A DNA stretch of 64,000 bases from Ruminococcaceae bacterium UBA1404 (GCA_002305075.1 DBQC01000022.1:22238-86237); one strand, 5' to 3'; positions 1-64,000 are shown, counted from the first letter of the stretch. A program made the numbers and translations. Notes: generated by a model not told the origin, from the letters alone.

Positions 1-115
1 GGTCGAGGTGGCCAAGAGTGCTGCGTGAGAGGGCGTAGTAGGTTGAAGGTGCCACTCCGCTGGGGCCTGCACCCAACAGCAGCGTGTTTTGGATGCCATC
101 CAGTAGATTTTTCAT
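1..115 (-). CDS. 5' end of an unidentified CDS running off the left edge (MKNLLDGIQNTLLLGAGPSGVAP...)
   Basis: ATG at 115-113 on the minus strand. GGAGG (rev-comp of 123-127) lies 7 nt upstream and the frame stays open to the window edge. Only 38 codons are visible. GAGPSG hints at a dinucleotide-binding fold. Confidence 0.35.
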   Translation of the reverse strand, partial: MKNLLDGIQNTLLLGAGPSGVAPSTYYALSRSTLGHLD

Positions 116-233
116 ATTTTAGCCTCCTTTTAGGTTGCTTTGTAGCCGGGGGCGAGGGCATGCAACGCCCGAGACGACTTTATTGTAGCACAAAAGCCAT
201 GGGTCCACAACGAAAAAGCCCGCCTCCCCAACC

Positions 234-270
234 TAAAAAAACCCCCGCCTCAGGGAAGGGCGGGGGGTGG
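234..270 (-). terminator. Rho-independent terminator after the CofE-like gene
   Basis: On the minus strand, a CCCCGCCC...GGGCGGGG hairpin is followed by a T-run (plus-strand aaaaaaacccccgcctcagggaagggcgggggg). Confidence 0.6.
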
Positions 271-287
271 CGGAATGGGCGGAGCCT

Positions 288-1469
288 TTAGCGCCGGACC
301 GCATAGTTGGTAAAATAGTTTTGTATATGGATGATGGGGGTGCCCCTGTCTCCGCTGCCGCTTATCAGGTCGCTTAGGCTACCGATAAGGTCGATATAAC
401 GGCGGGGGGTGGTGCCCTGAGCAGCCAGGGAGCCGGTGAGATCCTCCGACTTTTCCAGGATATGTTGGCGCATGGCGTCGGCCAGCGCATCGCCGGTAAG
501 CTCGCTGAGCTGGTTGTCGGCAAAATATTTAATCTTAAGCTCATTGGGGGTGCCGGACAGGCCGGAGGTAAAGGCCGGCGAAACTACTGGATCGGCAAAT
601 TCCCAGATGCCGCCTACGGGATCCTTAAAGCAGCCGTCGCCATAGATCAGCACCTCCACCCGCTTGCCGGTGAGCTCCATCATGCGGGCCTGAATGCCCT
701 CCACCACTGGCTGGCAGTCCCGGGGAAATAGCTTGACCGACTGCTCGGTGGCCATATTCGAGCCCAGCAGCCCATAATCGGGGTTGTAGCCACTGCCCAG
801 AACGCTCTCGGTGAGGATGTTGTCGAGGGTAAGCACCCGCTGAGCCCCCGCCCTGCGCAGCCTTCGGGCCGTGCGGTGGCGGGTATGAACATCGCAGCAG
901 AGCACATGGTCGGTGTAGTTAAGTATGTGGGTGGGGTCGCAGGAGAACAGCAGCTCCACATTGTCCCCAAGGCTTTTGTAGTATTCGATGTAATCCACGC
1001 CGGTAAAGGGATGGACCGTGGGACCGAACATGGCTCTGAAGCCCTGCTCGTCAAAGTGGTCGGTGTAGGGATTTATGCCTTTTTCGTCCACCGTTTCCCA
1101 AGATACCAGAGCATTGCCCACCTCGTCCGACGGGTAAGAAAGCTGCACATAAAGCTTCTTGCAGCTTTGGGCCGCCGCCTTTAAAATAAGCGAAAAGCGG
1201 TTGCGGCTTAAAATAGGGAACACAATGCCCACACTGCCGCCACCGAGTTTGGCGGCCATGTCGGCAGTCATTTGGTCGAGGGTAGCGTAATTGCCTTGGG
1301 TGCGAGCCACCACCGATTCGGTGACGGCGATGATGTCGCCATCCTGAACCGAAAATCCCTCGGCGGCGCTGGCCCTAAGCAGCGCCTGACAGGTCTCTTC
1401 AATTAAATTGTCCCCCTGCCTGAAGATGGGGGAAATAATGCCTCTGGCGGTTACGCCGGTATAGCGCAC
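288..1469 (-). CDS. F420-0:gamma-glutamyl ligase (CofE)-like family protein, long form
   Basis: 393-aa ORF with a GTG start. It resembles the CofE/F420_ligase fold family as found in Clostridia (GDxIxVTESVV-type N-terminal segment, YGDG..KDP..G C-terminal segment). Recognised from memory, not searched. Confidence 0.55.
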   Translation of the reverse strand: MRYTGVTARGIISPIFRQGDNLIEETCQALLRASAAEGFSVQDGDIIAVTESVVARTQGNYATLDQMTADMAAKLGGGSVGIVFPILSRNRFSLILKAAAQSCKKLYVQLSYPSDEVGNALVSWETVDEKGINPYTDHFDEQGFRAMFGPTVHPFTGVDYIEYYKSLGDNVELLFSCDPTHILNYTDHVLCCDVHTRHRTARRLRRAGAQRVLTLDNILTESVLGSGYNPDYGLLGSNMATEQSVKLFPRDCQPVVEGIQARMMELTGKRVEVLIYGDGCFKDPVGGIWEFADPVVSPAFTSGLSGTPNELKIKYFADNQLSELTGDALADAMRQHILEKSEDLTGSLAAQGTTPRRYIDLIGSLSDLISGSGDRGTPIIHIQNYFTNYAVRR

Positions 1470-1584
1470 GGGTCATCACATGCCTCTCGTTTAACTTAGG
1501 CGGCGGATTCTTGCCCGCTCCAACCTATACTATAAGATAAAACCGTTTGATTCGCAACTTTTTTTGTATGAATAGACCAATGTA

Positions 1585-1613
1585 TTGCTGAAGGATATTT
1601 TTTACGCTATAAT
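1585..1613 (+). promoter_or_regulatory. Candidate sigma-70 promoter upstream of hcp
   Basis: TTGCTG (1585-1590), 17-nt spacer, TATAAT (1608-1613). It would give a ~170-nt leader before hcp. Confidence 0.35.
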
Positions 1614-1786
1614 GGCGATAAATGGGGGTTCTGTAAAAAATTTCGGAGAAACTTGTCTGCCTTACATAGATGCGTTGCAAATCCAACATACTGTTTGGTA
1701 AATTGCCTTATAATTGCAAGTGGCTCTAAGGGGCTTCGGCCTCTGCTCAATAAGCAATGTTCTATCTAGAAAGGGAGGTTGTTTTC

Positions 1787-3337
1787 TTGAAAAATATGTT
1801 TTGCTTTCAATGCGAGCAAACGGCCGGCAGCGTAGCCTGTACCGGCAAGGCAGGTGTCTGCGGCAAAAAAGACCACACCGCCAATCTGCAGGATGAGCTG
1901 ACGGGTACCCTCATTTCGCTGGCCGCCGGTCTCGAGGGCGCAAAGCCTAACGAGGAGCAGGTGCGTCTGGCTATGGAAACCCTGTTTACCACCATCACCA
2001 ATGTCAACTTTGACGATGAAGTACTTAAAGCCCGCATTGCCGAGCTGAAGGCCGTTTTCCCCGGCGAGAGCTACAACATGACCGACATCTGGGACGCTCA
2101 CGAGGACATTCGCTCCCTCAAGACGCTGATTTTGCTGGGTCTGCGCGGCATGGCCGCCTACGCCCACCACGCCTATGTCCTGGGTTACCAGAACGAGGAA
2201 GTCAACGAGTTCTTCTTTAAGGCCCTTGCGGCCATTGCCCAGCCCGACTACGGCATGGACGAGCTGCTGCCGCTGGTGCTGGAGACCGGCCGAGTCAACC
2301 TTATCTGCATGGAGCTGCTGGATGCGGCCAACACCAAAACTTATGGCACACCGGTGCCCACTACCGTTCCTCTCACCATCGAGAAGGGGCCCTTTATCGT
2401 CATCACCGGTCACGATCTGCTCGATCTCAAGCTACTGCTCGAGCAGACCGAGGGCAAGGGTATTAACATCTACACCCATGGCGAAATGCTGCCCGCCCAC
2501 GGCTATCCCGAGCTTAAAAAGTATCCCCACCTAAAGGGCAACTTTGGCACGGCTTGGCAGAACCAGCAAAAGGAGTTTGACAACATCCCCGGTGCGGTAC
2601 TGTTTACCACCAACTGCCTGATGCCCGTAAAGCCCAGCTATGCCGACCGTGTATTTACCACCTCGGTGGTGGCCTATCCCGAGATGGTGCATATCGACGA
2701 CAACAAGGACTTTACCCCCGTGATTGAGAAGGCTCTGGAGCTGGGCGGCTACGCCGAGGATCGCCCCATGACCGGCATCAACGGCGGCAGCACGGTGACC
2801 ACTGGCTTTGGACACGGCACGGTTCTCTCGGTGGCCGACAAGGTGATCGACGCTGTAAAGGCCGGCGCCATCAAGCATTTCTTCCTCGTAGGTGGCTGCG
2901 ACGGTGCCCGCCCCGGCCGCAACTACTACACCGAGTTTGTTCAGCAGTCCCCCGCCGACACCGTGATACTCACGCTGGCCTGCGGCAAGTACCGCTTTAA
3001 CGACCTCGATATCGGCCAAATTGGCGGCCTGCCCCGCATCATGGATATGGGTCAATGCAACGACGCCTATTCGGCCATCCGGGTGGCGGTTGCTCTGGCC
3101 GAGGCCTTTGAGTGCGGCGTAAACGACCTGCCCCTGACGCTGGTGCTGTCCTGGTACGAGCAAAAGGCCGTGTGTATTCTGCTCACACTGCTGCATCTGG
3201 GCATCAAGAACATTCTGCTGGGCCCCACCCTGCCCGCCTTTGTAAGCCCTAATGTTCTCAGCTTCCTAAGCGAGAACTATGCCCTGACCCCCATCAGCAC
3301 TCCGGAAGAAGATTTGGCTCGGATTCTGGGCAAATAG
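1787..3337 (+). CDS. hcp: Hybrid-cluster protein / hydroxylamine reductase
   Basis: N-terminal MFCFQCEQT...C...C cysteine cluster and full-length Hcp-like sequence. GGAGG at 1774-1778 favours TTG 1787 (8-nt spacing). ATG 1796 is the alternative start. Confidence 0.9.
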   Translation: MKNMFCFQCEQTAGSVACTGKAGVCGKKDHTANLQDELTGTLISLAAGLEGAKPNEEQVRLAMETLFTTITNVNFDDEVLKARIAELKAVFPGESYNMTDIWDAHEDIRSLKTLILLGLRGMAAYAHHAYVLGYQNEEVNEFFFKALAAIAQPDYGMDELLPLVLETGRVNLICMELLDAANTKTYGTPVPTTVPLTIEKGPFIVITGHDLLDLKLLLEQTEGKGINIYTHGEMLPAHGYPELKKYPHLKGNFGTAWQNQQKEFDNIPGAVLFTTNCLMPVKPSYADRVFTTSVVAYPEMVHIDDNKDFTPVIEKALELGGYAEDRPMTGINGGSTVTTGFGHGTVLSVADKVIDAVKAGAIKHFFLVGGCDGARPGRNYYTEFVQQSPADTVILTLACGKYRFNDLDIGQIGGLPRIMDMGQCNDAYSAIRVAVALAEAFECGVNDLPLTLVLSWYEQKAVCILLTLLHLGIKNILLGPTLPAFVSPNVLSFLSENYALTPISTPEEDLARILGK

Positions 3338-3354
3338 CGATAAAACCCAATAAA

Positions 3355-3387
3355 AACACCGCCCCTTCATCGGGGCGGTGTTTTTAT
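3355..3387 (+). terminator. Rho-independent terminator of hcp
   Basis: caccgcccc / ggggcggtg stem followed by TTTTT. Confidence 0.8.
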
Positions 3388-3598
3388 TGCAATTCTTATA
3401 ATAGTCACTGCCGCTATCTTCTGCCATGATACATGATACCGCTGTCGTGAAGGCCCCAATTCTTGTATATTATCATATCATGTATCGAGATGCCTATCGC
3501 GACTGGGCGCTCAGCTTGCTTTATGCAGTCCCAAAAGGAGGTGAAGGATCATTCACCGAGCAAATTTTAGCAGCGCAATAACTTGCCGCCAATTAAAG

Positions 3599-4114
3599 TT
3601 GTCTAGCACAATTCGGCGGCTGTGGATCGAACATGTATTGTGGACGCGCTTTTTTATTGTAAGTACAGCATTTAATCTCGAAGATCTTCCATTTGTCACA
3701 GAGAGGCTGCTACAAAATCCCGTTGATTTTGCCAAAGTGCTACAATCGTTTCACGGCAACAAGATCGCCATGCGGTTTGAGCGGCTTTTTGCAGATCATC
3801 TTTTGATTGCAGCAGCTCTCGTTAATGCGGCAAAAGCGGGTAACGCTGCGGAAGTAGAAAAACAGCGCAGGCTTTGGTATGCCAACGCCGAGGATATTGC
3901 CAGGTTTTTAGCCTCGATCAATCGTTTCTGGAGCAAAAATGAATGGAGAAAATTGCTGTTTGACCATCTTCGCATGACCGAAGATGAGGCCGTTTTCATC
4001 CTGACCGGCCAATATGAAAGAGGTATAAAAGTATATGACCACATTCAAGCAGAAGCCTTAGAGATGGCCGATGTGATGACTTGTGGCATCATCCGCCAGT
4101 TTTGCATTGAATAG
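3599..4114 (+). CDS. Conserved hypothetical helical protein (LW-x-EH-x-x-WTR family). The true start is probably upstream at 3548/3551.
   Basis: ORF-track start is TTG 3599 with no SD. The frame is open from 3545 and a perfect AAAGGAGGTGA SD sits at 3534-3544 (see finding). Confidence 0.6.
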   Translation: MSSTIRRLWIEHVLWTRFFIVSTAFNLEDLPFVTERLLQNPVDFAKVLQSFHGNKIAMRFERLFADHLLIAAALVNAAKAGNAAEVEKQRRLWYANAEDIARFLASINRFWSKNEWRKLLFDHLRMTEDEAVFILTGQYERGIKVYDHIQAEALEMADVMTCGIIRQFCIE

Positions 4115-4131
4115 AAATACAGGGACAATAG

Positions 4132-4180
4132 AATACCACACAAAGGCGCCATGCTTTTGTGTGGTATTGCTATTTTGTTT
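4132..4180 (+). terminator. Rho-independent terminator
   Basis: 13-bp stem aataccacacaaa / tttgtgtggtatt followed by a T-rich tail. Confidence 0.7.
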
Positions 4181-4221
4181 AGGATGTAGAGTCCGGTTAA
4201 AAAGCTTGGATTTAAAGCTTT

Positions 4222-4524
4222 TTAGCTCCTTGTAGGTTGGGGCGGGCTTTTTTGCGGCTGTTTGTCCTGAAGCTGCACCATCTCTAAAATGTCCCGATAG
4301 CGGCTGGTAATATAGGCGTAATTTTTAGGGATGTGGGGTACCAGACAGTTTGTGCAGTCTTTAATGCCATCGTCGGTATAGACAAAGTTGCCCCCGCACC
4401 GGCGCCCTAGGGCGTAGAGCGGACAGTAGCAGAACAGGCAGTTAAAGTTGTCCGAGTCTGCCCCGGCATGACAGGGAAAAAATTCGCAACTGCGGTGGGT
4501 AAAAATCTTGTAGTTTTCGCTCAT
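4222..4524 (-). CDS. Cysteine-rich small domain protein (metal-binding, PF04071-like)
   Basis: MSENYKIFTHRSCEFFPCH...CLFCYCPLY...C..C pattern. ATG 4524 with an AAGGAAGG SD. The longer track start at 4569 lacks an SD. Confidence 0.65.
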   Translation of the reverse strand: MSENYKIFTHRSCEFFPCHAGADSDNFNCLFCYCPLYALGRRCGGNFVYTDDGIKDCTNCLVPHIPKNYAYITSRYRDILEMVQLQDKQPQKSPPQPTRS

Positions 4525-4628
4525 GGTATCACCTTCCTTTGAGCCTGCTTCCAATAGAGTATAACACATCCCCCGCCGCCGGGAAAGAGCGGAAAAGTCC
4601 TGCCGCCAGCGTCCTGCCTGTGCTTTTT

Positions 4629-6002
4629 TTACCGGGTTGTAAAATATAGCATAAAGGTAAGAGCCAGCAAATCGGCGCAGCCGCCCGGGCTTAGGTTCTC
4701 CCGTGTAAATTGCGCATCAAGACGCCGGGCCTCGGCAAGGTAGTCTTCGGGGCTGCGGGGAGCGGCTTCCAGCCAGTGGGCCACCTCCCGGGCTATGCGG
4801 CGCTGGGTTTCGGGGTTGGAGCGGTGGATGAGGTTGGTGTCCTCCACGGTGGCAATCAGATGGAGCAGCACCGCCACGCCGGCCTGCTCCAGCGACCAGC
4901 CCTCGGACACCAGTCGGCGCATCAGCGGCAGTCCCAGCTGCCCCACCGCGGGAAAGCCCGCCGCTGCTTCCCCCCGCACACCGGCAATGCGGTGCCGGGC
5001 AAAGAGCCGCTCGCCGGCGGTTCGGGCGGTCTCGGCCGTAAGCGGCAAGAGGTCGCCCTCGATGGTGGGGGCCGCCGCCTCTGCCACCACACGCAAAATC
5101 GCCTCGGGGTCTTTTGCTTCGGGCCCCTCCCCCAAGTAGCCACAGGCCGCCGCCACCAGCCCTAGAGAGAAGATGAGCCCCTTATGGGTGTTCACGCCAC
5201 CTGTGGCCGCCTGCATAGCCTCCTCGGCCTGTATGCCCCGGTAGCGCAGGCGGGCCAGCAGCTTAGTAGGTGGAATATCCCGGCTGCGGCAGCCAATAAG
5301 GGCCATATCTCTAAAGTAGCTGCAGAGGGCAGCGGCGCTGTCTATAAAGGTAAACAGGTCCATATCGGTGTGGGCGCCGCTGCCCAGCCGGTCGACCAGT
5401 CCGGGCTTAGGGGTGACCGACACCTCGTAGAGCATGGAGCGCAGTGCGTTTTGGGCGATCTGCTCGGCCAATCGGCCGTCAATATAGTCGGTGATCAATG
5501 TGCGGGTAGCCCGCTGCAGCTCCTCTATGCCATGGGCCCGACTGCGGGCACAGCCGGCTCCGGGTGCTCCGCAGACAAGGCAGCCCCGGGGGGGCAGCCC
5601 TATCTGTGCGCGGTCGACAATTTGGCCTGCGCCGGCAAGGACATCGATGTCGAACAGCCGCCCCAGGCCGTGACCCTCCTCAATGGCCACCATGGCGGCC
5701 TTGACCTTGTGGGCAGGAACATCCACCAACCAGAAGCCTTCGAGACCGGTGGGGGCACTCACTTGCCGATGTTGCAGGGCCGTCCAACCCCGGCGGGTCA
5801 GCTGGAGCTCTACCTCCTGCCAACCGATTTCAAAGGCCCGGTCGGTAAGCGGCGAGCGTTTAACCGGCCCCGGGATGTTGAGGGTGTAGCTGATGAGGCT
5901 GGCTCCCCCCGTCAGCAGCTCGGCCTGAAGGGCCGCCCGGCGCTCCCGGGCCTCCAGCACCTCCGAAAGGCTCACCTCGGGGCCCGTAAAGGGGGCGGTC
6001 AT
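4629..6002 (-). CDS. citXG: Bifunctional CitX-CitG: apo-citrate lyase phosphoribosyl-dephospho-CoA transferase fused to triphosphoribosyl-dephospho-CoA synthase
   Basis: The N-terminal ~170 aa is CitX-like and the C-terminal ~280 aa is CitG-like (VTPKPGLVD, NTHKG, GG.ADLLA). It is divergent from citDEFC. Start taken at ATG 6002. Confidence 0.8.
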   Translation of the reverse strand: MTAPFTGPEVSLSEVLEARERRAALQAELLTGGASLISYTLNIPGPVKRSPLTDRAFEIGWQEVELQLTRRGWTALQHRQVSAPTGLEGFWLVDVPAHKVKAAMVAIEEGHGLGRLFDIDVLAGAGQIVDRAQIGLPPRGCLVCGAPGAGCARSRAHGIEELQRATRTLITDYIDGRLAEQIAQNALRSMLYEVSVTPKPGLVDRLGSGAHTDMDLFTFIDSAAALCSYFRDMALIGCRSRDIPPTKLLARLRYRGIQAEEAMQAATGGVNTHKGLIFSLGLVAAACGYLGEGPEAKDPEAILRVVAEAAAPTIEGDLLPLTAETARTAGERLFARHRIAGVRGEAAAGFPAVGQLGLPLMRRLVSEGWSLEQAGVAVLLHLIATVEDTNLIHRSNPETQRRIAREVAHWLEAAPRSPEDYLAEARRLDAQFTRENLSPGGCADLLALTFMLYFTTR

Positions 6003-6330
6003 GGCCCTTTCTCCGGCTCTGCCCCCCACATAACGCCCTCTATGACGGTGCGGTCGATCTTGTCCCGGATAAAGTGCAGGCGGTGGTCGGATATGTTATT
6101 CATATAAAACGCCCCCTGTGGTGGTATTTGTATGCTCTCTATTGTACCGTGAAAATCTCGATAGGCCAAGGGGCAAGGGCAAAAACTCCGGCGCTTTTAT
6201 GGGATATCTCGGGGAAAGAGACGGTGGTAATCCTGCCAGTCTATGCTACAATAAAGGCGAGATTGTATCCGGTATCCACAGCTGCAAAGCATGGCCGTGG
6301 ACTGGGTGCCGACTGAAAAGGAGTGACGCC

Positions 6331-6645
6331 GTGAAAATTGAGGTGGCAGCCATGGCCGGCACGCTGGAGTCGAGCGATGTTCAGATAACGATAGAGCCTG
6401 CCGAGCAGGGTCTTAGTCTGAGCATCAGCAGCAGCGTTTTGGGCCAATATGGCAGGCAGATTAAGCGAGTGGTGCTCGATACGCTCGAGGGCCTTGGGGT
6501 GCGCCACGGCCGGGTAACTGTGGTGGACAAAGGTGCCCTCGACTGCACCATCCGAGCTCGGGTGACCTGCGCGGTCTACCGTTCGGCGGGCATCACCCAC
6601 AGTATTCCTTGGGGGGAGGTGCCCGTAAATGATCCATCCCGATAA
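6331..6645 (+). CDS. citD: Citrate lyase acyl carrier protein (gamma subunit)
   Basis: GTG 6331 after AAAAGGAG. AGTLESSDV motif containing the prosthetic-group serine. ~104 aa, typical of CitD. Confidence 0.85.
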   Translation: MKIEVAAMAGTLESSDVQITIEPAEQGLSLSISSSVLGQYGRQIKRVVLDTLEGLGVRHGRVTVVDKGALDCTIRARVTCAVYRSAGITHSIPWGEVPVNDPSR

Positions 6646-7537
6646 AAACCGTCTGCGGCGCACCATGCTGTTTTTGAGCGCCCAGCGCCCCAGCCAAATG
6701 AAGGACGCCTATATCTACCGGCCCGACTCGGTGATTTTCGACCTTGAAGATGCCGTGGCCGAAAGCGAGAAGGACGCCGCCCGCTTTTCGCTCTTTCATA
6801 CCCTTAAGACGGTGGATTACGGCGACTGCGAGCGCATTGTGCGCATCAACGGCCTGGATACCCCTCACTGGCGTGAGGACATACGGGCCAGCGTGGCCGG
6901 CGGCGCCGAGGGCATTCGCATCCCCAAGTGCGAGTCGGCCCAGGAAGTGGTGGAGGTGGAGGCCGCCATCGAGGCCGCCGAGGAGGAGTTTGGCCGCCCG
7001 GTGGGGCGCACCCTCGTCATGGCCGCCATCGAAAGCCCCCGGGGGGTGCTGAATGCCTCCGCCATCTGCGAGGCGGGCCGACGGATGTTTGGCGTGGCCA
7101 TCTCGGGGGGCGACCTGCGCAAAGCCATGCAGACTCGCTACTACCCTAAGGGCGAGGAGATGCTGGTGCCCCGGGGCATGGTGCTGCTGGCCGCCCGAGC
7201 CGCCGGCGTGCAGTGCTTCGACACGGTTTTTACCGACCTTGAGGACATGGAAGGCTTTCGCCGGGAGGTGCAGCAAAATAAGGAGATGGGCTTTGACGGC
7301 AAGTCGGTGATAAACCCCCGTCAGATCGCCATTGTCCACGAGATTTTCACCCCCACCGAGCGGGAGATTATCGAGGCCGAGCGGGTGGTGCGGGCCATTC
7401 GGGAGCAGGCCGCCGAGGGTGTGGGCGTGTTTACACTAGACGGCAAGATGCTGGACATGGCCTTTTTGCCCGGAGCCGAGCGGGTGCTGGCTTTGGCGCA
7501 GGCGGCCGGACTCTATGAGGGGGATTTGGTGCCATGA
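6629..7537 (+). CDS. citE: Citrate lyase beta subunit (citryl-CoA lyase)
   Basis: HpcH/CitE-like sequence (RRTMLF.P, DLEDAV, FDGK..INPRQI). It overlaps the citD stop. Confidence 0.9.
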   Translation: MIHPDKNRLRRTMLFLSAQRPSQMKDAYIYRPDSVIFDLEDAVAESEKDAARFSLFHTLKTVDYGDCERIVRINGLDTPHWREDIRASVAGGAEGIRIPKCESAQEVVEVEAAIEAAEEEFGRPVGRTLVMAAIESPRGVLNASAICEAGRRMFGVAISGGDLRKAMQTRYYPKGEEMLVPRGMVLLAARAAGVQCFDTVFTDLEDMEGFRREVQQNKEMGFDGKSVINPRQIAIVHEIFTPTEREIIEAERVVRAIREQAAEGVGVFTLDGKMLDMAFLPGAERVLALAQAAGLYEGDLVP

Positions 7538-9087
7538 TGAATTCTGTTGGTAGAGACATTCCCGATGCGCTGCTCACCGATGGCAAGGAGGTTTTTCGCG
7601 GCAGTCACCACCGGGACGGCCTAATCTACACAAAGCCCGGCCCCACGGTTCGTGCCGGTGTAAAGCCGCTACATAGCAAGCTGCTGCCCAACCTGCGGGA
7701 GGCCATTGTGCAGTGCGGCATCAAGGATGGCATGACCCTCTCCTTTCACCATCACTTTAGGGATGGCGACTATGTGGTCAACCTTGTGATGGCCGAAATT
7801 GCCGCCATGGGTATTCGGGATATCACCATAGCCGCCTCCTCACTGGGTAGTGCCCACGACCCGGTGGCCCATATGATTGAAACCGGCATCGTCACCGGCC
7901 TGCAAACCAGCGGCATCCGGGGCAAAATAGGCGAGGCTGTGTCCCACGGCAAGCTTAAAACCCCCTGCATCCTGCGCTCCCACGGGGGGCGGGTGCGGGC
8001 CATCGAGCAGGGCGAGCTGCACATCGATGTGGCCTTTATCGGCGCACCCACCAGCGACGAATACGGCAACTCCCGTGGCACCGGCGGCAAGAGCGACTGC
8101 GGCGTGCTCTCCTATGCCATGGCTGACGCTCGATACGCCGACAAGGTGGTGGTGGTCACCGACTGCCTTGTGGATTTCCCCAACTTCCCGCCCTCCATCG
8201 AGGCGGTGGATGTGGACTATGTGGTAGTGGTGGATGCTATTGGCGACCCCCAAAAAATCGCCAGCCAGGCCACCCGCCTAAGCAAAGACCCCCGGGAGCT
8301 TAAAATGGCCGAGGACTGCGTGCGGGTGGTTGCCGCCACCCCCTACTTTAAGGATGGTTTTTCGTTTCAGACCGGGGCGGGCGGACCCTCGTTGGCCACC
8401 AACCGCTTTATTGAGGCCGAGATGGAGCGCCGAGGCATCACCATGCAGTGGGCCATTGGCGGCATCTCTCAGTCCACGGTAGATATGCTGCATAAGGGCC
8501 TGATTAAATACATCGTGGACGCGCAGGACTTTGACATGGCGGCGGTGCGCTCGGTGAACAACAGTCCCGGTCACTTTGAAATATCCACCTCTCAGTACGC
8601 AAACCCCATGAACAAGGGGGCCTTTGTTAACAAGCTGGACTTTGTGGTGCTGGCCGCTTTGGAGATTGATGTGGACTTTAATGTCAATGTGGTCACCGGC
8701 TCGGACGGTGTGCTTCGGGGAGCCCCCGGCGGCCATCCCGATGCGGCTGCCGGTGCCAAATGCTGCATCATTGTGACGCCGCTGGTGCGGGGCCGTATGC
8801 CCACGGTTTGCGAGCGGGTGGTCACGGTGACCACCCCCGGCGAGAATGTGGATGTGCTGGTCACCGACTACGGCATCGCCGTAAACCCTGCCCGACCCGA
8901 CCTGATAGAAGCCCTTGCCAAAGCCGGCATAAAAACCACCACCATAGAAGCCCTTAAGGATAAAGCCTACGCCATGGTGGGGGTGCCCGACCCGCTGGAT
9001 TTTTACGACCGGGTGGTGGCCGTTGTGGAGGCTCGGGACGGCACCTTGCTGGATGTGGTGCGACAAATCAGGCCTCTTGAGCTATAA
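7534..9087 (+). CDS. citF: Citrate lyase alpha subunit (citrate CoA-transferase)
   Basis: 517 aa in the position expected in the citDEF order. ATGA overlap with citE. Confidence 0.9.
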   Translation: MMNSVGRDIPDALLTDGKEVFRGSHHRDGLIYTKPGPTVRAGVKPLHSKLLPNLREAIVQCGIKDGMTLSFHHHFRDGDYVVNLVMAEIAAMGIRDITIAASSLGSAHDPVAHMIETGIVTGLQTSGIRGKIGEAVSHGKLKTPCILRSHGGRVRAIEQGELHIDVAFIGAPTSDEYGNSRGTGGKSDCGVLSYAMADARYADKVVVVTDCLVDFPNFPPSIEAVDVDYVVVVDAIGDPQKIASQATRLSKDPRELKMAEDCVRVVAATPYFKDGFSFQTGAGGPSLATNRFIEAEMERRGITMQWAIGGISQSTVDMLHKGLIKYIVDAQDFDMAAVRSVNNSPGHFEISTSQYANPMNKGAFVNKLDFVVLAALEIDVDFNVNVVTGSDGVLRGAPGGHPDAAAGAKCCIIVTPLVRGRMPTVCERVVTVTTPGENVDVLVTDYGIAVNPARPDLIEALAKAGIKTTTIEALKDKAYAMVGVPDPLDFYDRVVAVVEARDGTLLDVVRQIRPLEL

Positions 9088-9153
9088 AAAATCTTGGCGC
9101 TGTGGTACAATAGCCCCATATTCGGCTGCCCATCAGCCCTAAGGAGGATGCCT

Positions 9154-10194
9154 ATGACCTATTCTCTCTCGCGGATTTTCCCCTCCGACCGCCGGGGCCA
9201 GGCCGAGCTGGACCGGCTGCTGACAGGGGAACATATCCGCCGCGACCCCAATTTGGACTACACGGTGGGGCTGTATGACAGCAACCATAAGCTGGTGGCC
9301 ACCGGCTCGACCTTTGGCAACAGCTTGCGCTGCTTGGCGGTGGACAGCCGCTATCAGGGCGAGGGTCTGATGGCTCAGGTGGTGAGCCATCTGGTAAGCC
9401 GGCAAATGACCCAGGGACACAGCCATCTGTTTATTTACACCAAGAGCGATAAAACGGCCATTTTTGGCGATTTAGGCTTTTACGAGATTGCCCGGGTGGA
9501 GGGCGAGGTGGCCTTTATGGAGAACCGCCGCACCGGCTTTGCCGACTTTTTGTCCGGCCTTTCGGCTCAGCGCCGAGCCGGGCAGTGCGCTGCGCTGGTG
9601 ATGAACTGCAATCCCTTTACGCTGGGTCACCGCCACTTGGTGGAGCAGGCGGCCGCCCAAAACGACTGGGTGCACCTGTTTGTGGTGAGCGAGGATGCCT
9701 CGCTGTTCCCCTTTGCCGACCGCTTTGCCCTTGTAAAAGCGGGCTGCGCCCATATGCCCAATGTCATCTTGCACGAGACGGGCAGTTACATGATATCGAG
9801 CGCCGTGTTTCCCTCCTACTTCTTAGAGGACGACGAGTCAGCCATTGCCGTACAAGCCCGGCTGGATCTGCAGCTGTTTGGCTCGATAGCCCGGAGCTTA
9901 GGCGTGACCCGCCGCTATGTGGGCGATGAGCCCTTTAGCAAGGTGACCGGTCTTTACAACCGCATCATGGCCGACGAGCTGCCGGCTGCGGGCATCGACT
10001 GTATTGTCATCCCCCGCAAGGAGCAAGACGGACTTGCCATCAGCGCCAGCCATGTGCGCCAGCTCATCAAAGAAGGCCCCATTGAGGCCATTCGCCCGCT
10101 GGTGCCCCCCACCACCTACGACTACTTTTTTACCGAAGCCGGACAGGCGGTGGTGGACAAAATCCGCACTGCCAACAATGTGATACACTACTAA
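9154..10194 (+). CDS. citC: [Citrate (pro-3S)-lyase] ligase
   Basis: N-terminal GNAT-like domain plus a cytidylyltransferase-like NCNPFT.GH motif. ATG 9154 lies 6 nt after AAGGAGG (9141-9147). Confidence 0.88.
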   Translation: MTYSLSRIFPSDRRGQAELDRLLTGEHIRRDPNLDYTVGLYDSNHKLVATGSTFGNSLRCLAVDSRYQGEGLMAQVVSHLVSRQMTQGHSHLFIYTKSDKTAIFGDLGFYEIARVEGEVAFMENRRTGFADFLSGLSAQRRAGQCAALVMNCNPFTLGHRHLVEQAAAQNDWVHLFVVSEDASLFPFADRFALVKAGCAHMPNVILHETGSYMISSAVFPSYFLEDDESAIAVQARLDLQLFGSIARSLGVTRRYVGDEPFSKVTGLYNRIMADELPAAGIDCIVIPRKEQDGLAISASHVRQLIKEGPIEAIRPLVPPTTYDYFFTEAGQAVVDKIRTANNVIHY

Positions 10195-10232
10195 ATAAAA
10201 CCCGCCCGGACACGCCCGGGCGGGTTTTTTAT
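10193..10232. terminator. Bidirectional terminator between citC and phoR
   Basis: cccgcccgg / ccgggcggg stem flanked by an A-run and a T-run. Confidence 0.8.
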
Positions 10233-10239
10233 TTGGGAA

Positions 10240-11913
10240 TTATGCCGGCGTTTTTGTGTTCGTCCGCCCGGGAAAAGTCAGCGTGACCTTGGTGCCCCGT
10301 CCCTCGGCGCTCTCTAAGGCGAGGGCGGCATGGTGATAGGCGGCGCCATGCTTGACGATGGACAGCCCAAGCCCCGTACCGCCGGTAGCCCGGGTGTGGC
10401 TTTTGTCCACCCGGTAAAAGCGCTCAAAAATGCGGCTTTGATGCTCGACGGGTATGCCGATGCCGTTGTCCTCCACCGAAAGCTGCACCCCACCGTCGGG
10501 CTGGGGGGTCAGGTTTACCTGCACCTCACCGCCGGGGCGGTTGTACTGGACGGCGTTCTCCACAAGATTGCGCACCATCTCCTCAAGGATGTGGGGTGCG
10601 CCCTCGATGATGATGGGCTGACCGGTGAGACTGAGGTTTATGCCGGCGGCCTCCGCCTTTTCTTTAAGGCGTGTCAGCACCCCGGCGCAAAGGCTGTGTA
10701 AATCCACCGACTCCCGGGGCAGCGGGGCGTTCTCATCCAGTCGGGACAGGCGGATAATGTCCCCCACCAGCGCAATGAGCCGGGCAGCTTCGGCGTGGAT
10801 GGTGGCCGCAAACCGGGGAATGTCCTCGGCTTTTGCCATGCCTTTTGCAATGAGCTCGGCGTAGCCCGATATGGCCGTAAGCGGGGTTTTAAGCTCGTGC
10901 GAAACATTGGCCGAAAACTCCTGCCGCAGAGATTCAGCTTCCTGTCTCTCGGTGACATCCAGCAGCAGCAATACGCCGCCCCCTCGCTCTCCCGCCGGGC
11001 TGGCGGTCAGCCGGTAGACCCGGCCCCCGCGCGAAAGGGTCATCTCCCCCGGCCGACCGTCGGTGCAGCCCTCTATAAGTGCCATCAGCTCGGGGCTGCG
11101 GTAAAAGCTTAGGATATGCTCACCCACGGCTGCCTGGGCGTCCACTTCCAGTATTCGGCCGGCCGCCGGGTTCATGGACAACACATACCCGCCGGGGCCA
11201 AAGAGTATGAGCCCCTCTTGCATACTGTCCATGACGGCCGAAAGCTCCCGCTGGGCCTGCTGCAGGGCTGCGTGGCGCTCTTTGAGCTGGTTGTTTTGAT
11301 GGTCTATGCGCCGCAAGAGCCCGGACAGTTCGGGGTAGACGGCGTTGTGGAGCGGATGCTCAAGGTCGAGGTGCTCGAGGGGGGCCACGATGCGCCGGGT
11401 CTCCTGCCCGGCGGCCAGGCCGGCGATGAGGGCCACCGCCGCCGCCACCAGCCCGAGGTAAGGCACACATTGCCACACCGCACCATAAACACTCTGCATA
11501 TCGCCCGCCAAACGCAAAATGCGCCCATCCGGCAGGCGCTGAGCGTAGTAGAAGGTCTGTGTGGCCAGCGTGGCCGACATACGCCGGGCCTCTCCCTGAC
11601 CAGTGGCCATGGCACTTGCCACCTCGGGCCGGTCGGCGTGGCCGGCAAGCTGGGCGGCGTCCCGGCGGCTGTCGTAGAGCACGGCGCCCGTACTGTCCAT
11701 CAGCGTAATGCGCCACCCCGCCGCTGCAAAAGCGGGCAGCACGCCCTCGCCCTCGGCAGCTATCGCTGCGGTAAGGGCCCGCATCTCCCGGTGCAAATCT
11801 CGGCGCAAGTCGCCGTAAAACTGCCCAAGCAGTACCCCCACCACTGCAAGGCAGGCCAGCAGCACCCCCAGCAGGGATACCAGCGTTATGCTGCGGAAAA
11901 TGCGCCCCCTCAT
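10240..11913 (-). CDS. phoR: Phosphate-regulon sensor histidine kinase (PAS + HisKA + HATPase)
   Basis: Two N-terminal TM segments, a PAS region, an H-box FSANVSHELKTPLT, and N/G boxes. It overlaps the upstream response regulator by 4 nt. Confidence 0.85.
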   Translation of the reverse strand: MRGRIFRSITLVSLLGVLLACLAVVGVLLGQFYGDLRRDLHREMRALTAAIAAEGEGVLPAFAAAGWRITLMDSTGAVLYDSRRDAAQLAGHADRPEVASAMATGQGEARRMSATLATQTFYYAQRLPDGRILRLAGDMQSVYGAVWQCVPYLGLVAAAVALIAGLAAGQETRRIVAPLEHLDLEHPLHNAVYPELSGLLRRIDHQNNQLKERHAALQQAQRELSAVMDSMQEGLILFGPGGYVLSMNPAAGRILEVDAQAAVGEHILSFYRSPELMALIEGCTDGRPGEMTLSRGGRVYRLTASPAGERGGGVLLLLDVTERQEAESLRQEFSANVSHELKTPLTAISGYAELIAKGMAKAEDIPRFAATIHAEAARLIALVGDIIRLSRLDENAPLPRESVDLHSLCAGVLTRLKEKAEAAGINLSLTGQPIIIEGAPHILEEMVRNLVENAVQYNRPGGEVQVNLTPQPDGGVQLSVEDNGIGIPVEHQSRIFERFYRVDKSHTRATGGTGLGLSIVKHGAAYHHAALALESAEGRGTKVTLTFPGRTNTKTPA

Positions 11914-12587
11914 GTCGGGACCTCCATTCGGTAGCCCACGCCACGCACCGTGTCAATAAGGGCACTGCCCTTGCCCAGCTTTTGGCGCAGGGTGCGGATG
12001 TGCACATCCACCGTACGGGTTTCCACCGCCGCATCGTAGCCCCATATGCGGGTGAGCAGCTGGTCGCGGGTAAAGACCTGGCCCGGATGGGCCATCAGCA
12101 GCTCAAGCAGTGCAAACTCCTTGACCGTAAGGGCAACTTCGCTGCCCGCCACCTCCACTCGGTGTCGGCGGGGGTCGAGCATAATGGGTCCAAGGTAAAG
12201 GGGCGCATCCTCGTCGGGGGCGGCACGGCGCAGCACCGCCCGTATGCGGGAGACAAGCTCCATCATGCCAAAGGGCTTGGTAACATAGTCGTCGGCCCCC
12301 TCATCAAGGCCTCGCACCTTGTCCACCTCGCCCGACTTTGCTGTGAGCATAATCACCGGAATGCCTCGGGTGTCGGCCCGGCGGCGCAGGCGGCGCAGCA
12401 CGCTGATGCCGTCCTCGCCGGGCAGCATGATATCGAGCAAAATAAGATCGGGCAGAGGCGGATGTTCAAGCGCCGCATAGAGAGCCTTCGGCTCGGTAAA
12501 GCCTACGGGAGAAAAACCCGTGGCCTCGAGGGTATAGATAAGCAGCTCGCGGATGCTGTCCTCGTCCTCAAGACAGTAAATTCTCAT
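11910..12587 (-). CDS. phoB: OmpR-family phosphate response regulator
   Basis: Receiver domain (DD...D...K) plus a winged-helix C-terminus. ATG 12587 overlaps the phoU stop (ATGA). The longer track start has no support. Confidence 0.85.
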   Translation of the reverse strand: MRIYCLEDEDSIRELLIYTLEATGFSPVGFTEPKALYAALEHPPLPDLILLDIMLPGEDGISVLRRLRRRADTRGIPVIMLTAKSGEVDKVRGLDEGADDYVTKPFGMMELVSRIRAVLRRAAPDEDAPLYLGPIMLDPRRHRVEVAGSEVALTVKEFALLELLMAHPGQVFTRDQLLTRIWGYDAAVETRTVDVHIRTLRQKLGKGSALIDTVRGVGYRMEVPT

Positions 12588-13237
12588 AACCCCTCGCTCC
12601 TGTGAGAGCCGGTGACCGAGAACTCCACCCACTCGGCAATGTTTGTGGCGTGGTCGCCAATACGCTCGAGGTACTTGGCAATCATCAAAATGTCCACCGC
12701 ATACTCGCCGTGGGTCATATCCCGGCCTATGAGTTTAACAATCTCGCTGCGGATGTAATCAAAGTGATCGTCCACCACATCGTCGGCCTCGATAACCGCA
12801 CGGGCCAGCTCCACATCCTGCCGTACATAGGCGTCGATGCTGCTGTTGACCATAGAAATGGCGGCTCGTGCCATCTCGGCCACACTGTCCATGGCCGCCC
12901 CGGGACCCACCCGACCGGTGTGGGTGATCTCGGCGATGTCGGCAGCCTGGTCGCCAATGCGCTCCATGTCGGTGATAATTTTAAGCGCCGAGGAGATCTT
13001 GCGCAAGTCCCGGGCTACCGGCTGCTGGCGTAAAATCAGCTGCATACAAAGGTTTTCGATCTTCCGCTCCTTTTCGTCCACAAGATGGTCGCTGTGGGCC
13101 ACCCGCTCGGCCAGGGCCATGTCCTGATCAATCAGAGCCCGCACAGCCGCCGCAATGGCCGTCTCGCAGAGGGCGCCCATCTCCATCATCTCGGTTTTAA
13201 GCTGATCGAGCTCTTGGTCAAAGCGCAGACGCATCAT
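12584..13237 (-). CDS. phoU: Phosphate signalling complex protein PhoU
   Basis: Two PhoU repeats with D..V..ER.GD motifs, in pst operon context. Confidence 0.9.
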
Positions 13238-13983
13238 CCAAACCTCCCGGTGATATAATCCTCGGTGCGCTGGTCCTTGGGCACCGAAAACAGCGTGGCC
13301 GTGTCGCTAAATTCCACCACCTCGCCCAGTAGAAAGAAGGCCGTGTTGTCCGACATTCTTGCCGCCTGCTGCATATTGTGGGTGACCATGACCAGCGTAT
13401 AGTCCTTCTTTAATTCTACCGCAAGATCCTCAATTTTCAAAGTGGAAATTGGGTCAAGCGCACTGGTGGGCTCGTCCATCAACAGTACCTCGGGCTTTAC
13501 AGCCAACGCCCGGGCAATGCAAATGCGCTGCTGCTGCCCGCCGGACAGACCCAGAGCGCTTTGGTGCAGGCGGTCCTTAACCTCGTCCCAAATGGCCGCC
13601 CCCCGCAAAGATGCCTCCACAACCTCGTCGAGCATGGCCCGGCCACGCACACCATGGGTGCGGGGGCCGTAGGCAATATTATCGTAAATGCTCATGGGAA
13701 AGGGGTTGGGCTTTTGAAACACCATGCCCACCCGCTTGCGCAGCAGGTTGACATCCATGTCGCCATAAATATCCTCGCCGTCGAGCAGCACGCTGCCCTC
13801 CACCCGGCAGCCCTCAATAAGGTCGTTCATGCGGTTAAGGGTTTTTAAAAAGGTGCTCTTGCCGCAGCCCGAGGGCCCGATAAGGGCGGTAATCTGCCGC
13901 TCGGGCAGTTTTAGGTTGACATCTTTTAGTGCCTGAAAGTCATCGTAATATAAATCAAGACCGGTTACAGTAAACTTGTCCAT
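13234..13983 (-). CDS. pstB: Phosphate ABC transporter ATP-binding protein
   Basis: Walker [18 protein letters not shown] signature and PstB-specific flanks. Confidence 0.93.
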
Positions 13984-13987
13984 GGTT

Positions 13988-14860
13988 TCACCCCTTTGTA
14001 AGCTTTCTCGCTATGGCCGTGGCCAGCGCCTGGATAACAAACACCAGACCTACGAGAATAATGGCCGTGGCATAGGCCTCGTTCATGTAGAGCCCCTCGC
14101 TGTACAGGGCCCACATATGCACCGCCAGCGTGCGTCCCGAGCCCATAAGGTCGGGAATTTGGGCCACGGTGCCCGCCGTGTAAACCAGCGCCGCCGTCTC
14201 GCCCAAAATGCGCCCCATGGACAAAATAATCCCCGACAAAATGCCGGGCACCGCCGACGGAAGCACAATGCAAAACAGTGTGCGCAGCTTGCCGGCACCA
14301 AGGCCGTAGCTGCCCTCGCGGTAACTGTCGGGCACGGCCTGAAGCGCCTCCTGAGAGGTGCGCATAATCAGGGGCAGTATCATGATGGCCAGCGTAAAGG
14401 CGCCGGCCAGCAGCGAGTAGCCCCAGCCGAGGAAGTTGACAAAAAACAGCGTGCCAAACAATCCATAGAGGATAGAGGGAATGCCGGACAGGGTTTCGGC
14501 GGCCCGGCGGACCACGGTCACCCAGCGGCTGCCCCGGGTGGCGTATTCCACCAGATAAACCGAGGCGAACACCCCAACCGGCCCGGCCAGCAGCAAGGAC
14601 AGCAGCGTCATGGTGAGCGTGTTGACCAGAGCGGGAATGAGGGATACGTTTTGGCTGGTGTAGACCGGCTCAAAAAGGCTAGGCTTTAAGTAGGGCAGGC
14701 CACGCATAAAAATATAGCCCACCAGATAGACAAACAGCGCCACCGTAAGAAGGGTGGACACCATGACCGCCACCCGCAGCACAAGAGAAATCGGGCTGCG
14801 GCGGTATTCCCGCAGGCGGCGGCTTAAGGAAGTGGAGCGCTTGGAAGGTGACGGGGTCAT
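13988..14860 (-). CDS. pstA: Phosphate ABC transporter permease PstA
   Basis: Multi-TM permease with an EAA-like loop, placed between pstC and pstB. Confidence 0.88.
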
Positions 14861-15709
14861 CTATCGCTCCTCCTTTCGGGTGATAGAGGCCAGCAGCTGG
14901 TTAAGCAGCAAAATAAATATAAAGAGCACCAGTCCGGTGGCAATAAGCGCCCCCCGGTGCAGGTCTACGGCGTAGCCCATTTCCAGCACGATGTTGGCCG
15001 TGAGGGTGCGTACCCCCGCCAGCAGCCCTTTGGGCATACGGGGCTGGTTGCCCGCCACCATGACCACGGCCATAGTTTCGCCAATGGCACGCCCCACGCC
15101 CAGCACCACACCGGCCAGCACGCCCGAGCGGGCGGCGGGCAGCACGGTGAAAAACACGCTGCGCTCGTGGGTGGCCCCAAGGGCCAGGGCCCCTTCGTAA
15201 TAGCTGTCGGGCACCGCCCGCAGGGCGGCCTCGCTCACCGAGATAACCGTGGGCAATATCATAATAGCAAGCAGCAGCATGGCTGTAAACATACTGCTGC
15301 CGTGTCCGCCTATTTGTCGCACAGCGGGCACCAGCACCGCAATGCCAAAAAAGCCATACACCACCGAGGGTATGGCCGCTAACAATCCCACCATGGGGCT
15401 TAAAATCCGGTGCAGCCACTCAGGGCAGAACCGGGCGAGAAACACCGCTGTAAGCAGCCCCACCGGCAGACCCATGGCCATGGCTCCCGCTGTAACCCAA
15501 ATACTGCCCATAATCATGGGCAGTATGCCGTAAAGGCCGGCAAGCGGCCTCCACTCGGTGCCCAGCAAAAAGCGCAGGGGCCCAATCTCCATAAGGGCGG
15601 GCAGGCCGCTTAGCAGCAGAAACAGGCAGATTAACCCTACCGCCACCAAGCTGGCCCAGGTGCACAGAATGATCAGGCGGCGAAAAAGCCGCTCACGGAT
15701 TTGTTGCAC
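14861..15709 (-). CDS. pstC: Phosphate ABC transporter permease PstC
   Basis: Multi-TM permease, in the pstS-pstC-pstA order. Confidence 0.88.
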   Translation of the reverse strand: MQQIRERLFRRLIILCTWASLVAVGLICLFLLLSGLPALMEIGPLRFLLGTEWRPLAGLYGILPMIMGSIWVTAGAMAMGLPVGLLTAVFLARFCPEWLHRILSPMVGLLAAIPSVVYGFFGIAVLVPAVRQIGGHGSSMFTAMLLLAIMILPTVISVSEAALRAVPDSYYEGALALGATHERSVFFTVLPAARSGVLAGVVLGVGRAIGETMAVVMVAGNQPRMPKGLLAGVRTLTANIVLEMGYAVDLHRGALIATGLVLFIFILLLNQLLASITRKEER

Positions 15710-15724
15710 CGTTCTCCCTCCTTT

Positions 15725-16621
15725 TTATTTTACCTCGTTCCAGTCGGTGATGGTGCCGACAAAGATGTCTTTGATCTGCTCCATGGTCAGGCCGGGCACG
15801 CTGTTTTCGGGGTGAACGATGACGGCGATGCCGTCCATGGCGATAACTGTGGCATCAAGGCCCTTTTCAAGCTCGCTGTCTTTAACCTCGCGGGAGGCCA
15901 TGCCAATGTCGCAAATGCCGTCGATGGCGTTGGTCATGCCGGTGGTCGAGTCGCTCTGCTGAACTTCGATGTTCACATCGGGGTTAAGGGCCACATAGGC
16001 CTCTTTAAGCTTTTCCATGACCGGGGTAACCGAGCTGGAGCCGCTGACTACAATCTTGCCCGAGGCGCCTGCGGCCTCGTAGTCGCCCTGGGCTTCGATG
16101 GCGACATAGCCAGTCTCCTCGGCGATGACCTGGCCCTGATTGCTCAGGATAAAGCGGATGAAGTCCTCGGTCTGGGCACTAACCTCGCCCTTGGTGGCGA
16201 TGTTAAAGGGGCGGGCCAGCTTGTAGCTGCCGTTTTGAACATTTTCGGCTGTGGCTTTTACACCCTCTACATCGAGAGCCTTAACGCCGTCGCTGAGGGA
16301 GCCCATGGAAACGTAGCCAATGGCCGCGGGGCCCTGCATAACCGTGGCCAAAACCACCGAGGTGGAGTTGGAGGTGGTGGCCTCGACGGTGGTGTGGTCC
16401 ATCTTGGTGCCCGAAGCGTCTTTCTGCTCAACGCCGCTTAGCTCAACAAAGGCCGAGCGGGTTCCCGAACCCTCTTCGCGGGTGATGACCTGAATAAGCT
16501 CGGGCTTTGCGGGGGTGTCGCCACCCTCGGGGGTGGAGCTCTGCTCGGCGGGGGCGCAGCCCACAAGCAATGAGAGCAGCAGCATGGCGATGATGGCCGT
16601 CCGACCAAATAAGTGTTTCAT
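15725..16621 (-). CDS. pstS: Phosphate-binding lipoprotein PstS
   Basis: Lipobox LLVGC and a PBP-like sequence with SGSS.V. First gene of the operon. Confidence 0.88.
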   Translation of the reverse strand: MKHLFGRTAIIAMLLLSLLVGCAPAEQSSTPEGGDTPAKPELIQVITREEGSGTRSAFVELSGVEQKDASGTKMDHTTVEATTSNSTSVVLATVMQGPAAIGYVSMGSLSDGVKALDVEGVKATAENVQNGSYKLARPFNIATKGEVSAQTEDFIRFILSNQGQVIAEETGYVAIEAQGDYEAAGASGKIVVSGSSSVTPVMEKLKEAYVALNPDVNIEVQQSDSTTGMTNAIDGICDIGMASREVKDSELEKGLDATVIAMDGIAVIVHPENSVPGLTMEQIKDIFVGTITDWNEVK

Positions 16622-16694
16622 ATGTTTCTCCTTCTGCCGGAGACTTCCGGCCTTTTCGTTATTGTTTATCCTCGGCTCTATTTTATAAGTACTG

Positions 16695-16722
16695 TGTTAA
16701 AAGACAAGCCCGCCAATGTTAA
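16695..16722 (-). promoter_or_regulatory. Candidate Pho-box pair upstream of pstS
   Basis: Two TTAACA hexamers on the minus strand (rev-comp of 16695-16700 and 16717-16722), spaced 22 bp start to start, next to an AT-rich TATAAA element. Confidence 0.35.
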
Positions 16723-16744
16723 ATCGAGGTAAAATCCCCTCTGC

Positions 16745-16773
16745 TTGACAAAGCGGTTTACCCTAGCTATAAT
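16745..16773 (+). promoter_or_regulatory. Consensus sigma-70 promoter driving the riboswitch and btu-like operon
   Basis: TTGACA (16745-16750), 17-nt spacer, TATAAT (16768-16773). Confidence 0.75.
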
Positions 16774-16784
16774 GGGTAGAGCAA

Positions 16785-16965
16785 ACTCAATACGCGCATG
16801 GCTCCGGGGAAGCTGGGTGAAAATCCCACGCAGGACCGCTACTGTAATCGCCCTTGGGTGTAAGCCAGGAGACCGGGCTATGTGCATAGGTATCTGCATA
16901 CGCTTCGGGTATCAGGCGTGGATACGGCGAAGAATCCGGGACGGCGGTCCCTGTTCCTCACCATG
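16785..16965 (+). promoter_or_regulatory. Cobalamin (B12) riboswitch
   Basis: GGGAAGC..GGTGAAAATCC..CGCAGGACCGCTACTGTAA core and B12 box AAGCCAGGAGACCGGGC. It lies between a promoter and a terminator, upstream of a BtuCDF-like transporter. Confidence 0.85.
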
Positions 16966-16970
16966 TTGTA

Positions 16971-16997
16971 AACCCGTGGATGCACGGGCTTTTTTTA
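16971..16997 (+). terminator. Riboswitch expression-platform terminator
   Basis: cccgtg / cacggg stem followed by a T7 run, 20 nt before the permease start. Confidence 0.75.
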
Positions 16998-17017
16998 TTT
17001 TATCTAGGATGTGAACC

Positions 17018-18025
17018 ATGCCTTTATTTAACCGCACCAAAACGCCGCAAAAACGCCTTATCCTGCTGGTGCTGCTGCTTTTATACCTTGCCAGCCTGCT
17101 GGTGGGTGTGGGTGTGGGTGCCAACCGCTACACCGCCGGCCAAGTTCTCAGCGGTCTTCTTAATCCCAACAGCGGCAACCTTTATACCATCATATCCGGC
17201 GTGCGCCTGCCAAGGGTGCTTGTCGCCTCGCTGGTGGGGGTCTGCCTTTCGCTGTCCGGCTGCATTTTGCAGGGGGTTATGCGCAACGATTTGGCCTCTC
17301 CCTCCACCATCGGCGTGACGGCGGGGGCCAGCTTTGCCGGCTATCTTCTGCTGGTGGCCATGCCCCACATGGCCCATCTGCTGCCCATCGGGGCCTTTGC
17401 AGGGGCCTTTGCCACCACTTTGCTCATTTATGCACTATCCAATCAGGACGGCGTGAACCCCGCCCGGATGATTTTGTCCGGTCTTGCAGTGTCGGCTATG
17501 CTGGGGGCCTTTAACGACATTATTCGGCTGTTTTGGAGCGAGAATCTGGCCGGCGCCACCGGCTTTTTGGTGGGCGGATTGGGCGGGGCCACATGGCGGC
17601 AGCTTTGGGGCATTTTGCCCTACGCTTTGGCCGGGCTGGCCGCCTGCCTGCTGCTGCCCCGCCGCCTAAACCTGCTTATGTTAGGGGACGAGGTGGCCGA
17701 AAGCCTGGGGCTGCACACCGAGGCCTTTCGGCTGCTGCTTATTGCCATATCCTCGCTTCTGGCGGCCTCGGCGGTGTCGGTGGCCGGCATCATCAGCTTT
17801 GTAGGGCTGATTGTGCCCCACATTGCCCGCCTTTTAGTAGGCTCGGACTACCACCATCTGTTCCCGGCCTCGGTACTGTTAGGGGCGGTGACGCTGGTGG
17901 CCTGCGACACGGTCGGACGGGTGATTATTCTGCCCGGCGAGATGCCCGTTAGCGTGATTATGGCCTTTATCGGCGCACCCTTTTTTCTTTATCTGCTGCG
18001 CCGCAAGGCCAAAAAAGGAGGCTGA
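17018..18025 (+). CDS. FecCD-family ABC permease (BtuC-like, probable corrinoid uptake)
   Basis: 335-aa polytopic FecCD-type sequence under a B12 riboswitch. Confidence 0.85.
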   Translation: MPLFNRTKTPQKRLILLVLLLLYLASLLVGVGVGANRYTAGQVLSGLLNPNSGNLYTIISGVRLPRVLVASLVGVCLSLSGCILQGVMRNDLASPSTIGVTAGASFAGYLLLVAMPHMAHLLPIGAFAGAFATTLLIYALSNQDGVNPARMILSGLAVSAMLGAFNDIIRLFWSENLAGATGFLVGGLGGATWRQLWGILPYALAGLAACLLLPRRLNLLMLGDEVAESLGLHTEAFRLLLIAISSLLAASAVSVAGIISFVGLIVPHIARLLVGSDYHHLFPASVLLGAVTLVACDTVGRVIILPGEMPVSVIMAFIGAPFFLYLLRRKAKKGG

Positions 18026-18029
18026 GCCT

Positions 18030-18809
18030 GTGTATTTTGGATTTGAGGATATCCATATTGCCTATGGCGATAAAAAAGTGCTGCGGGGCCTTTCGGCCGA
18101 CTTTGAAAAGGGCAGCATAACCGCCCTTGTGGGACCTAACGGCTGTGGCAAAAGCAGCCTGCTGCGCATACTCTCCCGGGGGGTGCGGCCCCAGCGAGGC
18201 ACCGCCTGGCTGGACGGCCGGGACATTCGCAGCTACCGCCGCCGTGAGCTTGCCCAGCGCATAGCCGTGCTGCCCCAGCTGCACAGCGCCCCGGGCGACA
18301 TTGATGTGCGCACCCTGATAAGCTACGGTCGCTATCCTCACCTGCGCCCCGGCCGGCGGCCCACCCCCAAAGACATGGCCCGGGTGGATGCCGTGATGGC
18401 CCACACGGGGCTTTGCCAGCTGGCCGACCAACCGGTGGCCTCCCTCTCGGGGGGCGAGCGGCAGCGGGCCTGGATTGCGCTGGCCGTCTGTCAGGATCCC
18501 GAGATTTTAGTGCTCGACGAGCCCACCACCTACCTCGATGTGAGCCATCAGGTGGATGTTTTAGAGATGGTGCGCCGGCTAAACCGAGAGCAGGGCATCA
18601 CCGTGGTGATGGTGCTCCACGACCTCAATCTGGCCGCCCGCTACGCCGACAGGCTGTGTGCCATCAAAGACGGTGTGCTCTATCTAAGCGGCAGCCCCGC
18701 CGAGGTGATGACCGACGGCTTTTTGCGCGAGGTGTTCGGCGTAACCGCCCATGTCTACGAGGACGAGATAAACGGCTGCCCCTATTTTATCCCCGAAAAG
18801 GTGGTCTGA
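18030..18809 (+). CDS. ABC transporter ATP-binding protein (BtuD/FepC-like)
   Basis: GTG start 8 nt after GGAGG. Walker A GPNGCGKSS, LSGGERQR, and Walker B ILVLDEPT. Confidence 0.88.
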   Translation: MYFGFEDIHIAYGDKKVLRGLSADFEKGSITALVGPNGCGKSSLLRILSRGVRPQRGTAWLDGRDIRSYRRRELAQRIAVLPQLHSAPGDIDVRTLISYGRYPHLRPGRRPTPKDMARVDAVMAHTGLCQLADQPVASLSGGERQRAWIALAVCQDPEILVLDEPTTYLDVSHQVDVLEMVRRLNREQGITVVMVLHDLNLAARYADRLCAIKDGVLYLSGSPAEVMTDGFLREVFGVTAHVYEDEINGCPYFIPEKVV

Positions 18810-18860
18810 CCGCCTTTTGTCCCCATACAATCGGGTTCATTTCAAACTGCAAAGGAGAAC

Positions 18861-19898
18861 ATGATGAAAAATTCGTATCTAAAGCTGCTGCCTGTGCTGG
18901 TCTGCCTGGGGCTTGTCCTGACGGCCTGCGCCGCGGGTCAGCCCTCGCACATCCCCGAAACATCTCCCGAAGTCACCCCCGAGGGCCCTGCGGCCCCGAC
19001 CGTAGACTTTGAGGCCGCCGCCCAGGAGGTGGTGGTGACCGACACCGATGTCACCTTTACCGATTCGTTGGGCCAAACCGTGACCATTGCCAAGCGCCCC
19101 GAGCGGGTAGTCTCGCTGCTCAACAGCTACACCGCCCTTTGGTATCAGGCCGGCGGCGTTGTGGTGGGCCGCCTTGAGAGCGAGACCGAGCTGCCTCCGG
19201 AGGCGCTGGACCCCGCCATTAAGACGGTGGGCAAAAACGCCTCATCTGTGAGCACCGAGCTGCTGCTGGAGCTTCAGCCCGATTTGGTGCTGCTGCGGGC
19301 CTCCTGGGGTGATGCGTTGCTCGGGCAGCTTGAGCAAAACGACATTCCTTATATCGCACTGGAGTACAACGGCTTTGCCGACTATCTCAAGTGGCTCAAG
19401 GTGTTCACCGCCCTAAACGGCACAGAGGAGCTCTATCAGACCTTGGGCGTTGACCTGCTAACCCAAATTGACCAAGCCATCGCCCAGGTACCGACCGAGG
19501 AGAGCCCCAGCGTCATGCTTATGTTCGGCACCACCTCCAGCGTAAAGGCCTATCTTTCCAACACTGCCGTGGGTGAAATGCTCGCTCAACTGGGGGCTGT
19601 GAACATTGCCGACCGCTGGGAGGACACCACGGCCACCTCGGTGGAGATGAACACCGAGTATCTGATCACCACCGATCCCGACTTTATTCTGGTGCAGTGC
19701 ATGGGCGAAATCGATAAGGTGCGTGCCTATATTGAGAGCCAGTATGCCGATGAGGATTGGTGGAAGACGCTTTCGGCCGTGCAAAACGACCGGGTGATCT
19801 ACCTCGACCGGAGCCTGTTCCACTATAAGCCCAACGCCCGCTACGCCGAGGCTTATATGGAGCTTGCCAAAATTCTCTATCCTGCCACCTTCTCCTGA
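18861..19898 (+). CDS. Periplasmic-binding-protein-type substrate-binding lipoprotein (BtuF-like)
   Basis: Lipobox LTAC. Class III PBP-like sequence. Third gene of the riboswitch-controlled operon. Confidence 0.8.
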   Translation: MMKNSYLKLLPVLVCLGLVLTACAAGQPSHIPETSPEVTPEGPAAPTVDFEAAAQEVVVTDTDVTFTDSLGQTVTIAKRPERVVSLLNSYTALWYQAGGVVVGRLESETELPPEALDPAIKTVGKNASSVSTELLLELQPDLVLLRASWGDALLGQLEQNDIPYIALEYNGFADYLKWLKVFTALNGTEELYQTLGVDLLTQIDQAIAQVPTEESPSVMLMFGTTSSVKAYLSNTAVGEMLAQLGAVNIADRWEDTTATSVEMNTEYLITTDPDFILVQCMGEIDKVRAYIESQYADEDWWKTLSAVQNDRVIYLDRSLFHYKPNARYAEAYMELAKILYPATFS

Positions 19899-19938
19899 CC
19901 CTTTACCTCTGTCAAGGTACCGTTTACTCCCTGTAACG

Positions 19939-19983
19939 CATCAGCGCCCCGCCATTTAAGGCGGGGCGCTGATGTTTTATTTT
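19939..19983. terminator. Terminator between the convergent btuF-like and cbiC genes
   Basis: 15-bp stem catcagcgccccgcc / ggcggggcgctgatg followed by a T-run. Confidence 0.8.
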
Positions 19984-19995
19984 AGGCTTTATGCA

Positions 19996-20631
19996 TTATA
20001 AAGAGCGTCCGGTGGTTTTATAGAGCAGAGCGTTGAGAATGGCGGCAGCCACATTGCTGCCCCCCTTGCGCCCCATGGATAGAATGTAGGGCACACCTAA
20101 CTCGGCAAAGCGCTCCTTGCTCTCGACCACATTGACAAAACCCACCGGCACACCCACCACCAGCCGCGGACGCAGACTGCCCGCCTCGACGAGGTCGGCA
20201 ATGCGCAGCAGCGCCGTGGGGGCGTTGCCCACCGCAAAAATGAGCGGCCCGGGCAGAGCGGCGGCTTTGTCCACGGCAGCCACGGCCCGAGTGGTACCTG
20301 CAGCTTTTGCCTGCTCGGCAATGTCGGGATCGCCGATAAAGCAGCATACGGCCACGCCCAGCTGGGCGGCCGCCTTTTTGTTGACACCGGCACGGACCAT
20401 CTGGGTGTCGGTAATTAGCGTGGCCCCCTCGGTAAGGGCGGATAGAGCCGCCTCTACCGCATCGGGAGAAAATCGGAGGTTGTGGGCATAGTCAAAGTCG
20501 GCGGTGGTGTGGATGACGCGCTCTACCACCGCCCGGTGCTCGGGAGGGATCGGCGTGTCTCCAAGGCTCTCGCGAATGATTTCAAAGCTGCGCCGCTCGA
20601 TGGCGGCGGGGTCGGCAATCAAATTTTGCAT
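19996..20631 (-). CDS. cbiC: Cobalt-precorrin-8 methylmutase
   Basis: CbiC/CobH signature (IERRSF.II, HTTADFDY, GNAPTAL). Confidence 0.9.
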   Translation of the reverse strand: MQNLIADPAAIERRSFEIIRESLGDTPIPPEHRAVVERVIHTTADFDYAHNLRFSPDAVEAALSALTEGATLITDTQMVRAGVNKKAAAQLGVAVCCFIGDPDIAEQAKAAGTTRAVAAVDKAAALPGPLIFAVGNAPTALLRIADLVEAGSLRPRLVVGVPVGFVNVVESKERFAELGVPYILSMGRKGGSNVAAAILNALLYKTTGRSL

Positions 20632-20632
20632 G

Positions 20633-21841
20633 TCAGTCCTCCTTGGCGGCGGCGCTTAGTATGGTGATGGGGTTTTGTCCGGTCATCATGTGGTAGCCGC
20701 CTAGGACCTTTGCGTCGGCAGCGGCGAGGGTGACCACTTCCAGCCCGGTAAAGGGGGGCTTTTTAAGGCGCTCCAAAGCCTCGGCCACCGTTTCCAGCGC
20801 AATGGCCGTAACCACCACCCGTACCCGGGGGTTTTTGCGGGCCAGTGCGTCTAAAATAGCGGCCATATGGCCCCGGCTGCCGCCGATAAAGACCGCATCG
20901 GGCGGGGGCAGATGCTCCATGGAGCCGGGGGCCATGCCGGGCACACAGCTTAGGTTGTACACCCCAAATCGCAGCCGGTTCTGCTCGATGAGGGATAGAG
21001 CCTCGGCCTTGTGCTCCAGCGCATAGACCCGGCCGTACCGGGCGAGCAGAGCCATCTCCACCGCCACCGAGCCGGTGCCCGCCCCCACATCGTAGAGAGT
21101 CTCGTGGGGGGAAATAGCCAGCTTAGACAGCGCCACGGCTCGCACCGCTTGCTTGGTCATGGGCACATCGCCCCGCAAAAACTGCGCATCGGGCAGGCCA
21201 TGGGTGACCGGGCCGGCCGGCAGCGGCCGGGAATTATCGGCGATGAGCACGCTTAAAGGTTCAAAGCTCATGTTCATCAGCTCGGCGGGAGTGCCCCGGA
21301 CAATTCGCTCGTCGGGCAGGCCGAGGTTTTGGCCCACGATGAGCGACACATGGTGCATCCCCGCCTGATAAAGGGCTGCGCTCAGGGCGGCGGGGCCGGT
21401 ATGGCCCGTAAGAAAGAAGCAAGTGGCGTGGTTCATCACGGCGGGCACCGGGTCGGTGTGCTCGGCATGGGCGCTTACAAGATGCATATCCTGCCAGGGG
21501 CGGTGCAGGCGGGCGGCCATCAGTTGCACAGAGGAGAGCCCGGGAAACACCTCGATGGAATGGTCGCTCAGCAGCTCATAGAGCCGCCGCGCCCCGCTAT
21601 AAAAGCCCACATCCCCGCTAAAGGCCAGCGCAAAGTGGCCATACCGGGGATGGCTTTTTATAAAGGCGGCAATTTCCTCAGGCAAAATAAGCGCATGGCG
21701 GCAGTCGGTGCAGCCCTCGGGCAGCCCTTTTAGCAGCCGCGGCGCACCGATAATGCAGTCGGCGGCAAGCAATGCCTGCCGGGCCTCGGCGGTGAGGGAA
21801 TCCGGGTGGCCTGCCCCCATACCTACAAAGCTGATTTTCAT
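20633..21841 (-). CDS. cbiET: Fused CbiE-CbiT: cobalt-precorrin-6B/7 C5,C15-methyltransferase (decarboxylating)
   Basis: N-terminal TP-methylase fold and C-terminal SAM MTase (DVGAGTGSV). ATG 21841 with an AGGGGG SD. Confidence 0.85.
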   Translation of the reverse strand: MKISFVGMGAGHPDSLTAEARQALLAADCIIGAPRLLKGLPEGCTDCRHALILPEEIAAFIKSHPRYGHFALAFSGDVGFYSGARRLYELLSDHSIEVFPGLSSVQLMAARLHRPWQDMHLVSAHAEHTDPVPAVMNHATCFFLTGHTGPAALSAALYQAGMHHVSLIVGQNLGLPDERIVRGTPAELMNMSFEPLSVLIADNSRPLPAGPVTHGLPDAQFLRGDVPMTKQAVRAVALSKLAISPHETLYDVGAGTGSVAVEMALLARYGRVYALEHKAEALSLIEQNRLRFGVYNLSCVPGMAPGSMEHLPPPDAVFIGGSRGHMAAILDALARKNPRVRVVVTAIALETVAEALERLKKPPFTGLEVVTLAAADAKVLGGYHMMTGQNPITILSAAAKED

Positions 21842-21889
21842 GGATGCACCCCCTAAAGGAATGGTTGATGCGACTTTATCGGGCACCGC

Positions 21890-22651
21890 TTAGGGCGCAA
21901 GCCCCAACAGGGCCGACAGGGCCGGCAGCAGCTCATCTTGGCTTAGGCCTTCTGTTTCGGGCGGGCGGGCAATAAGCCGTACTGTGATGCCTAAAGAGCG
22001 GGCGGCGTCCACCTTTTCCTCAAAGCCGCCGGCGGCTCCGCCGTCCTTGGTGACCAGGTGGCGGATGCCGCACTGCTCCATCATGGCCCGGTTGAGCGCA
22101 TAGCCAAAGGGCCCCTGCATGGCAATGATGTGCGACGGGCTAAAGCCCAGCCGAATGCAGCAATCTACCGATTCCACGGTGGGCAGCACCCGGGGGTAGA
22201 CCCGCCGGGCAAAATCGGGTATGCGGGTGTAGGCCTCCAGCTCCTTGGCGCCGGTGGCGGCGAGAATGGGCCCCTCGGTGTGTATCAGAGCGTCTACCGC
22301 AGCGGCGATATGGGGATATGCCGGCAGACAGTCGGCTTGGCTTTGGGGCCGCAGCAGCCGCAGATAGGGCAGCGAGGCGGCCCGGGCGGCGGCGCGGATA
22401 TTCCGGCTGGCCGCCTGGGCATAGGGATGGGTGGCATCAATCACGGCGGCAAAGTACCCCTCGGCCATCAGCCGGGTCATGCCCTGGTCGCTTAAAGGGC
22501 CGGTGCGCACCCGCAGCCGCCGGCTCTCGGTGAGCAGCGATGCCCCATAGGGGGTGGCTACCGACACGGTGAGCGCCACAGGCCAGTGGGACAGCCGCTC
22601 TATAAGCTCTCGGCTGTCTGAGGTACCGCCAAAAATCAGCAGATGCTTCAT
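21890..22651 (-). CDS. cbiJ: Cobalt-precorrin-6A reductase
   Basis: MKHLLIFGGTSDSRE N-terminus typical of CbiJ/CobK, in cluster context. Confidence 0.85.
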   Translation of the reverse strand: MKHLLIFGGTSDSRELIERLSHWPVALTVSVATPYGASLLTESRRLRVRTGPLSDQGMTRLMAEGYFAAVIDATHPYAQAASRNIRAAARAASLPYLRLLRPQSQADCLPAYPHIAAAVDALIHTEGPILAATGAKELEAYTRIPDFARRVYPRVLPTVESVDCCIRLGFSPSHIIAMQGPFGYALNRAMMEQCGIRHLVTKDGGAAGGFEEKVDAARSLGITVRLIARPPETEGLSQDELLPALSALLGLAP

Positions 22652-23385
22652 ACCTCAAGACCCCGATAGCCCCGGGGGGTCACCATGCGCCCATTTTGGG
22701 CGATGGTGGCGCTGTTGCCGATAAACACCGTGGTAAACATATCCACATCGCTGTCGGGTAGGGCGGCTAAGGTGGTGATAAAAGCCTGCTGCTCCTCGCG
22801 CCCGATGTTGCGCACCCAGCCGCAGACCCGGCTTTCGGGCAGGGTTTTTAGCAGAATATCGCAGGCTCTGCGTAAATAATCCCGGCGCTTGCGGCTTTGG
22901 GGATTATAAAGGCAGATAATCATATCGGCCTCGGCGCTGGCCGATAGCCGCTTTTCAATGAGCTCCCAAGGGGTGAGTAGATCGGATAGGGAAATCACCG
23001 CAAAGTCGTGGCCCAGCGGTGCGCCCAGTATGGCCGCTCCGGCGGTAGCGGCGGTGATGCCGGGCACAACCTCCACCTCCACAGAGGGAAAGTCGGGCGC
23101 CATTTGCAGGATAAGCCCCGCCATGCCGTAGACACCGGGGTCGCCGCTGCACACCATGGACACCACCTGCCCGCTATCCGCCGCCTCGAGGGCTAGGCGG
23201 CAGCGCTCCACCTCTTGGCGCATACCGGTGGTGCGCAAATCCTTGTGGGCATAGTGCGCCCTGATAAGGTCGATATAAACCGTGTAGCCGTAAATAATGT
23301 CCGAAACCTCCAGTGCCGCAGCGGCCTGAGGGGTCATAAAATCCTCGCTGCCGGGCCCAAGGCCCACCACATAAAGCTTGCTCAT
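22648..23385 (-). CDS. cbiH: Cobalt-factor III / precorrin-3B C17-methyltransferase
   Basis: VVGLGPG...GYTVYIDLI, TP-methylase family. Overlaps its neighbours. Confidence 0.88.
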   Translation of the reverse strand: MSKLYVVGLGPGSEDFMTPQAAAALEVSDIIYGYTVYIDLIRAHYAHKDLRTTGMRQEVERCRLALEAADSGQVVSMVCSGDPGVYGMAGLILQMAPDFPSVEVEVVPGITAATAGAAILGAPLGHDFAVISLSDLLTPWELIEKRLSASAEADMIICLYNPQSRKRRDYLRRACDILLKTLPESRVCGWVRNIGREEQQAFITTLAALPDSDVDMFTTVFIGNSATIAQNGRMVTPRGYRGLEV

Positions 23386-24419
23386 ACCATCGGCTCCTCA
23401 AAGCTCAGGGGGAAAGGCATACCGGCCAGCGCCAGCGCCACGCCTCCCGCAGTAGTTTTTTTCATAAGCAGTGTTCCGCCCTCGGATAGGGCGCTGCGTT
23501 CGCATACATTGTCCACACCGGTAACCTTTTGAACAAAGGCCGAGGGCGTAAAGTCGCCGGGCAGAGCGGCCAAAGTGGCCGCCGGGTAGGTGACCAAAGG
23601 CAAATCATATCTTGCGCAAAAGTCCAGCAGCCCCGGCTCGTTGGCCTTGAGGTCGATGCTGGCCACCCGGCAGATAGCCCGCAAATCGTAGCCAGCCTGA
23701 TCAAGGGTGGTCTGTACGGCCAGCTCAATGGCGTCGGCCGAGACCCCCTTACGGCAGCCCACGCCTAAGGTAAGCGCCGGGGGAATAAGATGAAGTGCCC
23801 CCTGTGACCGGACGGCACGGCAGGAAATAACCATATGGGGCGCCGTTTCATCCGAAGGGATAGCCTCGGTCCCGCCGGGCACAAGACATACCTGCCCGGG
23901 GGGCTGTCCCTCGATGGCAAAGTCGCTGTAAATCTTGATGCTCTCCCCCCGAATAAGGGCGGCCGACACCGATACAATGGCCCCAGGGTTGGCGATAATA
24001 AGCCCCTGCCCGGCGGCCCACTCGTCGGGGGAAAAATAGCCCAGCCGGTCGGTGCCGGTGGTGATCACCGCCTCGGCCCCGATAAGGGCCTCGATCTGCC
24101 GGGCCAGACGGTTGGCCCCGCCCACATGGCCGGAGAGCAGCGGAATGACATAGCGCCCTGCGGCGTCCATGGCAAGCACCGCCGGATCGGTGAGCTTGCT
24201 TTTGAGATGAGGGGCCACGGCCCGGATGGCAATGCCGCTGGCCGCCACGAACACAAGAGCATCGGCCCTGTCAAAGCGCTCGGCCGCCCAGCGTCCGGCG
24301 GGCAGGTCGCTGCTGCTGCGGCTAACCGTGCAGCTATGTCCTGCCTTTGCCAGCAGCCCCGCCAGCTTTTTAGCCAGCACAAGCCCCTGGTCGGTACAGC
24401 AGAGCATCTCAATCTTCAT
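23382..24419 (-). CDS. cbiG: Cobalt-precorrin-5A hydrolase
   Basis: CbiG N-, middle and C-domain-like sequence, placed between cbiF and cbiH. Confidence 0.82.
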   Translation of the reverse strand: MKIEMLCCTDQGLVLAKKLAGLLAKAGHSCTVSRSSSDLPAGRWAAERFDRADALVFVAASGIAIRAVAPHLKSKLTDPAVLAMDAAGRYVIPLLSGHVGGANRLARQIEALIGAEAVITTGTDRLGYFSPDEWAAGQGLIIANPGAIVSVSAALIRGESIKIYSDFAIEGQPPGQVCLVPGGTEAIPSDETAPHMVISCRAVRSQGALHLIPPALTLGVGCRKGVSADAIELAVQTTLDQAGYDLRAICRVASIDLKANEPGLLDFCARYDLPLVTYPAATLAALPGDFTPSAFVQKVTGVDNVCERSALSEGGTLLMKKTTAGGVALALAGMPFPLSFEEPMV

Positions 24420-25173
24420 GTTGGGTACCCTTGCGGTAGCCGGTGGTAAATTCGGGGTGATAGAGCAGCGAACGGCTGTATTCCTCCCCTAAAAATCCGC
24501 CTACCGTCACCAGCGCCGTGCGGCTTATGCCAGCCTCCTTACCGGTTTGGGCCAAAGTGCCTACCGTGCAGCGCAGCAGCTGTTCTTCGGGCCAGGTGGC
24601 CTTGTATACAATGGCCGCCGGCGTGTCCGGGGCATAGCCGCCGGCCATGAGCTCGGCCTCAAGCTTATCCAGCATACTCGCACTTAAAAAGATGACCATG
24701 GTGCTGCCGTGGGCGGCCAAGCTGCGCATATCCTCCCCCGGGGGCATGGGGGTGCGGCCGGCCAGCCGGGTGATAATCACGGTCTGGCTGACGCCGGGCA
24801 GCGTGTACTCGGCCTTGAGGGAAGCCGCCGCCCCGCAAAAGCTGGAGACGCCGGGCGTGACATCGTATTCGATTCCAAGAGCGTCCAGGGCGTCCATCTG
24901 CTCCCGAATGGCCCCGTAGATGCTGCCGTCGCCGGTGTGTAGACGCACCGTGGTAAGCCCCGCACGCTCGGCCTCCTCCATAGCCTGTATCACCTGCTCG
25001 AGGGTCATGGTGGCGCTGTCGAGGATGCGGCAGTCGGGCTTGCAGACCTGCAGCAGCTCGGGATTAACAAGGCTGCCGGCCCAGATTACCTGGTCGGCCT
25101 TTCGCAAAAGGCGGTCACCCCGCAGGGTAATAAGGTCGGCAGCACCGCTGCCCGCACCCACAAAATGTACCAT
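24409..25173 (-). CDS. cbiF: Cobalt-precorrin-4 C11-methyltransferase
   Basis: MVHFVGAGSGAADLIT.RG...AD.V.WAGSLV, typical of CbiF/CobM. Confidence 0.9.
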   Translation of the reverse strand: MVHFVGAGSGAADLITLRGDRLLRKADQVIWAGSLVNPELLQVCKPDCRILDSATMTLEQVIQAMEEAERAGLTTVRLHTGDGSIYGAIREQMDALDALGIEYDVTPGVSSFCGAAASLKAEYTLPGVSQTVIITRLAGRTPMPPGEDMRSLAAHGSTMVIFLSASMLDKLEAELMAGGYAPDTPAAIVYKATWPEEQLLRCTVGTLAQTGKEAGISRTALVTVGGFLGEEYSRSLLYHPEFTTGYRKGTQHED

Positions 25174-25868
25174 TATACCCTCTCCCTTACAATCAGCGTG
25201 GTAAAGTATCCAGCATCGTCGGGCAGGTCATCAAGGCTGCGGCAGAGCCGCTCGCCTGGCAGCGCACAGCGCTCCACGGCCACCGTCGTCTCATAAAGGC
25301 CGGCGGCCTTGAGTGCAGCCCGAACCTCGCCCATGCCCCGGGCGGCCTTCATAATCACCTTGGTGCCCGGCAGGCGCAGACCCTCGATAAGGTCGCCACT
25401 GCCCGCCGGCAAAATGTGCAGCGGCCTATCCATCTCGGTGAGGCTGACCCCCAGTCGAGCCGCCGACTCGCAAAAGCTGGTGATGCCGGCCACCACCCGG
25501 GTCTCGTAGCCGGCCTGGCGGATAAGCGCCTGGATATAGCTGTGGCTACCGTAGAGCGAGGGGTCGCCCAGGTTGAGCATGGCCACATCCCGCCCGGCGG
25601 AAAGATGGGGCAGAACGGCCGCTGCGGCCTTTTGATAGCTTTGCTCCCGGGCTTCTTTATCCCGCTGCATGGTAAAGTCCAGCGGCAACAAAATCTTCTT
25701 TGAGAGGTCTACGGCGCCGGACGCAATATCATAAGCCAGGGTGCGGCTGCCGCCGGTGCGGGGCAGGGCGATAACCGGGCACTCGGTGAGCAGCCGCACC
25801 GCCTTGAGGGTGAGCAGCTCGGGGTCTCCGGGGCCGACGCCTACACCATAAAAAATACCTTTAGTCAT
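25173..25868 (-). CDS. cbiL: Cobalt-factor II / precorrin-2 C20-methyltransferase
   Basis: GVGVGPGDPELLT motif. ATG 25868 with a GGAGG SD, overlapping the cbiD stop. Confidence 0.88.
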   Translation of the reverse strand: MTKGIFYGVGVGPGDPELLTLKAVRLLTECPVIALPRTGGSRTLAYDIASGAVDLSKKILLPLDFTMQRDKEAREQSYQKAAAAVLPHLSAGRDVAMLNLGDPSLYGSHSYIQALIRQAGYETRVVAGITSFCESAARLGVSLTEMDRPLHILPAGSGDLIEGLRLPGTKVIMKAARGMGEVRAALKAAGLYETTVAVERCALPGERLCRSLDDLPDDAGYFTTLIVRERV

Positions 25869-27003
25869 CTGTTTCCTCCAAATGGGCCAATATCTGCCGG
25901 GCATTGTGGGTCATGCCCAGAGCGCCCCGCTCGTTGCTGAAAACAAGGGCGCCAATTTGGGCATCCGGGCCGGCCCGGCGGCTTAGGTGGTGCTGAATTT
26001 TATCAAGCAGGCTGTCTATCACCGGGTTTAGCAGGCCGGCATTCTCTAAAATGTCCAGCGCGGCGTCGGTGGTGGCGCTCTCCATCACGGCCTCAAGGCA
26101 GTCCTGCTCGGCACCGGCCAGCGCTGCGTGGGCCGTAAGGATTTCGGCCCGGCAGTCGGCGATGCGGGAGTGGGTGTCCATCACGCCACCGGCTACTTTG
26201 ACCAGTTTGCCGATATGCCCCACCAGCAGCAAAGTATGAAAGCCACGGTAGAGGGCCATGTCGATGGACTCGCCGATAAAGTTGCTGCATTTTACATGAG
26301 GCAGACGCCGAATAACCGACTGCTCGGCAAGAAAGCGCTCGCCCATGTTGCCCGGCGTGAGCACAAGGCGGGTGGCCCCTTCGGCAGCGTGCATATCCAT
26401 CTCCACGCCGATGGTGTCGACGAGGGCCTTAAGGCTCATGGGCTCCACGATGCCGGTGGTGCCCAAAATGGAGATGCCCCCCTCGATGCCCAACTGGGGG
26501 TTAAAGGTTTTAAGGGCCACCTCTCGACCGCCGGGGGCCGATATGACCACCCTCAGGCCACCGGTATAGCCGGCCTTTTGGCAGACGGACTCGACCGCCT
26601 CGGTAATCATGCGGCGGGGCACCCGATTGATGGCGGCCGCCCCCACCGGCTGGTCGAGACCGGGGCGGGTCACCCGACCGATGCCCTCGCCCCCCTCAAT
26701 GTGCACGCCCGGCCGGGCACAGCGGGACAGCTCGGCGTAAATGCGCATATCCTGGGTAACATCAATGTCGTCCCCGGCGTCCTTTCTAACGGCGCAGCGG
26801 GCGGTAATGCCGTCGCAGAAGGCGTCCTCCACCACTACGGACAGCGCCACCCCCGACGGGGTGATGATGCTGGCGGTGGACATAGGCTGCCCGAACAGCA
26901 GCATATGAGCGGCGGCCTGAGCAGCCAGCGCTGCACAGCTTCCGGTGGTGTAGCCGCAGCGCAGACGCCGGCCACCCTTTTCAGTCGTAAGCTCGCATGA
27001 CAT
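25861..27003 (-). CDS. cbiD: Cobalt-precorrin-5B C1-methyltransferase
   Basis: LR.GYTTGSCAAAA N-terminus and full-length CbiD-like sequence. ATG 27003 after an AGGGGGA SD. Confidence 0.9.
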   Translation of the reverse strand: MSCELTTEKGGRRLRCGYTTGSCAALAAQAAAHMLLFGQPMSTASIITPSGVALSVVVEDAFCDGITARCAVRKDAGDDIDVTQDMRIYAELSRCARPGVHIEGGEGIGRVTRPGLDQPVGAAAINRVPRRMITEAVESVCQKAGYTGGLRVVISAPGGREVALKTFNPQLGIEGGISILGTTGIVEPMSLKALVDTIGVEMDMHAAEGATRLVLTPGNMGERFLAEQSVIRRLPHVKCSNFIGESIDMALYRGFHTLLLVGHIGKLVKVAGGVMDTHSRIADCRAEILTAHAALAGAEQDCLEAVMESATTDAALDILENAGLLNPVIDSLLDKIQHHLSRRAGPDAQIGALVFSNERGALGMTHNARQILAHLEETDD

Positions 27004-27034
27004 AGACTTGATTCCCCCTGCCTTAAGGCGGTCG

Positions 27035-27245
27035 GACAGGCTACAAAAGCCGACGCTATCAGCGGTGCCCCGGCCAAGAGACCGGGGCACCTAGGCCGCC
27101 GCCTGCAGGCGGGGCACCAAGCCAGCCTCCATTCCCTGTGAAGCGCATGGGCACACCATACCGGCAGGTCTTCCGACTCGGAGAAAACTACATCTCCACA
27201 CGGCAGCAGGACTGTCCGGGATTCTCACCCGGTTCCCTATTCTTG
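27035..27245 (-). promoter_or_regulatory. Cobalamin (B12) riboswitch controlling the cbi operon
   Basis: The minus strand reads TAGGGAACCGGGTGAGAATCCCGGACAGTCCTGCTGCCGT with B12 box GAGTCGGAAGACCTGCCGG. GC-rich alternative hairpins follow, before the cbiD SD. Confidence 0.85.
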
Positions 27246-27515
27246 TTCAGCGAACACACCGGCAATCGTACAGATTAAGCTAAGCTCAACCATAGCATTC
27301 TGACCGAGTTTTGTCAATGCAGGCCGCCCGTTGTGGGCGGTGTTTATCCGGTATAGACGGACAGAGTACATTAGGCACAACAAACAAAACGGCCTGTCCA
27401 ATTTCGGTTATTTAAGTCTACACCGATACGCACTTTTATGGTATACTATCTGCGGACGGCACTATGGCCGTTTATTATTTTGGGCGCGGCCCAAATAAAG
27501 TGTGGAGGAATTTAG

Positions 27516-28730
27516 GTGTCCAAAAAACGCATGATCGCATTTATGGCTGTGAGCGTCGTATTCTATATGGCGGCAAGCTTTGCCCACCCTGTTACGCCCA
27601 CCCTCTTTAAGAGCTTGGGGCTGGGTGACTATATGTTTGGCTATGCGCTAGCGGCCATGATGGTGGTCAACTTTTTGTTTTCTCCCTTTTGGGGCAAGCT
27701 TAACACCTTTCTCTCCAGCCGGGTGTGTTTGCTGATTGGTTCAATCGGCTATGCACTGGGGCAGTTTCTGTTCTCGATCGCCCAAACCGAGCTGCAGTTT
27801 ATCATCGCCAGAGCCTTTGCCGGGCTGTTTACCGGCGGCAGCTTTGTAAGCCTGATTAACTATGTGGTCAATATGTCGCCGGACGAAAAAACCCGGGGGG
27901 TCTATCTGGCGGCCATTGCCACCATCCAGTCGGTGGCCGGAGCCTTTGGCTACTTTGTGGGCGGCATGCTGGGCGAAATCAATGTGCAGTATGCGCTGCG
28001 GGCACAGGTCATTGTGCTGGCGTCCTGCGGCGTGGTGTTCTATTTTATCTGCGGCAGCGACGCCAAGATGACTTTGTCCGACCTAAAATTCTCAAGGGTA
28101 GTCCGGGAATCCAACCCCTTTGCCGCCTTTGCCGAGAGCGGAAAGTTTATGACGCTTCTGCTGGCCTTTTTGTTTGGCATGACCGCCCTGCAAAATCTGG
28201 GCCAAACCACCTTCGACCAATCCTTTAACTATTACATCAAAGATGTGTTTGGCTTTTCGTCGGGCTACAACGGCTTTTTTAAAGCAGCCATGGGCATTAT
28301 CACACTGATTGCCAACAGCACCATCTGCATCTATCTCATTAATCACACCGACATTCGCCGGTCGATCATCTGGGTATTTGCCCTTTGCTCGAGCACCATG
28401 TTGGGTATTGTGCTTATGAACAGCGTCATCCCCTTCCTTGTGATGAATGTGGTCTTTTACGCCATGTCTTCCATCACTATGCCCCTGCTGCAAAACATGG
28501 CGGCCGACGCCGCCAAAGACAAGGACAGCAACCTTGTTATGGGCTTTTTTAACTCCATGAAGAGCCTGGGCGGTATTTTTGGGGCGGCAATGGCCGGCTC
28601 GCTTTACATGGTCAACAACAAGTACCCCTTTATTGGCGCTCTGGCGGCTTTTTCGGCCGCCACCGTCTGTGCGGTGCTGTTTTACACCGGCTCGCAAAAG
28701 GCCGTGCAGCCCGCCGAATCCTGCGATTAG
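27516..28730 (+). CDS. MFS transporter
   Basis: 404 aa, ~12 TM segments. GTG start 7 nt after GGAGG. Confidence 0.8.
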   Translation: MSKKRMIAFMAVSVVFYMAASFAHPVTPTLFKSLGLGDYMFGYALAAMMVVNFLFSPFWGKLNTFLSSRVCLLIGSIGYALGQFLFSIAQTELQFIIARAFAGLFTGGSFVSLINYVVNMSPDEKTRGVYLAAIATIQSVAGAFGYFVGGMLGEINVQYALRAQVIVLASCGVVFYFICGSDAKMTLSDLKFSRVVRESNPFAAFAESGKFMTLLLAFLFGMTALQNLGQTTFDQSFNYYIKDVFGFSSGYNGFFKAAMGIITLIANSTICIYLINHTDIRRSIIWVFALCSSTMLGIVLMNSVIPFLVMNVVFYAMSSITMPLLQNMAADAAKDKDSNLVMGFFNSMKSLGGIFGAAMAGSLYMVNNKYPFIGALAAFSAATVCAVLFYTGSQKAVQPAESCD

Positions 28731-28736
28731 TCTACA

Positions 28737-28770
28737 TAAAAAGCTCACCCCGTCTTGGGGTGAGCTTTTT
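28737..28770. terminator. Bidirectional terminator between the MFS and hemerythrin genes
   Basis: aaaaagctcacccc / ggggtgagcttttt palindrome. Confidence 0.8.
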
Positions 28771-29172
28771 TTAGCTTTTTTGCTGTTTTGCGTATTCGCC
28801 AATTTTTTTGTCCATATTGGAGATGTGCTTGGTAAGCCAGTCGATCACCAACTTGTTGGCGTTCATAATCACCAAAAAGCTGCCTCCCGAGGACTCAAAC
28901 TCCCGCTTGATTTTTTCAAGCTCGGCGATAAAAGCGGTGTGGGCCTGCTTTTGGGCGGCGTATTCGGGGTAGTTGATGCTGAGCATATACTTTTCTTCAT
29001 CGGCAAAGTGCTGGCGGGTATAGTCGTCTAAAAAGCCCAGCAGCTCGCCTATATACCCGGCGGCCTGGCGCTTCTGACCGGCCTCAAAAAGCTTTTCGGC
29101 TTTTTCGAACCACACCTTGTGTTGCTCGTCGATCTGGGGAACGCCAACGGATAAATTGGGTGTCCAAGGCAT
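28771..29172 (-). CDS. Bacteriohemerythrin-like metal-binding protein
   Basis: W...L.VG...ID.QH...F ... H F..EE..M ... H ... WL..HI pattern of hemerythrin His/Glu ligands. Confidence 0.85.
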   Translation of the reverse strand: MPWTPNLSVGVPQIDEQHKVWFEKAEKLFEAGQKRQAAGYIGELLGFLDDYTRQHFADEEKYMLSINYPEYAAQKQAHTAFIAELEKIKREFESSGGSFLVIMNANKLVIDWLTKHISNMDKKIGEYAKQQKS

Positions 29173-29342
29173 CGTTTTATCCTCCTGTTTGTATTTTGTT
29201 CGGCTGGTTTCATTATAGCTTTTTTCGACAAATAGGCAAGCTTTTCCTCCAGCTTATGTCACCTTTTGACCAATCTTGACAGCTCAGGCGATTGCGTCTA
29301 AGATAAAAGGGAGTTTGAGCCATTTACATTAGGAGAAATTCC

Positions 29343-30569
29343 ATGAATCGTCCCCTATTTAAGGGCAGCCCCCGCCACAAAGAGGGGCTTTTGTATCTGT
29401 TAACGCTGACCCTTGCGGCTTTATTCATAATAATAGGCAACCGAATAGCCACCCAAAACTCCATCCTATTTAGCCAAAACCGTGACCATTTGCTGGCCAC
29501 CGGCAAGGTGACCGATGTGATAAGCCGGGAATCCTCCACCATGGAGTGGGGCGGCGTGGAGATGGAAAGCGTGCGCATCTACTTTAGGGCCACCCTCACT
29601 TCGGGGCGCTATAAGGGCCTTTCGGTGACCGTTACCCAGCTCAACGAGCCCATCTATCCTATCCAGTTGCGGGAGGTGCAGCCCGGCGACCGGGTGCTGG
29701 TCTATCTTTTGGAGCAGGAGGAGGGCATGCACACCTGGATGCTTCAGGAGTATGACCGCACCGGTCCGCTGCTATGGCTGGGGGTGGCCTTTGGGGTGCT
29801 CATCCTGCTCTTTGGCCGTTTTAAGGGCTTTAACACACTGCTGACCCTCAGCCTGACCTGTCTGTCGCTGTTTTTGGTCTTTGTGCCGGCCATTTTGTCC
29901 GGCTTTAACATCTATATTGCTACTTATGTCATCGCCATTTATGTGGTACTGATGACCTTAGGGCTACTCAGCGGCTACAACCGCAAAAGTTTGGCCGCCG
30001 CTTTGGGCTGTCTTGGCGGGTTGGCGGCCACCGGGCTGCTGTTTTGGTTGATGGACAGTTTTGTTCGGCTAAGCGGCTATGTGGACGAGGAGTCGGTCTT
30101 TCTCTTGGCGCTGGACACCCCGCGCCCCATCGACCTCAAGGCCATTATCTTTGCCGCGGTGGTCATTGGCGCGCTGGGGGCGGTGATGGATGTGGCCGTG
30201 TCGCTGGCCTCCTCTCTAAGCGAGATTTATGACGCCACCGGTGGCGAGGTGAGCTATCTGCGCATTATAAAGTCCGGCCTCAACATTGGGCGGGACATCA
30301 TGGGTGCCACGGCCAACACGCTTATTTTAGCCTATGTGGGCAGCTCGCTGTCGCTGGTGCTGCTGCTGGTAGTTTATGCCCAGTCGCCCATCGAGCTCTT
30401 TAACCGCGAAATGATTGTGGTCGAGCTGCTTCAGGCTTTAATCGGTAGCCTTGGGCTGCTGATTACCGTACCCATCACCTCGCTGGCCTTTGGGTATTTG
30501 ATACACCGGCGCCACAGTGCGGCCCCAACCGAGGTCGCACCGCCGGACGGCCCTACCGAGATGCACTAA
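29343..30569 (+). CDS. YibE/F family membrane protein
   Basis: N-terminal TM and extracytoplasmic domain followed by a polytopic YibE/F-like C-terminal half. Confidence 0.7.
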   Translation: MNRPLFKGSPRHKEGLLYLLTLTLAALFIIIGNRIATQNSILFSQNRDHLLATGKVTDVISRESSTMEWGGVEMESVRIYFRATLTSGRYKGLSVTVTQLNEPIYPIQLREVQPGDRVLVYLLEQEEGMHTWMLQEYDRTGPLLWLGVAFGVLILLFGRFKGFNTLLTLSLTCLSLFLVFVPAILSGFNIYIATYVIAIYVVLMTLGLLSGYNRKSLAAALGCLGGLAATGLLFWLMDSFVRLSGYVDEESVFLLALDTPRPIDLKAIIFAAVVIGALGAVMDVAVSLASSLSEIYDATGGEVSYLRIIKSGLNIGRDIMGATANTLILAYVGSSLSLVLLLVVYAQSPIELFNREMIVVELLQALIGSLGLLITVPITSLAFGYLIHRRHSAAPTEVAPPDGPTEMH

Positions 30570-30596
30570 ATTAAGACAGGATAAGGCGGTGACCGG

Positions 30597-31259
30597 ATGC
30601 CCCGGATTGTTGCTTTGCGGTTTGGACAGGTGAATTGCTATCTGCTTAGAAAGGGCGGCCACTCCTTACTTGTGGACTGCGCACCCCCCGGTTACGAGCG
30701 CAGGTTGGTGCGGGCACTCCACAGCGAGGGACTGGCCCCCGAGGCCATTGAGCTGCTAGTGCTCACCCACGCCCACGCCGACCATAGCGGCACCGCCGAG
30801 TATCTGCGTCAGCACCACGGTGTGCCCATTGCGCTGCACTTTGAGGATGTCACAAAGCCGCGGCCCCTGCGCACCCGGGGGATTGCAGGGCAGATGCTGC
30901 TGACCGCCTCCAAAGCCGTCATCGGTGCTCAGCAGCGCATAGAGCCCGACTATACCCTTGAGGACGGCCTGCGTCTGGACATCTATGGCATCCCGGCCGA
31001 GATTGTGCACCTGCCCGGCCACACCGCCGGCTCGGTAGGCCTGCTGCTTGAGGATGGGCGGCTGCTCTGCGGCGATGCCCTGATGAACTTTAAGGCCCCT
31101 TCCCTCTGCCACATAGCCGAGGACTTTGACGCCGCCCGGGCCAGCCTTGAGCGCCTGATGGGCATGGACATCACCACCGTCTACCCCGGTCACGGGCGGC
31201 CCTTCGCCCTGTCGGCCTTGTTGCATGACCGCACTGAGCAACCGGTGCCCACCGTATAA
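30597..31259 (+). CDS. MBL-fold metallo-hydrolase
   Basis: THAHADHSG motif plus downstream His/Asp ligands. Confidence 0.85.
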   Translation: MPRIVALRFGQVNCYLLRKGGHSLLVDCAPPGYERRLVRALHSEGLAPEAIELLVLTHAHADHSGTAEYLRQHHGVPIALHFEDVTKPRPLRTRGIAGQMLLTASKAVIGAQQRIEPDYTLEDGLRLDIYGIPAEIVHLPGHTAGSVGLLLEDGRLLCGDALMNFKAPSLCHIAEDFDAARASLERLMGMDITTVYPGHGRPFALSALLHDRTEQPVPTV

Positions 31260-31266
31260 ACCTACC

Positions 31267-31300
31267 AAAAAAGCCCCCCGTATGTACGGGGGGCTTTTTA
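31267..31300. terminator. Bidirectional terminator
   Basis: aaaaaagccccccgta / tacggggggctttttt. Confidence 0.8.
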
Positions 31301-31888
31301 TTGGGGTTCTTCCAAGGTTATAATGTCGGCGCCTAGCTCGGCGGCCTCCCGCAGGTCGTGGGTCACCATGACCACCGTGCGTCCGGCGGTTCGCTCGTAC
31401 AGATGGGCCATCACCCGGGCTTTAACCGCATCGTCGAGGCCCTTTAGCGGCTCATCGAGCAGCAGCAGGTCGTAGTCCACCAGCAGCGCCCGGGCCAGCG
31501 CCACCCGCCGCCGCATCCCGCCCGACAGCTCCCGCACCGGGCCGCTAAAGTCGGCGTCGGTCAGAGACAGTGCCCGCAGCTCGTCCTCTATAAGCGGGCG
31601 GTTTAGCCGACCGGGGAGCACAAGGCCAATGTTGCGCACCGCCGTCAGATTCTCGCAGAAGCGCTCCTCCTGAAACACCGCCGACAGCCTCCGTGTGCCC
31701 AGGCCCTCGATGGTGCCGGCGTCGGGCTGCTCGAGCCCCATGAGGATGCGCAGCAGCGTGGTCTTGCCCACCCCCGAGGGCCCGGTGATACAGGTGGTTC
31801 TACCCTCCCGCAGTCGACAGGAGAAGTTTTGCAGTACCATTTTGCCCTCAAAGCTTTTATACAAACCGTTTAGAACAATATCCATCAT
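31298..31888 (-). CDS. ABC transporter ATP-binding protein (NitT/TauT-type, short)
   Basis: Walker A GPSGVGKTT, LSGGMRRR, and Walker B LLLDEP. Confidence 0.85.
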   Translation of the reverse strand: MMDIVLNGLYKSFEGKMVLQNFSCRLREGRTTCITGPSGVGKTTLLRILMGLEQPDAGTIEGLGTRRLSAVFQEERFCENLTAVRNIGLVLPGRLNRPLIEDELRALSLTDADFSGPVRELSGGMRRRVALARALLVDYDLLLLDEPLKGLDDAVKARVMAHLYERTAGRTVVMVTHDLREAAELGADIITLEEPQ

Positions 31889-32655
31889 CGGGCCTCCATG
31901 GTGCGCACGGCTTTGCGCAGCAGCGCTTTAAAAATGTACTCAAATGCAAGGCTTATCAGCACAATGACCAGCGTCCAGGCAAAAAGCTCGCCGGTCATCA
32001 GGTAGATTTTGGCCTTATAAAGCCGCTCGCCAATCGAGCCGGCCGGCACGCCAATCACCTCGGCAGCCACACCGCTCTTCCAGGCAAGCCCCAACGACAC
32101 CGAGCAGGCCGAAGCAAAAAAGGGCAGCACCTGCGAGGCATAAATGTAGACAATGCGCCGCCAAACCGGCACCCGAAACACCCGAGCCATCTCGAGCAGC
32201 TGGGGGTCGGTGGCGTCCATGCCCTGCAGCACACCGGTGTAGATGATGGGCAGCACCATAATAAAGGCCGCCGGCACCGCAAGGTTTTTAGCCGAAACAT
32301 AAAACAGCAGCACCAACACGAAGGAGGCCACGGGAATACTCTTCATCACCAACATAAGCGGCGAAAGCAGCGCCCGCACCGGATACAGGCCATAGGCCGT
32401 TACGGCCAGCACCACACCGGCCACCGCCGCCAGCCCAAAGGCCCACAAAATACGCCCGCAGGAGCCGCCCACCGCCTGCCAAAACATGGGCTGGGTTATC
32501 ATGTCCCAAAGGGTTTGGGCAACCAAAGCAGGCGATACCATGAGTATCGCCTGCCCAAGATGGTCGCTATAAAGCTGCCAGACCACCAGCCAAAAGCCGA
32601 CGGCCAGCGTACTTTGCAGCCATTTGATGTTACTTTTTGTAGTAAAACGCCTCAT
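31885..32655 (-). CDS. ABC transporter permease (NitT/TauT family)
   Basis: Six-TM BPD-type permease. ATG 32655 is preferred over the TTG 32673 track start (GGAGG at 32667-32671). Confidence 0.8.
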   Translation of the reverse strand: MRRFTTKSNIKWLQSTLAVGFWLVVWQLYSDHLGQAILMVSPALVAQTLWDMITQPMFWQAVGGSCGRILWAFGLAAVAGVVLAVTAYGLYPVRALLSPLMLVMKSIPVASFVLVLLFYVSAKNLAVPAAFIMVLPIIYTGVLQGMDATDPQLLEMARVFRVPVWRRIVYIYASQVLPFFASACSVSLGLAWKSGVAAEVIGVPAGSIGERLYKAKIYLMTGELFAWTLVIVLISLAFEYIFKALLRKAVRTMEAR

Positions 32656-33634
32656 CGGGCAGCTTGCCTCCAACCGAGGCGGGATCCTGCTCGTAGAGTG
32701 CCGCCAGGAATCCGCCGACCTTCTGCTGCATCTCCTCGCCGTCTAAATAGGCAAGATTGCAGAGTGGAATGGCCTTTTCGGCCACGGGGGCCGGCACAAT
32801 GCCGAGCTCGCCCACCATCTGGGCCGCTTCGGCCACATTTGCGTTGACATAGTTGATGGATGCCTGATACTCGGAGAGGAACTTGTCCACCGCTTCGGGA
32901 TTCTCCTCAAGGAACTCCGTGCGCACCACAGCCACGCCGGTGACCACCGAACTGTCCTCCACAACCTTTTCCCACTCGGCGGTGATGTCCAGCGCGATGC
33001 GAATTTTGTCGTTCTGGTTCTGGGCCACGGTCACAAAGGGCTGGGGCAGCATGGCAATGGCGTCGCCCTGTGCAAGAATGGCCGCCACCTCGCCCGCCTC
33101 GGTCTTATACTCCACCGTCAGGTCGGTTGCCGGATCGAGACCGCTGTTCTTTAAAAGATAATTGAGTGTCATCTCGGGGGTGGTACCCTTGCCGGTGGCA
33201 TAAACGGTCTTGCCCGCAAGGTCGGCCACCGACTGGATGCTGTCGCCGGTTTCCACAATATAGAGCACGCCCAGCGTGTTGACCGCAATGAGTCGGATGC
33301 TGCCGTCGGTGTTGTTGTAGACCACCGACGAGAGGTTGGCCGGAATGGCCGCAATGTCCACCTCGCCCTTGGCGATGGCGGCGGTCACCGAGGCGGCCTC
33401 GGCCACCAGTTGGAATTCGTAGTGGTTTTCGGTATTGTCTTTGTCATTTTCAGCCAGCAGTTTGACCATGCCCATGGTGGTGGGGCCGGACATGCCCATA
33501 AGCCGCACGGTGGCCTTGGGCTGGGGATCGGGCAGTTCGGGCTCAGATGAAGCCGGCGCCGGCGTGGTTTGGCAGCCCGCCAGCAGCGCAAGGACCAGCA
33601 GAGCCGCAAGGATGGTAAGCGATAGACGCTTCAT
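32630..33634 (-). CDS. NMT1/THI5-like ABC substrate-binding lipoprotein
   Basis: Lipobox LLAGC. Type-2 PBP sequence. First gene of the three-gene transporter operon. Confidence 0.75.
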   Translation of the reverse strand: MKRLSLTILAALLVLALLAGCQTTPAPASSEPELPDPQPKATVRLMGMSGPTTMGMVKLLAENDKDNTENHYEFQLVAEAASVTAAIAKGEVDIAAIPANLSSVVYNNTDGSIRLIAVNTLGVLYIVETGDSIQSVADLAGKTVYATGKGTTPEMTLNYLLKNSGLDPATDLTVEYKTEAGEVAAILAQGDAIAMLPQPFVTVAQNQNDKIRIALDITAEWEKVVEDSSVVTGVAVVRTEFLEENPEAVDKFLSEYQASINYVNANVAEAAQMVGELGIVPAPVAEKAIPLCNLAYLDGEEMQQKVGGFLAALYEQDPASVGGKLPDEAFYYKK

Positions 33635-33766
33635 AAAAAAGACCTCCTGATTGTTGGCCCAAAGGGCCTTTATCCGCCGGCCGGTCGGCCGACGATCCGT
33701 TATTTAGTTTAGCACTAAGGGTTACCAAAAACAATGACAAAACAATGGCGATATTGTTAACATAGG

Positions 33767-34351
33767 CTAATATTTTCGCACAACGCCCACAACTCGGCCC
33801 AAGATGGTAGCCTCGGTGGTGATAATGGGGTCCATGGCGGCGTTTTCGGGCTGAAGGCGATAGTGGCCGTTTTCTTTAAAAAAGCGCTTAACCGTGGCCT
33901 CCTCCCCCACTAAAACGGCGGCAATTTCGCCGTTTTCCACCACCGGCGTGCGCCGCACAACAATAACATCCCCATCTAAAATGGCGGCGTCAATCATGCT
34001 GTCTCCCCGCACCCGCAGGGCAAACAGTCCCTCGGTGCCGCCACTCTCCGGCCTAAAGTGGATATAATCCTCAATTTGCTCTATCGCCAAAATGGGCTGA
34101 CCGGCGGTGATGGCGCCTAACAGCGGCACCAAAACCGGACCCCGGCTGGGCAGCCGAATGCTGCGGTTGGCTCCGCTGCTCGAGAGCAGCAGCCCCTTGG
34201 CTTCGAGGTCCTTGAGATATTTGTGCACGGTGGAGGTGGAGCGGATGTCCAGCTCGGTGCAGATTTCTCGTACCGTGGGAGCCAAGCCCTCGGTTAGGCG
34301 CCGAACAACATAATCATAGATCTCCTGCTCCCGTTTGGCCAGTTGTTTCAT
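33767..34351 (-). CDS. lexA: LexA repressor
   Basis: N-terminal winged HTH (REI...L.IRSTSTVH.YL..LE.KG), an Ala-Gly cleavage region, and S24 peptidase Ser/Lys (GDSM...VKR). ATG 34351 with a GGAGG SD. Confidence 0.9.
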   Translation of the reverse strand: MKQLAKREQEIYDYVVRRLTEGLAPTVREICTELDIRSTSTVHKYLKDLEAKGLLLSSSGANRSIRLPSRGPVLVPLLGAITAGQPILAIEQIEDYIHFRPESGGTEGLFALRVRGDSMIDAAILDGDVIVVRRTPVVENGEIAAVLVGEEATVKRFFKENGHYRLQPENAAMDPIITTEATILGRVVGVVRKY

Positions 34352-34544
34352 GGCAACTCCTCCGTTTATCATCGCTATTTGGCGGCGCCGACAAGATTAC
34401 CCACAATATAGCACAATGTGCCTAATATTGCAAAAATATTGTGGTGGCTTTTCTGCAGCCAGAGCAATGTTTTATCGTCGGGTAAGATGTGCTATACTAT
34501 TCTCGTTCAGCAACCGGTTCGTATTTCACCCCAAGGAGCCTTTT

Positions 34545-35627
34545 ATGTCCACCGATTCTAAGCTGTTTCCCGGTCTTAGCCAGCGCCCTGATCTCATTGA
34601 CCTGTCGGCGCTGCTGCTGGACTGGTACGACCGAAATGCCCGCACCTTGCCCTGGCGAGACGACCCCAGCCCGTACCATGTGCTGCTCTCGGAGGTTATG
34701 CTCCAACAGACTCAGGTGGAGACGGTTATCCCCTATTTCAGGCGCTTTATCGCCGAGCTTCCCGACTTTGCCGCCCTGTCGGTTGTGGAGGACGCCCGCC
34801 TGCTGCGGCTGTGGCAGGGGCTGGGCTACTACCGCAGGGCCCATTATCTCAAAAGGGCCGCCATAGAGATTATGCGCCTGTATGGGGGCGTGCTGCCCGC
34901 CGACTACCATGCCATCCGGCGGCTGCCCGGCGTGGGGGACTATACGGCCGGGGCGGTGGCCTCCATCGCCTTTGGGTTGCCGGTGGCGGCGGTGGATGGC
35001 AATGTGCTGCGGGTATTAGCCCGAATCACCGGCTCTAAGGCCGATGTGACCGCCGCCAGAGCCAAAAAGGACTGCGCAGCCCTGGTCACCGAGCTGATGG
35101 ATACCCGCCGGCCCGGCGACTTCACCCAGGCTCTTATGGAGCTGGGGGCGGTTATCTGCCGTCCGGGAGCGCAGGCAAAGTGCGCATGCTGCCCGGTAAA
35201 CAGGCTTTGTCTCGCCCGGGCGCAAAACAATGTGGCAGCGCTGCCGGTTAAGGCCCCGAAAAAGCCCCGCCGACAGGAGCATCGCAGCCTGCTGCTTATA
35301 CGCCAGAAAGATGCGCTTCTGCTGCGCCGCCGGGAGGACGGTGGGCTATTGGGCGGCCTTTATGAGCCGGTCAATCTGCCCGGACATCTCACCGAGGCCG
35401 AGATAAAGGCCTTTGTAACCGCCCGAGGGGGTCGGCTGCTGGCCCTTGACTCCCTGGGGGAGCGCCGCCACCTGTTCACCCACATAAGCTGGCATATGCG
35501 GGGCTGGCTGGTAGACACCCAAGGCTTATGTGATTTTGACGACCACTTCTTTGCACCCCTGTCCGAGATTGCAGATGGCTACCCGATGCCCTCGGCCTTT
35601 AAGGGCTTTATAAATCAGGTGCTCTAG
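34545..35627 (+). CDS. mutY: A/G-specific adenine DNA glycosylase
   Basis: LPWR..PSPY.VL.SE.MLQQTQV, HhH-GPD, the C-x6-C-x2-C-x5-C Fe-S cluster loop, and a NUDIX-like C-terminus. ATG 34545 after AAGGAG. Confidence 0.88.
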   Translation: MSTDSKLFPGLSQRPDLIDLSALLLDWYDRNARTLPWRDDPSPYHVLLSEVMLQQTQVETVIPYFRRFIAELPDFAALSVVEDARLLRLWQGLGYYRRAHYLKRAAIEIMRLYGGVLPADYHAIRRLPGVGDYTAGAVASIAFGLPVAAVDGNVLRVLARITGSKADVTAARAKKDCAALVTELMDTRRPGDFTQALMELGAVICRPGAQAKCACCPVNRLCLARAQNNVAALPVKAPKKPRRQEHRSLLLIRQKDALLLRRREDGGLLGGLYEPVNLPGHLTEAEIKAFVTARGGRLLALDSLGERRHLFTHISWHMRGWLVDTQGLCDFDDHFFAPLSEIADGYPMPSAFKGFINQVL

Positions 35628-36031
35628 GGGCGCTGTGCGTATCGCTTTAGGCGCTCTTTAAGTGTGCCTGTGTGCAGCTCGAACAGATGATTGTCATAGT
35701 CGTAAAAATAGATTGAACGGCCCTCTCCTTCCACCCGGGGACGCTCGGGTCGCAGCTCCACCCCAGCCAACAGCAGCTTCTCTTTATACCGTTCGTAGTC
35801 CTGGTCGGCAATCTCAAAGGCTATATGGTTATAGCAGCGGGGGATGGTGCTTTCCCCTTCCATAATGGCGATCCAAATGCCACCGATAATAAAAAACATC
35901 TCCCGCGAGAGCGAAAACTGCTCATCCCCGCTGGAGTAGACAAGCTCAGCATCCAAAACCCGCTGCAATAGATCGGAAGTTTTCTCTAAGTCTTTCACAA
36001 TCAGCGTGATGTGACTCATACCCTTAATCAT
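35624..36031 (-). CDS. fosX: Fosfomycin resistance protein, FosX/FosB-type VOC metalloenzyme
   Basis: MSHITLIVKDL.KT...L...YSSGD..FSLS.E.FF...G.WI.IMEG......YNHIAF.I....RPRV.GEGRSIYFYD.DNHLFELH.GTL.ERL.RY closely matches my recollection of Listeria FosX. Confidence 0.7.
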   Translation of the reverse strand: MIKGMSHITLIVKDLEKTSDLLQRVLDAELVYSSGDEQFSLSREMFFIIGGIWIAIMEGESTIPRCYNHIAFEIADQDYERYKEKLLLAGVELRPERPRVEGEGRSIYFYDYDNHLFELHTGTLKERLKRYAQRP

Positions 36032-36141
36032 GCTGCATCATCCTTTATGTAGGTTTGAGGCCATTATGCGCTATTTTAAGGCCGATAACAAGCTTGTCCG
36101 CGGTAGCGTGCAACACTCTAAAGATAAAAGGAGGCTCCGCC

Positions 36142-37485
36142 ATGAACATTTTCATACCCGCCGGTGCGGCGGATATCCTTGATAAGCTCGAGGCGGCGGG
36201 GTACCGAGCCTGGCTGGTGGGCGGCTGCGTACGGGATGCGCTGCGGGGTGTATCTCCCGCCGACTACGATATTGCCACCACCGCCCAGCCCCACAGGGTG
36301 GCCGATATTTTGAAGGATTACCGACTGCTGCCCACAGGCATCAAGCACGGTACGCTGACCGCTCTTGGAGACGACGGGGCCTACGAGGTGACCACTTTGC
36401 GCCTGGACGGCCCCTACACAGACCACCGGCGGCCCGACTCGGTAAGCTTTACCGATGATATTGTAGCCGATTTATCCCGCCGGGACTTTACCATAGGCGC
36501 CATGGCCTATCATCCCAAGCGGGGCCTTGTGGATCCCTTCGGTGGTCAGGCCGACCTGTCGGACAGGCTCATCCGCTGCGTGGGCGACCCTGCCAGCCGA
36601 TTTGAGGAGGATGCTCTGCGCATTTTGCGGGCGGCCCGCTTTGCCAGCGTGCTAAACTTTTCTATTGAGGACGCCACCCGAGCGGCCATGGCCGAACAGG
36701 CCCATCTTTTGCGCAGTATTGCCGCCGAGCGGGTGTTCGCCGAGCTTCTCAAGGCACTGGTGGGGCCGGGCTTTGGACGGGTGTTTGGCCAGTGCGACTT
36801 TTTGCTGCCCGTTATTATCCCCGAGACCGAGGCCATGATCGGCTTTGAACAGCGAAGCCCCTATCACGCCTACAATGTTTACACCCACACTTTGCGGGCG
36901 GTGGACGCCTGCCCCAACGACCCCACGCTGCGACTGGCCATGCTGCTCCACGACATTGGCAAGCCGGGCAGCTTTACTATGGACGCCGCCGGCATAGGCC
37001 ACTTTAAGGGCCACGCCAACTTAAGTGCCCTTATGTCCGAGATCATTTTGCACCGGCTGCGCTGCGAGAGCCGGATGCGCCGAGAGGTTATCGAGCTGGT
37101 GAAGTATCACGGGGCGGATATTCGCGCCGAGGAGCGGATTGTGCGCCGCTGGTTGGGCCGTTTGGGAGAGACCCAGTTGCGGCGGCTGATAGCCGCCAAA
37201 ACCGCCGACGATGCGGCCAAGGCGCCCCACATCGCCCAACAGCGCCGGGACCTGCGCCGGGCCGTGCTGGAGACGCTGGACAAAGTCCTCGCCGAGGGGC
37301 AGGCTTTTAGTCTGCGGCATCTGGCGGTAAACGGCCGGGATATGCTGGCTTTGGGCCTGTCCGGTCCCGAGGTGGGCCGGGCGCTAAGCAGGCTGCTCGA
37401 GGCCGTTATCGAGGGGGATCTGCCCAACCAGCCCGCACCGCTGCTATCCGCCGTGCGGGACTGGATGACCGAGCAGGACACATAA
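36142..37485 (+). CDS. cca: CCA-adding tRNA nucleotidyltransferase (PolyA_pol head + HD domain)
   Basis: GG.VRD.LLG...D.D..T motif and HD motif LLHDIGKP. ATG 36142 after AAAGGAGG. Confidence 0.85.
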   Translation: MNIFIPAGAADILDKLEAAGYRAWLVGGCVRDALRGVSPADYDIATTAQPHRVADILKDYRLLPTGIKHGTLTALGDDGAYEVTTLRLDGPYTDHRRPDSVSFTDDIVADLSRRDFTIGAMAYHPKRGLVDPFGGQADLSDRLIRCVGDPASRFEEDALRILRAARFASVLNFSIEDATRAAMAEQAHLLRSIAAERVFAELLKALVGPGFGRVFGQCDFLLPVIIPETEAMIGFEQRSPYHAYNVYTHTLRAVDACPNDPTLRLAMLLHDIGKPGSFTMDAAGIGHFKGHANLSALMSEIILHRLRCESRMRREVIELVKYHGADIRAEERIVRRWLGRLGETQLRRLIAAKTADDAAKAPHIAQQRRDLRRAVLETLDKVLAEGQAFSLRHLAVNGRDMLALGLSGPEVGRALSRLLEAVIEGDLPNQPAPLLSAVRDWMTEQDT

Positions 37486-37490
37486 GCCTT

Positions 37491-37988
37491 TTAGCGCCGA
37501 TAGCCGTCTATGTGAATATACCGGGCCTTTTGGTAGCGGTAGCTGCTAAGGGTGCGGCCAAAGGCATCCTGACTATGGGTGGATATCAGCACCCCGTCGG
37601 GCCCGGGCTGCCCGGTGCGCTCCACCACCAATAGGCTGTGGCCGTACTGCCGGCCGTCGAAGGAGAGCTGCACGATATCCCCGGGCTGCAGTTCCTCCAG
37701 CGTGACCTCGTGCCCAAAAGGCCCTGCGTCGGCCTTTTTGCGGGTGAGAAAATTGTATAAGTAGGGCACCCCCGTCCAAGCCGGAGCACGGCGGGCCAAA
37801 GAGTGGTAGTACCAGCCAAAGGTCTCGGTCTCGTTCATCACGCCGGTGCCCGCATACAGGCACTGAGAGATAAAGTTGGTGCAGTCGCCCCCTAACTCAC
37901 TAAAGTCAAAATATCGCTTGTTGCGCCCAAAAGCCCATTGTTTGGCATAGGCAACCGCCTCCCAGCGGCGATAGGGCATCACACGCAT
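37491..37988 (-). CDS. Putative amidase-domain protein (Amidase_6-like)
   Basis: YA..W......Y..F....GGDCTNF.SQCL.AG pattern. ATG 37988 lies 6 nt after GGAGG. Confidence 0.6.
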   Translation of the reverse strand: MRVMPYRRWEAVAYAKQWAFGRNKRYFDFSELGGDCTNFISQCLYAGTGVMNETETFGWYYHSLARRAPAWTGVPYLYNFLTRKKADAGPFGHEVTLEELQPGDIVQLSFDGRQYGHSLLVVERTGQPGPDGVLISTHSQDAFGRTLSSYRYQKARYIHIDGYRR

Positions 37989-38068
37989 AAAACCCCTCCC
38001 TTCTCGCCTCATCCTATGCGGGCGAGGTGGCTTTTGTCAGCCGGAGGGTAACCCATAAGGAGGACACT

Positions 38069-39316
38069 ATGTCGCTAAGAGAGGACGCTAAGCGCATTAT
38101 CGCCGAGGCCATTGGGGCGGTACAGCCCCGTCAGGCCGTGGGTGCGGCATTGGTCGGACGGCAGTATCAGGGGCGGGTGATCATGATAGCCCTCGGCAAA
38201 GCGGCCTATCCTATGGCCGCAGCCGCCGCCGACACCTTGAGCGATAAACTCACCGCCGGCCTTGTAATAACCAAGCCCGGACACACCGGACCAACCCCCA
38301 TCCCCCGCACTGAGGTCATCTTTGGCGGCCATCCGGTGCCCGACGCCGGCTCGGTGAAGGGTGCCGTACGGGCTCTTGAGCTGGTGCACGGCCTAACGCC
38401 CCGGGACACGGTAGTGCTGCTTATTTCGGGAGGTGGCTCGGCGCTATTTGAGCTGCCGGTTATCCCCCTTGAGGAGCTTCGGAAAATCAGCGAGAGCCTG
38501 CTGCGCTCGGGAGCCTCCATCGGCGAGATGAACACGGTGCGCAAGCGGCTCTCCAAAGTAAAGGCCGGCCGCTTTGCCATGGCCTGTGCCCCGGCTCGGG
38601 TGCTGGCGGTGGTGCTGTCCGATGTGATTGGCGACCGCCTCGATGTGATCGCCTCGGGTCCGGCGGCCGCCGACCCTACCACCGCCGCCCAAGCGCTGGC
38701 CATTGTGGAGCAGTATAACCTCCACCTCTCTCCCGAAGCGCTGTCGGCTTTATCTGAGGAGACACCCAAACACATAGACCATGTGGAAACCCACATCACC
38801 GGCAGCGTGGCCGCTCTATGCCGTGCGGCCGAGCAGGCCGCCCGGGAACTGGGCTATTCTACATTAACCCTGACTTACTCTTTGGACTGCGAGGCCCGAG
38901 AGGCGGGCAGCTTTTTGGGCGCCATTGCACGGCACTACCACGCCCTAGGCGGGCGGCGGGCTATTCTCTGCGGCGGCGAGACGGTGGTGCGGGTGACCGG
39001 AACAGGTCTGGGCGGGCGCAATCAGGAGCTGGCGCTGTCGGCGGCCCGGTATTTAGACGGTCTTGAGGGGGCGCTGCTTGTGGCATTGGGCTCGGATGGC
39101 ACCGATGGCCCCACCGACGCCGCCGGCGGCATGGTGGACGCCCGCACCGCCCGGCGGCTGCGGGAGCGGGGTATCAGCCTCCATGACGCCCTTGAGAACA
39201 ACGACAGTTACCACGCCTTAGCCGCCGTGGACGACCTTATCTTCACCGGGCCGACCGGCACCAATGTCAACGACCTATATATGCTGCTCCTTGACCCGCC
39301 CGGGCAGGGGGCCTAA
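38069..39316 (+). CDS. Glycerate 2-kinase (DUF4147 + MOFRL family)
   Basis: GGETVV.V.G.GLGGRNQELAL and GSDGTDGPTDAAG motifs. ATG 38069 after AAGGAGG. Confidence 0.8.
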   Translation: MSLREDAKRIIAEAIGAVQPRQAVGAALVGRQYQGRVIMIALGKAAYPMAAAAADTLSDKLTAGLVITKPGHTGPTPIPRTEVIFGGHPVPDAGSVKGAVRALELVHGLTPRDTVVLLISGGGSALFELPVIPLEELRKISESLLRSGASIGEMNTVRKRLSKVKAGRFAMACAPARVLAVVLSDVIGDRLDVIASGPAAADPTTAAQALAIVEQYNLHLSPEALSALSEETPKHIDHVETHITGSVAALCRAAEQAARELGYSTLTLTYSLDCEAREAGSFLGAIARHYHALGGRRAILCGGETVVRVTGTGLGGRNQELALSAARYLDGLEGALLVALGSDGTDGPTDAAGGMVDARTARRLRERGISLHDALENNDSYHALAAVDDLIFTGPTGTNVNDLYMLLLDPPGQGA

Positions 39317-39494
39317 GGCCCCTCTTATATAAAATTGGCTCTTGCGAGCCTGTTTTGTGGCCCTTTCTCATCGTGGGCATAGCCCCATGGCCATTAAGAA
39401 AAAACTTGTGGGCACCTGCAAAAAGTGCTATGCTAAGTATGGACTGTTATCTATAAAGTGCACAGCCCTAATCTGATAAGAAGGGAGCGCGCAT

Positions 39495-39893
39495 ATGAAA
39501 CTCTATGAATCGGGTGAGAACTACCTCGAGGCCATTTTGGTACTAGACCGCCGGGGAGGCCCGGTGCGTTCAGTGGATGTGGCGCGCTTTTTAGGCTACT
39601 CCAAGCCCAGCGTGAGCCGGGCCATGAAAACCCTGCGAGAGGCCGGGTACATCGATATGGAGGCCTATGGGACCATTGAGCTGACTCAAAAGGGCCGCGA
39701 AAGGGCCGCCTCGGTGTTGGAGCGCCACCGGCTTATCACCGATTATCTGGTGCTGTCCCTCGGCCTTGATCCCGAAATCGCCGAGCGGGATGCCTGCCGC
39801 ATCGAGCATGTCATCAGCCCCGAAACCTTTGATCAGATGAAACAGCGGCTGCACACCCTGCACCTTGAGAAGGAGAAGATGTATGTCGATTGA
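39495..39893 (+). CDS. DtxR/MntR-family metal-dependent transcriptional regulator (short, no SH3/FeoA domain)
   Basis: ENYLE.I..L.......R..D.A..L..SKPSVS.A...L...GY and H.L...L-type dimerisation helices. Confidence 0.85.
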   Translation: MKLYESGENYLEAILVLDRRGGPVRSVDVARFLGYSKPSVSRAMKTLREAGYIDMEAYGTIELTQKGRERAASVLERHRLITDYLVLSLGLDPEIAERDACRIEHVISPETFDQMKQRLHTLHLEKEKMYVD

Positions 39894-40314
39894 CATAAAA
39901 AAACCCTCAGACGCCGCTGCCGAAAGGCCGAAGCTCTCTAAAATTGGCATCATCAGCGTGGCACTGCTGCTGGTTTTGGCCCTGGTGGTAGCCGGCATGA
40001 TGGTGTCGAGCAGCAGGCGGCGTCAGGCGCTGGCCGAAAACGCCAAAATCGTGGATGCGGCCGTCGACCACGCCGTGGCAGTCTGCCGCAATGTGGTCAC
40101 CGTGCACGGAGACGCCGGCAATCAGGCCGAACTAAATGGGATGATAAAGCGCATTGAAGACGAGAAAAACCCGCTGACGAGGGCCGATATAGCCACCGAT
40201 ATGATTGGGCTTTGCCTGCGTCTGGCTCAGGACAGTCAAAGCCAGCTTGATGAGCTCACCGGGGCCCGCAACCGCCTGCTCATTGCCATACGCGAGTATA
40301 ACAACCGCTTGTAA
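39883..40314 (+). CDS. Single-pass membrane protein, divergent LemA-like
   Basis: ATG 39883 lies 7 nt after AGGAG and overlaps the regulator stop by 11 nt. One TM segment. The C-terminal L.EL.G..NR....R.YN tail resembles LemA, and a TPM gene follows, the classic LemA-TPM pairing. The central LemA motifs are missing. Confidence 0.45.
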   Translation: MSIDIKKPSDAAAERPKLSKIGIISVALLLVLALVVAGMMVSSSRRRQALAENAKIVDAAVDHAVAVCRNVVTVHGDAGNQAELNGMIKRIEDEKNPLTRADIATDMIGLCLRLAQDSQSQLDELTGARNRLLIAIREYNNRL

Positions 40315-40323
40315 GGAGGTACC

Positions 40324-41259
40324 ATGAAACAACGCAGCCTTGCTCTGCTTTTAACCGCCCTGTGTTGCGCTGCCCTGATGCTGCCCGTGGCGGCGCTGTC
40401 CCCCGCCGAGGGCTTTTATGTTAGCGACTATGCGGGCGTGCTCTCGGCCGAACAAATAGACGAGCTTGTCCGGCGCTCGGCCCAATTAGACGACCAAAAC
40501 GGCGCTCAGGTGGTCACCCTCATCACCAACCACTACATCGGCGACGACCCGTTTATCTACGCCACCGAGTTGTTTAACGAATGGGGCATCGGTTCGGCCG
40601 GAGACGACAACGGCCTTTTGCTCTTTGTGGCCGTGGAGGACGGTGCGGTCAATATTGTGGTGGGAGACGGGCTTAGCACGCTTGTTCCCGACAGCCGAGC
40701 CGGGCGCATTTTAGACGATACCTTTATGCCTTTGGCCGAGGACGATCTGGCGGCTGCCATTTACGAGACCCACATTGCACTGATTAGTGCCGCCGCCCGC
40801 CTCGACACCGCCCCGCCCGCCCCCTTAGAGGCCGAACAATACGAACCCGAGCCGGACATCATGGGCCCCATGCTCAGCATTATGCTGGTGGCCCTGCTGG
40901 TGCTGGTGGTGGTGATTATAGTCAACATTTTGAATCGCCGCAGCCCGCCCCCGCCCCCCATGGGCGGCCCCTATATGGGCGGCGGTTACCGCAGACCCAT
41001 CTTCTGGTTTGGGCCGAGCTTCGGGCCTCGTTTTCCGCCTCGGCCTCCCCCACCCCCACCGCCTCGGGGCAGCTCGGGCGGGTCGTTCGGCGGCAGCGGC
41101 CGCAGTAGCTTTGGGGGCGGACGCTCCTCGGGCGGGGGCAGCTCTCGCTCGTCGGGCGGATTTCGCTCCTCGGGCGGCTTTGGCGGCGGACGCTCCATGG
41201 GCGGCGGGGGCCGTTCCTCGGGCGGCGGCGCCGGACGCAGCTTCGGCGGACGCAAATGA
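40324..41259 (+). CDS. TPM-domain protein (YgcG-like) with a Pro- and Gly/Ser/Arg-rich C-terminal tail
   Basis: Signal peptide, TPM domain (V.DYAGVLS......L......L....GAQV.....), a TM segment, then a low-complexity PPPP/GGRSS tail. Confidence 0.8.
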   Translation: MKQRSLALLLTALCCAALMLPVAALSPAEGFYVSDYAGVLSAEQIDELVRRSAQLDDQNGAQVVTLITNHYIGDDPFIYATELFNEWGIGSAGDDNGLLLFVAVEDGAVNIVVGDGLSTLVPDSRAGRILDDTFMPLAEDDLAAAIYETHIALISAAARLDTAPPAPLEAEQYEPEPDIMGPMLSIMLVALLVLVVVIIVNILNRRSPPPPPMGGPYMGGGYRRPIFWFGPSFGPRFPPRPPPPPPPRGSSGGSFGGSGRSSFGGGRSSGGGSSRSSGGFRSSGGFGGGRSMGGGGRSSGGGAGRSFGGRK

Positions 41260-41316
41260 ATATAGCTGCTATAATCTTGTAGCTCTATATAATTCTAACT
41301 TAAAGGAGACCTGACC

Positions 41317-41970
41317 ATGGGAAAAATGCTTGATAACTTTAGATCCTGGTGGAACAGCGTGGCCGACAGTCTGGGCGATCCCGGAAAGCTGGCCCAACTC
41401 TCGGTAGCCGATCTTGAAAAGTCCATCGTCAAGGCCAAGGAGGCCGCCGCTGTGGTGGTGGGCCGTCCCGTGGCCTTAGAGTCCCGGCTAAAGGAACTTA
41501 ACAAATCGGATAAGGAGCTCACCGACCGCATCAAGGCGCTGGTCGCCACCGGCGAACAAGGCAAGGAGGCCGCCCGCAAATATGTGGAGCGCCAAGTGGC
41601 TGTGCGCAAGGAGATTGCTCAGGTCACCGAGGACTATGCCGACGCCAAGGCCGCCAGCGAGCAGTGGCAGGACAAAATTCGGGTGCTGGAAAACGAGCTT
41701 TATTCCCGCCGCAGCGAGGCCGACCGCCTTCAGATGGAGTACGAGACGGCCAAGGCCGAGCAGCGCCTCGGCAAGCAAATGGCATCAGCCGATGCCCTGG
41801 CCGGAACCGACCTCTTAAGCGGCGCCAAAGCCCGCATCGACAAAGAGAAGGCCAAGGCTGCCGGCTACTCGGCCATGAGTGGCCTAAGCGACAAGGCCGC
41901 CGAGGAGAAGCTGCTGCGAGACGCCGAAACCGATGCGCTTTTTGCCAGCTATCTAAACGAGGACAACTAA
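41317..41970 (+). CDS. pspA: PspA/IM30 family protein
   Basis: Long coiled-coil sequence with a PspA-like N-terminus (DP...L......LE) and heptad-rich E/K/A content. Strong AAAGGAG SD. Confidence 0.8.
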   Translation: MGKMLDNFRSWWNSVADSLGDPGKLAQLSVADLEKSIVKAKEAAAVVVGRPVALESRLKELNKSDKELTDRIKALVATGEQGKEAARKYVERQVAVRKEIAQVTEDYADAKAASEQWQDKIRVLENELYSRRSEADRLQMEYETAKAEQRLGKQMASADALAGTDLLSGAKARIDKEKAKAAGYSAMSGLSDKAAEEKLLRDAETDALFASYLNEDN

Positions 41971-42031
41971 CCCGATCCGCCCCCGTCGGCCTTTTGCCGG
42001 CGGGAGACCTTTATTGAAATGGTGAAGCCCT

Positions 42032-42595
42032 ATGAACATCAAAAAGGCCCTTAGAGAGGGACGGGTGGTGCTCACCGACCTGCGCACCGGTACCCTCCAC
42101 GGGTCAGACCCCGCCTGCCCCCTTAAGATGACCCGACTGATAGACCGCCTTGAGCGGGGTATCGCCACCCTAGAGGCCGCCGATAAGGGCAGTCTCCTCG
42201 AGCGCTTTAAGGATTTGATGATAGACAGCGCCTCCGATCGGGAGAAAGCGGCGGCCTATAAATCGGTGATAGACCTTACCTACCAGCTCAGGCTGTGCAG
42301 CCGCTGCCTGTGCGCAAACTGTGCGGCCATTGTGGACCGCTGCCGTTGTCAGGGCTGTCTCTATGGTAGTCGGGTGGTGGACTGCTCCAAGTTGCCTAAT
42401 GAGGGGATAGAAACCCGGGTATTCGAGCCGGGGGTGGCCGCTCTGCGGGGCGAGCCGCTGATTAAGACCGAGTTTGACCGCCACAACCATGTGAGTGCGG
42501 TCACTGTGCGTCAGGCAAATGGTTTGGAGCGCCGCTTTTTGCACCCGCTTGAGGACCAACCCCTCGAGACAGACGGCGGTCGAGACCGATACTAA
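42032..42595 (+). CDS. Hypothetical protein with an 8-Cys cluster
   Basis: 187-aa ORF, last gene of the psp-like cluster. CxxCxCxxC-x6-CxCxxC-x8-C at aa 89-118. No family recognised. Confidence 0.55.
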   Translation: MNIKKALREGRVVLTDLRTGTLHGSDPACPLKMTRLIDRLERGIATLEAADKGSLLERFKDLMIDSASDREKAAAYKSVIDLTYQLRLCSRCLCANCAAIVDRCRCQGCLYGSRVVDCSKLPNEGIETRVFEPGVAALRGEPLIKTEFDRHNHVSAVTVRQANGLERRFLHPLEDQPLETDGGRDRY

Positions 42596-42641
42596 ACCAA
42601 AGGCAAAGCCCCCTACAATCTATAGGGTGTTGTGCCGCACA

Positions 42642-42668
42642 AAAGCCCCCGCCGTCGGCGGGGGCTTT
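42642..42668. terminator. Bidirectional terminator
   Basis: aaagcccccgcc / ggcgggggcttt. Confidence 0.8.
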
Positions 42669-42701
42669 GAGGTTATTGTAGGGCTTTATATGATGCGAAA
42701 T

Positions 42702-43970
42702 TTAGTCCTTGTCCATCTTAGACAGAAACATGACGCAGAGAGACAGGATGCCCAGCACGGTGAAGATACCGGCCATGCCCTTGAGGGACAGCTCAATGGC
42801 TGCACTCAGTCCGCCCTCTCCGGCGGCAATCATGTCGGGAACCAGCGAGAGGATCATACCGCCGGCCACCACCGATGCAATCTGTCCAGACACATTGGAA
42901 GCCGCAGCGTTCATCAGCAGGAAGTTCTGATTGTCCTCTTTAAGACCCATTTTATGAATCACACGGCTGGCCATGGGGAAGGCCGAGATGCCGGCGCCGC
43001 CAATCATGGGGTTGACTTTGTTGCGGGGGTTTAAGATGTTGAGGAACTTGCCAAACAGCGTGCCCAACATGGCGTCGACCACAAAGGCCACCAGACCCAG
43101 AGCCATGATGAACAGGGTCTCTATTCTGAGGAACTGCTCGTAATGCATGTTGAAGGAGATGATGATACCAAGCAGCAATGTAATCAGGTTGGCAAGCTCG
43201 TTCTGGGCGGTGCGGGACAGGCTTTCGAGGCAGCCGCACTCGCGGATGAGGTTGCCGAACATGAGGAAGCCCACCAGAGCCACCGAGGCGGGCGCCACCA
43301 GACCGGCGACGATGGTCACCACGATGGGGAACAGGATACGGGTGCGCTTAGAGGCCTTGAGGGCCACATTGCTCATGCGGATAAGGCGCTCGTTCTTGGT
43401 AGTGACCAGACGAATGGCCGGAGGCAGTACCAACGGCACCATGGCCATGTAGGAGTAGGCAGCCACCGAGATGGCACCGATAAACTGGCTGCCCAACACC
43501 TGAGACACCAGAATGGCGGTGGGGCCGTCGGCTGCGCCGATGGTGCCGATAGAGGCAGCGTCGGTTAAACTGAAGCCTAGGAGGATGGCCACAATAATGG
43601 CGGCAAAGATACCGCCCTGGGCCGATGCGCCAAACAGCATCATCTTGGGGTTAGAGAGCAGCGGGCCAAAGTCGATCATGGCGCCGATGCCGATAAAGAG
43701 CAGCAGGGGCAGCACTTCGGCGGCCTCGATGGTGACCTCGTACAGCCACTGAATAACGCCGGCTACCTCACCGATACCAGCCATCTGCTGATTGAGTACA
43801 CCGGAAAAGGGCAGGTTGACCAGAATGGCACCAAAGCCCATGGGAAGAAGCAGCGCAGGCTCGTAATCTTTTTCGATGGCCAACCAGATCAGCAATGCGC
43901 CGATAACCCACATGACCACTTGCCCGGGCTCGCTAAAGAGATTTAAAACACCTTGCAATAGAAAATCCAT
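42702..43970 (-). CDS. oadB: Na+-translocating decarboxylase beta subunit (OadB/GcdB/MmdB family) with a C-terminal extra helix
   Basis: N-terminus ...W..G.LL.WLAI.K.YEP.LLLP.GFG....N.P and NFLLM....SNV.G.I.S..AGG near the end match the family. Monocistronic, between two terminator or AT-rich regions. Confidence 0.85.
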   Translation of the reverse strand: MDFLLQGVLNLFSEPGQVVMWVIGALLIWLAIEKDYEPALLLPMGFGAILVNLPFSGVLNQQMAGIGEVAGVIQWLYEVTIEAAEVLPLLLFIGIGAMIDFGPLLSNPKMMLFGASAQGGIFAAIIVAILLGFSLTDAASIGTIGAADGPTAILVSQVLGSQFIGAISVAAYSYMAMVPLVLPPAIRLVTTKNERLIRMSNVALKASKRTRILFPIVVTIVAGLVAPASVALVGFLMFGNLIRECGCLESLSRTAQNELANLITLLLGIIISFNMHYEQFLRIETLFIMALGLVAFVVDAMLGTLFGKFLNILNPRNKVNPMIGGAGISAFPMASRVIHKMGLKEDNQNFLLMNAAASNVSGQIASVVAGGMILSLVPDMIAAGEGGLSAAIELSLKGMAGIFTVLGILSLCVMFLSKMDKD

Positions 43971-44191
43971 GTTTCTCCCTCACTGTTTCTATTTTTCTTC
44001 CTATAACACGCGATAGACGCGTTTTAGACGTCAAACACTCCCGTTAAGTATAAGCAAAAAAGCGCTTTTTTGCAAGTCCTTTGCCAAATAATTAATAAAT
44101 TGTAACATAAGGATTCATTATAGACGCCCATGTCGCCCCATGTTATGATAAATTCATCAAGGGCTTAGCCCGGAAAGGAAGGCGAAAATCT

Positions 44192-44620
44192 ATGGAATAT
44201 ACCAAGGTAGGAAGCCGTTATGTGCTGCGTCTTGATAAGGGCGAGGAGGTTATAACCACGCTGCTTGACTTCCTGAAAAAGGAGGACATTCGCCTAGGCC
44301 GGGTGTGGGCGCTGGGCGGCATGGAAAATGTTACCCTAGGGTTGCTTAGAAAGAGCGATATGCAGTTTGCCCGCCGCAGCTTTAATCAGGGCATGGAGAT
44401 TGCCTCCTTTTTTGGCACCATTACCGAAAAGGATAATCAGCCCTATCTGCACGCCCATACGGTGGTCACCGACGAAAATATGCAGGCCTATGGCGGCCAT
44501 CTGTTCGAGGGCTATGTCTTTCCCACCATGGAGGTGATGGTGGATGTGATAGAAGGCGGTCATGTAGGCCGTGCCCTCGATTCGGATACCGGCATCTTTA
44601 TTATGGACTTTGGCAGATGA
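44192..44620 (+). CDS. PPC (DUF296) domain protein
   Basis: Y.LRL..GEE....L..F......L......G.G.......H.H......GGHL sequence typical of PCC/DUF296. Confidence 0.7.
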   Translation: MEYTKVGSRYVLRLDKGEEVITTLLDFLKKEDIRLGRVWALGGMENVTLGLLRKSDMQFARRSFNQGMEIASFFGTITEKDNQPYLHAHTVVTDENMQAYGGHLFEGYVFPTMEVMVDVIEGGHVGRALDSDTGIFIMDFGR

Positions 44621-44637
44621 TATCTTCCTGCTGCAAC

Positions 44638-44672
44638 AAGGCCGGCCCCCTGCGGGGGCCGGCCTAATTTTG
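44638..44672. terminator. Bidirectional terminator
   Basis: aaggccggccccc / gggggccggcctt followed by a T-rich tail. Confidence 0.8.
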
Positions 44673-45101
44673 TTACTGCCCTGCCATAAGCTGGGCGATG
44701 CGAGCCTTGAGCGCTTGGTATGCCTTCCGGGGATGGTCCAGAGGAAGGGCTACCGCTTCGAGTGGGCAGATGCCGTCTCCCTGCCGATTGAGGATGTGGG
44801 CCACCCGCTTCTCGTAGCTATGGGGGATGCCCTGCTCGGTGAGATAGGCAATGGCCGAGTCGCTCATGGTCTGGCCCCAGACCGACTGTACGCCACCTAA
44901 CACGGCCACCATGGCCGCCGCCTTACCGATGAGCTTATCGGTCAGCGCCACCCCCTGCAGCAGATTGGGGTCGGTGTCCAGCAGCAGTATGAGCGGACGG
45001 ATGCCGCTTCCTCGCAGGGCAAAGCACAGGCTCTCCCCTCGCAGTCCTATGCAGGTGTAGCGGCCCGCCTCGATGTGGCCTTTTGCGTCCATCTCTCCCA
45101 C
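44673..45101 (-). CDS. DUF1893 domain protein
   Basis: YTC........S...GI.PL......L.G....DK.IGKAAA...V.GGV..V....MS..A...L...GI...Y...V..I.NR....CP.E pattern. 73 nt downstream of abgT on the same strand. The start is uncertain (GTG 45101 or ATG 45092). Confidence 0.65.
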   Translation of the reverse strand: MGEMDAKGHIEAGRYTCIGLRGESLCFALRGSGIRPLILLLDTDPNLLQGVALTDKLIGKAAAMVAVLGGVQSVWGQTMSDSAIAYLTEQGIPHSYEKRVAHILNRQGDGICPLEAVALPLDHPRKAYQALKARIAQLMAGQ

Positions 45102-45174
45102 GCCCCTTTACTGGGGCTATTTTACGCCGGAGAGGTCGCGCTGTCAAGCCGCAGCGTGGGTGTGGGCATATCCG

Positions 45175-46722
45175 TTAGATGGTCAGCGGAATGTCGCCAA
45201 TCATCACCGGGGCACCGGGACCCAGAGGTAGATTGAGCAGGTACCAGATTATTACCTGTCCGAACCAGACCACAATGCCGCCCAGCATATAGGGGATGCT
45301 GCCTTGGGAGAGGATGTCACCCAGGGTAAAGTCGGGGTCGTAGGTTTCGTTGATCATGGTGATAATCATGTACACATAGACATTGATGGGGCTAATGATA
45401 CCCAGCCAACTGCGCCCGGCCCTCTGGACAACCTGTGTAAAGGCCGGATGGTAGCCCATGAACATGAACATGGGGATAAAGATCGGGGCCATAATGGAAT
45501 ACTGGGCCGAGTTGGAACTGACCAAAAGGCCTACCAGCGCCGTAATAAGCATATAGGCCATAAAGAGCGGTATACCCTTGAAGTTGATGGCCACCAGCAG
45601 GTCGGCCCCAGCGATGGAGAGGATGGTGCCGATGTTGGTCCATGTAAACAATGCGGTAAACTGGGCGATGGCAAACACCTGTACAATATAGGTATTAAAC
45701 GATCCGGTCTTTTTGGCCAGCACCTTGGTGATGTCCTTCTCCGTTTTCATAAATCCGGTGGAAAAACCATAGATGAGCCCGGCGGTTAGGAACATGCCAA
45801 AAAGCAGCGGAATGATGCCGCCAAGGAAGGGCGAGCCGTTAATTTTGCCGTCGTCGGTGAGCAAAAATCCCGTCAAAAGGCCAACCACAATAACGCCTAT
45901 GTAGAGCAAAATTCCCAGTCCGGTGCGGCCTAGGGCCTTGTTCTGCAGCGGTGTTAGGGGATCTTCCTGTAGCTTAGCAGAGCCTTTATACTCGCCAAAG
46001 CTCTTGGTGATCACCGTCTCGGTAATGATTGCGCAAACAATGGTGTTGATGATGCAGGAGACAAACATAAAGTAGTAGTTGCAGGTGACCTCCACCAGCA
46101 ATGCGGGGTTGTTGGAGGCGATGGGCACCGCTGTATTGGTGATGCCTTGGTGCAGCGCATCGGTGCCCGCAATGGCCATCTGGGAGTGGAAGCCGAGCGA
46201 GCCGGCCGCCCGACCGCAGATAAAGCCCACAATGGGGTTTTTGCCTGCGCCCAAAAAGAGCATTCCGGCCATGGGCGGGATGATAACCGAGGCGGCGTCT
46301 GAGGCGAGGTTGCCCATGCAGCCCACCCAGCATACGGCCACGGTGAGCAGCGTAGGCGACATACCGCCCATAAACTTTTTAAGGGCGGCCTTAACCAGCC
46401 CCACTTCCTCGCAGAGACCGATGCCAAAGTTCATCACCAGCACAAGACCCAGCGGTGCATATCCGGTGAAGTTGGTGATCATCTTGCTTAGGAACCAGAC
46501 CACGCCATCCTTGCTAAAAAAGTTGCGGACCGTGACAATTTGCTGGTTGGAAGGGTTGGTGACCTGCACTCCCATGGAGGAGAGCAGCAGCGAAACAATA
46601 GCCGTGACCACAAAGAAGATGAGAAAGAGCATGAGCGGTGAGGGCAGCTTGTTGGCGGCCCTGGCAAAGGCGTCCATAAACTTTTCGAGCCAGTTTTTTT
46701 GGACGGTAGTATCGGCGCGCAT
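45175..46722 (-). CDS. abgT: AbgT-family transporter (p-aminobenzoyl-glutamate transporter family)
   Basis: 515-aa polytopic protein with an N-terminus (FL..F...ANKLP.P..LF...F) and overall layout typical of AbgT/MtrF. Confidence 0.85.
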   Translation of the reverse strand: MRADTTVQKNWLEKFMDAFARAANKLPSPLMLFLIFFVVTAIVSLLLSSMGVQVTNPSNQQIVTVRNFFSKDGVVWFLSKMITNFTGYAPLGLVLVMNFGIGLCEEVGLVKAALKKFMGGMSPTLLTVAVCWVGCMGNLASDAASVIIPPMAGMLFLGAGKNPIVGFICGRAAGSLGFHSQMAIAGTDALHQGITNTAVPIASNNPALLVEVTCNYYFMFVSCIINTIVCAIITETVITKSFGEYKGSAKLQEDPLTPLQNKALGRTGLGILLYIGVIVVGLLTGFLLTDDGKINGSPFLGGIIPLLFGMFLTAGLIYGFSTGFMKTEKDITKVLAKKTGSFNTYIVQVFAIAQFTALFTWTNIGTILSIAGADLLVAINFKGIPLFMAYMLITALVGLLVSSNSAQYSIMAPIFIPMFMFMGYHPAFTQVVQRAGRSWLGIISPINVYVYMIITMINETYDPDFTLGDILSQGSIPYMLGGIVVWFGQVIIWYLLNLPLGPGAPVMIGDIPLTI

Positions 46723-46770
46723 GGTGACATTCCCCCTTACATCGGCATTGACATTATAGCGTACGCTTAT

Positions 46771-46799
46771 ATCTTAAGGGTTTGCAAAATAGATGTCAA
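46771..46799 (-). promoter_or_regulatory. Candidate sigma-70 promoter for abgT
   Basis: On the minus strand: TTGACA (rev-comp of 46794-46799), 17-nt spacer, TAAGAT (46771-46776). Lies ~45 nt upstream of the abgT ATG. Confidence 0.45.
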
Positions 46800-47199
46800 G
46801 CATTAACAATATATTCGTCAAATTCACTAAAAATGTAGGCATTTTTTCTAAAAATAGTTAGTTTAACCTAGACATTATGGGATATTATTGCAATTTGTAC
46901 AAGCTCATTCCGAATGGGTCCGTCTAAAATATAATGGTTCCTTATTTTAGGACACACAAAATATGAACAAAAGTCACGATTTGTTCATATATTCGGCCCC
47001 ATCCTACTTTTTTCACCTTTGTGTTTGTTTGATTCCCCCGCAGCTCCCTTGTTTTATATGTATTTTGGCGAGCGGGTAAACTTGTCTTTGCTGCGCCAAA
47101 AGGTTTTCGGTTTTTTCACCAAACTTTAGAGCACTTTTTCTCCGTTTGGTCGAAATGCCCTATTGGGTACCTATTTATATACAAATGTGCTATGCGCTC

Positions 47200-47243
47200 C
47201 GGAAAAAGTTAAAGGCCGCTGCGCAGTTAGCGCAGCGGCCTTA
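47200..47243 (-). terminator. Strong terminator after M20 paralog P1
   Basis: 13-bp stem aaggccgctgcgc / gcgcagcggcctt. On the minus strand it is followed by TAACTTTTTCC. Confidence 0.8.
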
Positions 47244-47274
47244 TTAGCCTGCTATGGGTAGGAAGGCTGCCAGT

Positions 47275-48702
47275 CTACCAGATCTCGGGCATATAGCCCT
47301 CGGGCAGGGGGTTGGGGTAGGTCTCTCCGTCCAGATCCTCAATCCACTGGGCTCGGGCGGCGGCCACCAGCTCGGGGTCGGTCATAAAGTCCAGCACTGC
47401 GCAAGCCATCGCCTTAGAGGCGGCAAACATGGCCTTGTGGGCGTTGGAGCTGCATCCCTGCGCTGTGGCCTGCCAGGAGTGGGCAGCCGTGGCCGGCGCC
47501 CAGGTGGCGGTGGTCAGCTGTGCTGTGGGCACAACCCAACTCACATCGCCCACATCGGTAGAGCCGCCGGCACCCATGTCGACCGAGGGGGCCACCACAT
47601 TGAGAATGGGCTCCCTAAGCCAGCGCTCGGCCTCGGCCTTGGGCAGTAGCTTTTTAATGCTGCCGACAAGGTTGTCTCTGTCCATCTGGGTGGTCACGGC
47701 GGTAAAGCGGCGAGCGTATTCCAGCTCCTCCTCGGTGTAGTCGATGGGTACAAAGTTGCGCAGATGAGCATCCAGCCGGGCGGCGATAACCTTGTTGGTG
47801 ATGAGGTCGGAGTAGGCCGACACCTGCTTGATTTCTACGGTGGTCTCGGTGATGAGGGCGGCGCCCTTGGCAATGTTGTCGATGCGGCGCTTAAGCTCCT
47901 GAACCTGGGTTACCTTGGGCGCCCGAATGGCATAGAGAACCTGCGCTCTGGACTGCACCACATTGGGAGCGGTGCCGCCACTGTCGGTAACGGCGTAGTG
48001 CACCCGAGCCTGGCTGATCATATGCTCGCGCATATAGTTGACGCCCACATTCATAATTTCCACGGCGTCGAGGGCAGAACGGCCCAAATGGGGTGAGCCG
48101 GCGGCATGGGCCGAAGTGCCGTGGAAGGTATAGAACACCCGGAAGTTGGCCAGCGAGCTGCCCAAAGAGACCTGATTAACCGTGCTGGGGTGCCATGTTA
48201 TGGCGATGTCGCAGTCGTCAAAAAGGCCGTCCCGCACCAAAAAGGCCTTGCCGCCGGCGTTTTCTTCGGCGGGGCAGCCATAGTAGCGGATGGTGCCGGG
48301 AATATCGTTCTGCTCCATATACTCCTTAACCGCCGTGGCTGCCGCAGCCGAACCCGCACCCAGCAAATGGTGGCCGCAGCCATGTCCCTGACCGCCCGCT
48401 TCCACCGGGTCGTGCTCGGTGACATCGGCCTTTTGCGATAGGCCGGACAGCGCATCGAACTCGCCTAAGATGGCGATAACCGGCTTGCCGCTTCCCCATT
48501 CGGCGATAAAGGCCGTCTCCTGACCGGCCAGCCCTGCCCGAATGCTAAAGCCCAAATCGGCCAAAACCTTCTGCTGCAGCTCAGACGATTGATACTCCTG
48601 AAACCGAGGCTCGGCAAAGCCCCAGATGCGGTCGCTCATGTCTGTAAAAAGTGCCTCATGTTTCGTTATTAGGGCTGCTATGTCCTGACTTCTTTTGTCC
48701 AT
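47275..48702 (-). CDS. AbgB-type M20D amidohydrolase, paralog P1 (clade A)
   Basis: 475 aa. Motifs DRIWGFAEPRFQE, GKPVIAILGEFDALSGLSQ, GHGCGHH, PAEENAGGK, SAHAAGSPHLGRSALDA, GSTDVGDVSW, C-terminal PEIW. ATG 48702 lies 8 nt after GGAGG. Confidence 0.9.
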   Translation of the reverse strand: MDKRSQDIAALITKHEALFTDMSDRIWGFAEPRFQEYQSSELQQKVLADLGFSIRAGLAGQETAFIAEWGSGKPVIAILGEFDALSGLSQKADVTEHDPVEAGGQGHGCGHHLLGAGSAAAATAVKEYMEQNDIPGTIRYYGCPAEENAGGKAFLVRDGLFDDCDIAITWHPSTVNQVSLGSSLANFRVFYTFHGTSAHAAGSPHLGRSALDAVEIMNVGVNYMREHMISQARVHYAVTDSGGTAPNVVQSRAQVLYAIRAPKVTQVQELKRRIDNIAKGAALITETTVEIKQVSAYSDLITNKVIAARLDAHLRNFVPIDYTEEELEYARRFTAVTTQMDRDNLVGSIKKLLPKAEAERWLREPILNVVAPSVDMGAGGSTDVGDVSWVVPTAQLTTATWAPATAAHSWQATAQGCSSNAHKAMFAASKAMACAVLDFMTDPELVAAARAQWIEDLDGETYPNPLPEGYMPEIW

Positions 48703-48734
48703 GCTGGACACCTCCTTAGGTTGTAAAACACCTG

Positions 48735-48763
48735 ACGCTCCCCCGGACCGGCCGGGGGAGCGT
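48735..48763 (-). terminator. GC-rich hairpin between P2 and P1 (possible attenuator or partial terminator)
   Basis: 12-bp perfect stem acgctcccccgg / ccgggggagcgt with a 5-nt loop. The minus-strand tail is CAGGTGTTTTA. Confidence 0.35.
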
Positions 48764-48796
48764 TTGGTATCATATCTCAGATGGGTAAAATGTGCA

Positions 48797-50224
48797 TTAC
48801 CAGATCTCGGGCATGTAGCCTTTGGGCAGAGGATTGGGATAGGTCTCGCCGTCCAGGTCCTCAATCCACTGGGCTCGGGCAGCAGCCACCAGCTCGGGGT
48901 CGGTCATGAAGTCCATCGCCGCGCAGGCCATGGTCTTGGCGGCCACAACAAGGCCCTTGTCGGCCACGGGACCCTTGGCTTGGGCGGTGGCCTGCCAGGA
49001 GTGACCGGCCGTACCGGGCGCCCAGGTGGCTGTGCTGATTTGGGCGGTGGGTACCACCCAGCTTACATCGCCCACATCGGTGGAGCCACGGCCAAGCACC
49101 GTGGTGGGTGCCACAAAGTTGTAGATGGCGGCGCCGTTCCACTTATTAAAGTCTTCCTTATTGGGCAGCACCTTTTTAAGCAGTTCGGGCATATTCTTGC
49201 GGTCGAGATCGGTGATAACCTTGGTAAACTTGCGGGCGTATTCCATCTCCTCATCGGTGTATTCCACCGGTACAAAAGCACTAAGGTGCGCACCCAACTG
49301 CTTTTCGATAACCGCATTCGAGATGGTGTTGGAATAGGCCGACACCTGCTTGATTTCTACGGTGGTCTCGGTGATGAGGGCGGCGCCCTTGGCGATGTTG
49401 TCGATGCGGCGCTTGAGCTCCTGCACCTCGGTCACCTTGGGGGCACGAATGGCATAGAGAACCTGGGCTCTGGACTGCACCACATTGGGGGCGGTGCCGC
49501 CGGTGTCGATGACAGCATAGTGCACCCGAGCGTCCGAAATCATATGCTCACGCATATAGTTTACGCCCACATTCATAATCTCCACGGCATCCAGCGCCGA
49601 GCGGCCCAAGTGGGGTGCACCGGCGGCGTGGGCCGAAGTGCCGTGGAAGGTGTAGAACACCCGGAAGTTGGCCAGCGATCCGCCGGCTGAGACCATATTA
49701 AACTGGTTGGGATGCCAGCAGATGGCGATATCGCAGTCATCGAAAAATCCGTCACGCACCAAGAAGGCCTTTCCGCCGGCGTTCTCTTCGGCGGGGCAGC
49801 CATAGTAGCGGATGGTGCCGGGCAGGTTATGCTTTTCCATGTACTCCTTGACAGCCGCCGCCGCCGAAGCCGAGGCCGCGCCGAGGATATTGTGGCCGCA
49901 ACCGTGGCCCTGATCCATGCCGGCGACCGGGGTATGTACATCGCAGTCGGCCTCCTGAGAGAGGCCGGACAGGGCGTCGAACTCACCTAAGATGGCGATA
50001 ACCGGCTTGCCGCTGCCCCATTCGGCGATAAAAGCCGTCTCCTCTCCGGCGAGACCCACGGTGTTTTTAAAGCCTAACTCCTCCATGACCTTTTGCTGCA
50101 GCTCGGATGATTTGTACTCCTGGAAACGGGGCTCGGCAAACCCCCAGATCTGATGGCTCATGTCGATGAAGATGTCCTTACGGTCGTCCACCAACTGGGC
50201 TATTTCTGCTCTTCTCTTTTCCAC
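48797..50224 (-). CDS. AbgB-type M20D amidohydrolase, paralog P2 (clade A)
   Basis: 475 aa counted from GTG 50224, which lies 6 nt after GGAGG at 50231-50235. The track TTG 50242 lies upstream of the SD. Same motif set as P1. Confidence 0.9.
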   Translation of the reverse strand: MEKRRAEIAQLVDDRKDIFIDMSHQIWGFAEPRFQEYKSSELQQKVMEELGFKNTVGLAGEETAFIAEWGSGKPVIAILGEFDALSGLSQEADCDVHTPVAGMDQGHGCGHNILGAASASAAAAVKEYMEKHNLPGTIRYYGCPAEENAGGKAFLVRDGFFDDCDIAICWHPNQFNMVSAGGSLANFRVFYTFHGTSAHAAGAPHLGRSALDAVEIMNVGVNYMREHMISDARVHYAVIDTGGTAPNVVQSRAQVLYAIRAPKVTEVQELKRRIDNIAKGAALITETTVEIKQVSAYSNTISNAVIEKQLGAHLSAFVPVEYTDEEMEYARKFTKVITDLDRKNMPELLKKVLPNKEDFNKWNGAAIYNFVAPTTVLGRGSTDVGDVSWVVPTAQISTATWAPGTAGHSWQATAQAKGPVADKGLVVAAKTMACAAMDFMTDPELVAAARAQWIEDLDGETYPNPLPKGYMPEIW

Positions 50225-50242
50225 AGTGCTCCTCCTTTGCAA

Positions 50243-51673
50243 TTACCAAATTTCAGGTTTGTATCCTTCGGGCAGCGGCGATTTATAAACTTGGCCATCC
50301 AGCTCTTCAAGCAGGGCTATTCTAGCCTTGTCTACCAAGGTGGGATCTAAAATAAAGGAAAGGCCGGTGAGCGCCATGACCTTGGACGCATAAAGCATCC
50401 CCTTATGTGTCACTGAGCTCTTGCCTTGGGCGGTCTCCAGCCAACTGTGGCCGGTGCAGCCCATGGAATAGCAGCTGACAAAGCACCAGGCGGTGGGCAC
50501 CACCCAGCTTACATCCCCTACATCGGTGGAGCCGGAACCCTTGGGATAGCGGGTAAACAGCACATCCGAGATGGGCTTTTGCATATGGGCCTCGAGCTCG
50601 GCGCCTTTAAGTCCCAGATACTGCTGAGCCAATGCCTTGTAGTTTTGTATATCGGCCTCGGGGGTGGCGTCCTTAAACTTCTGAAGGTAGACAAGCTCCT
50701 CGTCGGTATAGGTGAGGGTGTGGTGCAGCGCCTCCATATACTTTTGCATCTCGGCGCCTACAACGCTGTTGGCAAGGTAGTTGGTATAGGCCGACACCTG
50801 CTTGATTTCCACCTCGGTTTCGGTGATGAGGGCGGCGCCCCTGGCGATGTTGTCGATGCGGCGCTTAAGCTCCTGCACATCGGTCACCTTGGGGGCCCGA
50901 ATGGCATAGAGAACCTGGGCTCTAGACTGCACCACATTGGGGGCGGTGCCGCCGGTGTCGGTGACGGCGTAGTGTACGCGGGCGTCCGAAATCATATGCT
51001 CGCGCATATAGTTTACGCCCACATTCATAATTTCCACGGCATCCAGCGCCGAGCGGCCCAGATGGGGTGCGCCGGCAGCGTGGGCCGAAGTGCCCTTAAA
51101 TGTGTAGAATACTCGGAAGTTGGCGAGAAGGCCCGTGGGCTGAAGGCCGGTGCTGGTGCCGGTGTGCCAGGTGATGGCAATGTCGCAGCCGTCAAAAGCG
51201 CCGTCGCGTACCATAAACGCCTTGCCGCCCGCGTTCTCCTCGGCCGGGCAGCCGTAAAACCGCACCGTGCCCTTAAGGCCCGCTTCGGTCATGTAGTCCT
51301 TGAGGGCCACCGCCGCGCCGGCAGAGCCGGCACCCAGTGTGTGATGACCGCATCCATGGCCCTGGCCGCCCTCCTCGATGGGGGTGTGCACAGCGACATC
51401 GGCCTGTTGAGACAGGCCGGACAGCGCATCGTACTCGCCTAAAAAGCCGATAACCGGTTTGCCCTCGCCCCACTGGCTCATAAAGGCTGTATCGGCCCCG
51501 CCTATGCCCCAGGTTGTTTTAAAGCCCTGGCTCTCCAGCAGCTCGGCCAGCAACTTCGCCGATTTAACCTCCTGAAAGCGGGGTTCTGCAAAGGCCCAGA
51601 TCTGATCGTTTGCTTCGATAAACAGGTCGCGTTTGTGTTCGACAAGCTCGGATATACGGTTTATGTAATCCAT
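50243..51673 (-). CDS. AbgB-type M20D amidohydrolase, paralog P3 (clade A, divergent pocket motif)
   Basis: 476 aa from ATG 51673. Same motif set as P1. Carries VVPTAWCFVSCYSMGCTGHSW instead of VVPTAQ.TTATWAPGTAGHSW. Confidence 0.9.
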   Translation of the reverse strand: MDYINRISELVEHKRDLFIEANDQIWAFAEPRFQEVKSAKLLAELLESQGFKTTWGIGGADTAFMSQWGEGKPVIGFLGEYDALSGLSQQADVAVHTPIEEGGQGHGCGHHTLGAGSAGAAVALKDYMTEAGLKGTVRFYGCPAEENAGGKAFMVRDGAFDGCDIAITWHTGTSTGLQPTGLLANFRVFYTFKGTSAHAAGAPHLGRSALDAVEIMNVGVNYMREHMISDARVHYAVTDTGGTAPNVVQSRAQVLYAIRAPKVTDVQELKRRIDNIARGAALITETEVEIKQVSAYTNYLANSVVGAEMQKYMEALHHTLTYTDEELVYLQKFKDATPEADIQNYKALAQQYLGLKGAELEAHMQKPISDVLFTRYPKGSGSTDVGDVSWVVPTAWCFVSCYSMGCTGHSWLETAQGKSSVTHKGMLYASKVMALTGLSFILDPTLVDKARIALLEELDGQVYKSPLPEGYKPEIW

Positions 51674-51832
51674 AACATCCTTCCCCTTTCTCTTGTGACA
51701 GCAAGCCCGTTCATGGTGCCTTTGGCAGGCGAATAGTTGTCCACCCACCACTTAAACTATACGGGGCAAGCCCTAAAATAATACCAGCATTTTAAGGCCA
51801 TACCGCAAGGGGTGGCAGGGGCATCCTTTTTT

Positions 51833-51861
51833 ATTATACCTGCTTTTTTGATATGGAACAA
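51833..51861 (-). promoter_or_regulatory. Sigma-70 promoter for P3-P2-P1
   Basis: On the minus strand: TTGTTC (rev-comp of 51856-51861), 17-nt spacer, TATAAT (51833-51838). Confidence 0.6.
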
Positions 51862-51989
51862 TTAGCACAAACGATGATATTTATGCCGGGTTTTTGTGGG
51901 TTCTTACAGGTGTTTGCGCAGTTTTTATATCGTGCAAAAACACCCCCACTTGGCAGCAGAGTGGGCCGGGTGGCGGTGAAGATCTAAAC

Positions 51990-52027
51990 CATTATAGAAT
52001 TGCGCCCGTCCTGATGGACGGGCGCAG
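51990..52027 (-). terminator. Hairpin terminator after P4
   Basis: tgcgcccgtcc / ggacgggcgca stem immediately after the P4 stop. The minus-strand U-tail is weak (ATTCTATAAT). Confidence 0.5.
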
Positions 52028-52031
52028 TTTG

Positions 52032-53483
52032 TTACATCTTATCCCCCACGGCGATGGGCACCGCATCGGCGGGGATAGGGCAGCGGTAGCTTTCGCCCCC
52101 AAGCTTTTTCTCCCACTCGGCCTTGGCGGCTGCCACAATGTCGGGGTTCTCATAAATATCAATAGCGGCGCCGGCCAACACCCGACTGGCGCAGAGCACC
52201 CCCTTGTGAGCAATGGAGGTGTTGCCAATGGCCACATTCTGCCAAGAGTGGCCGGGGCTGTTGGAAGCCTGGGTCACCGTGGTAATCTGGGCCGTGGGGC
52301 AAATCCAGCTGACATCCCCCACATCGGTGGAGCCCATGCGCATGGCGGTGCTGGAATAATAGGGCACCAAGAAGTCGTTTAGGGGTCGGCCGTCGGCAAT
52401 TTTGGATTTGACATACTCGCCGATTTCGGGGTCCTGATTGGCCGCAAAGCCGGGCAGCACGGTGCGGGGGTTCTCGTAGGTTTTGATAAGGGCGGCCGCC
52501 AGCGCTTTCTCCTCTTCGGTGTAGCTGGGCACACCGATCTGGGCAAAGTTGTCATAAAGCAGCTTTTCTAAGGTGAAATTGGGCACCGTATTGGAGGTGC
52601 CGTCGATAAAGCGGCGCTTTAGGGTGGTCTCGGTCATAAGGGCGGCACCCTCGGCAATTTTGTCCAGCCGCTTTAGCAAATCGAGGGCCTGGCCCACCTT
52701 TTGGGAGCGCACCATGTAGAGCACTTGAGCCTCGGGCTGCACCACATTGGGCGAGTATCCGCCGGCGTCGGTGATGGCGTAGTGGATGCGGGCCGAATCG
52801 ATCATATGCTCGCGAAGGAACTGCACGCCCACATTCATCAGCTCCACGGCGTCCAGCGCCGAACGACCCAAATGGGGGTCGCCGGCAGCGTGGGCCGATA
52901 CACCGGTAAACTTATACTCTATCTGCAAGCTGGAGTTGCAGGTACCGGTGGTCACCTCATTGGTGCTGCCCGGATGCCAACAAAAGGCGATATCCAGCTC
53001 GTCGAACACGCCGTCCCGGGCCATAAAGGCCTTGCCGGCGCCCCCCTCCTCGCCGGGGGTGCCGTAGAACACCAGCGTACCGCTGCCCTCGGGTTTGGAC
53101 TCTAAGTAAGCCTTAACGGCCAGCGCTGCGCCAAAGGAGCCGGCCCCCAAGGCGTGGTGGTGGCAACCATGACCGGGCTTGCCTGCCTCTATGGGGCGAC
53201 GCTCGGCCATACCTCCCTGCTGAGAGAGGCCATCCAGCGCATCGTATTCGGCGAGAATGCCGATAATCGGTCGTCCGCTGCCCACCCTGCCGAGAAAGGC
53301 GGTATCCATGCCGGCCACCGGTGTCTGTACATCAAAGCCCTCATCCTTGAGCTTTTGGATATAGAAGGCCGCCGACTTTTTCTCGAGCAGCGACAGCTCG
53401 GCGTAGTCCCATATGGTGTCGCTTACCTCGATGATTAAATCCTGTTTTTGGTTTATCACCTCAAGGGCGTCTTGCTTGGTCAT
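52032..53483 (-). CDS. AbgB-type M20D amidohydrolase, paralog P4 (clade B, most divergent)
   Basis: 483 aa. Motifs DTIWDYAE, ILAEYDALDGLSQ, GHGCHHH (G to H variant), PGEEGGAGK, SAHAAGDPHLGRSALDA, GSTDVGDVSW. Confidence 0.9.
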   Translation of the reverse strand: MTKQDALEVINQKQDLIIEVSDTIWDYAELSLLEKKSAAFYIQKLKDEGFDVQTPVAGMDTAFLGRVGSGRPIIGILAEYDALDGLSQQGGMAERRPIEAGKPGHGCHHHALGAGSFGAALAVKAYLESKPEGSGTLVFYGTPGEEGGAGKAFMARDGVFDELDIAFCWHPGSTNEVTTGTCNSSLQIEYKFTGVSAHAAGDPHLGRSALDAVELMNVGVQFLREHMIDSARIHYAITDAGGYSPNVVQPEAQVLYMVRSQKVGQALDLLKRLDKIAEGAALMTETTLKRRFIDGTSNTVPNFTLEKLLYDNFAQIGVPSYTEEEKALAAALIKTYENPRTVLPGFAANQDPEIGEYVKSKIADGRPLNDFLVPYYSSTAMRMGSTDVGDVSWICPTAQITTVTQASNSPGHSWQNVAIGNTSIAHKGVLCASRVLAGAAIDIYENPDIVAAAKAEWEKKLGGESYRCPIPADAVPIAVGDKM

Positions 53484-53521
53484 GACCTCATTTCCTTTCC
53501 GTTTTGGAATCTATGAGGATT

Positions 53522-53549
53522 ATTATATACCTTGGCGAGGGATTTGCAA
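53522..53549 (-). promoter_or_regulatory. Sigma-70 promoter for P4
   Basis: On the minus strand: TTGCAA (53544-53549), 16-nt spacer, TATAAT (rev-comp of 53522-53527). Lies ~32 nt before the P4 ATG. Confidence 0.6.
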
Positions 53550-53563
53550 AGTGTATTTTTCTG

Positions 53564-53627
53564 TTTATGCGCATAAAATAAAGTTTTTTGCGATTTTGCC
53601 TTGCTTTATTGTTATTATATGCGCATA
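53564..53627. promoter_or_regulatory. Two copies of a TATGCGCATA palindrome (operator-like sites) upstream of the P4 promoter
   Basis: Perfect 14-bp palindrome TTTATGCGCATAAA at 53564-53577 and perfect 10-bp palindrome TATGCGCATA at 53618-53627. Centres are 52 bp apart. Confidence 0.5.
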
Positions 53628-53658
53628 AATATTGGAGGGCCGGCAGCGCCGACCCTCC
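53628..53658 (-). terminator. Hairpin terminator after P5
   Basis: ggagggccgg / ccgaccctcc stem with one mismatch. The minus-strand tail is AATATTTATG. Confidence 0.45.
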
Positions 53659-53680
53659 GGGTTTAAGTAGCGTTTTTTTC

Positions 53681-55135
53681 TTATAGCTGACCGATGGCCC
53701 GAGGCTTTACGCCCTTGGGGATGGGGCAGATATAGCTTTCGTCGCCCAGGCGCTTTTTGAACTCGGCCTTGGCCTCCTCGATAATCTCGGGGTTCTCAAT
53801 CAGGTCGATGGCGGCGCCTCCCATAACCTTGCCGGCAAACAGCACACCCTTGTGGGCAATGCTGGTCTTATTGCAGGCCACATACTGCCAGGAGTGGCCG
53901 GGGGTGCCGGCGGCGGTGGTCACTGCCGAAATCTGAGCCGTGGGGGCTATCCAGCTGACATCGCCCACATCGGTAGAGCCGGCGCTGGGCACATTGGAGG
54001 TATAAAAGGGCATGAGGAAGTCGTAAAGCGGCCGGTCTTCTTTGAGAATGGCCTCCAATTCCTCGGGCAGCTCGGACAGTTTGAGCCGCCTGGTAATAAC
54101 CTCGATGGGGTCGAAGGGGCTCTCGTAGCTCTTTTGCACTTCGGTGGCAAAGGCCTTTTCCTCCTCGGTGTAGGTGGGAACGCCGATTTCCTGCATATTT
54201 TTATAGAGCACCTTCTCGAGCGTGGTGTTGACAATGGTGTTCGAGCAGCCCTTGACAAAGTCGATCTCCAACTCGGTCTCGGTCATCATGGCAGCGCCCT
54301 GGGCGATCTTGTTGACCCGGGCATAGAGCTCCTGCACCTGGCTGTTTTTGGGCGAGCGAATGAGATAGAGCACCGAGGCTTTGGGCTGCACCACATTGGG
54401 CGAGTAGCCGCCGGTGTCCAAAATGGCGTAGTGGATGCGGGCGGCGTCGATCATGTGCTCTCTGAGGAACTGCACACCCACATTCATCAGCTCCACGGCG
54501 TCCAGAGCCGAGCGGCCCAGATGGGGGTCACCGGCGGCGTGGGCCGACACGCCCTTAAACTTATACAGCACCTGCACATTGGCGTTGGAAGAACCGCTGG
54601 CAATGGCGTTGTAGCTGGCCGGATGCCAGGTGAGGGCCACATCGATGCCGTCGAACACACCCTCGCGGGCCATAAAGGCCTTACCCGAGCCGCCCTCCTC
54701 GCCGGGGCAGCCAAAGTAGATGATGGTACCCTCTTTGCCGGTGGCCTCCAGATACTCCTTGGCCGCCACCGCAGCAGCCAGGCTGGCCACACCCAGGCAG
54801 TTGTGTCCGCAGCCGTGGCCGGGTTTGCCGGGCTCTATCGGGGTTTTAACCGGGTTGCCACCCTCCTGCGAAAGGCCGGACAGCGCATCGTACTCACCTA
54901 AAAAGCCGATAACCGGGCTGCCGCTGCCCCAGGTGCCCGTAAAAGCGGTGGCCACATCGGCCACGCCCTTTTCCACCTTAAAGCCGTTCTTCTCAAGCAG
55001 TTCGCAGAGCTTATCCATGCTCTTAAACTCCTCAAAGGCGGTTTCGGCATACTCCCAGATACGGTCGTTGGCATCGATGAACATATCGCGTTTGTCTTCT
55101 ACTGCTTGTAGGGCTTTGCGCTTTGCCTGCTCCAT
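53681..55135 (-). CDS. AbgB-type M20D amidohydrolase, paralog P5 (clade B)
   Basis: 484 aa from ATG 55135, 8 nt after GGAGG. Motifs DRIWEYAETAFEE, GFLGEYDALSGLSQ, GHGCGHN, PGEEGGSGK, GSTDVGDVSW, C-terminal CPIPKGVKPRAIGQL. Confidence 0.9.
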   Translation of the reverse strand: MEQAKRKALQAVEDKRDMFIDANDRIWEYAETAFEEFKSMDKLCELLEKNGFKVEKGVADVATAFTGTWGSGSPVIGFLGEYDALSGLSQEGGNPVKTPIEPGKPGHGCGHNCLGVASLAAAVAAKEYLEATGKEGTIIYFGCPGEEGGSGKAFMAREGVFDGIDVALTWHPASYNAIASGSSNANVQVLYKFKGVSAHAAGDPHLGRSALDAVELMNVGVQFLREHMIDAARIHYAILDTGGYSPNVVQPKASVLYLIRSPKNSQVQELYARVNKIAQGAAMMTETELEIDFVKGCSNTIVNTTLEKVLYKNMQEIGVPTYTEEEKAFATEVQKSYESPFDPIEVITRRLKLSELPEELEAILKEDRPLYDFLMPFYTSNVPSAGSTDVGDVSWIAPTAQISAVTTAAGTPGHSWQYVACNKTSIAHKGVLFAGKVMGGAAIDLIENPEIIEEAKAEFKKRLGDESYICPIPKGVKPRAIGQL

Positions 55136-55223
55136 GGGATTGTCCTCCTTTTGGTCGCATAAGGTGGAAGGCCACAAAGAGGCTGGGCCAAAGCGATGCT
55201 TCGGCCCATGCCTTGTGGTCTGC

Positions 55224-56675
55224 TTACAGTTGTCCGATGGGACGGGGCTTTATGCCAGCGGGGATGGGGCAGACATAGCTTTCGCCGCCCAGCCGCTTTT
55301 GATGCTCGGCCTTGGCCTCGGCAACAAGCTCGGGATTGTTGATGAGGTCGATGGCGGTGGCACCCAGCACCTTACCGGTGTAAAGAACACCCTTGTGGGC
55401 AATAGAGGTCTTATTGCAGGCCACATACTGCCAGGAGTGACCGGGGGTGCCGGCGGCAGTGGTAACCACATTGATCTGGGCTGTGGGAGCTACCCAGGAT
55501 ACATCGCCCACATCAGTGGAGCCGGCCATGGGGGTGGTGGAGTTGAGATAGGGCATGAGGAAGTCGTTGAGGCTGGGACGAGCCTTAAGCTTCTCTTCGA
55601 CTTCGGGGGTCATGTGGTCGCCGAACTTATCCATAAACTTGGTGTATTCATCGCCGGGATTCTCGTAGCTCTTTTGCACTTCGGCGGCAAAGGCCTTCTC
55701 TTCCTCGGTGTAGGTGGGAACGGGAATCTCCTGCATATTCTTATACAGGGCCTTTTCGAGGGTGGCGTTGACGATGAGGTTGGAGCAGCCCTTGACAAAG
55801 TCGATCTCCAGCTCGGTCTCGGTCATCAGAGCAGCACCACGGGCAATTTTGTTCACCCGCTCGTAGAGCTCCTGCACCTGGGCATTCCTAGGCGAACGGA
55901 TGAGATAGAGCACCGAGGCTTTGGGCTGCACCACATTGGGCGAGTAGCCGCCGGTGTCCATAATGGCGTAGTGGATGCGGGCAGCATCGACCATGTGCTC
56001 TCTGAGGAACTGCACGCCCACATTCATCAGCTCCACGGCGTCCAGAGCCGAGCGGCCCAGATGGGGGTCGCCGGCGGCGTGGGCCGACACACCCTTAAAC
56101 TTATACAGCACCTGCACATTGGCATTGGAGGAGCCGGTAAAAATCATGTTGGCCGTGCTGGGATGCCAGCAGAGTGCAATATCAAGATTATCAAACACGC
56201 CTTCGCGGGCCATAAAAGCCTTGCCCGAGCCACCCTCTTCGCCGGGGGTGCCGTAGTAGACGATGGTGCCCGACTTGCCGGTGGCCTCCAGATACTCCTT
56301 GGCCGCCACAGCGCCGGCTAGGCTACCCACGCCCAGGCAGTTATGTCCACAGCCATGGCCGGGTTTGCCGGGCTCTATCGGGGTTTTAACCGGGTTGCCA
56401 CCCTCCTGCGAGAGGCCGGACAGCGCATCGTACTCACCTAAAAAGCCGATAACCGGGCTGCCGCTGCCCCAGGTACCACTAAAGGCGGTGGGGATGTCGG
56501 CAACGTTCTTCTCTACTTTAAAGCCGTTTTTCTCGAGGAGTTCGCAGAGCTTATCCATGCTCTTGTATTCCTCAAAGGCTGTTTCGGCGTACTCCCAGAT
56601 GCGGTCGTTGGCATCGATGTACATATCCTTCTTGGCGTCGACACCTGCAATTGCTTGGGCTTTGAACTGATCCAT
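55224..56675 (-). CDS. AbgB-type M20D amidohydrolase, paralog P6 (clade B)
   Basis: 483 aa from ATG 56675. Same motif set as P5. Confidence 0.9.
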   Translation of the reverse strand: MDQFKAQAIAGVDAKKDMYIDANDRIWEYAETAFEEYKSMDKLCELLEKNGFKVEKNVADIPTAFSGTWGSGSPVIGFLGEYDALSGLSQEGGNPVKTPIEPGKPGHGCGHNCLGVGSLAGAVAAKEYLEATGKSGTIVYYGTPGEEGGSGKAFMAREGVFDNLDIALCWHPSTANMIFTGSSNANVQVLYKFKGVSAHAAGDPHLGRSALDAVELMNVGVQFLREHMVDAARIHYAIMDTGGYSPNVVQPKASVLYLIRSPRNAQVQELYERVNKIARGAALMTETELEIDFVKGCSNLIVNATLEKALYKNMQEIPVPTYTEEEKAFAAEVQKSYENPGDEYTKFMDKFGDHMTPEVEEKLKARPSLNDFLMPYLNSTTPMAGSTDVGDVSWVAPTAQINVVTTAAGTPGHSWQYVACNKTSIAHKGVLYTGKVLGATAIDLINNPELVAEAKAEHQKRLGGESYVCPIPAGIKPRPIGQL

Positions 56676-56791
56676 GGGAAATGCGCTCCTTTCATTTTGA
56701 AGGTCTTTTTTAGAAGGCGGATGCCAAGGCATCCCCAAAACTAAGCCCACAGAACCGCAGTATAGATAGCGCTGCGGCCCCGAGGGAGGGC

Positions 56792-58243
56792 TTACAGCTT
56801 ACCGATGGGCCGGGGGGCAACGCCTGCGGGGATGGGGCAGATATAGCTGTCGCCACCCAGGCGCTTTTTGTGCTCGGCCTTGGCGGCTTCGAGCACTTCG
56901 GGGTTATCAATCAGATCAATAACCGTGGCACCCATAACCTTGCCTGCGTAGATGACACCCTTGTGGGCAATAGAGGTCTTATTACAGGAGACATACTGCC
57001 AGGAGTGACCGGGGGTGCCGGCGGCAGTGGTAACAGCCTGCATCTGGGCCGTGGGAGCTACCCAGCTGACATCGCCTACATCGGTAGAACCGGGAGCTAC
57101 GGCATTGGAAGTGATAAAGGGCATGAGGAAGTCGTTGAGGCTGGGGCGGGCCCGCAGCTTCTCCTCAACTTCGGGGGTCATGTGGTCCCCATATTCCTCC
57201 ATAAGCCTGGCATATTCGTCGCCGGGGTTCTCGTAGCTCTTTTGTATCGCGGCGGCAAAGGCCTTTTCTTCCTCGGTATAGGTGGGAACCGGAATGGCCT
57301 CCATGTTCTTATAGAGGGCCTTTTCGAGGGTGCTGTTGATCACCATATTGGAGCAGGCCTTGACAAAGTCGATCTCCAGCTCGGTCTCGGTCATCATGGC
57401 AGCGCCCTGGGCAATCTTGTTGACCCGGGCGTAGAGCTCCTGTACCTGGGCATTCTTGGGCGCACGGATGAGATAGAGTACCGATGCCTTGGGCTGCACC
57501 ACATTGGGGGAGTAGCCGCCGGTGTCTAAAATGGCGTAGTGGATGCGCGCAGCGTCGATCATGTGCTCTCTTAGGAACTGCACACCCACATTCATCAGCT
57601 CCACGGCGTCCAGAGCCGAGCGGCCCAGATGGGGGTCGCCGGCGGCGTGGGCCGACACGCCCTTAAACTTATAAAGCACCTGCACATTGGCCAGATAGGA
57701 GCCGGTCATGATGCAGTTGGTGGTACCGGGGTGCCAGGTGATGGCGGCATCGATGCCATCAAACACGCCTTCGCGGGCCATAAAAGCTTTACCGGAGCCG
57801 CCCTCCTCGCCGGGGGTGCCAAAGAAGATGACGGTGCCCTCTTTGCCGGTGGCCTCCAGATACTCCTTGGCCGCTACGGCGGCAGCCACGCTGGCTACGC
57901 CAAAGCAGTTGTGTCCGCAGCCGTGGCCGGGAGCGCCGGGGATAATGGGTGTTTTAACCGGATTGCCACCCTCTTGGGAAAGGCCGGAAAGCGCATCGTA
58001 CTCGCCGAGGATGCCGATAACCGGGTTGCCGCTGCCATAGGTGCCCTTAAAGGCGGTGGCAAGGTTGCCAATGCCCTTTTCCACCGCAAAGCCGTTTTGC
58101 TCCAGCAGCTCGCAGAGCGTCTCCATGCTCTTAAATTCCTCAAAAGCCGTTTCGGCGTATTCCCAGATGCGGTCGTTGGCTTCGGCATAAACATCATACT
58201 TGGCATCTACGCCCGCCAGGGCTTGTTTTTTCATCTGTTCCAT
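56792..58243 (-). CDS. AbgB-type M20D amidohydrolase, paralog P7 (clade B)
   Basis: 483 aa from ATG 58243 after AAGGAG. Same motif set as P5. Confidence 0.9.
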   Translation of the reverse strand: MEQMKKQALAGVDAKYDVYAEANDRIWEYAETAFEEFKSMETLCELLEQNGFAVEKGIGNLATAFKGTYGSGNPVIGILGEYDALSGLSQEGGNPVKTPIIPGAPGHGCGHNCFGVASVAAAVAAKEYLEATGKEGTVIFFGTPGEEGGSGKAFMAREGVFDGIDAAITWHPGTTNCIMTGSYLANVQVLYKFKGVSAHAAGDPHLGRSALDAVELMNVGVQFLREHMIDAARIHYAILDTGGYSPNVVQPKASVLYLIRAPKNAQVQELYARVNKIAQGAAMMTETELEIDFVKACSNMVINSTLEKALYKNMEAIPVPTYTEEEKAFAAAIQKSYENPGDEYARLMEEYGDHMTPEVEEKLRARPSLNDFLMPFITSNAVAPGSTDVGDVSWVAPTAQMQAVTTAAGTPGHSWQYVSCNKTSIAHKGVIYAGKVMGATVIDLIDNPEVLEAAKAEHKKRLGGDSYICPIPAGVAPRPIGKL

Positions 58244-58283
58244 GTTCTTCTCCTTATGTAAAATAAATTTCAAATCTGCACAC

Positions 58284-59729
58284 CTAGTTTTTAGAGCCGA
58301 TGGCCCGCGGCTTTACGCCCTTGGGAATGGGGCAGACATAGCTGCTGCCGCCCAGGCGCTTTTTAAGCTCGGCCTTGGCAGCCCCTAAGAGTTCGGGGTT
58401 ATCAATAAGGTCAATGCCGGCGCCGGCCATCACCTTGCCGGCCGTGAGCACGCCCTTATGGGCCACCGAGGTATTGCTCATGGCCACATTCTGCCAGGAG
58501 TGCCCTGGAGAGCGGGCCGCCCAGGTAAGGGCGCTGATTTGGGCCGTGGGGCAAACCCAGCTGACATCGCCCACATCGGAGGAGCCGGGGGATACCGTCT
58601 CAAAGCTGACATGGGGCAGCAAAAAGTCGTTGATGGACACATCCTCGGCCTGACGCTCGGCAATCATCTCGGCCCAGACCTCGGACATCTTAGCCATGGA
58701 GTCCGCCGCACCCGGCGACTCGTAACTGGCAATGATCTCTCGGCAGAGCTGGCGCTCCTCCTCGGTATAGGTGGGCAGTCCCACTTCCTCGTAGTTCTTA
58801 TAGAGCACCGATTCGATGACATTGTTGGGCACAATGTTAGAGCAGGCCTTAATAAAGTCTATGGTCAGCTCGGTTTCGGTCATCATGGCAGCGCCCCGGG
58901 CAATCTTCTCTACCCGCTTGGCTAGCTCGAGCACCTGCGGGGTTTTGGGCGAACGGATGAGATAGAGCACATCGGCGGTGGGTTGCACCACATTGGGCGA
59001 GTAGCCGCCTGTGTTGGTGATGGCGTAGTGGATGCGGGCCGAATCGATCATATGCTCGCGAAGGAACTGCACGCCCACATTCATCAGCTCCACGGCGTCC
59101 AGCGCCGAACGGCCCAGATGCGGGTCGCCGGCGGCGTGGGCCGACACGCCCTTAAACTGATATTCAATTTGAACATTGGCAAGGTTGGATCCACTGCGCA
59201 CATTAAAGGTGCTGGCCGGGTGCCATGTGATACAGGCGTCGCACTCGTCAAAAACGCCCTCTCGGGCCATAAAAGCCTTGCCCGAGCCGCCCTCCTCGCC
59301 GGGGCAGCCAAAGTAGATCACCGTGCCCGATTTGCCGGGGTTGTTCTCTAAGTAGTGTTTTACAGCCATCACCGCCGCCAGCGAACCGGCACCTAAGTTG
59401 TTGTGACCGCAGCCGTGGCCGGGTCCGCCGGGAACAATGGGTGTTTTAACCGCGACGCCACCTTCTTGAGAGAGGCCGGAAAGGGCATCGTACTCGCCCA
59501 AAAAGCCGATGACGGGTTTGCCGCTGCCAAAGCGACCGGTAAAGGCGGTGGGCACATCGGCCACACCCTTCTCCACCTCAAAGCCCTGGGCAGCCAGCGC
59601 GTCACAGAGGATGTCCATCGAGATAAACTCCTGGAAAGCCGTCTCGGGATTTTCCCAAAGACGGTCGTTTACCTCAATGATTACTTCGCTGCGTGCATCG
59701 ATGATAGACAAAGCCTGCTTCTTGTCCAA
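58284..59729 (-). CDS. AbgB-type M20D amidohydrolase, paralog P8 (clade B)
   Basis: 481 aa. TTG 59729 is the only in-frame start that keeps the conserved N-terminus (in-frame TGA 18 nt upstream). GGAGAGG SD 6 nt upstream. Confidence 0.88.
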   Translation of the reverse strand: MDKKQALSIIDARSEVIIEVNDRLWENPETAFQEFISMDILCDALAAQGFEVEKGVADVPTAFTGRFGSGKPVIGFLGEYDALSGLSQEGGVAVKTPIVPGGPGHGCGHNNLGAGSLAAVMAVKHYLENNPGKSGTVIYFGCPGEEGGSGKAFMAREGVFDECDACITWHPASTFNVRSGSNLANVQIEYQFKGVSAHAAGDPHLGRSALDAVELMNVGVQFLREHMIDSARIHYAITNTGGYSPNVVQPTADVLYLIRSPKTPQVLELAKRVEKIARGAAMMTETELTIDFIKACSNIVPNNVIESVLYKNYEEVGLPTYTEEERQLCREIIASYESPGAADSMAKMSEVWAEMIAERQAEDVSINDFLLPHVSFETVSPGSSDVGDVSWVCPTAQISALTWAARSPGHSWQNVAMSNTSVAHKGVLTAGKVMAGAGIDLIDNPELLGAAKAELKKRLGGSSYVCPIPKGVKPRAIGSKN

Positions 59730-60089
59730 AAATAGCCTCTCCCTTCATAAAAAAAGATTATTCGGCCAGTAGTTTACACCCTGTAATCTATACCTATATT
59801 TTATCTAATTTGGCATCTCCTTAGCAAGATACAGAATACACAAAGGATTATGGCCCTTATTGTTCCTTCTAACCTAAGCGAGAAAATCCATTTAAGTCTA
59901 TGCTGCATTTGGGCCGGACATGCCGAACACCGCTGCGCGAGCAACTTGGGATGCAGCCCCTTCAAAGCCTCTATACGCCTTGTAATTACCGCAAAATATG
60001 CTATACTATTAAGATAAACATCGCTTTGGTTTGCCAAATTTTTTAGCCACGCTCGGTGGCTTACTTTATTTTGTCAGGAGGTTCCTTTC

Positions 60090-62096
60090 ATGGAAAAAAA
60101 GACCTATTACATCACCACCCCCATTTACTACCCCTCGGACAGACTGCATATCGGCCACAGCTACTGCACGGTGGTCTGCGATGCGCTGGCCCGCTTTAAG
60201 CGAATGCAGGGGTACGATGTGATGTTCCTGACCGGCACCGACGAGCATGGCATGAAAATCGAACAAAAGGCAAAAGCCGCCGGCGTTACGCCCAAGCAAT
60301 ATGTAGACAAGATTGTGGACGGCATCCATGTGCTGTGGGATCTTATGAACATCACAAACGACCGCTTTATCCGTACCACCGACGATTATCATGTGGCGGC
60401 CACCCAGCGCATCTTCCGCACCCTGTACGACAAGGGCGAAATCTATAAAGGCACCTATAAGGGCAAGTATTGCACGCCCTGCGAGAGCTTTTGGACCGAA
60501 AGTCAGCTATTAAACGGTGGCTGCCCCGATTGCGGCCGCCCGGTAGAAGACGCCGAGGAGGAGGCCTATTTCTTCCGGCTGTCGGCCTATGCCGACCGGC
60601 TGATGCAGCTCTATGCCGACAACCCCAACTTCATCTTCCCCGAAAGCCGCAAAAATGAGATGATTAACAACTTTATAAAGCCCGGGCTTGAGGATTTGTG
60701 CGTTTCTCGCACCAGCTTTACCTGGGGTATACCGGTGGACTTTGACCCTGGCCATGTGGTCTATGTCTGGGTGGACGCCCTGTCCAACTATATCACGGCC
60801 CTAGGCTACGAAAACGACCGCTACAACGACTTTAAGCGCTACTGGCCGGCCGATTTGCACATGGTGGGCAAAGAGATTACCCGCTTTCATTCCATCATCT
60901 GGCCGGCGCTGCTTATGGCCCTCGACCTGCCGCTGCCCAAAATGGTCTTTGGCCATGGCTGGCTGCTGATGGGAGACGGCAAAATGAGCAAGTCTAAGGG
61001 CAATGTGGTAGACCCCGAAGTTCTTGCCCGTCGCTATGGGGTGGATGCGCTGCGCTACTTTTTGCTAAGAGAGTTCCCCCTCGGCTCGGACGGCGTGTTC
61101 TCCAACGAGCTGCTTATCAGCCGCATCAACTCGGATTTGGCCAACGACTTGGGCAACCTTGTCAGCCGCACCGTGTCCATGGTGGAGCGCTACTTCGACG
61201 GGGCCATCCCCCAAAACCGTCAGGCTGAAGAAAGCGACCAAGGGCTCATCGATATGCTCAATAAGCTTCGGGCCGGCGTGGAGAGTCACATGGACAAACT
61301 ATCTCCCCAGTCGGCACTGATGGACATTTTTGCCGTGATTTCGCGGGCCAACAAATATATCGACGAAAATAGCCCCTGGCTGCTTATCAAGGATGAGGCG
61401 AGCCATCCCCGGTTGGCTCAGGTGCTCTACAACCTGCTTGAGGCCATCCGGGTGTCGGCCATTTTGCTAAACGCCTTTATCCCCGAAAGCTGCGAGACCA
61501 TTTTGGCCCAAATCGGCCAGGACGCCGCCCAGCTTGAGTCCCTTGAAGCCGCCTGCTACCGGGCCGACCTCAACTATGACGCCGTTAAAAAGACCGGCAA
61601 CTTGTTCCCCCGCATCGACCTGCAAAAGGAGCTGGCCGAGCTGGACCGCATGAAGGAGGAGGCTGCGGCTGCCGCCGAGAAGGCCCCCGAGAAGACCGCC
61701 GAAAAGGTGCCGGAAAAGACCGCTGACAAGGCCGACCAGCCCGAGCAGCCCAAAATGATCTCGATTGACGACTTTATGGATATGCAGCTCATCGTCTGCA
61801 AGGTGCTGGACTGCCAGCCGGTAAAAAAGAGCGACAAGTTGCTGCTGTTTAAGCTTGACGACGGCAGCGGCACCCCCCGGCAGATTGTGTCGGGCATTGC
61901 GGCTTGGTATAAGCCCGAAACGCTCATCGGCAAAAAGGTTGTGGCCGTAACCAACCTAAAGCCGGTCAAGCTGCGGGGTGAGCTGAGCCAGGGTATGATC
62001 CTCTCGGCCGATTCGGGCTTTGACGCCGATGGCAACGAGCTGGTCACCCTCATCGAACTGGACCCCGCCATCCCGGTGGGCTCCCGCATCCGGTAG
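60090..62096 (+). CDS. metG: Methionine--tRNA ligase with a C-terminal tRNA-binding (EMAP/Trbp111-like) domain
   Basis: HIGH-type motif (RLHIGHSY), KMSKS, a CxxC...CxxC zinc knuckle, a Lys/Glu/Ala linker, and a C-terminal OB-fold domain. AGGAGG SD. Confidence 0.93.
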   Translation: MEKKTYYITTPIYYPSDRLHIGHSYCTVVCDALARFKRMQGYDVMFLTGTDEHGMKIEQKAKAAGVTPKQYVDKIVDGIHVLWDLMNITNDRFIRTTDDYHVAATQRIFRTLYDKGEIYKGTYKGKYCTPCESFWTESQLLNGGCPDCGRPVEDAEEEAYFFRLSAYADRLMQLYADNPNFIFPESRKNEMINNFIKPGLEDLCVSRTSFTWGIPVDFDPGHVVYVWVDALSNYITALGYENDRYNDFKRYWPADLHMVGKEITRFHSIIWPALLMALDLPLPKMVFGHGWLLMGDGKMSKSKGNVVDPEVLARRYGVDALRYFLLREFPLGSDGVFSNELLISRINSDLANDLGNLVSRTVSMVERYFDGAIPQNRQAEESDQGLIDMLNKLRAGVESHMDKLSPQSALMDIFAVISRANKYIDENSPWLLIKDEASHPRLAQVLYNLLEAIRVSAILLNAFIPESCETILAQIGQDAAQLESLEAACYRADLNYDAVKKTGNLFPRIDLQKELAELDRMKEEAAAAAEKAPEKTAEKVPEKTADKADQPEQPKMISIDDFMDMQLIVCKVLDCQPVKKSDKLLLFKLDDGSGTPRQIVSGIAAWYKPETLIGKKVVAVTNLKPVKLRGELSQGMILSADSGFDADGNELVTLIELDPAIPVGSRIR

Positions 62097-62102
62097 CCGC
62101 CC

Positions 62103-62876
62103 ATGCATCCTTTATTTGACAGCCACGCCCACTACGACCACCCCCGATTTGATAGCGACCGGGAGGCATTGCTGGCCGATCTACCCCAGCGGGGTGTGGG
62201 GCTGGTGGTGAACATCGGCGCCGACGGGCCCAGCAGCACTGCCAGTATCAGTCTGGCCGAGCGGTATGATTATATCTACGCCACGGTGGGCCTTCATCCC
62301 CACGATGCCACCGACCTCGATGAGAAGCTTCTGTCACAGCTGGCCGAGCAGTGCGCCCATCCCAAGGTGGTGGCGCTGGGTGAGATTGGCCTGGATTACC
62401 ACTACGACTTCTCCCCGCGCGATGTGCAGCGGTCCGCCTTTGAGCGTCAGCTTGAGCTGGCATGTGCGCTTGATATACCGGTGGTGATACACAGCCGCAA
62501 GGCCGCCGAGGACACCTATCAGCTGCTTGAGCGCTATCGCCCCGCCGGCATTATCCACTGTTTTTCCGGCTCGGCCGAGATGGCCGAGGCCTATGTGAAG
62601 CTGGGGTTTTATATCGGATTTACCGGCGTGGTCACCTTTAAAAACGCAAAACAGCCGCTGCGGGCGGCGGCTGCCGTGCCGCTGGACCGGCTGCTGATTG
62701 AGACCGATTGCCCCTATATGGCCCCCGAGCCCTTTCGGGGCCGCCGCTGCGATTCCACCATGTTGACCCATACCGCCGCCGCTCTGGCCGCTCTAAAGGG
62801 TGTGGACACCGACACCCTGATACGCCACAGCTACGATAATGCTCGGGCTGTATATCGCATCAATAAGGTAGATTAA
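62103..62876 (+). CDS. tatD: TatD-family metal-dependent hydrolase
   Basis: FDSHAH...GLHPH...GEIGLDYHY...HSR...H.FSG...ETD.PY motifs. The classic metG-tatD (yabD) pairing. Confidence 0.88.
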   Translation: MHPLFDSHAHYDHPRFDSDREALLADLPQRGVGLVVNIGADGPSSTASISLAERYDYIYATVGLHPHDATDLDEKLLSQLAEQCAHPKVVALGEIGLDYHYDFSPRDVQRSAFERQLELACALDIPVVIHSRKAAEDTYQLLERYRPAGIIHCFSGSAEMAEAYVKLGFYIGFTGVVTFKNAKQPLRAAAAVPLDRLLIETDCPYMAPEPFRGRRCDSTMLTHTAAALAALKGVDTDTLIRHSYDNARAVYRINKVD

Positions 62877-62906
62877 ACCGTTAAAAAGCCTTTTGGCTTG
62901 CAGCAC

Positions 62907-62942
62907 AAAAAAAGTCCCCCGCCTGTGGCGGGGGACTTTTGG
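62907..62942. terminator. Bidirectional terminator between tatD and gdhA
   Basis: aaaagtcccccgcc / ggcgggggactttt. Confidence 0.8.
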
Positions 62943-62958
62943 TTGTAAGGATTTAAGC

Positions 62959-64000
62959 TTAGATGACGCCTTGGGCCATCATGGCCTCGGCAATCTTCTT
63001 AAAGCCGGCCAGGTTGGCACCGGCCACCAGGTTGTAGCCCAGACCAAACTCGGCAGACGCTTCGGCGCAGGCCTTGTGGATGTTCACCATGATGGTGTGC
63101 AGCTTCTCGTCCACTTCGGGGCCACTCCAGCTCAGGCGCTGGCTGTTCTGGCTCATCTCGAGGCCGGAGGTGGCCACGCCACCGGCGTTAACCGCCTTGC
63201 TCGGGCCAACGATGAGACCGTTGTCCATGAGATAATCGAGCGCCTCGTTGGTGGTGGGCATATTGGAGACCTCGATGTAGTACTTGATGCCGTTCTTGAC
63301 CATCATCTCAGCCTCGGTCATGCCCACTTCGTTCTGGGTGGCGCAAGGCATGAGGATGTCGGCTTTGACGCCCCAGGGCTTCTCGCCGGGGAAGAACTTG
63401 GCATTGGGGAATTCCTTGACATAGTCGCCCACTCTGTCGTTGCCCGAGGCACGCAGAGCCAGCACGCATTTAATCTTGTCATCGCCGTAGATGCCCTCTT
63501 CGTCGAGCACATAGCCGTCGGGGCCGGAGATGGTGATAACCTTGGCACCCATCTGGTGGGCCTTAAGCAGCACGCCCCAGGCCACATTGCCAAAGCCGGA
63601 GATGGCAATGGTCTTGCCCTCGATGGTGTCGTTGTTGGCTTTGAGAACCTCGTTTAGGAAATAGACCGCGCCATAGCCGGTGGCCTCGGGACGGAACAGA
63701 GAGCCGCCGTAGCTGAGACCCTTGCCGGTGAGCACGCCGTTTTCCCAGACATTCTTAATGCGCTTGTACTGGCCGTAGAGGTAGCCAATTTCGCGGGCAG
63801 CCACGCCGATGTCGCCGGCGGGAACGTCCAGATCGGGGCCGATGTGGCGCCACAGCTCGGTCATGTAGGCCTGGCAGAAGCGCATGATCTCGCCGTCGGA
63901 CTTGCCGCGGGGGTCAAAGTCAGCGCCGCCCTTACCGCCGCCCATGGGCAGGCTGGTCAGGGAGTTCTTGAAGGTCTGCTCAAAGGCCAGGAACTTCATG
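62959..64000 (-). CDS. gdhA: NADP-specific glutamate dehydrogenase. The N-terminal part lies beyond the right edge.
   Basis: FEQTFKNSLT.LPMGGGKGG.DFDP.GKS..E..RFC and GFGNV.W motifs. The frame is open to the window end. Confidence 0.9.
   Translation of the reverse strand, partial: MKFLAFEQTFKNSLTSLPMGGGKGGADFDPRGKSDGEIMRFCQAYMTELWRHIGPDLDVPAGDIGVAAREIGYLYGQYKRIKNVWENGVLTGKGLSYGGSLFRPEATGYGAVYFLNEVLKANNDTIEGKTIAISGFGNVAWGVLLKAHQMGAKVITISGPDGYVLDEEGIYGDDKIKCVLALRASGNDRVGDYVKEFPNAKFFPGEKPWGVKADILMPCATQNEVGMTEAEMMVKNGIKYYIEVSNMPTTNEALDYLMDNGLIVGPSKAVNAGGVATSGLEMSQNSQRLSWSGPEVDEKLHTIMVNIHKACAEASAEFGLGYNLVAGANLAGFKKIAEAMMAQGVI

Follow-up and report, generated by a model that had tools for sequence, protein, structure and literature searches.

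In Escherichia coli, PGH is an AbgA2AbgB2 heterotetramer with Mn2+-dependent p-aminobenzoyl-glutamate (PABA-Glu) hydrolase activity; AbgB is active only in this form, and the dipeptides tested were not cleaved (PMC5082436). Staphylococcus aureus HmrA (PDB 3RAM), an M20D Met-X carboxydipeptidase/aminoacylase, and human PM20D2 (PDB 7YH4, 8XZC), a cytosolic M20D-type beta-alanyl-lysine or Xaa-Arg dipeptidase, are both dipeptidase/aminoacylase-type enzymes (PMC9486568, PMC11511702). HmrA and CsAga are homo-oligomers, and the Arabidopsis ILR1-like hydrolases are listed as M20D (PMC11511702).

We analysed a 64-kb stretch of DNA (the window) from an uncultured gut-type Clostridia bacterium (Oscillospiraceae). 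As an earlier note on this DNA had described, eight intact AbgB-type ORFs of 475-484 aa lie side by side and co-directional on the minus strand at 47275-59729. Gene order is P8-P7-P6-P5-P4-P3-P2-P1, then an AbgT-family transporter gene and a TM1506/DUF1893 gene. The ten ORFs have Shine-Dalgarno sequences and no internal stops:

58284..59729, minus strand: P8, opening the B module: AbgB-type M20D amidohydrolase of 481 aa with a TTG start; TIGR01891 249 bits, 48% identity to E. coli AbgB; sister-species ortholog E1, dN/dS 0.137
56792..58243, minus strand: P7, AbgB-type M20D amidohydrolase, 483 aa, in the P5-7 subgroup of dynamic copy number; 78-80% amino acid identity to P5/P6
55224..56675, minus strand: P6, AbgB-type M20D amidohydrolase, 483 aa; Pfam, TIGR01891 and E. 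coli AbgB matches
53681..55135, minus strand: P5, AbgB-type M20D amidohydrolase, 484 aa; AF2 model, top structural matches HmrA and PM20D2
52032..53483, minus strand: P4, closing the B module: AbgB-type M20D amidohydrolase of 483 aa with the GHGCHHH variant and its own predicted promoter/operator; orthologs E7, L004_13609 and L172 copy 3, dN/dS 0.109
50243..51673, minus strand: P3, opening the A module: AbgB-type amidohydrolase of clade A, 476 aa; ortholog E8, dN/dS 0.093
48797..50224, minus strand: P2, clade-A AbgB-type amidohydrolase, 475 aa, GTG start; ortholog E9, dN/dS 0.148
47275..48702, minus strand: P1, clade-A AbgB-type amidohydrolase, 475 aa; ortholog E10, dN/dS 0.125
45175..46722, minus strand: AbgT-family secondary transporter 'type 1', 515 aa; PF03806 414.1 bits, 35% identity to E. 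coli AbgT
44673..45092, minus strand: TM1506/DUF1893 protein, 139 aa from ATG 45092 (142 aa if GTG 45101); PF08973 121.6 bits

Identity among the eight paralogs is 54-82% in DNA and 43-81% in protein. The array adjoins the divergent metG, which has a 360-bp intergenic region in common with P8. At the other end, a PCC/DUF296 gene on the plus strand is convergent with the TM1506 gene.

The eight copies are AbgB-type M20D amidohydrolases, which confirms the family that had been assigned to them. In a profile search all of them matched PF01546 and PF07687 above the gathering scores, and TIGR01891 (M20D amidohydrolases; curated cut-off 153.75 bits) at 239.7-272.2 bits. E. coli K-12 AbgB aligned with them over their full length (459-486 residues; 42-48% identity; E 1e-126 to 1e-158), and the similarity includes the ~480-aa length and the insert. 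Alignments with E. coli AbgA were only partial, at 24-30% identity. The M20D metal-site motifs (GH.CGH, P.EE, H.P and a C-terminal His) and the general-base Glu are present, and neither the eight copies nor 49 homologues show any change at C109, H111, E146, E147, H171 and H414 (P5 numbering). In the M20D dinuclear site a Cys bridges the metals; this role is described for CsAga in PMC11511702. Of six motifs earlier reported in every copy, three occur literally in all eight (GHGC[GH]H, P[AG]EE and SAHAAG.PHLGRSALDA) and three as conservative variants (such as GSPVI/GRPII, GSSDVGDVSW in P8, HQIW in P2).

The AF2 model of P5 (pLDDT 92.4, pTM 0.91) has the two-domain M20 fold, with a catalytic and an inserted dimerisation domain, and carries a three-helix insert of ~60 residues (about 321-384). 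In Foldseek, HmrA was the best match (TM 0.92), followed by PM20D2 (TM 0.83-0.86). No signal peptide or transmembrane segment was predicted from sequence in the amidohydrolases. Thirty-three positions are constant within ortholog groups and different between groups; they are concentrated at columns 29-33, 254-338 and 396-423, the last of which flank the His414 ligand.

Like E. coli abg, the locus encodes an AbgB-type M20D protein of ~481 aa and has an AbgT-family transporter gene downstream on the same strand. Unlike abg, it has eight AbgB paralogs instead of one, metG as the divergent neighbour, an AbgT with 35% identity and predicted separate punctuation, and an added TM1506 gene. It also lacks an AbgA subunit and a LysR regulator, as the earlier note had said: phmmer with E. 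coli AbgA returned only the eight AbgB-type ORFs of the 64-kb window (E 1e-11 to 1e-15), and no LysR-family or AbgR-type regulator was matched among its scanned ORFs. HmrA, the closest solved structure both in sequence (E 1.8e-42) and in fold, has the same GH.CGH, P.EE and H.P motifs as the array enzymes, but it has 394 aa, 26% identity and no three-helix insert, and its gene is a single one in the hmrA/ldmS operon (PMC9486568). The human enzyme PM20D2 is eukaryotic and single copy, with 23% identity and no transporter linkage. The ILR1-like IAA-amino-acid hydrolases of Arabidopsis and Corynebacterium AgaA are M20D enzymes that cleave acyl-amino-acid conjugates, although they are of canonical length (390-440 aa), lack the AbgB insert, are scattered instead of lying in tandem, and are 15-18% identical.

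The synteny survey that had been proposed placed the locus among its relatives. A sister species carries ten copies in the same order beside metG, with 1:1 orthologs for P8, P4, P3, P2 and P1. Other relatives have three copies, or five plus pseudogenes. Nearly all other genomes and contigs examined have one or two copies; in this sample, therefore, only this lineage has arrays of six or more. The ortholog dN/dS between the window and the sister species is 0.09-0.15, which indicates purifying selection. With the catalytic residues invariant, all copies are thus maintained, and the earlier view that selection rather than decay has shaped them stands. The searchable literature yielded no account of an array like this, as had been supposed, but other genomes have the architecture too: a small clade of uncultured Oscillospiraceae shares it, with variable copy number.

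Here a well-known enzyme family has expanded to an unusual size, and the expansion has long been maintained. The array had been read as one module amplified eight-fold. It consists instead of two juxtaposed modules, B (P8-P7-P6-P5-P4) and A (P3-P2-P1 with AbgT and TM1506), and contains at least three ancient lineages (clade A, P4-type and P5-8-type); in relatives, a further AbgT, unlike the first, follows the B block. The split into clades A and B holds, but the clade-B proteins end in AIGQL, PIGQL, PIGKL, AIGSKN and AVGDKM and not all in IG(Q/K)L.

Because hairpins and promoter-like sites split the cluster, at least four transcription units are predicted rather than one operon. The predicted signals are:

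59798..59827, minus strand: promoter-like site 5' of P8, in the divergent region shared with metG; consensus match only, 9/12
55184..55208, minus strand: hairpin after P6, 11-bp stem; z -5.5
53634..53658, minus strand: terminator-like hairpin after P5, 11-bp stem; z -4.2
53522..53628, minus strand: P4 control region, palindrome TTATGCGCATAA twice (53565-53576, 53617-53628), upstream of a promoter-like TTGCAA-16 nt-TATAAT; sequence search and sister-species conservation
52001..52026, minus strand: hairpin after P4, 11-bp stem, at the B/A module boundary; z -5.4
48735..48763, minus strand: hairpin between P2 and P1, 12-bp stem; z -5.3
47212..47242, minus strand: terminator after P1, GC-rich 13-bp stem, then a U-rich tail; -36.5 kcal/mol for the 80-nt segment, z -4.4
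46771..46799, minus strand: promoter-like site 5' of AbgT, TTGACA-17 nt-TAAGAT, within the 552-bp gap; consensus match
45119..45147, minus strand: promoter-like site 5' of TM1506, TTGACA-17 nt-TAAAAT; 11/12 matches
44639..44665, both strands: bidirectional terminator hairpin between the TM1506 gene (minus) and the PCC/DUF296 gene (plus); -30 kcal/mol, z -4.1

The promoter-like sites, of which P3 also has one, are consensus predictions, and the strong GC-rich hairpins 3' of P6, P5, P4, P2 and P1 are predicted terminators. The boxes, -35 block and RBS of the P4 control region are kept 5' of the sister ortholog E7; the other intergenic regions are not conserved. This conserved repeat before P4 appears operator-like and is new here.

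The cluster had also been viewed as one unit feeding a single AbgT importer. This is not supported, given the hairpins, the promoter-like sites, the AT-rich gap between P1 and AbgT and the profile scores of the transporter. AbgT matched PF03806 over profile positions 1-500 of 502 (cut-off 27 bits). It reached 332.4 bits against PRK11339, the NCBIfam equivalog for the PABA-Glu importer (cut-off 864), and 346.6 bits against TIGR00819, the YdaH/MtrF-type efflux subfamily (cut-off 753.55), and so fell below both. The AbgT family includes exporters as well as importers. The predicted terminator and AbgT's own promoter-like site lie between the transporter and P1, which weighs against the explanation favoured below. 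Across 79 related loci, AbgB is directly followed by AbgT in 11 (10 Clostridia loci and E. coli abg), which supports a functional link without AbgA.

AbgT orthologs at 77% and 73% identity both have TM1506 as the next gene, and the TM1506-AbgT linkage is found in three lineages. The protein encoded at the end of the cluster is clearly homologous to Thermotoga maritima TM1506 (PDB 1VK9), which has a deaminase-like fold and predicted NAD/ADP-ribose binding. It exceeded the PF08973 cut-off of 27 bits and matched 1VK9 (E 3.5e-12, with the DK..GKAAA stretch aligned) and 9E9A (2.3e-5). Both downstream families had been named correctly; the start of the TM1506 gene is more likely the ATG at 45092, as called on a JGI contig, than the GTG at 45101 given before. 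The TM1506 family has been linked to membrane-transport genes (Iyer et al. 2011, PMC3239186). The partner here is an AbgT-family transporter, and in that study it was a 5TM channel with an aldo/keto reductase, or a TonB-like receptor.

It seems probable, from sequence, that the chromosome here encodes a battery of eight diverged AbgB-subfamily M20D metallo-amidohydrolases that are functional, cytoplasmic and of the dipeptidase/aminoacylase type. Each enzyme would hydrolyse a small amide-linked compound at a dinuclear metal site ligated by Cys, His and Glu. Candidate substrates are dipeptides, N-acyl- or aminoacyl-amino acids, and aryl-glutamates like PABA-Glu. As E. coli AbgB is active only with AbgA, homomeric dipeptidase-like activity is extrapolated here from the more distant HmrA and PM20D2. 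Sequence patterns suggest that the paralogs may differ in substrate preference, because orthologs have long been kept separately and paralog-specific residues lie near the active-site motifs and in the helical insert. Plant ILR1-like paralogs differ in conjugate specificity and offer a precedent. The amino acids set free would feed cell metabolism, and the AbgT next to the array would import substrates or, possibly, export products. The sequences themselves show the family membership, the intact catalytic residues, purifying selection, orthology and synteny, the modular structure and partial gene conversion; we infer the enzymatic activity and its divergence in specificity, what AbgT does and in which direction, and how the genes are divided into transcription units.

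An alternative that we consider unlikely, but worth weighing, is that the proteins assemble with one another, as dimers or tetramers of mixed composition inside a clade or across A and B, so that there would be more enzyme species than genes, with gene conversion keeping a shared dimer interface compatible. Within clade A, the core of the dimerisation domain (residues 196-300) groups by genome: pS is 0.22-0.34 between paralogs and ~0.52 between orthologs. The catalytic-domain segments on either side group by orthology. Gene conversion homogenises only this core, in clade A, which is a new observation. This pattern would suit mixed oligomers, as would the AbgA2AbgB2 structure of E. coli PGH (PMC5082436), the absence of an AbgA-type protein from the window and the joint occurrence of both clades in the window and the sister array. 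However, conversion is expected anyway at the most similar parts of paralogs, and HmrA and CsAga are homo-oligomeric (PMC11511702). Related Clostridia normally have a single-copy AbgB without AbgA, so homomers must be viable. In one relative (L171), the clade-A copies are pseudogenes and the clade-B copies are intact, which means that clade B does not depend on clade A.

It is doubtful that the copies are largely redundant and supply more of one activity (e.g. towards PABA-Glu or one dipeptide class) rather than broader specificity. P5, P6 and P7 fit such a dosage effect best: their within-genome dS of ~0.55 (dN/dS 0.22-0.28) is lower than that of the species split, and their subgroup numbers one in L172, three in the window and five in the sister species, as is typical of dosage-driven turnover. 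These three could be partly redundant. For the array as a whole, dosage is at odds with the low protein identity between copies, the five lineages kept as 1:1 orthologs at low dN/dS, the group-specific substitutions adjoining active-site motifs and the separate conserved control region of P4.

Salvage of folate catabolites, with import and cleavage of PABA-Glu or of folate or antifolate fragments as in E. coli abg, is very improbable. Among characterised proteins AbgB is the best homologue of every copy, and an AbgT-family transporter is adjacent, but neither AbgA nor AbgR was matched in the window, AbgT lies far below the PABA-Glu transporter cut-off, one trace metabolite for eight enzymes is implausible, and 42-48% identity does not fix M20D substrate specificity.

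There is next to no chance that the array is an assembly artefact or a set of decaying duplicates: tandem repeats are a classic source of mis-assembly in MAGs, but the copies are too different in DNA, two independent JGI contigs are collinear with the window and 99.8-99.9% identical to it (Ga0591956_0011998, 99.83% over window 43681-56600, and a second covering the P6-P5 junction), a different species keeps the orthologous order, and every ORF is intact with low dN/dS. The check for assembly expansion raised in the earlier note thus favours a real array, and an artefact is ruled out as far as is possible short of reads, by paralog divergence and by the independent contigs. The P6 protein is identical to P0002 on an 88,790-bp NCBI contig.

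There is a slim chance that the array works as a combinatorial kit of mixed dimers or tetramers, reminiscent of the AbgA/AbgB heterotetramer in E. coli. Conversion confined to the dimerisation core would keep the interfaces interchangeable, while selection would drive apart the catalytic segments and the helical insert. If so, eight genes would yield many more amidohydrolase specificities.

Ten consecutive ORFs without internal stops occupied positions 44673-59729 of the minus strand, as described in the earlier note, and each had a good Shine-Dalgarno sequence 5-9 nt before its start. Eight AbgB-type genes, read in the order P8 to P1, were followed by an AbgT-family transporter gene and a TM1506 (DUF1893) gene, whose start is probably the ATG at 45092.

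Features of the cluster and of the chromosome around it
58284-59729, minus strand, P8, AbgB-type
47275-48702, minus strand, P1, AbgB-type
Next gene after P1, minus strand, AbgT-family transporter (PF03806, 414 bits)
Last gene, minus strand, TM1506/DUF1893 protein (PF08973, 121.6 bits; PDB 1VK9, E 3.5e-12)
60090-63999, one flank, divergent from the array, metG, tatD and glutamate dehydrogenase
Other flank, PCC/DUF296 (convergent), OAD_beta, PspA, TPM-domain protein and DtxR-type repressor
16783-16895, plus strand, cobalamin riboswitch before a btuCDF-like FecCD/ABC/periplasmic-binding transporter (17018-19898)
27146-27279, minus strand, cobalamin riboswitch before a cbiD...cbiC corrin-biosynthesis operon (19996-27090)

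The proteins P1-P8 were 475-484 aa long, and their Peptidase_M20 and M20_dimer matches exceeded the Pfam cut-offs in all eight cases. Scores against TIGR01891, the M20D subfamily model, were 240-272 bits (cut-off 153.75). Compared with E. coli K-12 proteins from NC_000913, each could be aligned with AbgB from end to end (42-48% identity, E 1e-126 to 1e-158) and only partially with AbgA (24-30% identity). The AbgB/M20D assignment, for which the earlier note had asked a homology search, is thus upheld by TIGR01891, Pfam and the full-length AbgB alignments; by sequence, each of the eight is a clear member of this subfamily. The proposed division into clade A (P1-P3) and clade B (P4-P8) was also borne out by protein identities. 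In clade A, P1 and P2 were 75% identical and P3 about 60%; in clade B, the values were 78-81% among P5, P6 and P7, 64-68% for P8 and 56-59% for P4. Between the clades, identity was 43-48%. Only three of the six motifs quoted in the earlier note occurred literally in all eight copies; the other three occurred as conservative variants.

The E. coli abg system is defined by its AbgA partner and AbgR regulator, whereas this locus has neither. Searches across the 64-kb window revealed neither an AbgA-type protein nor, among its ORFs, a LysR regulator, which confirmed what had been noticed from the sequence alone. The rest of the window was ordinary chromosome, including a citrate lyase operon, pho/pst genes, lexA, mutY and a CCA-adding enzyme gene. 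The citrate lyase cluster (4629-10194) encoded a fused CitX-CitG protein (466 aa, minus strand), citE, citF and citC, and its acyl-carrier subunit was 175 aa long with the ACP domain confined to residues 77-155. A 393-aa protein (288-1469, minus strand) had PF01996 (F420-0:gamma-glutamyl ligase, residues 10-384) as its sole family match, which was unexpected in a Clostridia genome. The array stood beside metG in four lineages and had ordinary housekeeping flanks, and we therefore rejected a mobile element or island. We also considered a link to glutamate fermentation through glutamate dehydrogenase and OAD_beta, whose genes flank the array; it remains speculation because no hydroxyglutarate-pathway genes were found in the window.

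We surveyed 78 loci of GTDB species representatives, counting AbgB-type genes within ±10 kb. Almost all loci had one such gene, five had two and one (L004) had six. The loci came from Oscillospiraceae such as Intestinimonas, Pseudobutyricicoccus and Fimivivens, from other Clostridia, and from Bifidobacterium and Enterococcus. A further 80 loci, from metagenomes and belonging to clade-A relatives, comprised 46 with a single copy, 33 with a tandem pair and one with a triple. Such tandem pairs, 58-64% identical to P1, were common in gut metagenome contigs, several of them named human gut; they were seen at L109, L128, L130, L135 and about 30 other loci, with no AbgT within the fetched flanks. AbgB directly followed by AbgT, without AbgA, was found in 11 of 79 related loci (10 from Clostridia, and the E. 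coli abg locus). Among the surveyed loci, large arrays were confined to the window's own lineage and always adjoined metG. The synteny survey suggested in the earlier note therefore revealed arrays that are shared within this lineage, although with variable copy number.

In a sister species (ENA contig k141_382555, loci L083 and L084), whose AbgT was 77% identical to that of the window, there were ten AbgB copies (E1-E10). Read from metG, its array had seven copies of clade B, then three unrelated genes and three copies of clade A; patatin, AbgT, an M20 fragment and TM1506 came next, followed by PCC, OAD_beta and PspA, so that the PCC-OAD_beta pair adjoins the cluster in this species too. The three genes between the B and A modules (L083 12615-14899) were an ornithine-cyclodeaminase/mu-crystallin-family gene and two ORFs, and the patatin-like gene lay at L084 8702-9547. 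At the matching positions the window had AT-rich gaps only, at 51674-52031 (358 bp, between P4 and P3) and 46723-47274 (552 bp, between P1 and AbgT), and tblastn found in these gaps no remnants of the sister's ornithine-cyclodeaminase, patatin, 105-aa or 266-aa ORFs. A more distant relative (L004 and L171, on one contig) had metG, another M20 gene and five copies of clade B; beyond these came an AbgT of a different type, then an IS30-like transposase and two pseudogenes of clade A (transposase and pseudogenes at L171 13368-17800). The pseudogenes, disrupted by a nonsense codon at about codon 356 and by a frameshift, lay behind the transposase, and the five clade-B copies were intact. Locus L172 had the order glutamate dehydrogenase, tatD, metG, P8-type, P6-type and P4-type copies and a second AbgT type; L086, from the same sample, contained patatin, AbgT (73% identical to that of the window) and TM1506. 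The second AbgT type directly followed the clade-B block in L172 (10001-11554) and L171 (11587-13140), shared 45% and 40% identity, respectively, with the window AbgT, and was absent from the window.

A neighbour-joining tree gave the one-to-one orthologs P8-E1, P4-E7, P3-E8, P2-E9 and P1-E10, with gene order preserved. P5, P6 and P7 formed one subgroup with E2-E6, whose copy number was 1, 3 or 5. The clade-A, P4-type and P5-8-type lineages were also held by L004. On the evidence of this tree and these common lineages, the best reading of the window array is a pair of AbgB-AbgT modules side by side, in which the AbgT of the B module would have been lost and the A module would have retained AbgT and TM1506. 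The earlier note had proposed an eight-fold amplification into two clades; the clades stand, but not the single amplified module.

Ortholog pairs had dN/dS values of 0.09-0.15 with dS of 0.95-1.4, and P5, P6 and P7 within the genome had 0.22-0.28 with dS of about 0.55 (Nei-Gojobori). Every lineage is under purifying selection. In clade A (window 47275-51673, P1-P3, and L084 3746-8528), codons about 196-300, the core of the dimerisation domain, had a pS of only 0.22-0.34 among paralogs versus about 0.52 for orthologs. This central segment grouped by genome (P1, P2, P3 versus E8, E9, E10), whereas the N- and C-terminal segments grouped by orthology. Therefore, segmental gene conversion has occurred inside the array, confined to the dimerisation-domain core of clade A.

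The intergenic gaps were uneven (40, 116, 88, 197, 358, 18, 94, 552 and 73 nt). GC-rich perfect hairpins of 11-13 bp followed P6, P5, P4, P2, P1 and TM1506, in segments folding at -25 to -36.5 kcal/mol (z -4.1 to -5.5); among them only the hairpin after P1 had a clear U-tract. Promoter-like sites were present before P8, P4, P3, AbgT and TM1506. Together, these features predict that the cluster is probably not one operon but several transcription units (P8-P5, P4, P3-P1, AbgT and TM1506). Two copies of the perfect palindrome TTATGCGCATAA, 52 bp apart (53565-53576 and 53617-53628), lay in the minus-strand P4 promoter region, just upstream of the promoter-like site TTGCAA-16-TATAAT. In the sister species, these boxes, the -35 block and the RBS were kept ahead of the P4 ortholog (L083 10841-11031), so P4 appears to have its own putative operator for some regulator. 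The other intergenic regions of the array were not conserved between the two species. At up to two mismatches the palindrome had four matches in the window, no more than chance would give, and both of the good matches stood at P4; an array-wide operator was rejected, as only P4 has the palindrome upstream. At Rfam gathering thresholds, no riboswitch, T-box or other RNA family was found in or around the array, the only matches in the window being the two cobalamin riboswitches away from it. The PCC/DUF296 gene (44192-44620, plus strand) is convergent with TM1506, and a bidirectional hairpin terminator (44639-44665) is common to the two. ORFs as long as 533 aa ran antisense to the amidohydrolase genes (54720-56321, 53852-54901, 48695-49690 and others, plus strand); most simply, they are a by-product of the G+C-rich coding strand.

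Residues C109, H111, E146, E147, H171 and H414 (P5 numbering) were invariant in the eight copies and in a 49-sequence alignment, as were the stretches SAHAAG.PHLGRSALDA, in the dimerisation domain, and GS(T/S)DVGDVSW. None of P1-P8 had an N-terminal signal or a transmembrane segment. A confident AlphaFold2 model of P5 (pLDDT 92.4, pTM 0.91) matched HmrA best (TM 0.92), then PM20D2 (0.86), then CsAga and the AbgA-like 3IO1, and the sequence search agreed. HmrA prefers Met-X dipeptides (PMC9486568), and CsAga, whose di-zinc site is Cys-bridged, cleaves N-acyl-glutamines (PMC11511702). Residues about 321-384 formed a three-helix insert that is missing from HmrA and in which the paralogs vary most. 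Thirty-three positions, fixed within ortholog groups and differing among them, clustered at columns 29-33, 254-338 and 396-423, with His414 flanked by the last of these ranges.

The best-supported reading, which we consider probable, is that P1-P8 are a battery of amidohydrolases, cytoplasmic and metal-dependent, whose substrate preferences have diverged. Presumably of dipeptidase or aminoacylase type, they would supply amino acids, with the AbgT-family carrier as the likely, but not proven, uptake route. TM1506 proteins are predicted NAD/ADP-ribose binders linked with transport genes (PMC3239186). The E. coli enzyme PGH is an AbgA2AbgB2 heterotetramer that requires Mn2+ and did not cleave the tested dipeptides (PMC5082436). 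The paralogs might instead assemble into combinatorial heteromers, as AbgA is missing and the conversion tract falls in the dimerisation domain. However, single-copy AbgB genes are widespread and clade-A pseudogenes occur beside intact clade-B genes in L171, and we regard heteromers as rather unlikely. Slightly less likely still is dosage or redundancy, which is plausible for P5-P7 only. Salvage of PABA-Glu is very improbable, and the window AbgT does not count as an equivalog of the characterised E. coli transporter. An assembly artefact or decay of duplicates can practically be dismissed, since the copies, 54-82% identical in DNA, are too divergent for assembly expansion, a 19-kb JGI metagenome contig (Ga0591956_0011998) was 99.83% identical and collinear from P6 past OAD_beta, a second JGI contig spanned the P6-P5 junction, and the low dN/dS and invariant catalytic residues back selection instead of decay, as first proposed.

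The array is real and its scale is unusual. It is a lineage-restricted, long-maintained, modular expansion, with 8-10 copies, of a known enzyme family. In the searchable literature we found no description of such an array (AbgB/M20 tandem paralogs, gut Clostridia, DUF1893), and the earlier note likewise knew of no described system with this architecture. Newly noted here are the conversion of a gene segment within the dimerisation domain and the operator-like repeat conserved at P4. That a peptidase family should expand in an anaerobe that uses amino acids is in principle no surprise, there is as yet no sign here of new chemistry, and the locus does not touch an open question of long standing.

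AbgB-type M20D genes are abundant in gut metagenomes. To our knowledge, their usual annotation, 'aminobenzoyl-glutamate utilization protein B', is given without knowledge of the real substrates. As this lineage conserves five to ten adjacent paralogs separately, it offers a natural experiment on the specificity determinants of the AbgB subfamily, and the orthologous pairs with their paralog-specific residues are a ready design for substrate screens. Conversion limited to the dimerisation domain provides a clean case of mosaic concerted evolution among arrayed enzyme genes. Should amino-acid conjugates from the host, the diet or drugs (for example N-acyl amino acids, unusual dipeptides or antifolate fragments) prove to be substrates of the copies, the array would indicate a specialised scavenging niche in uncultured Oscillospiraceae.
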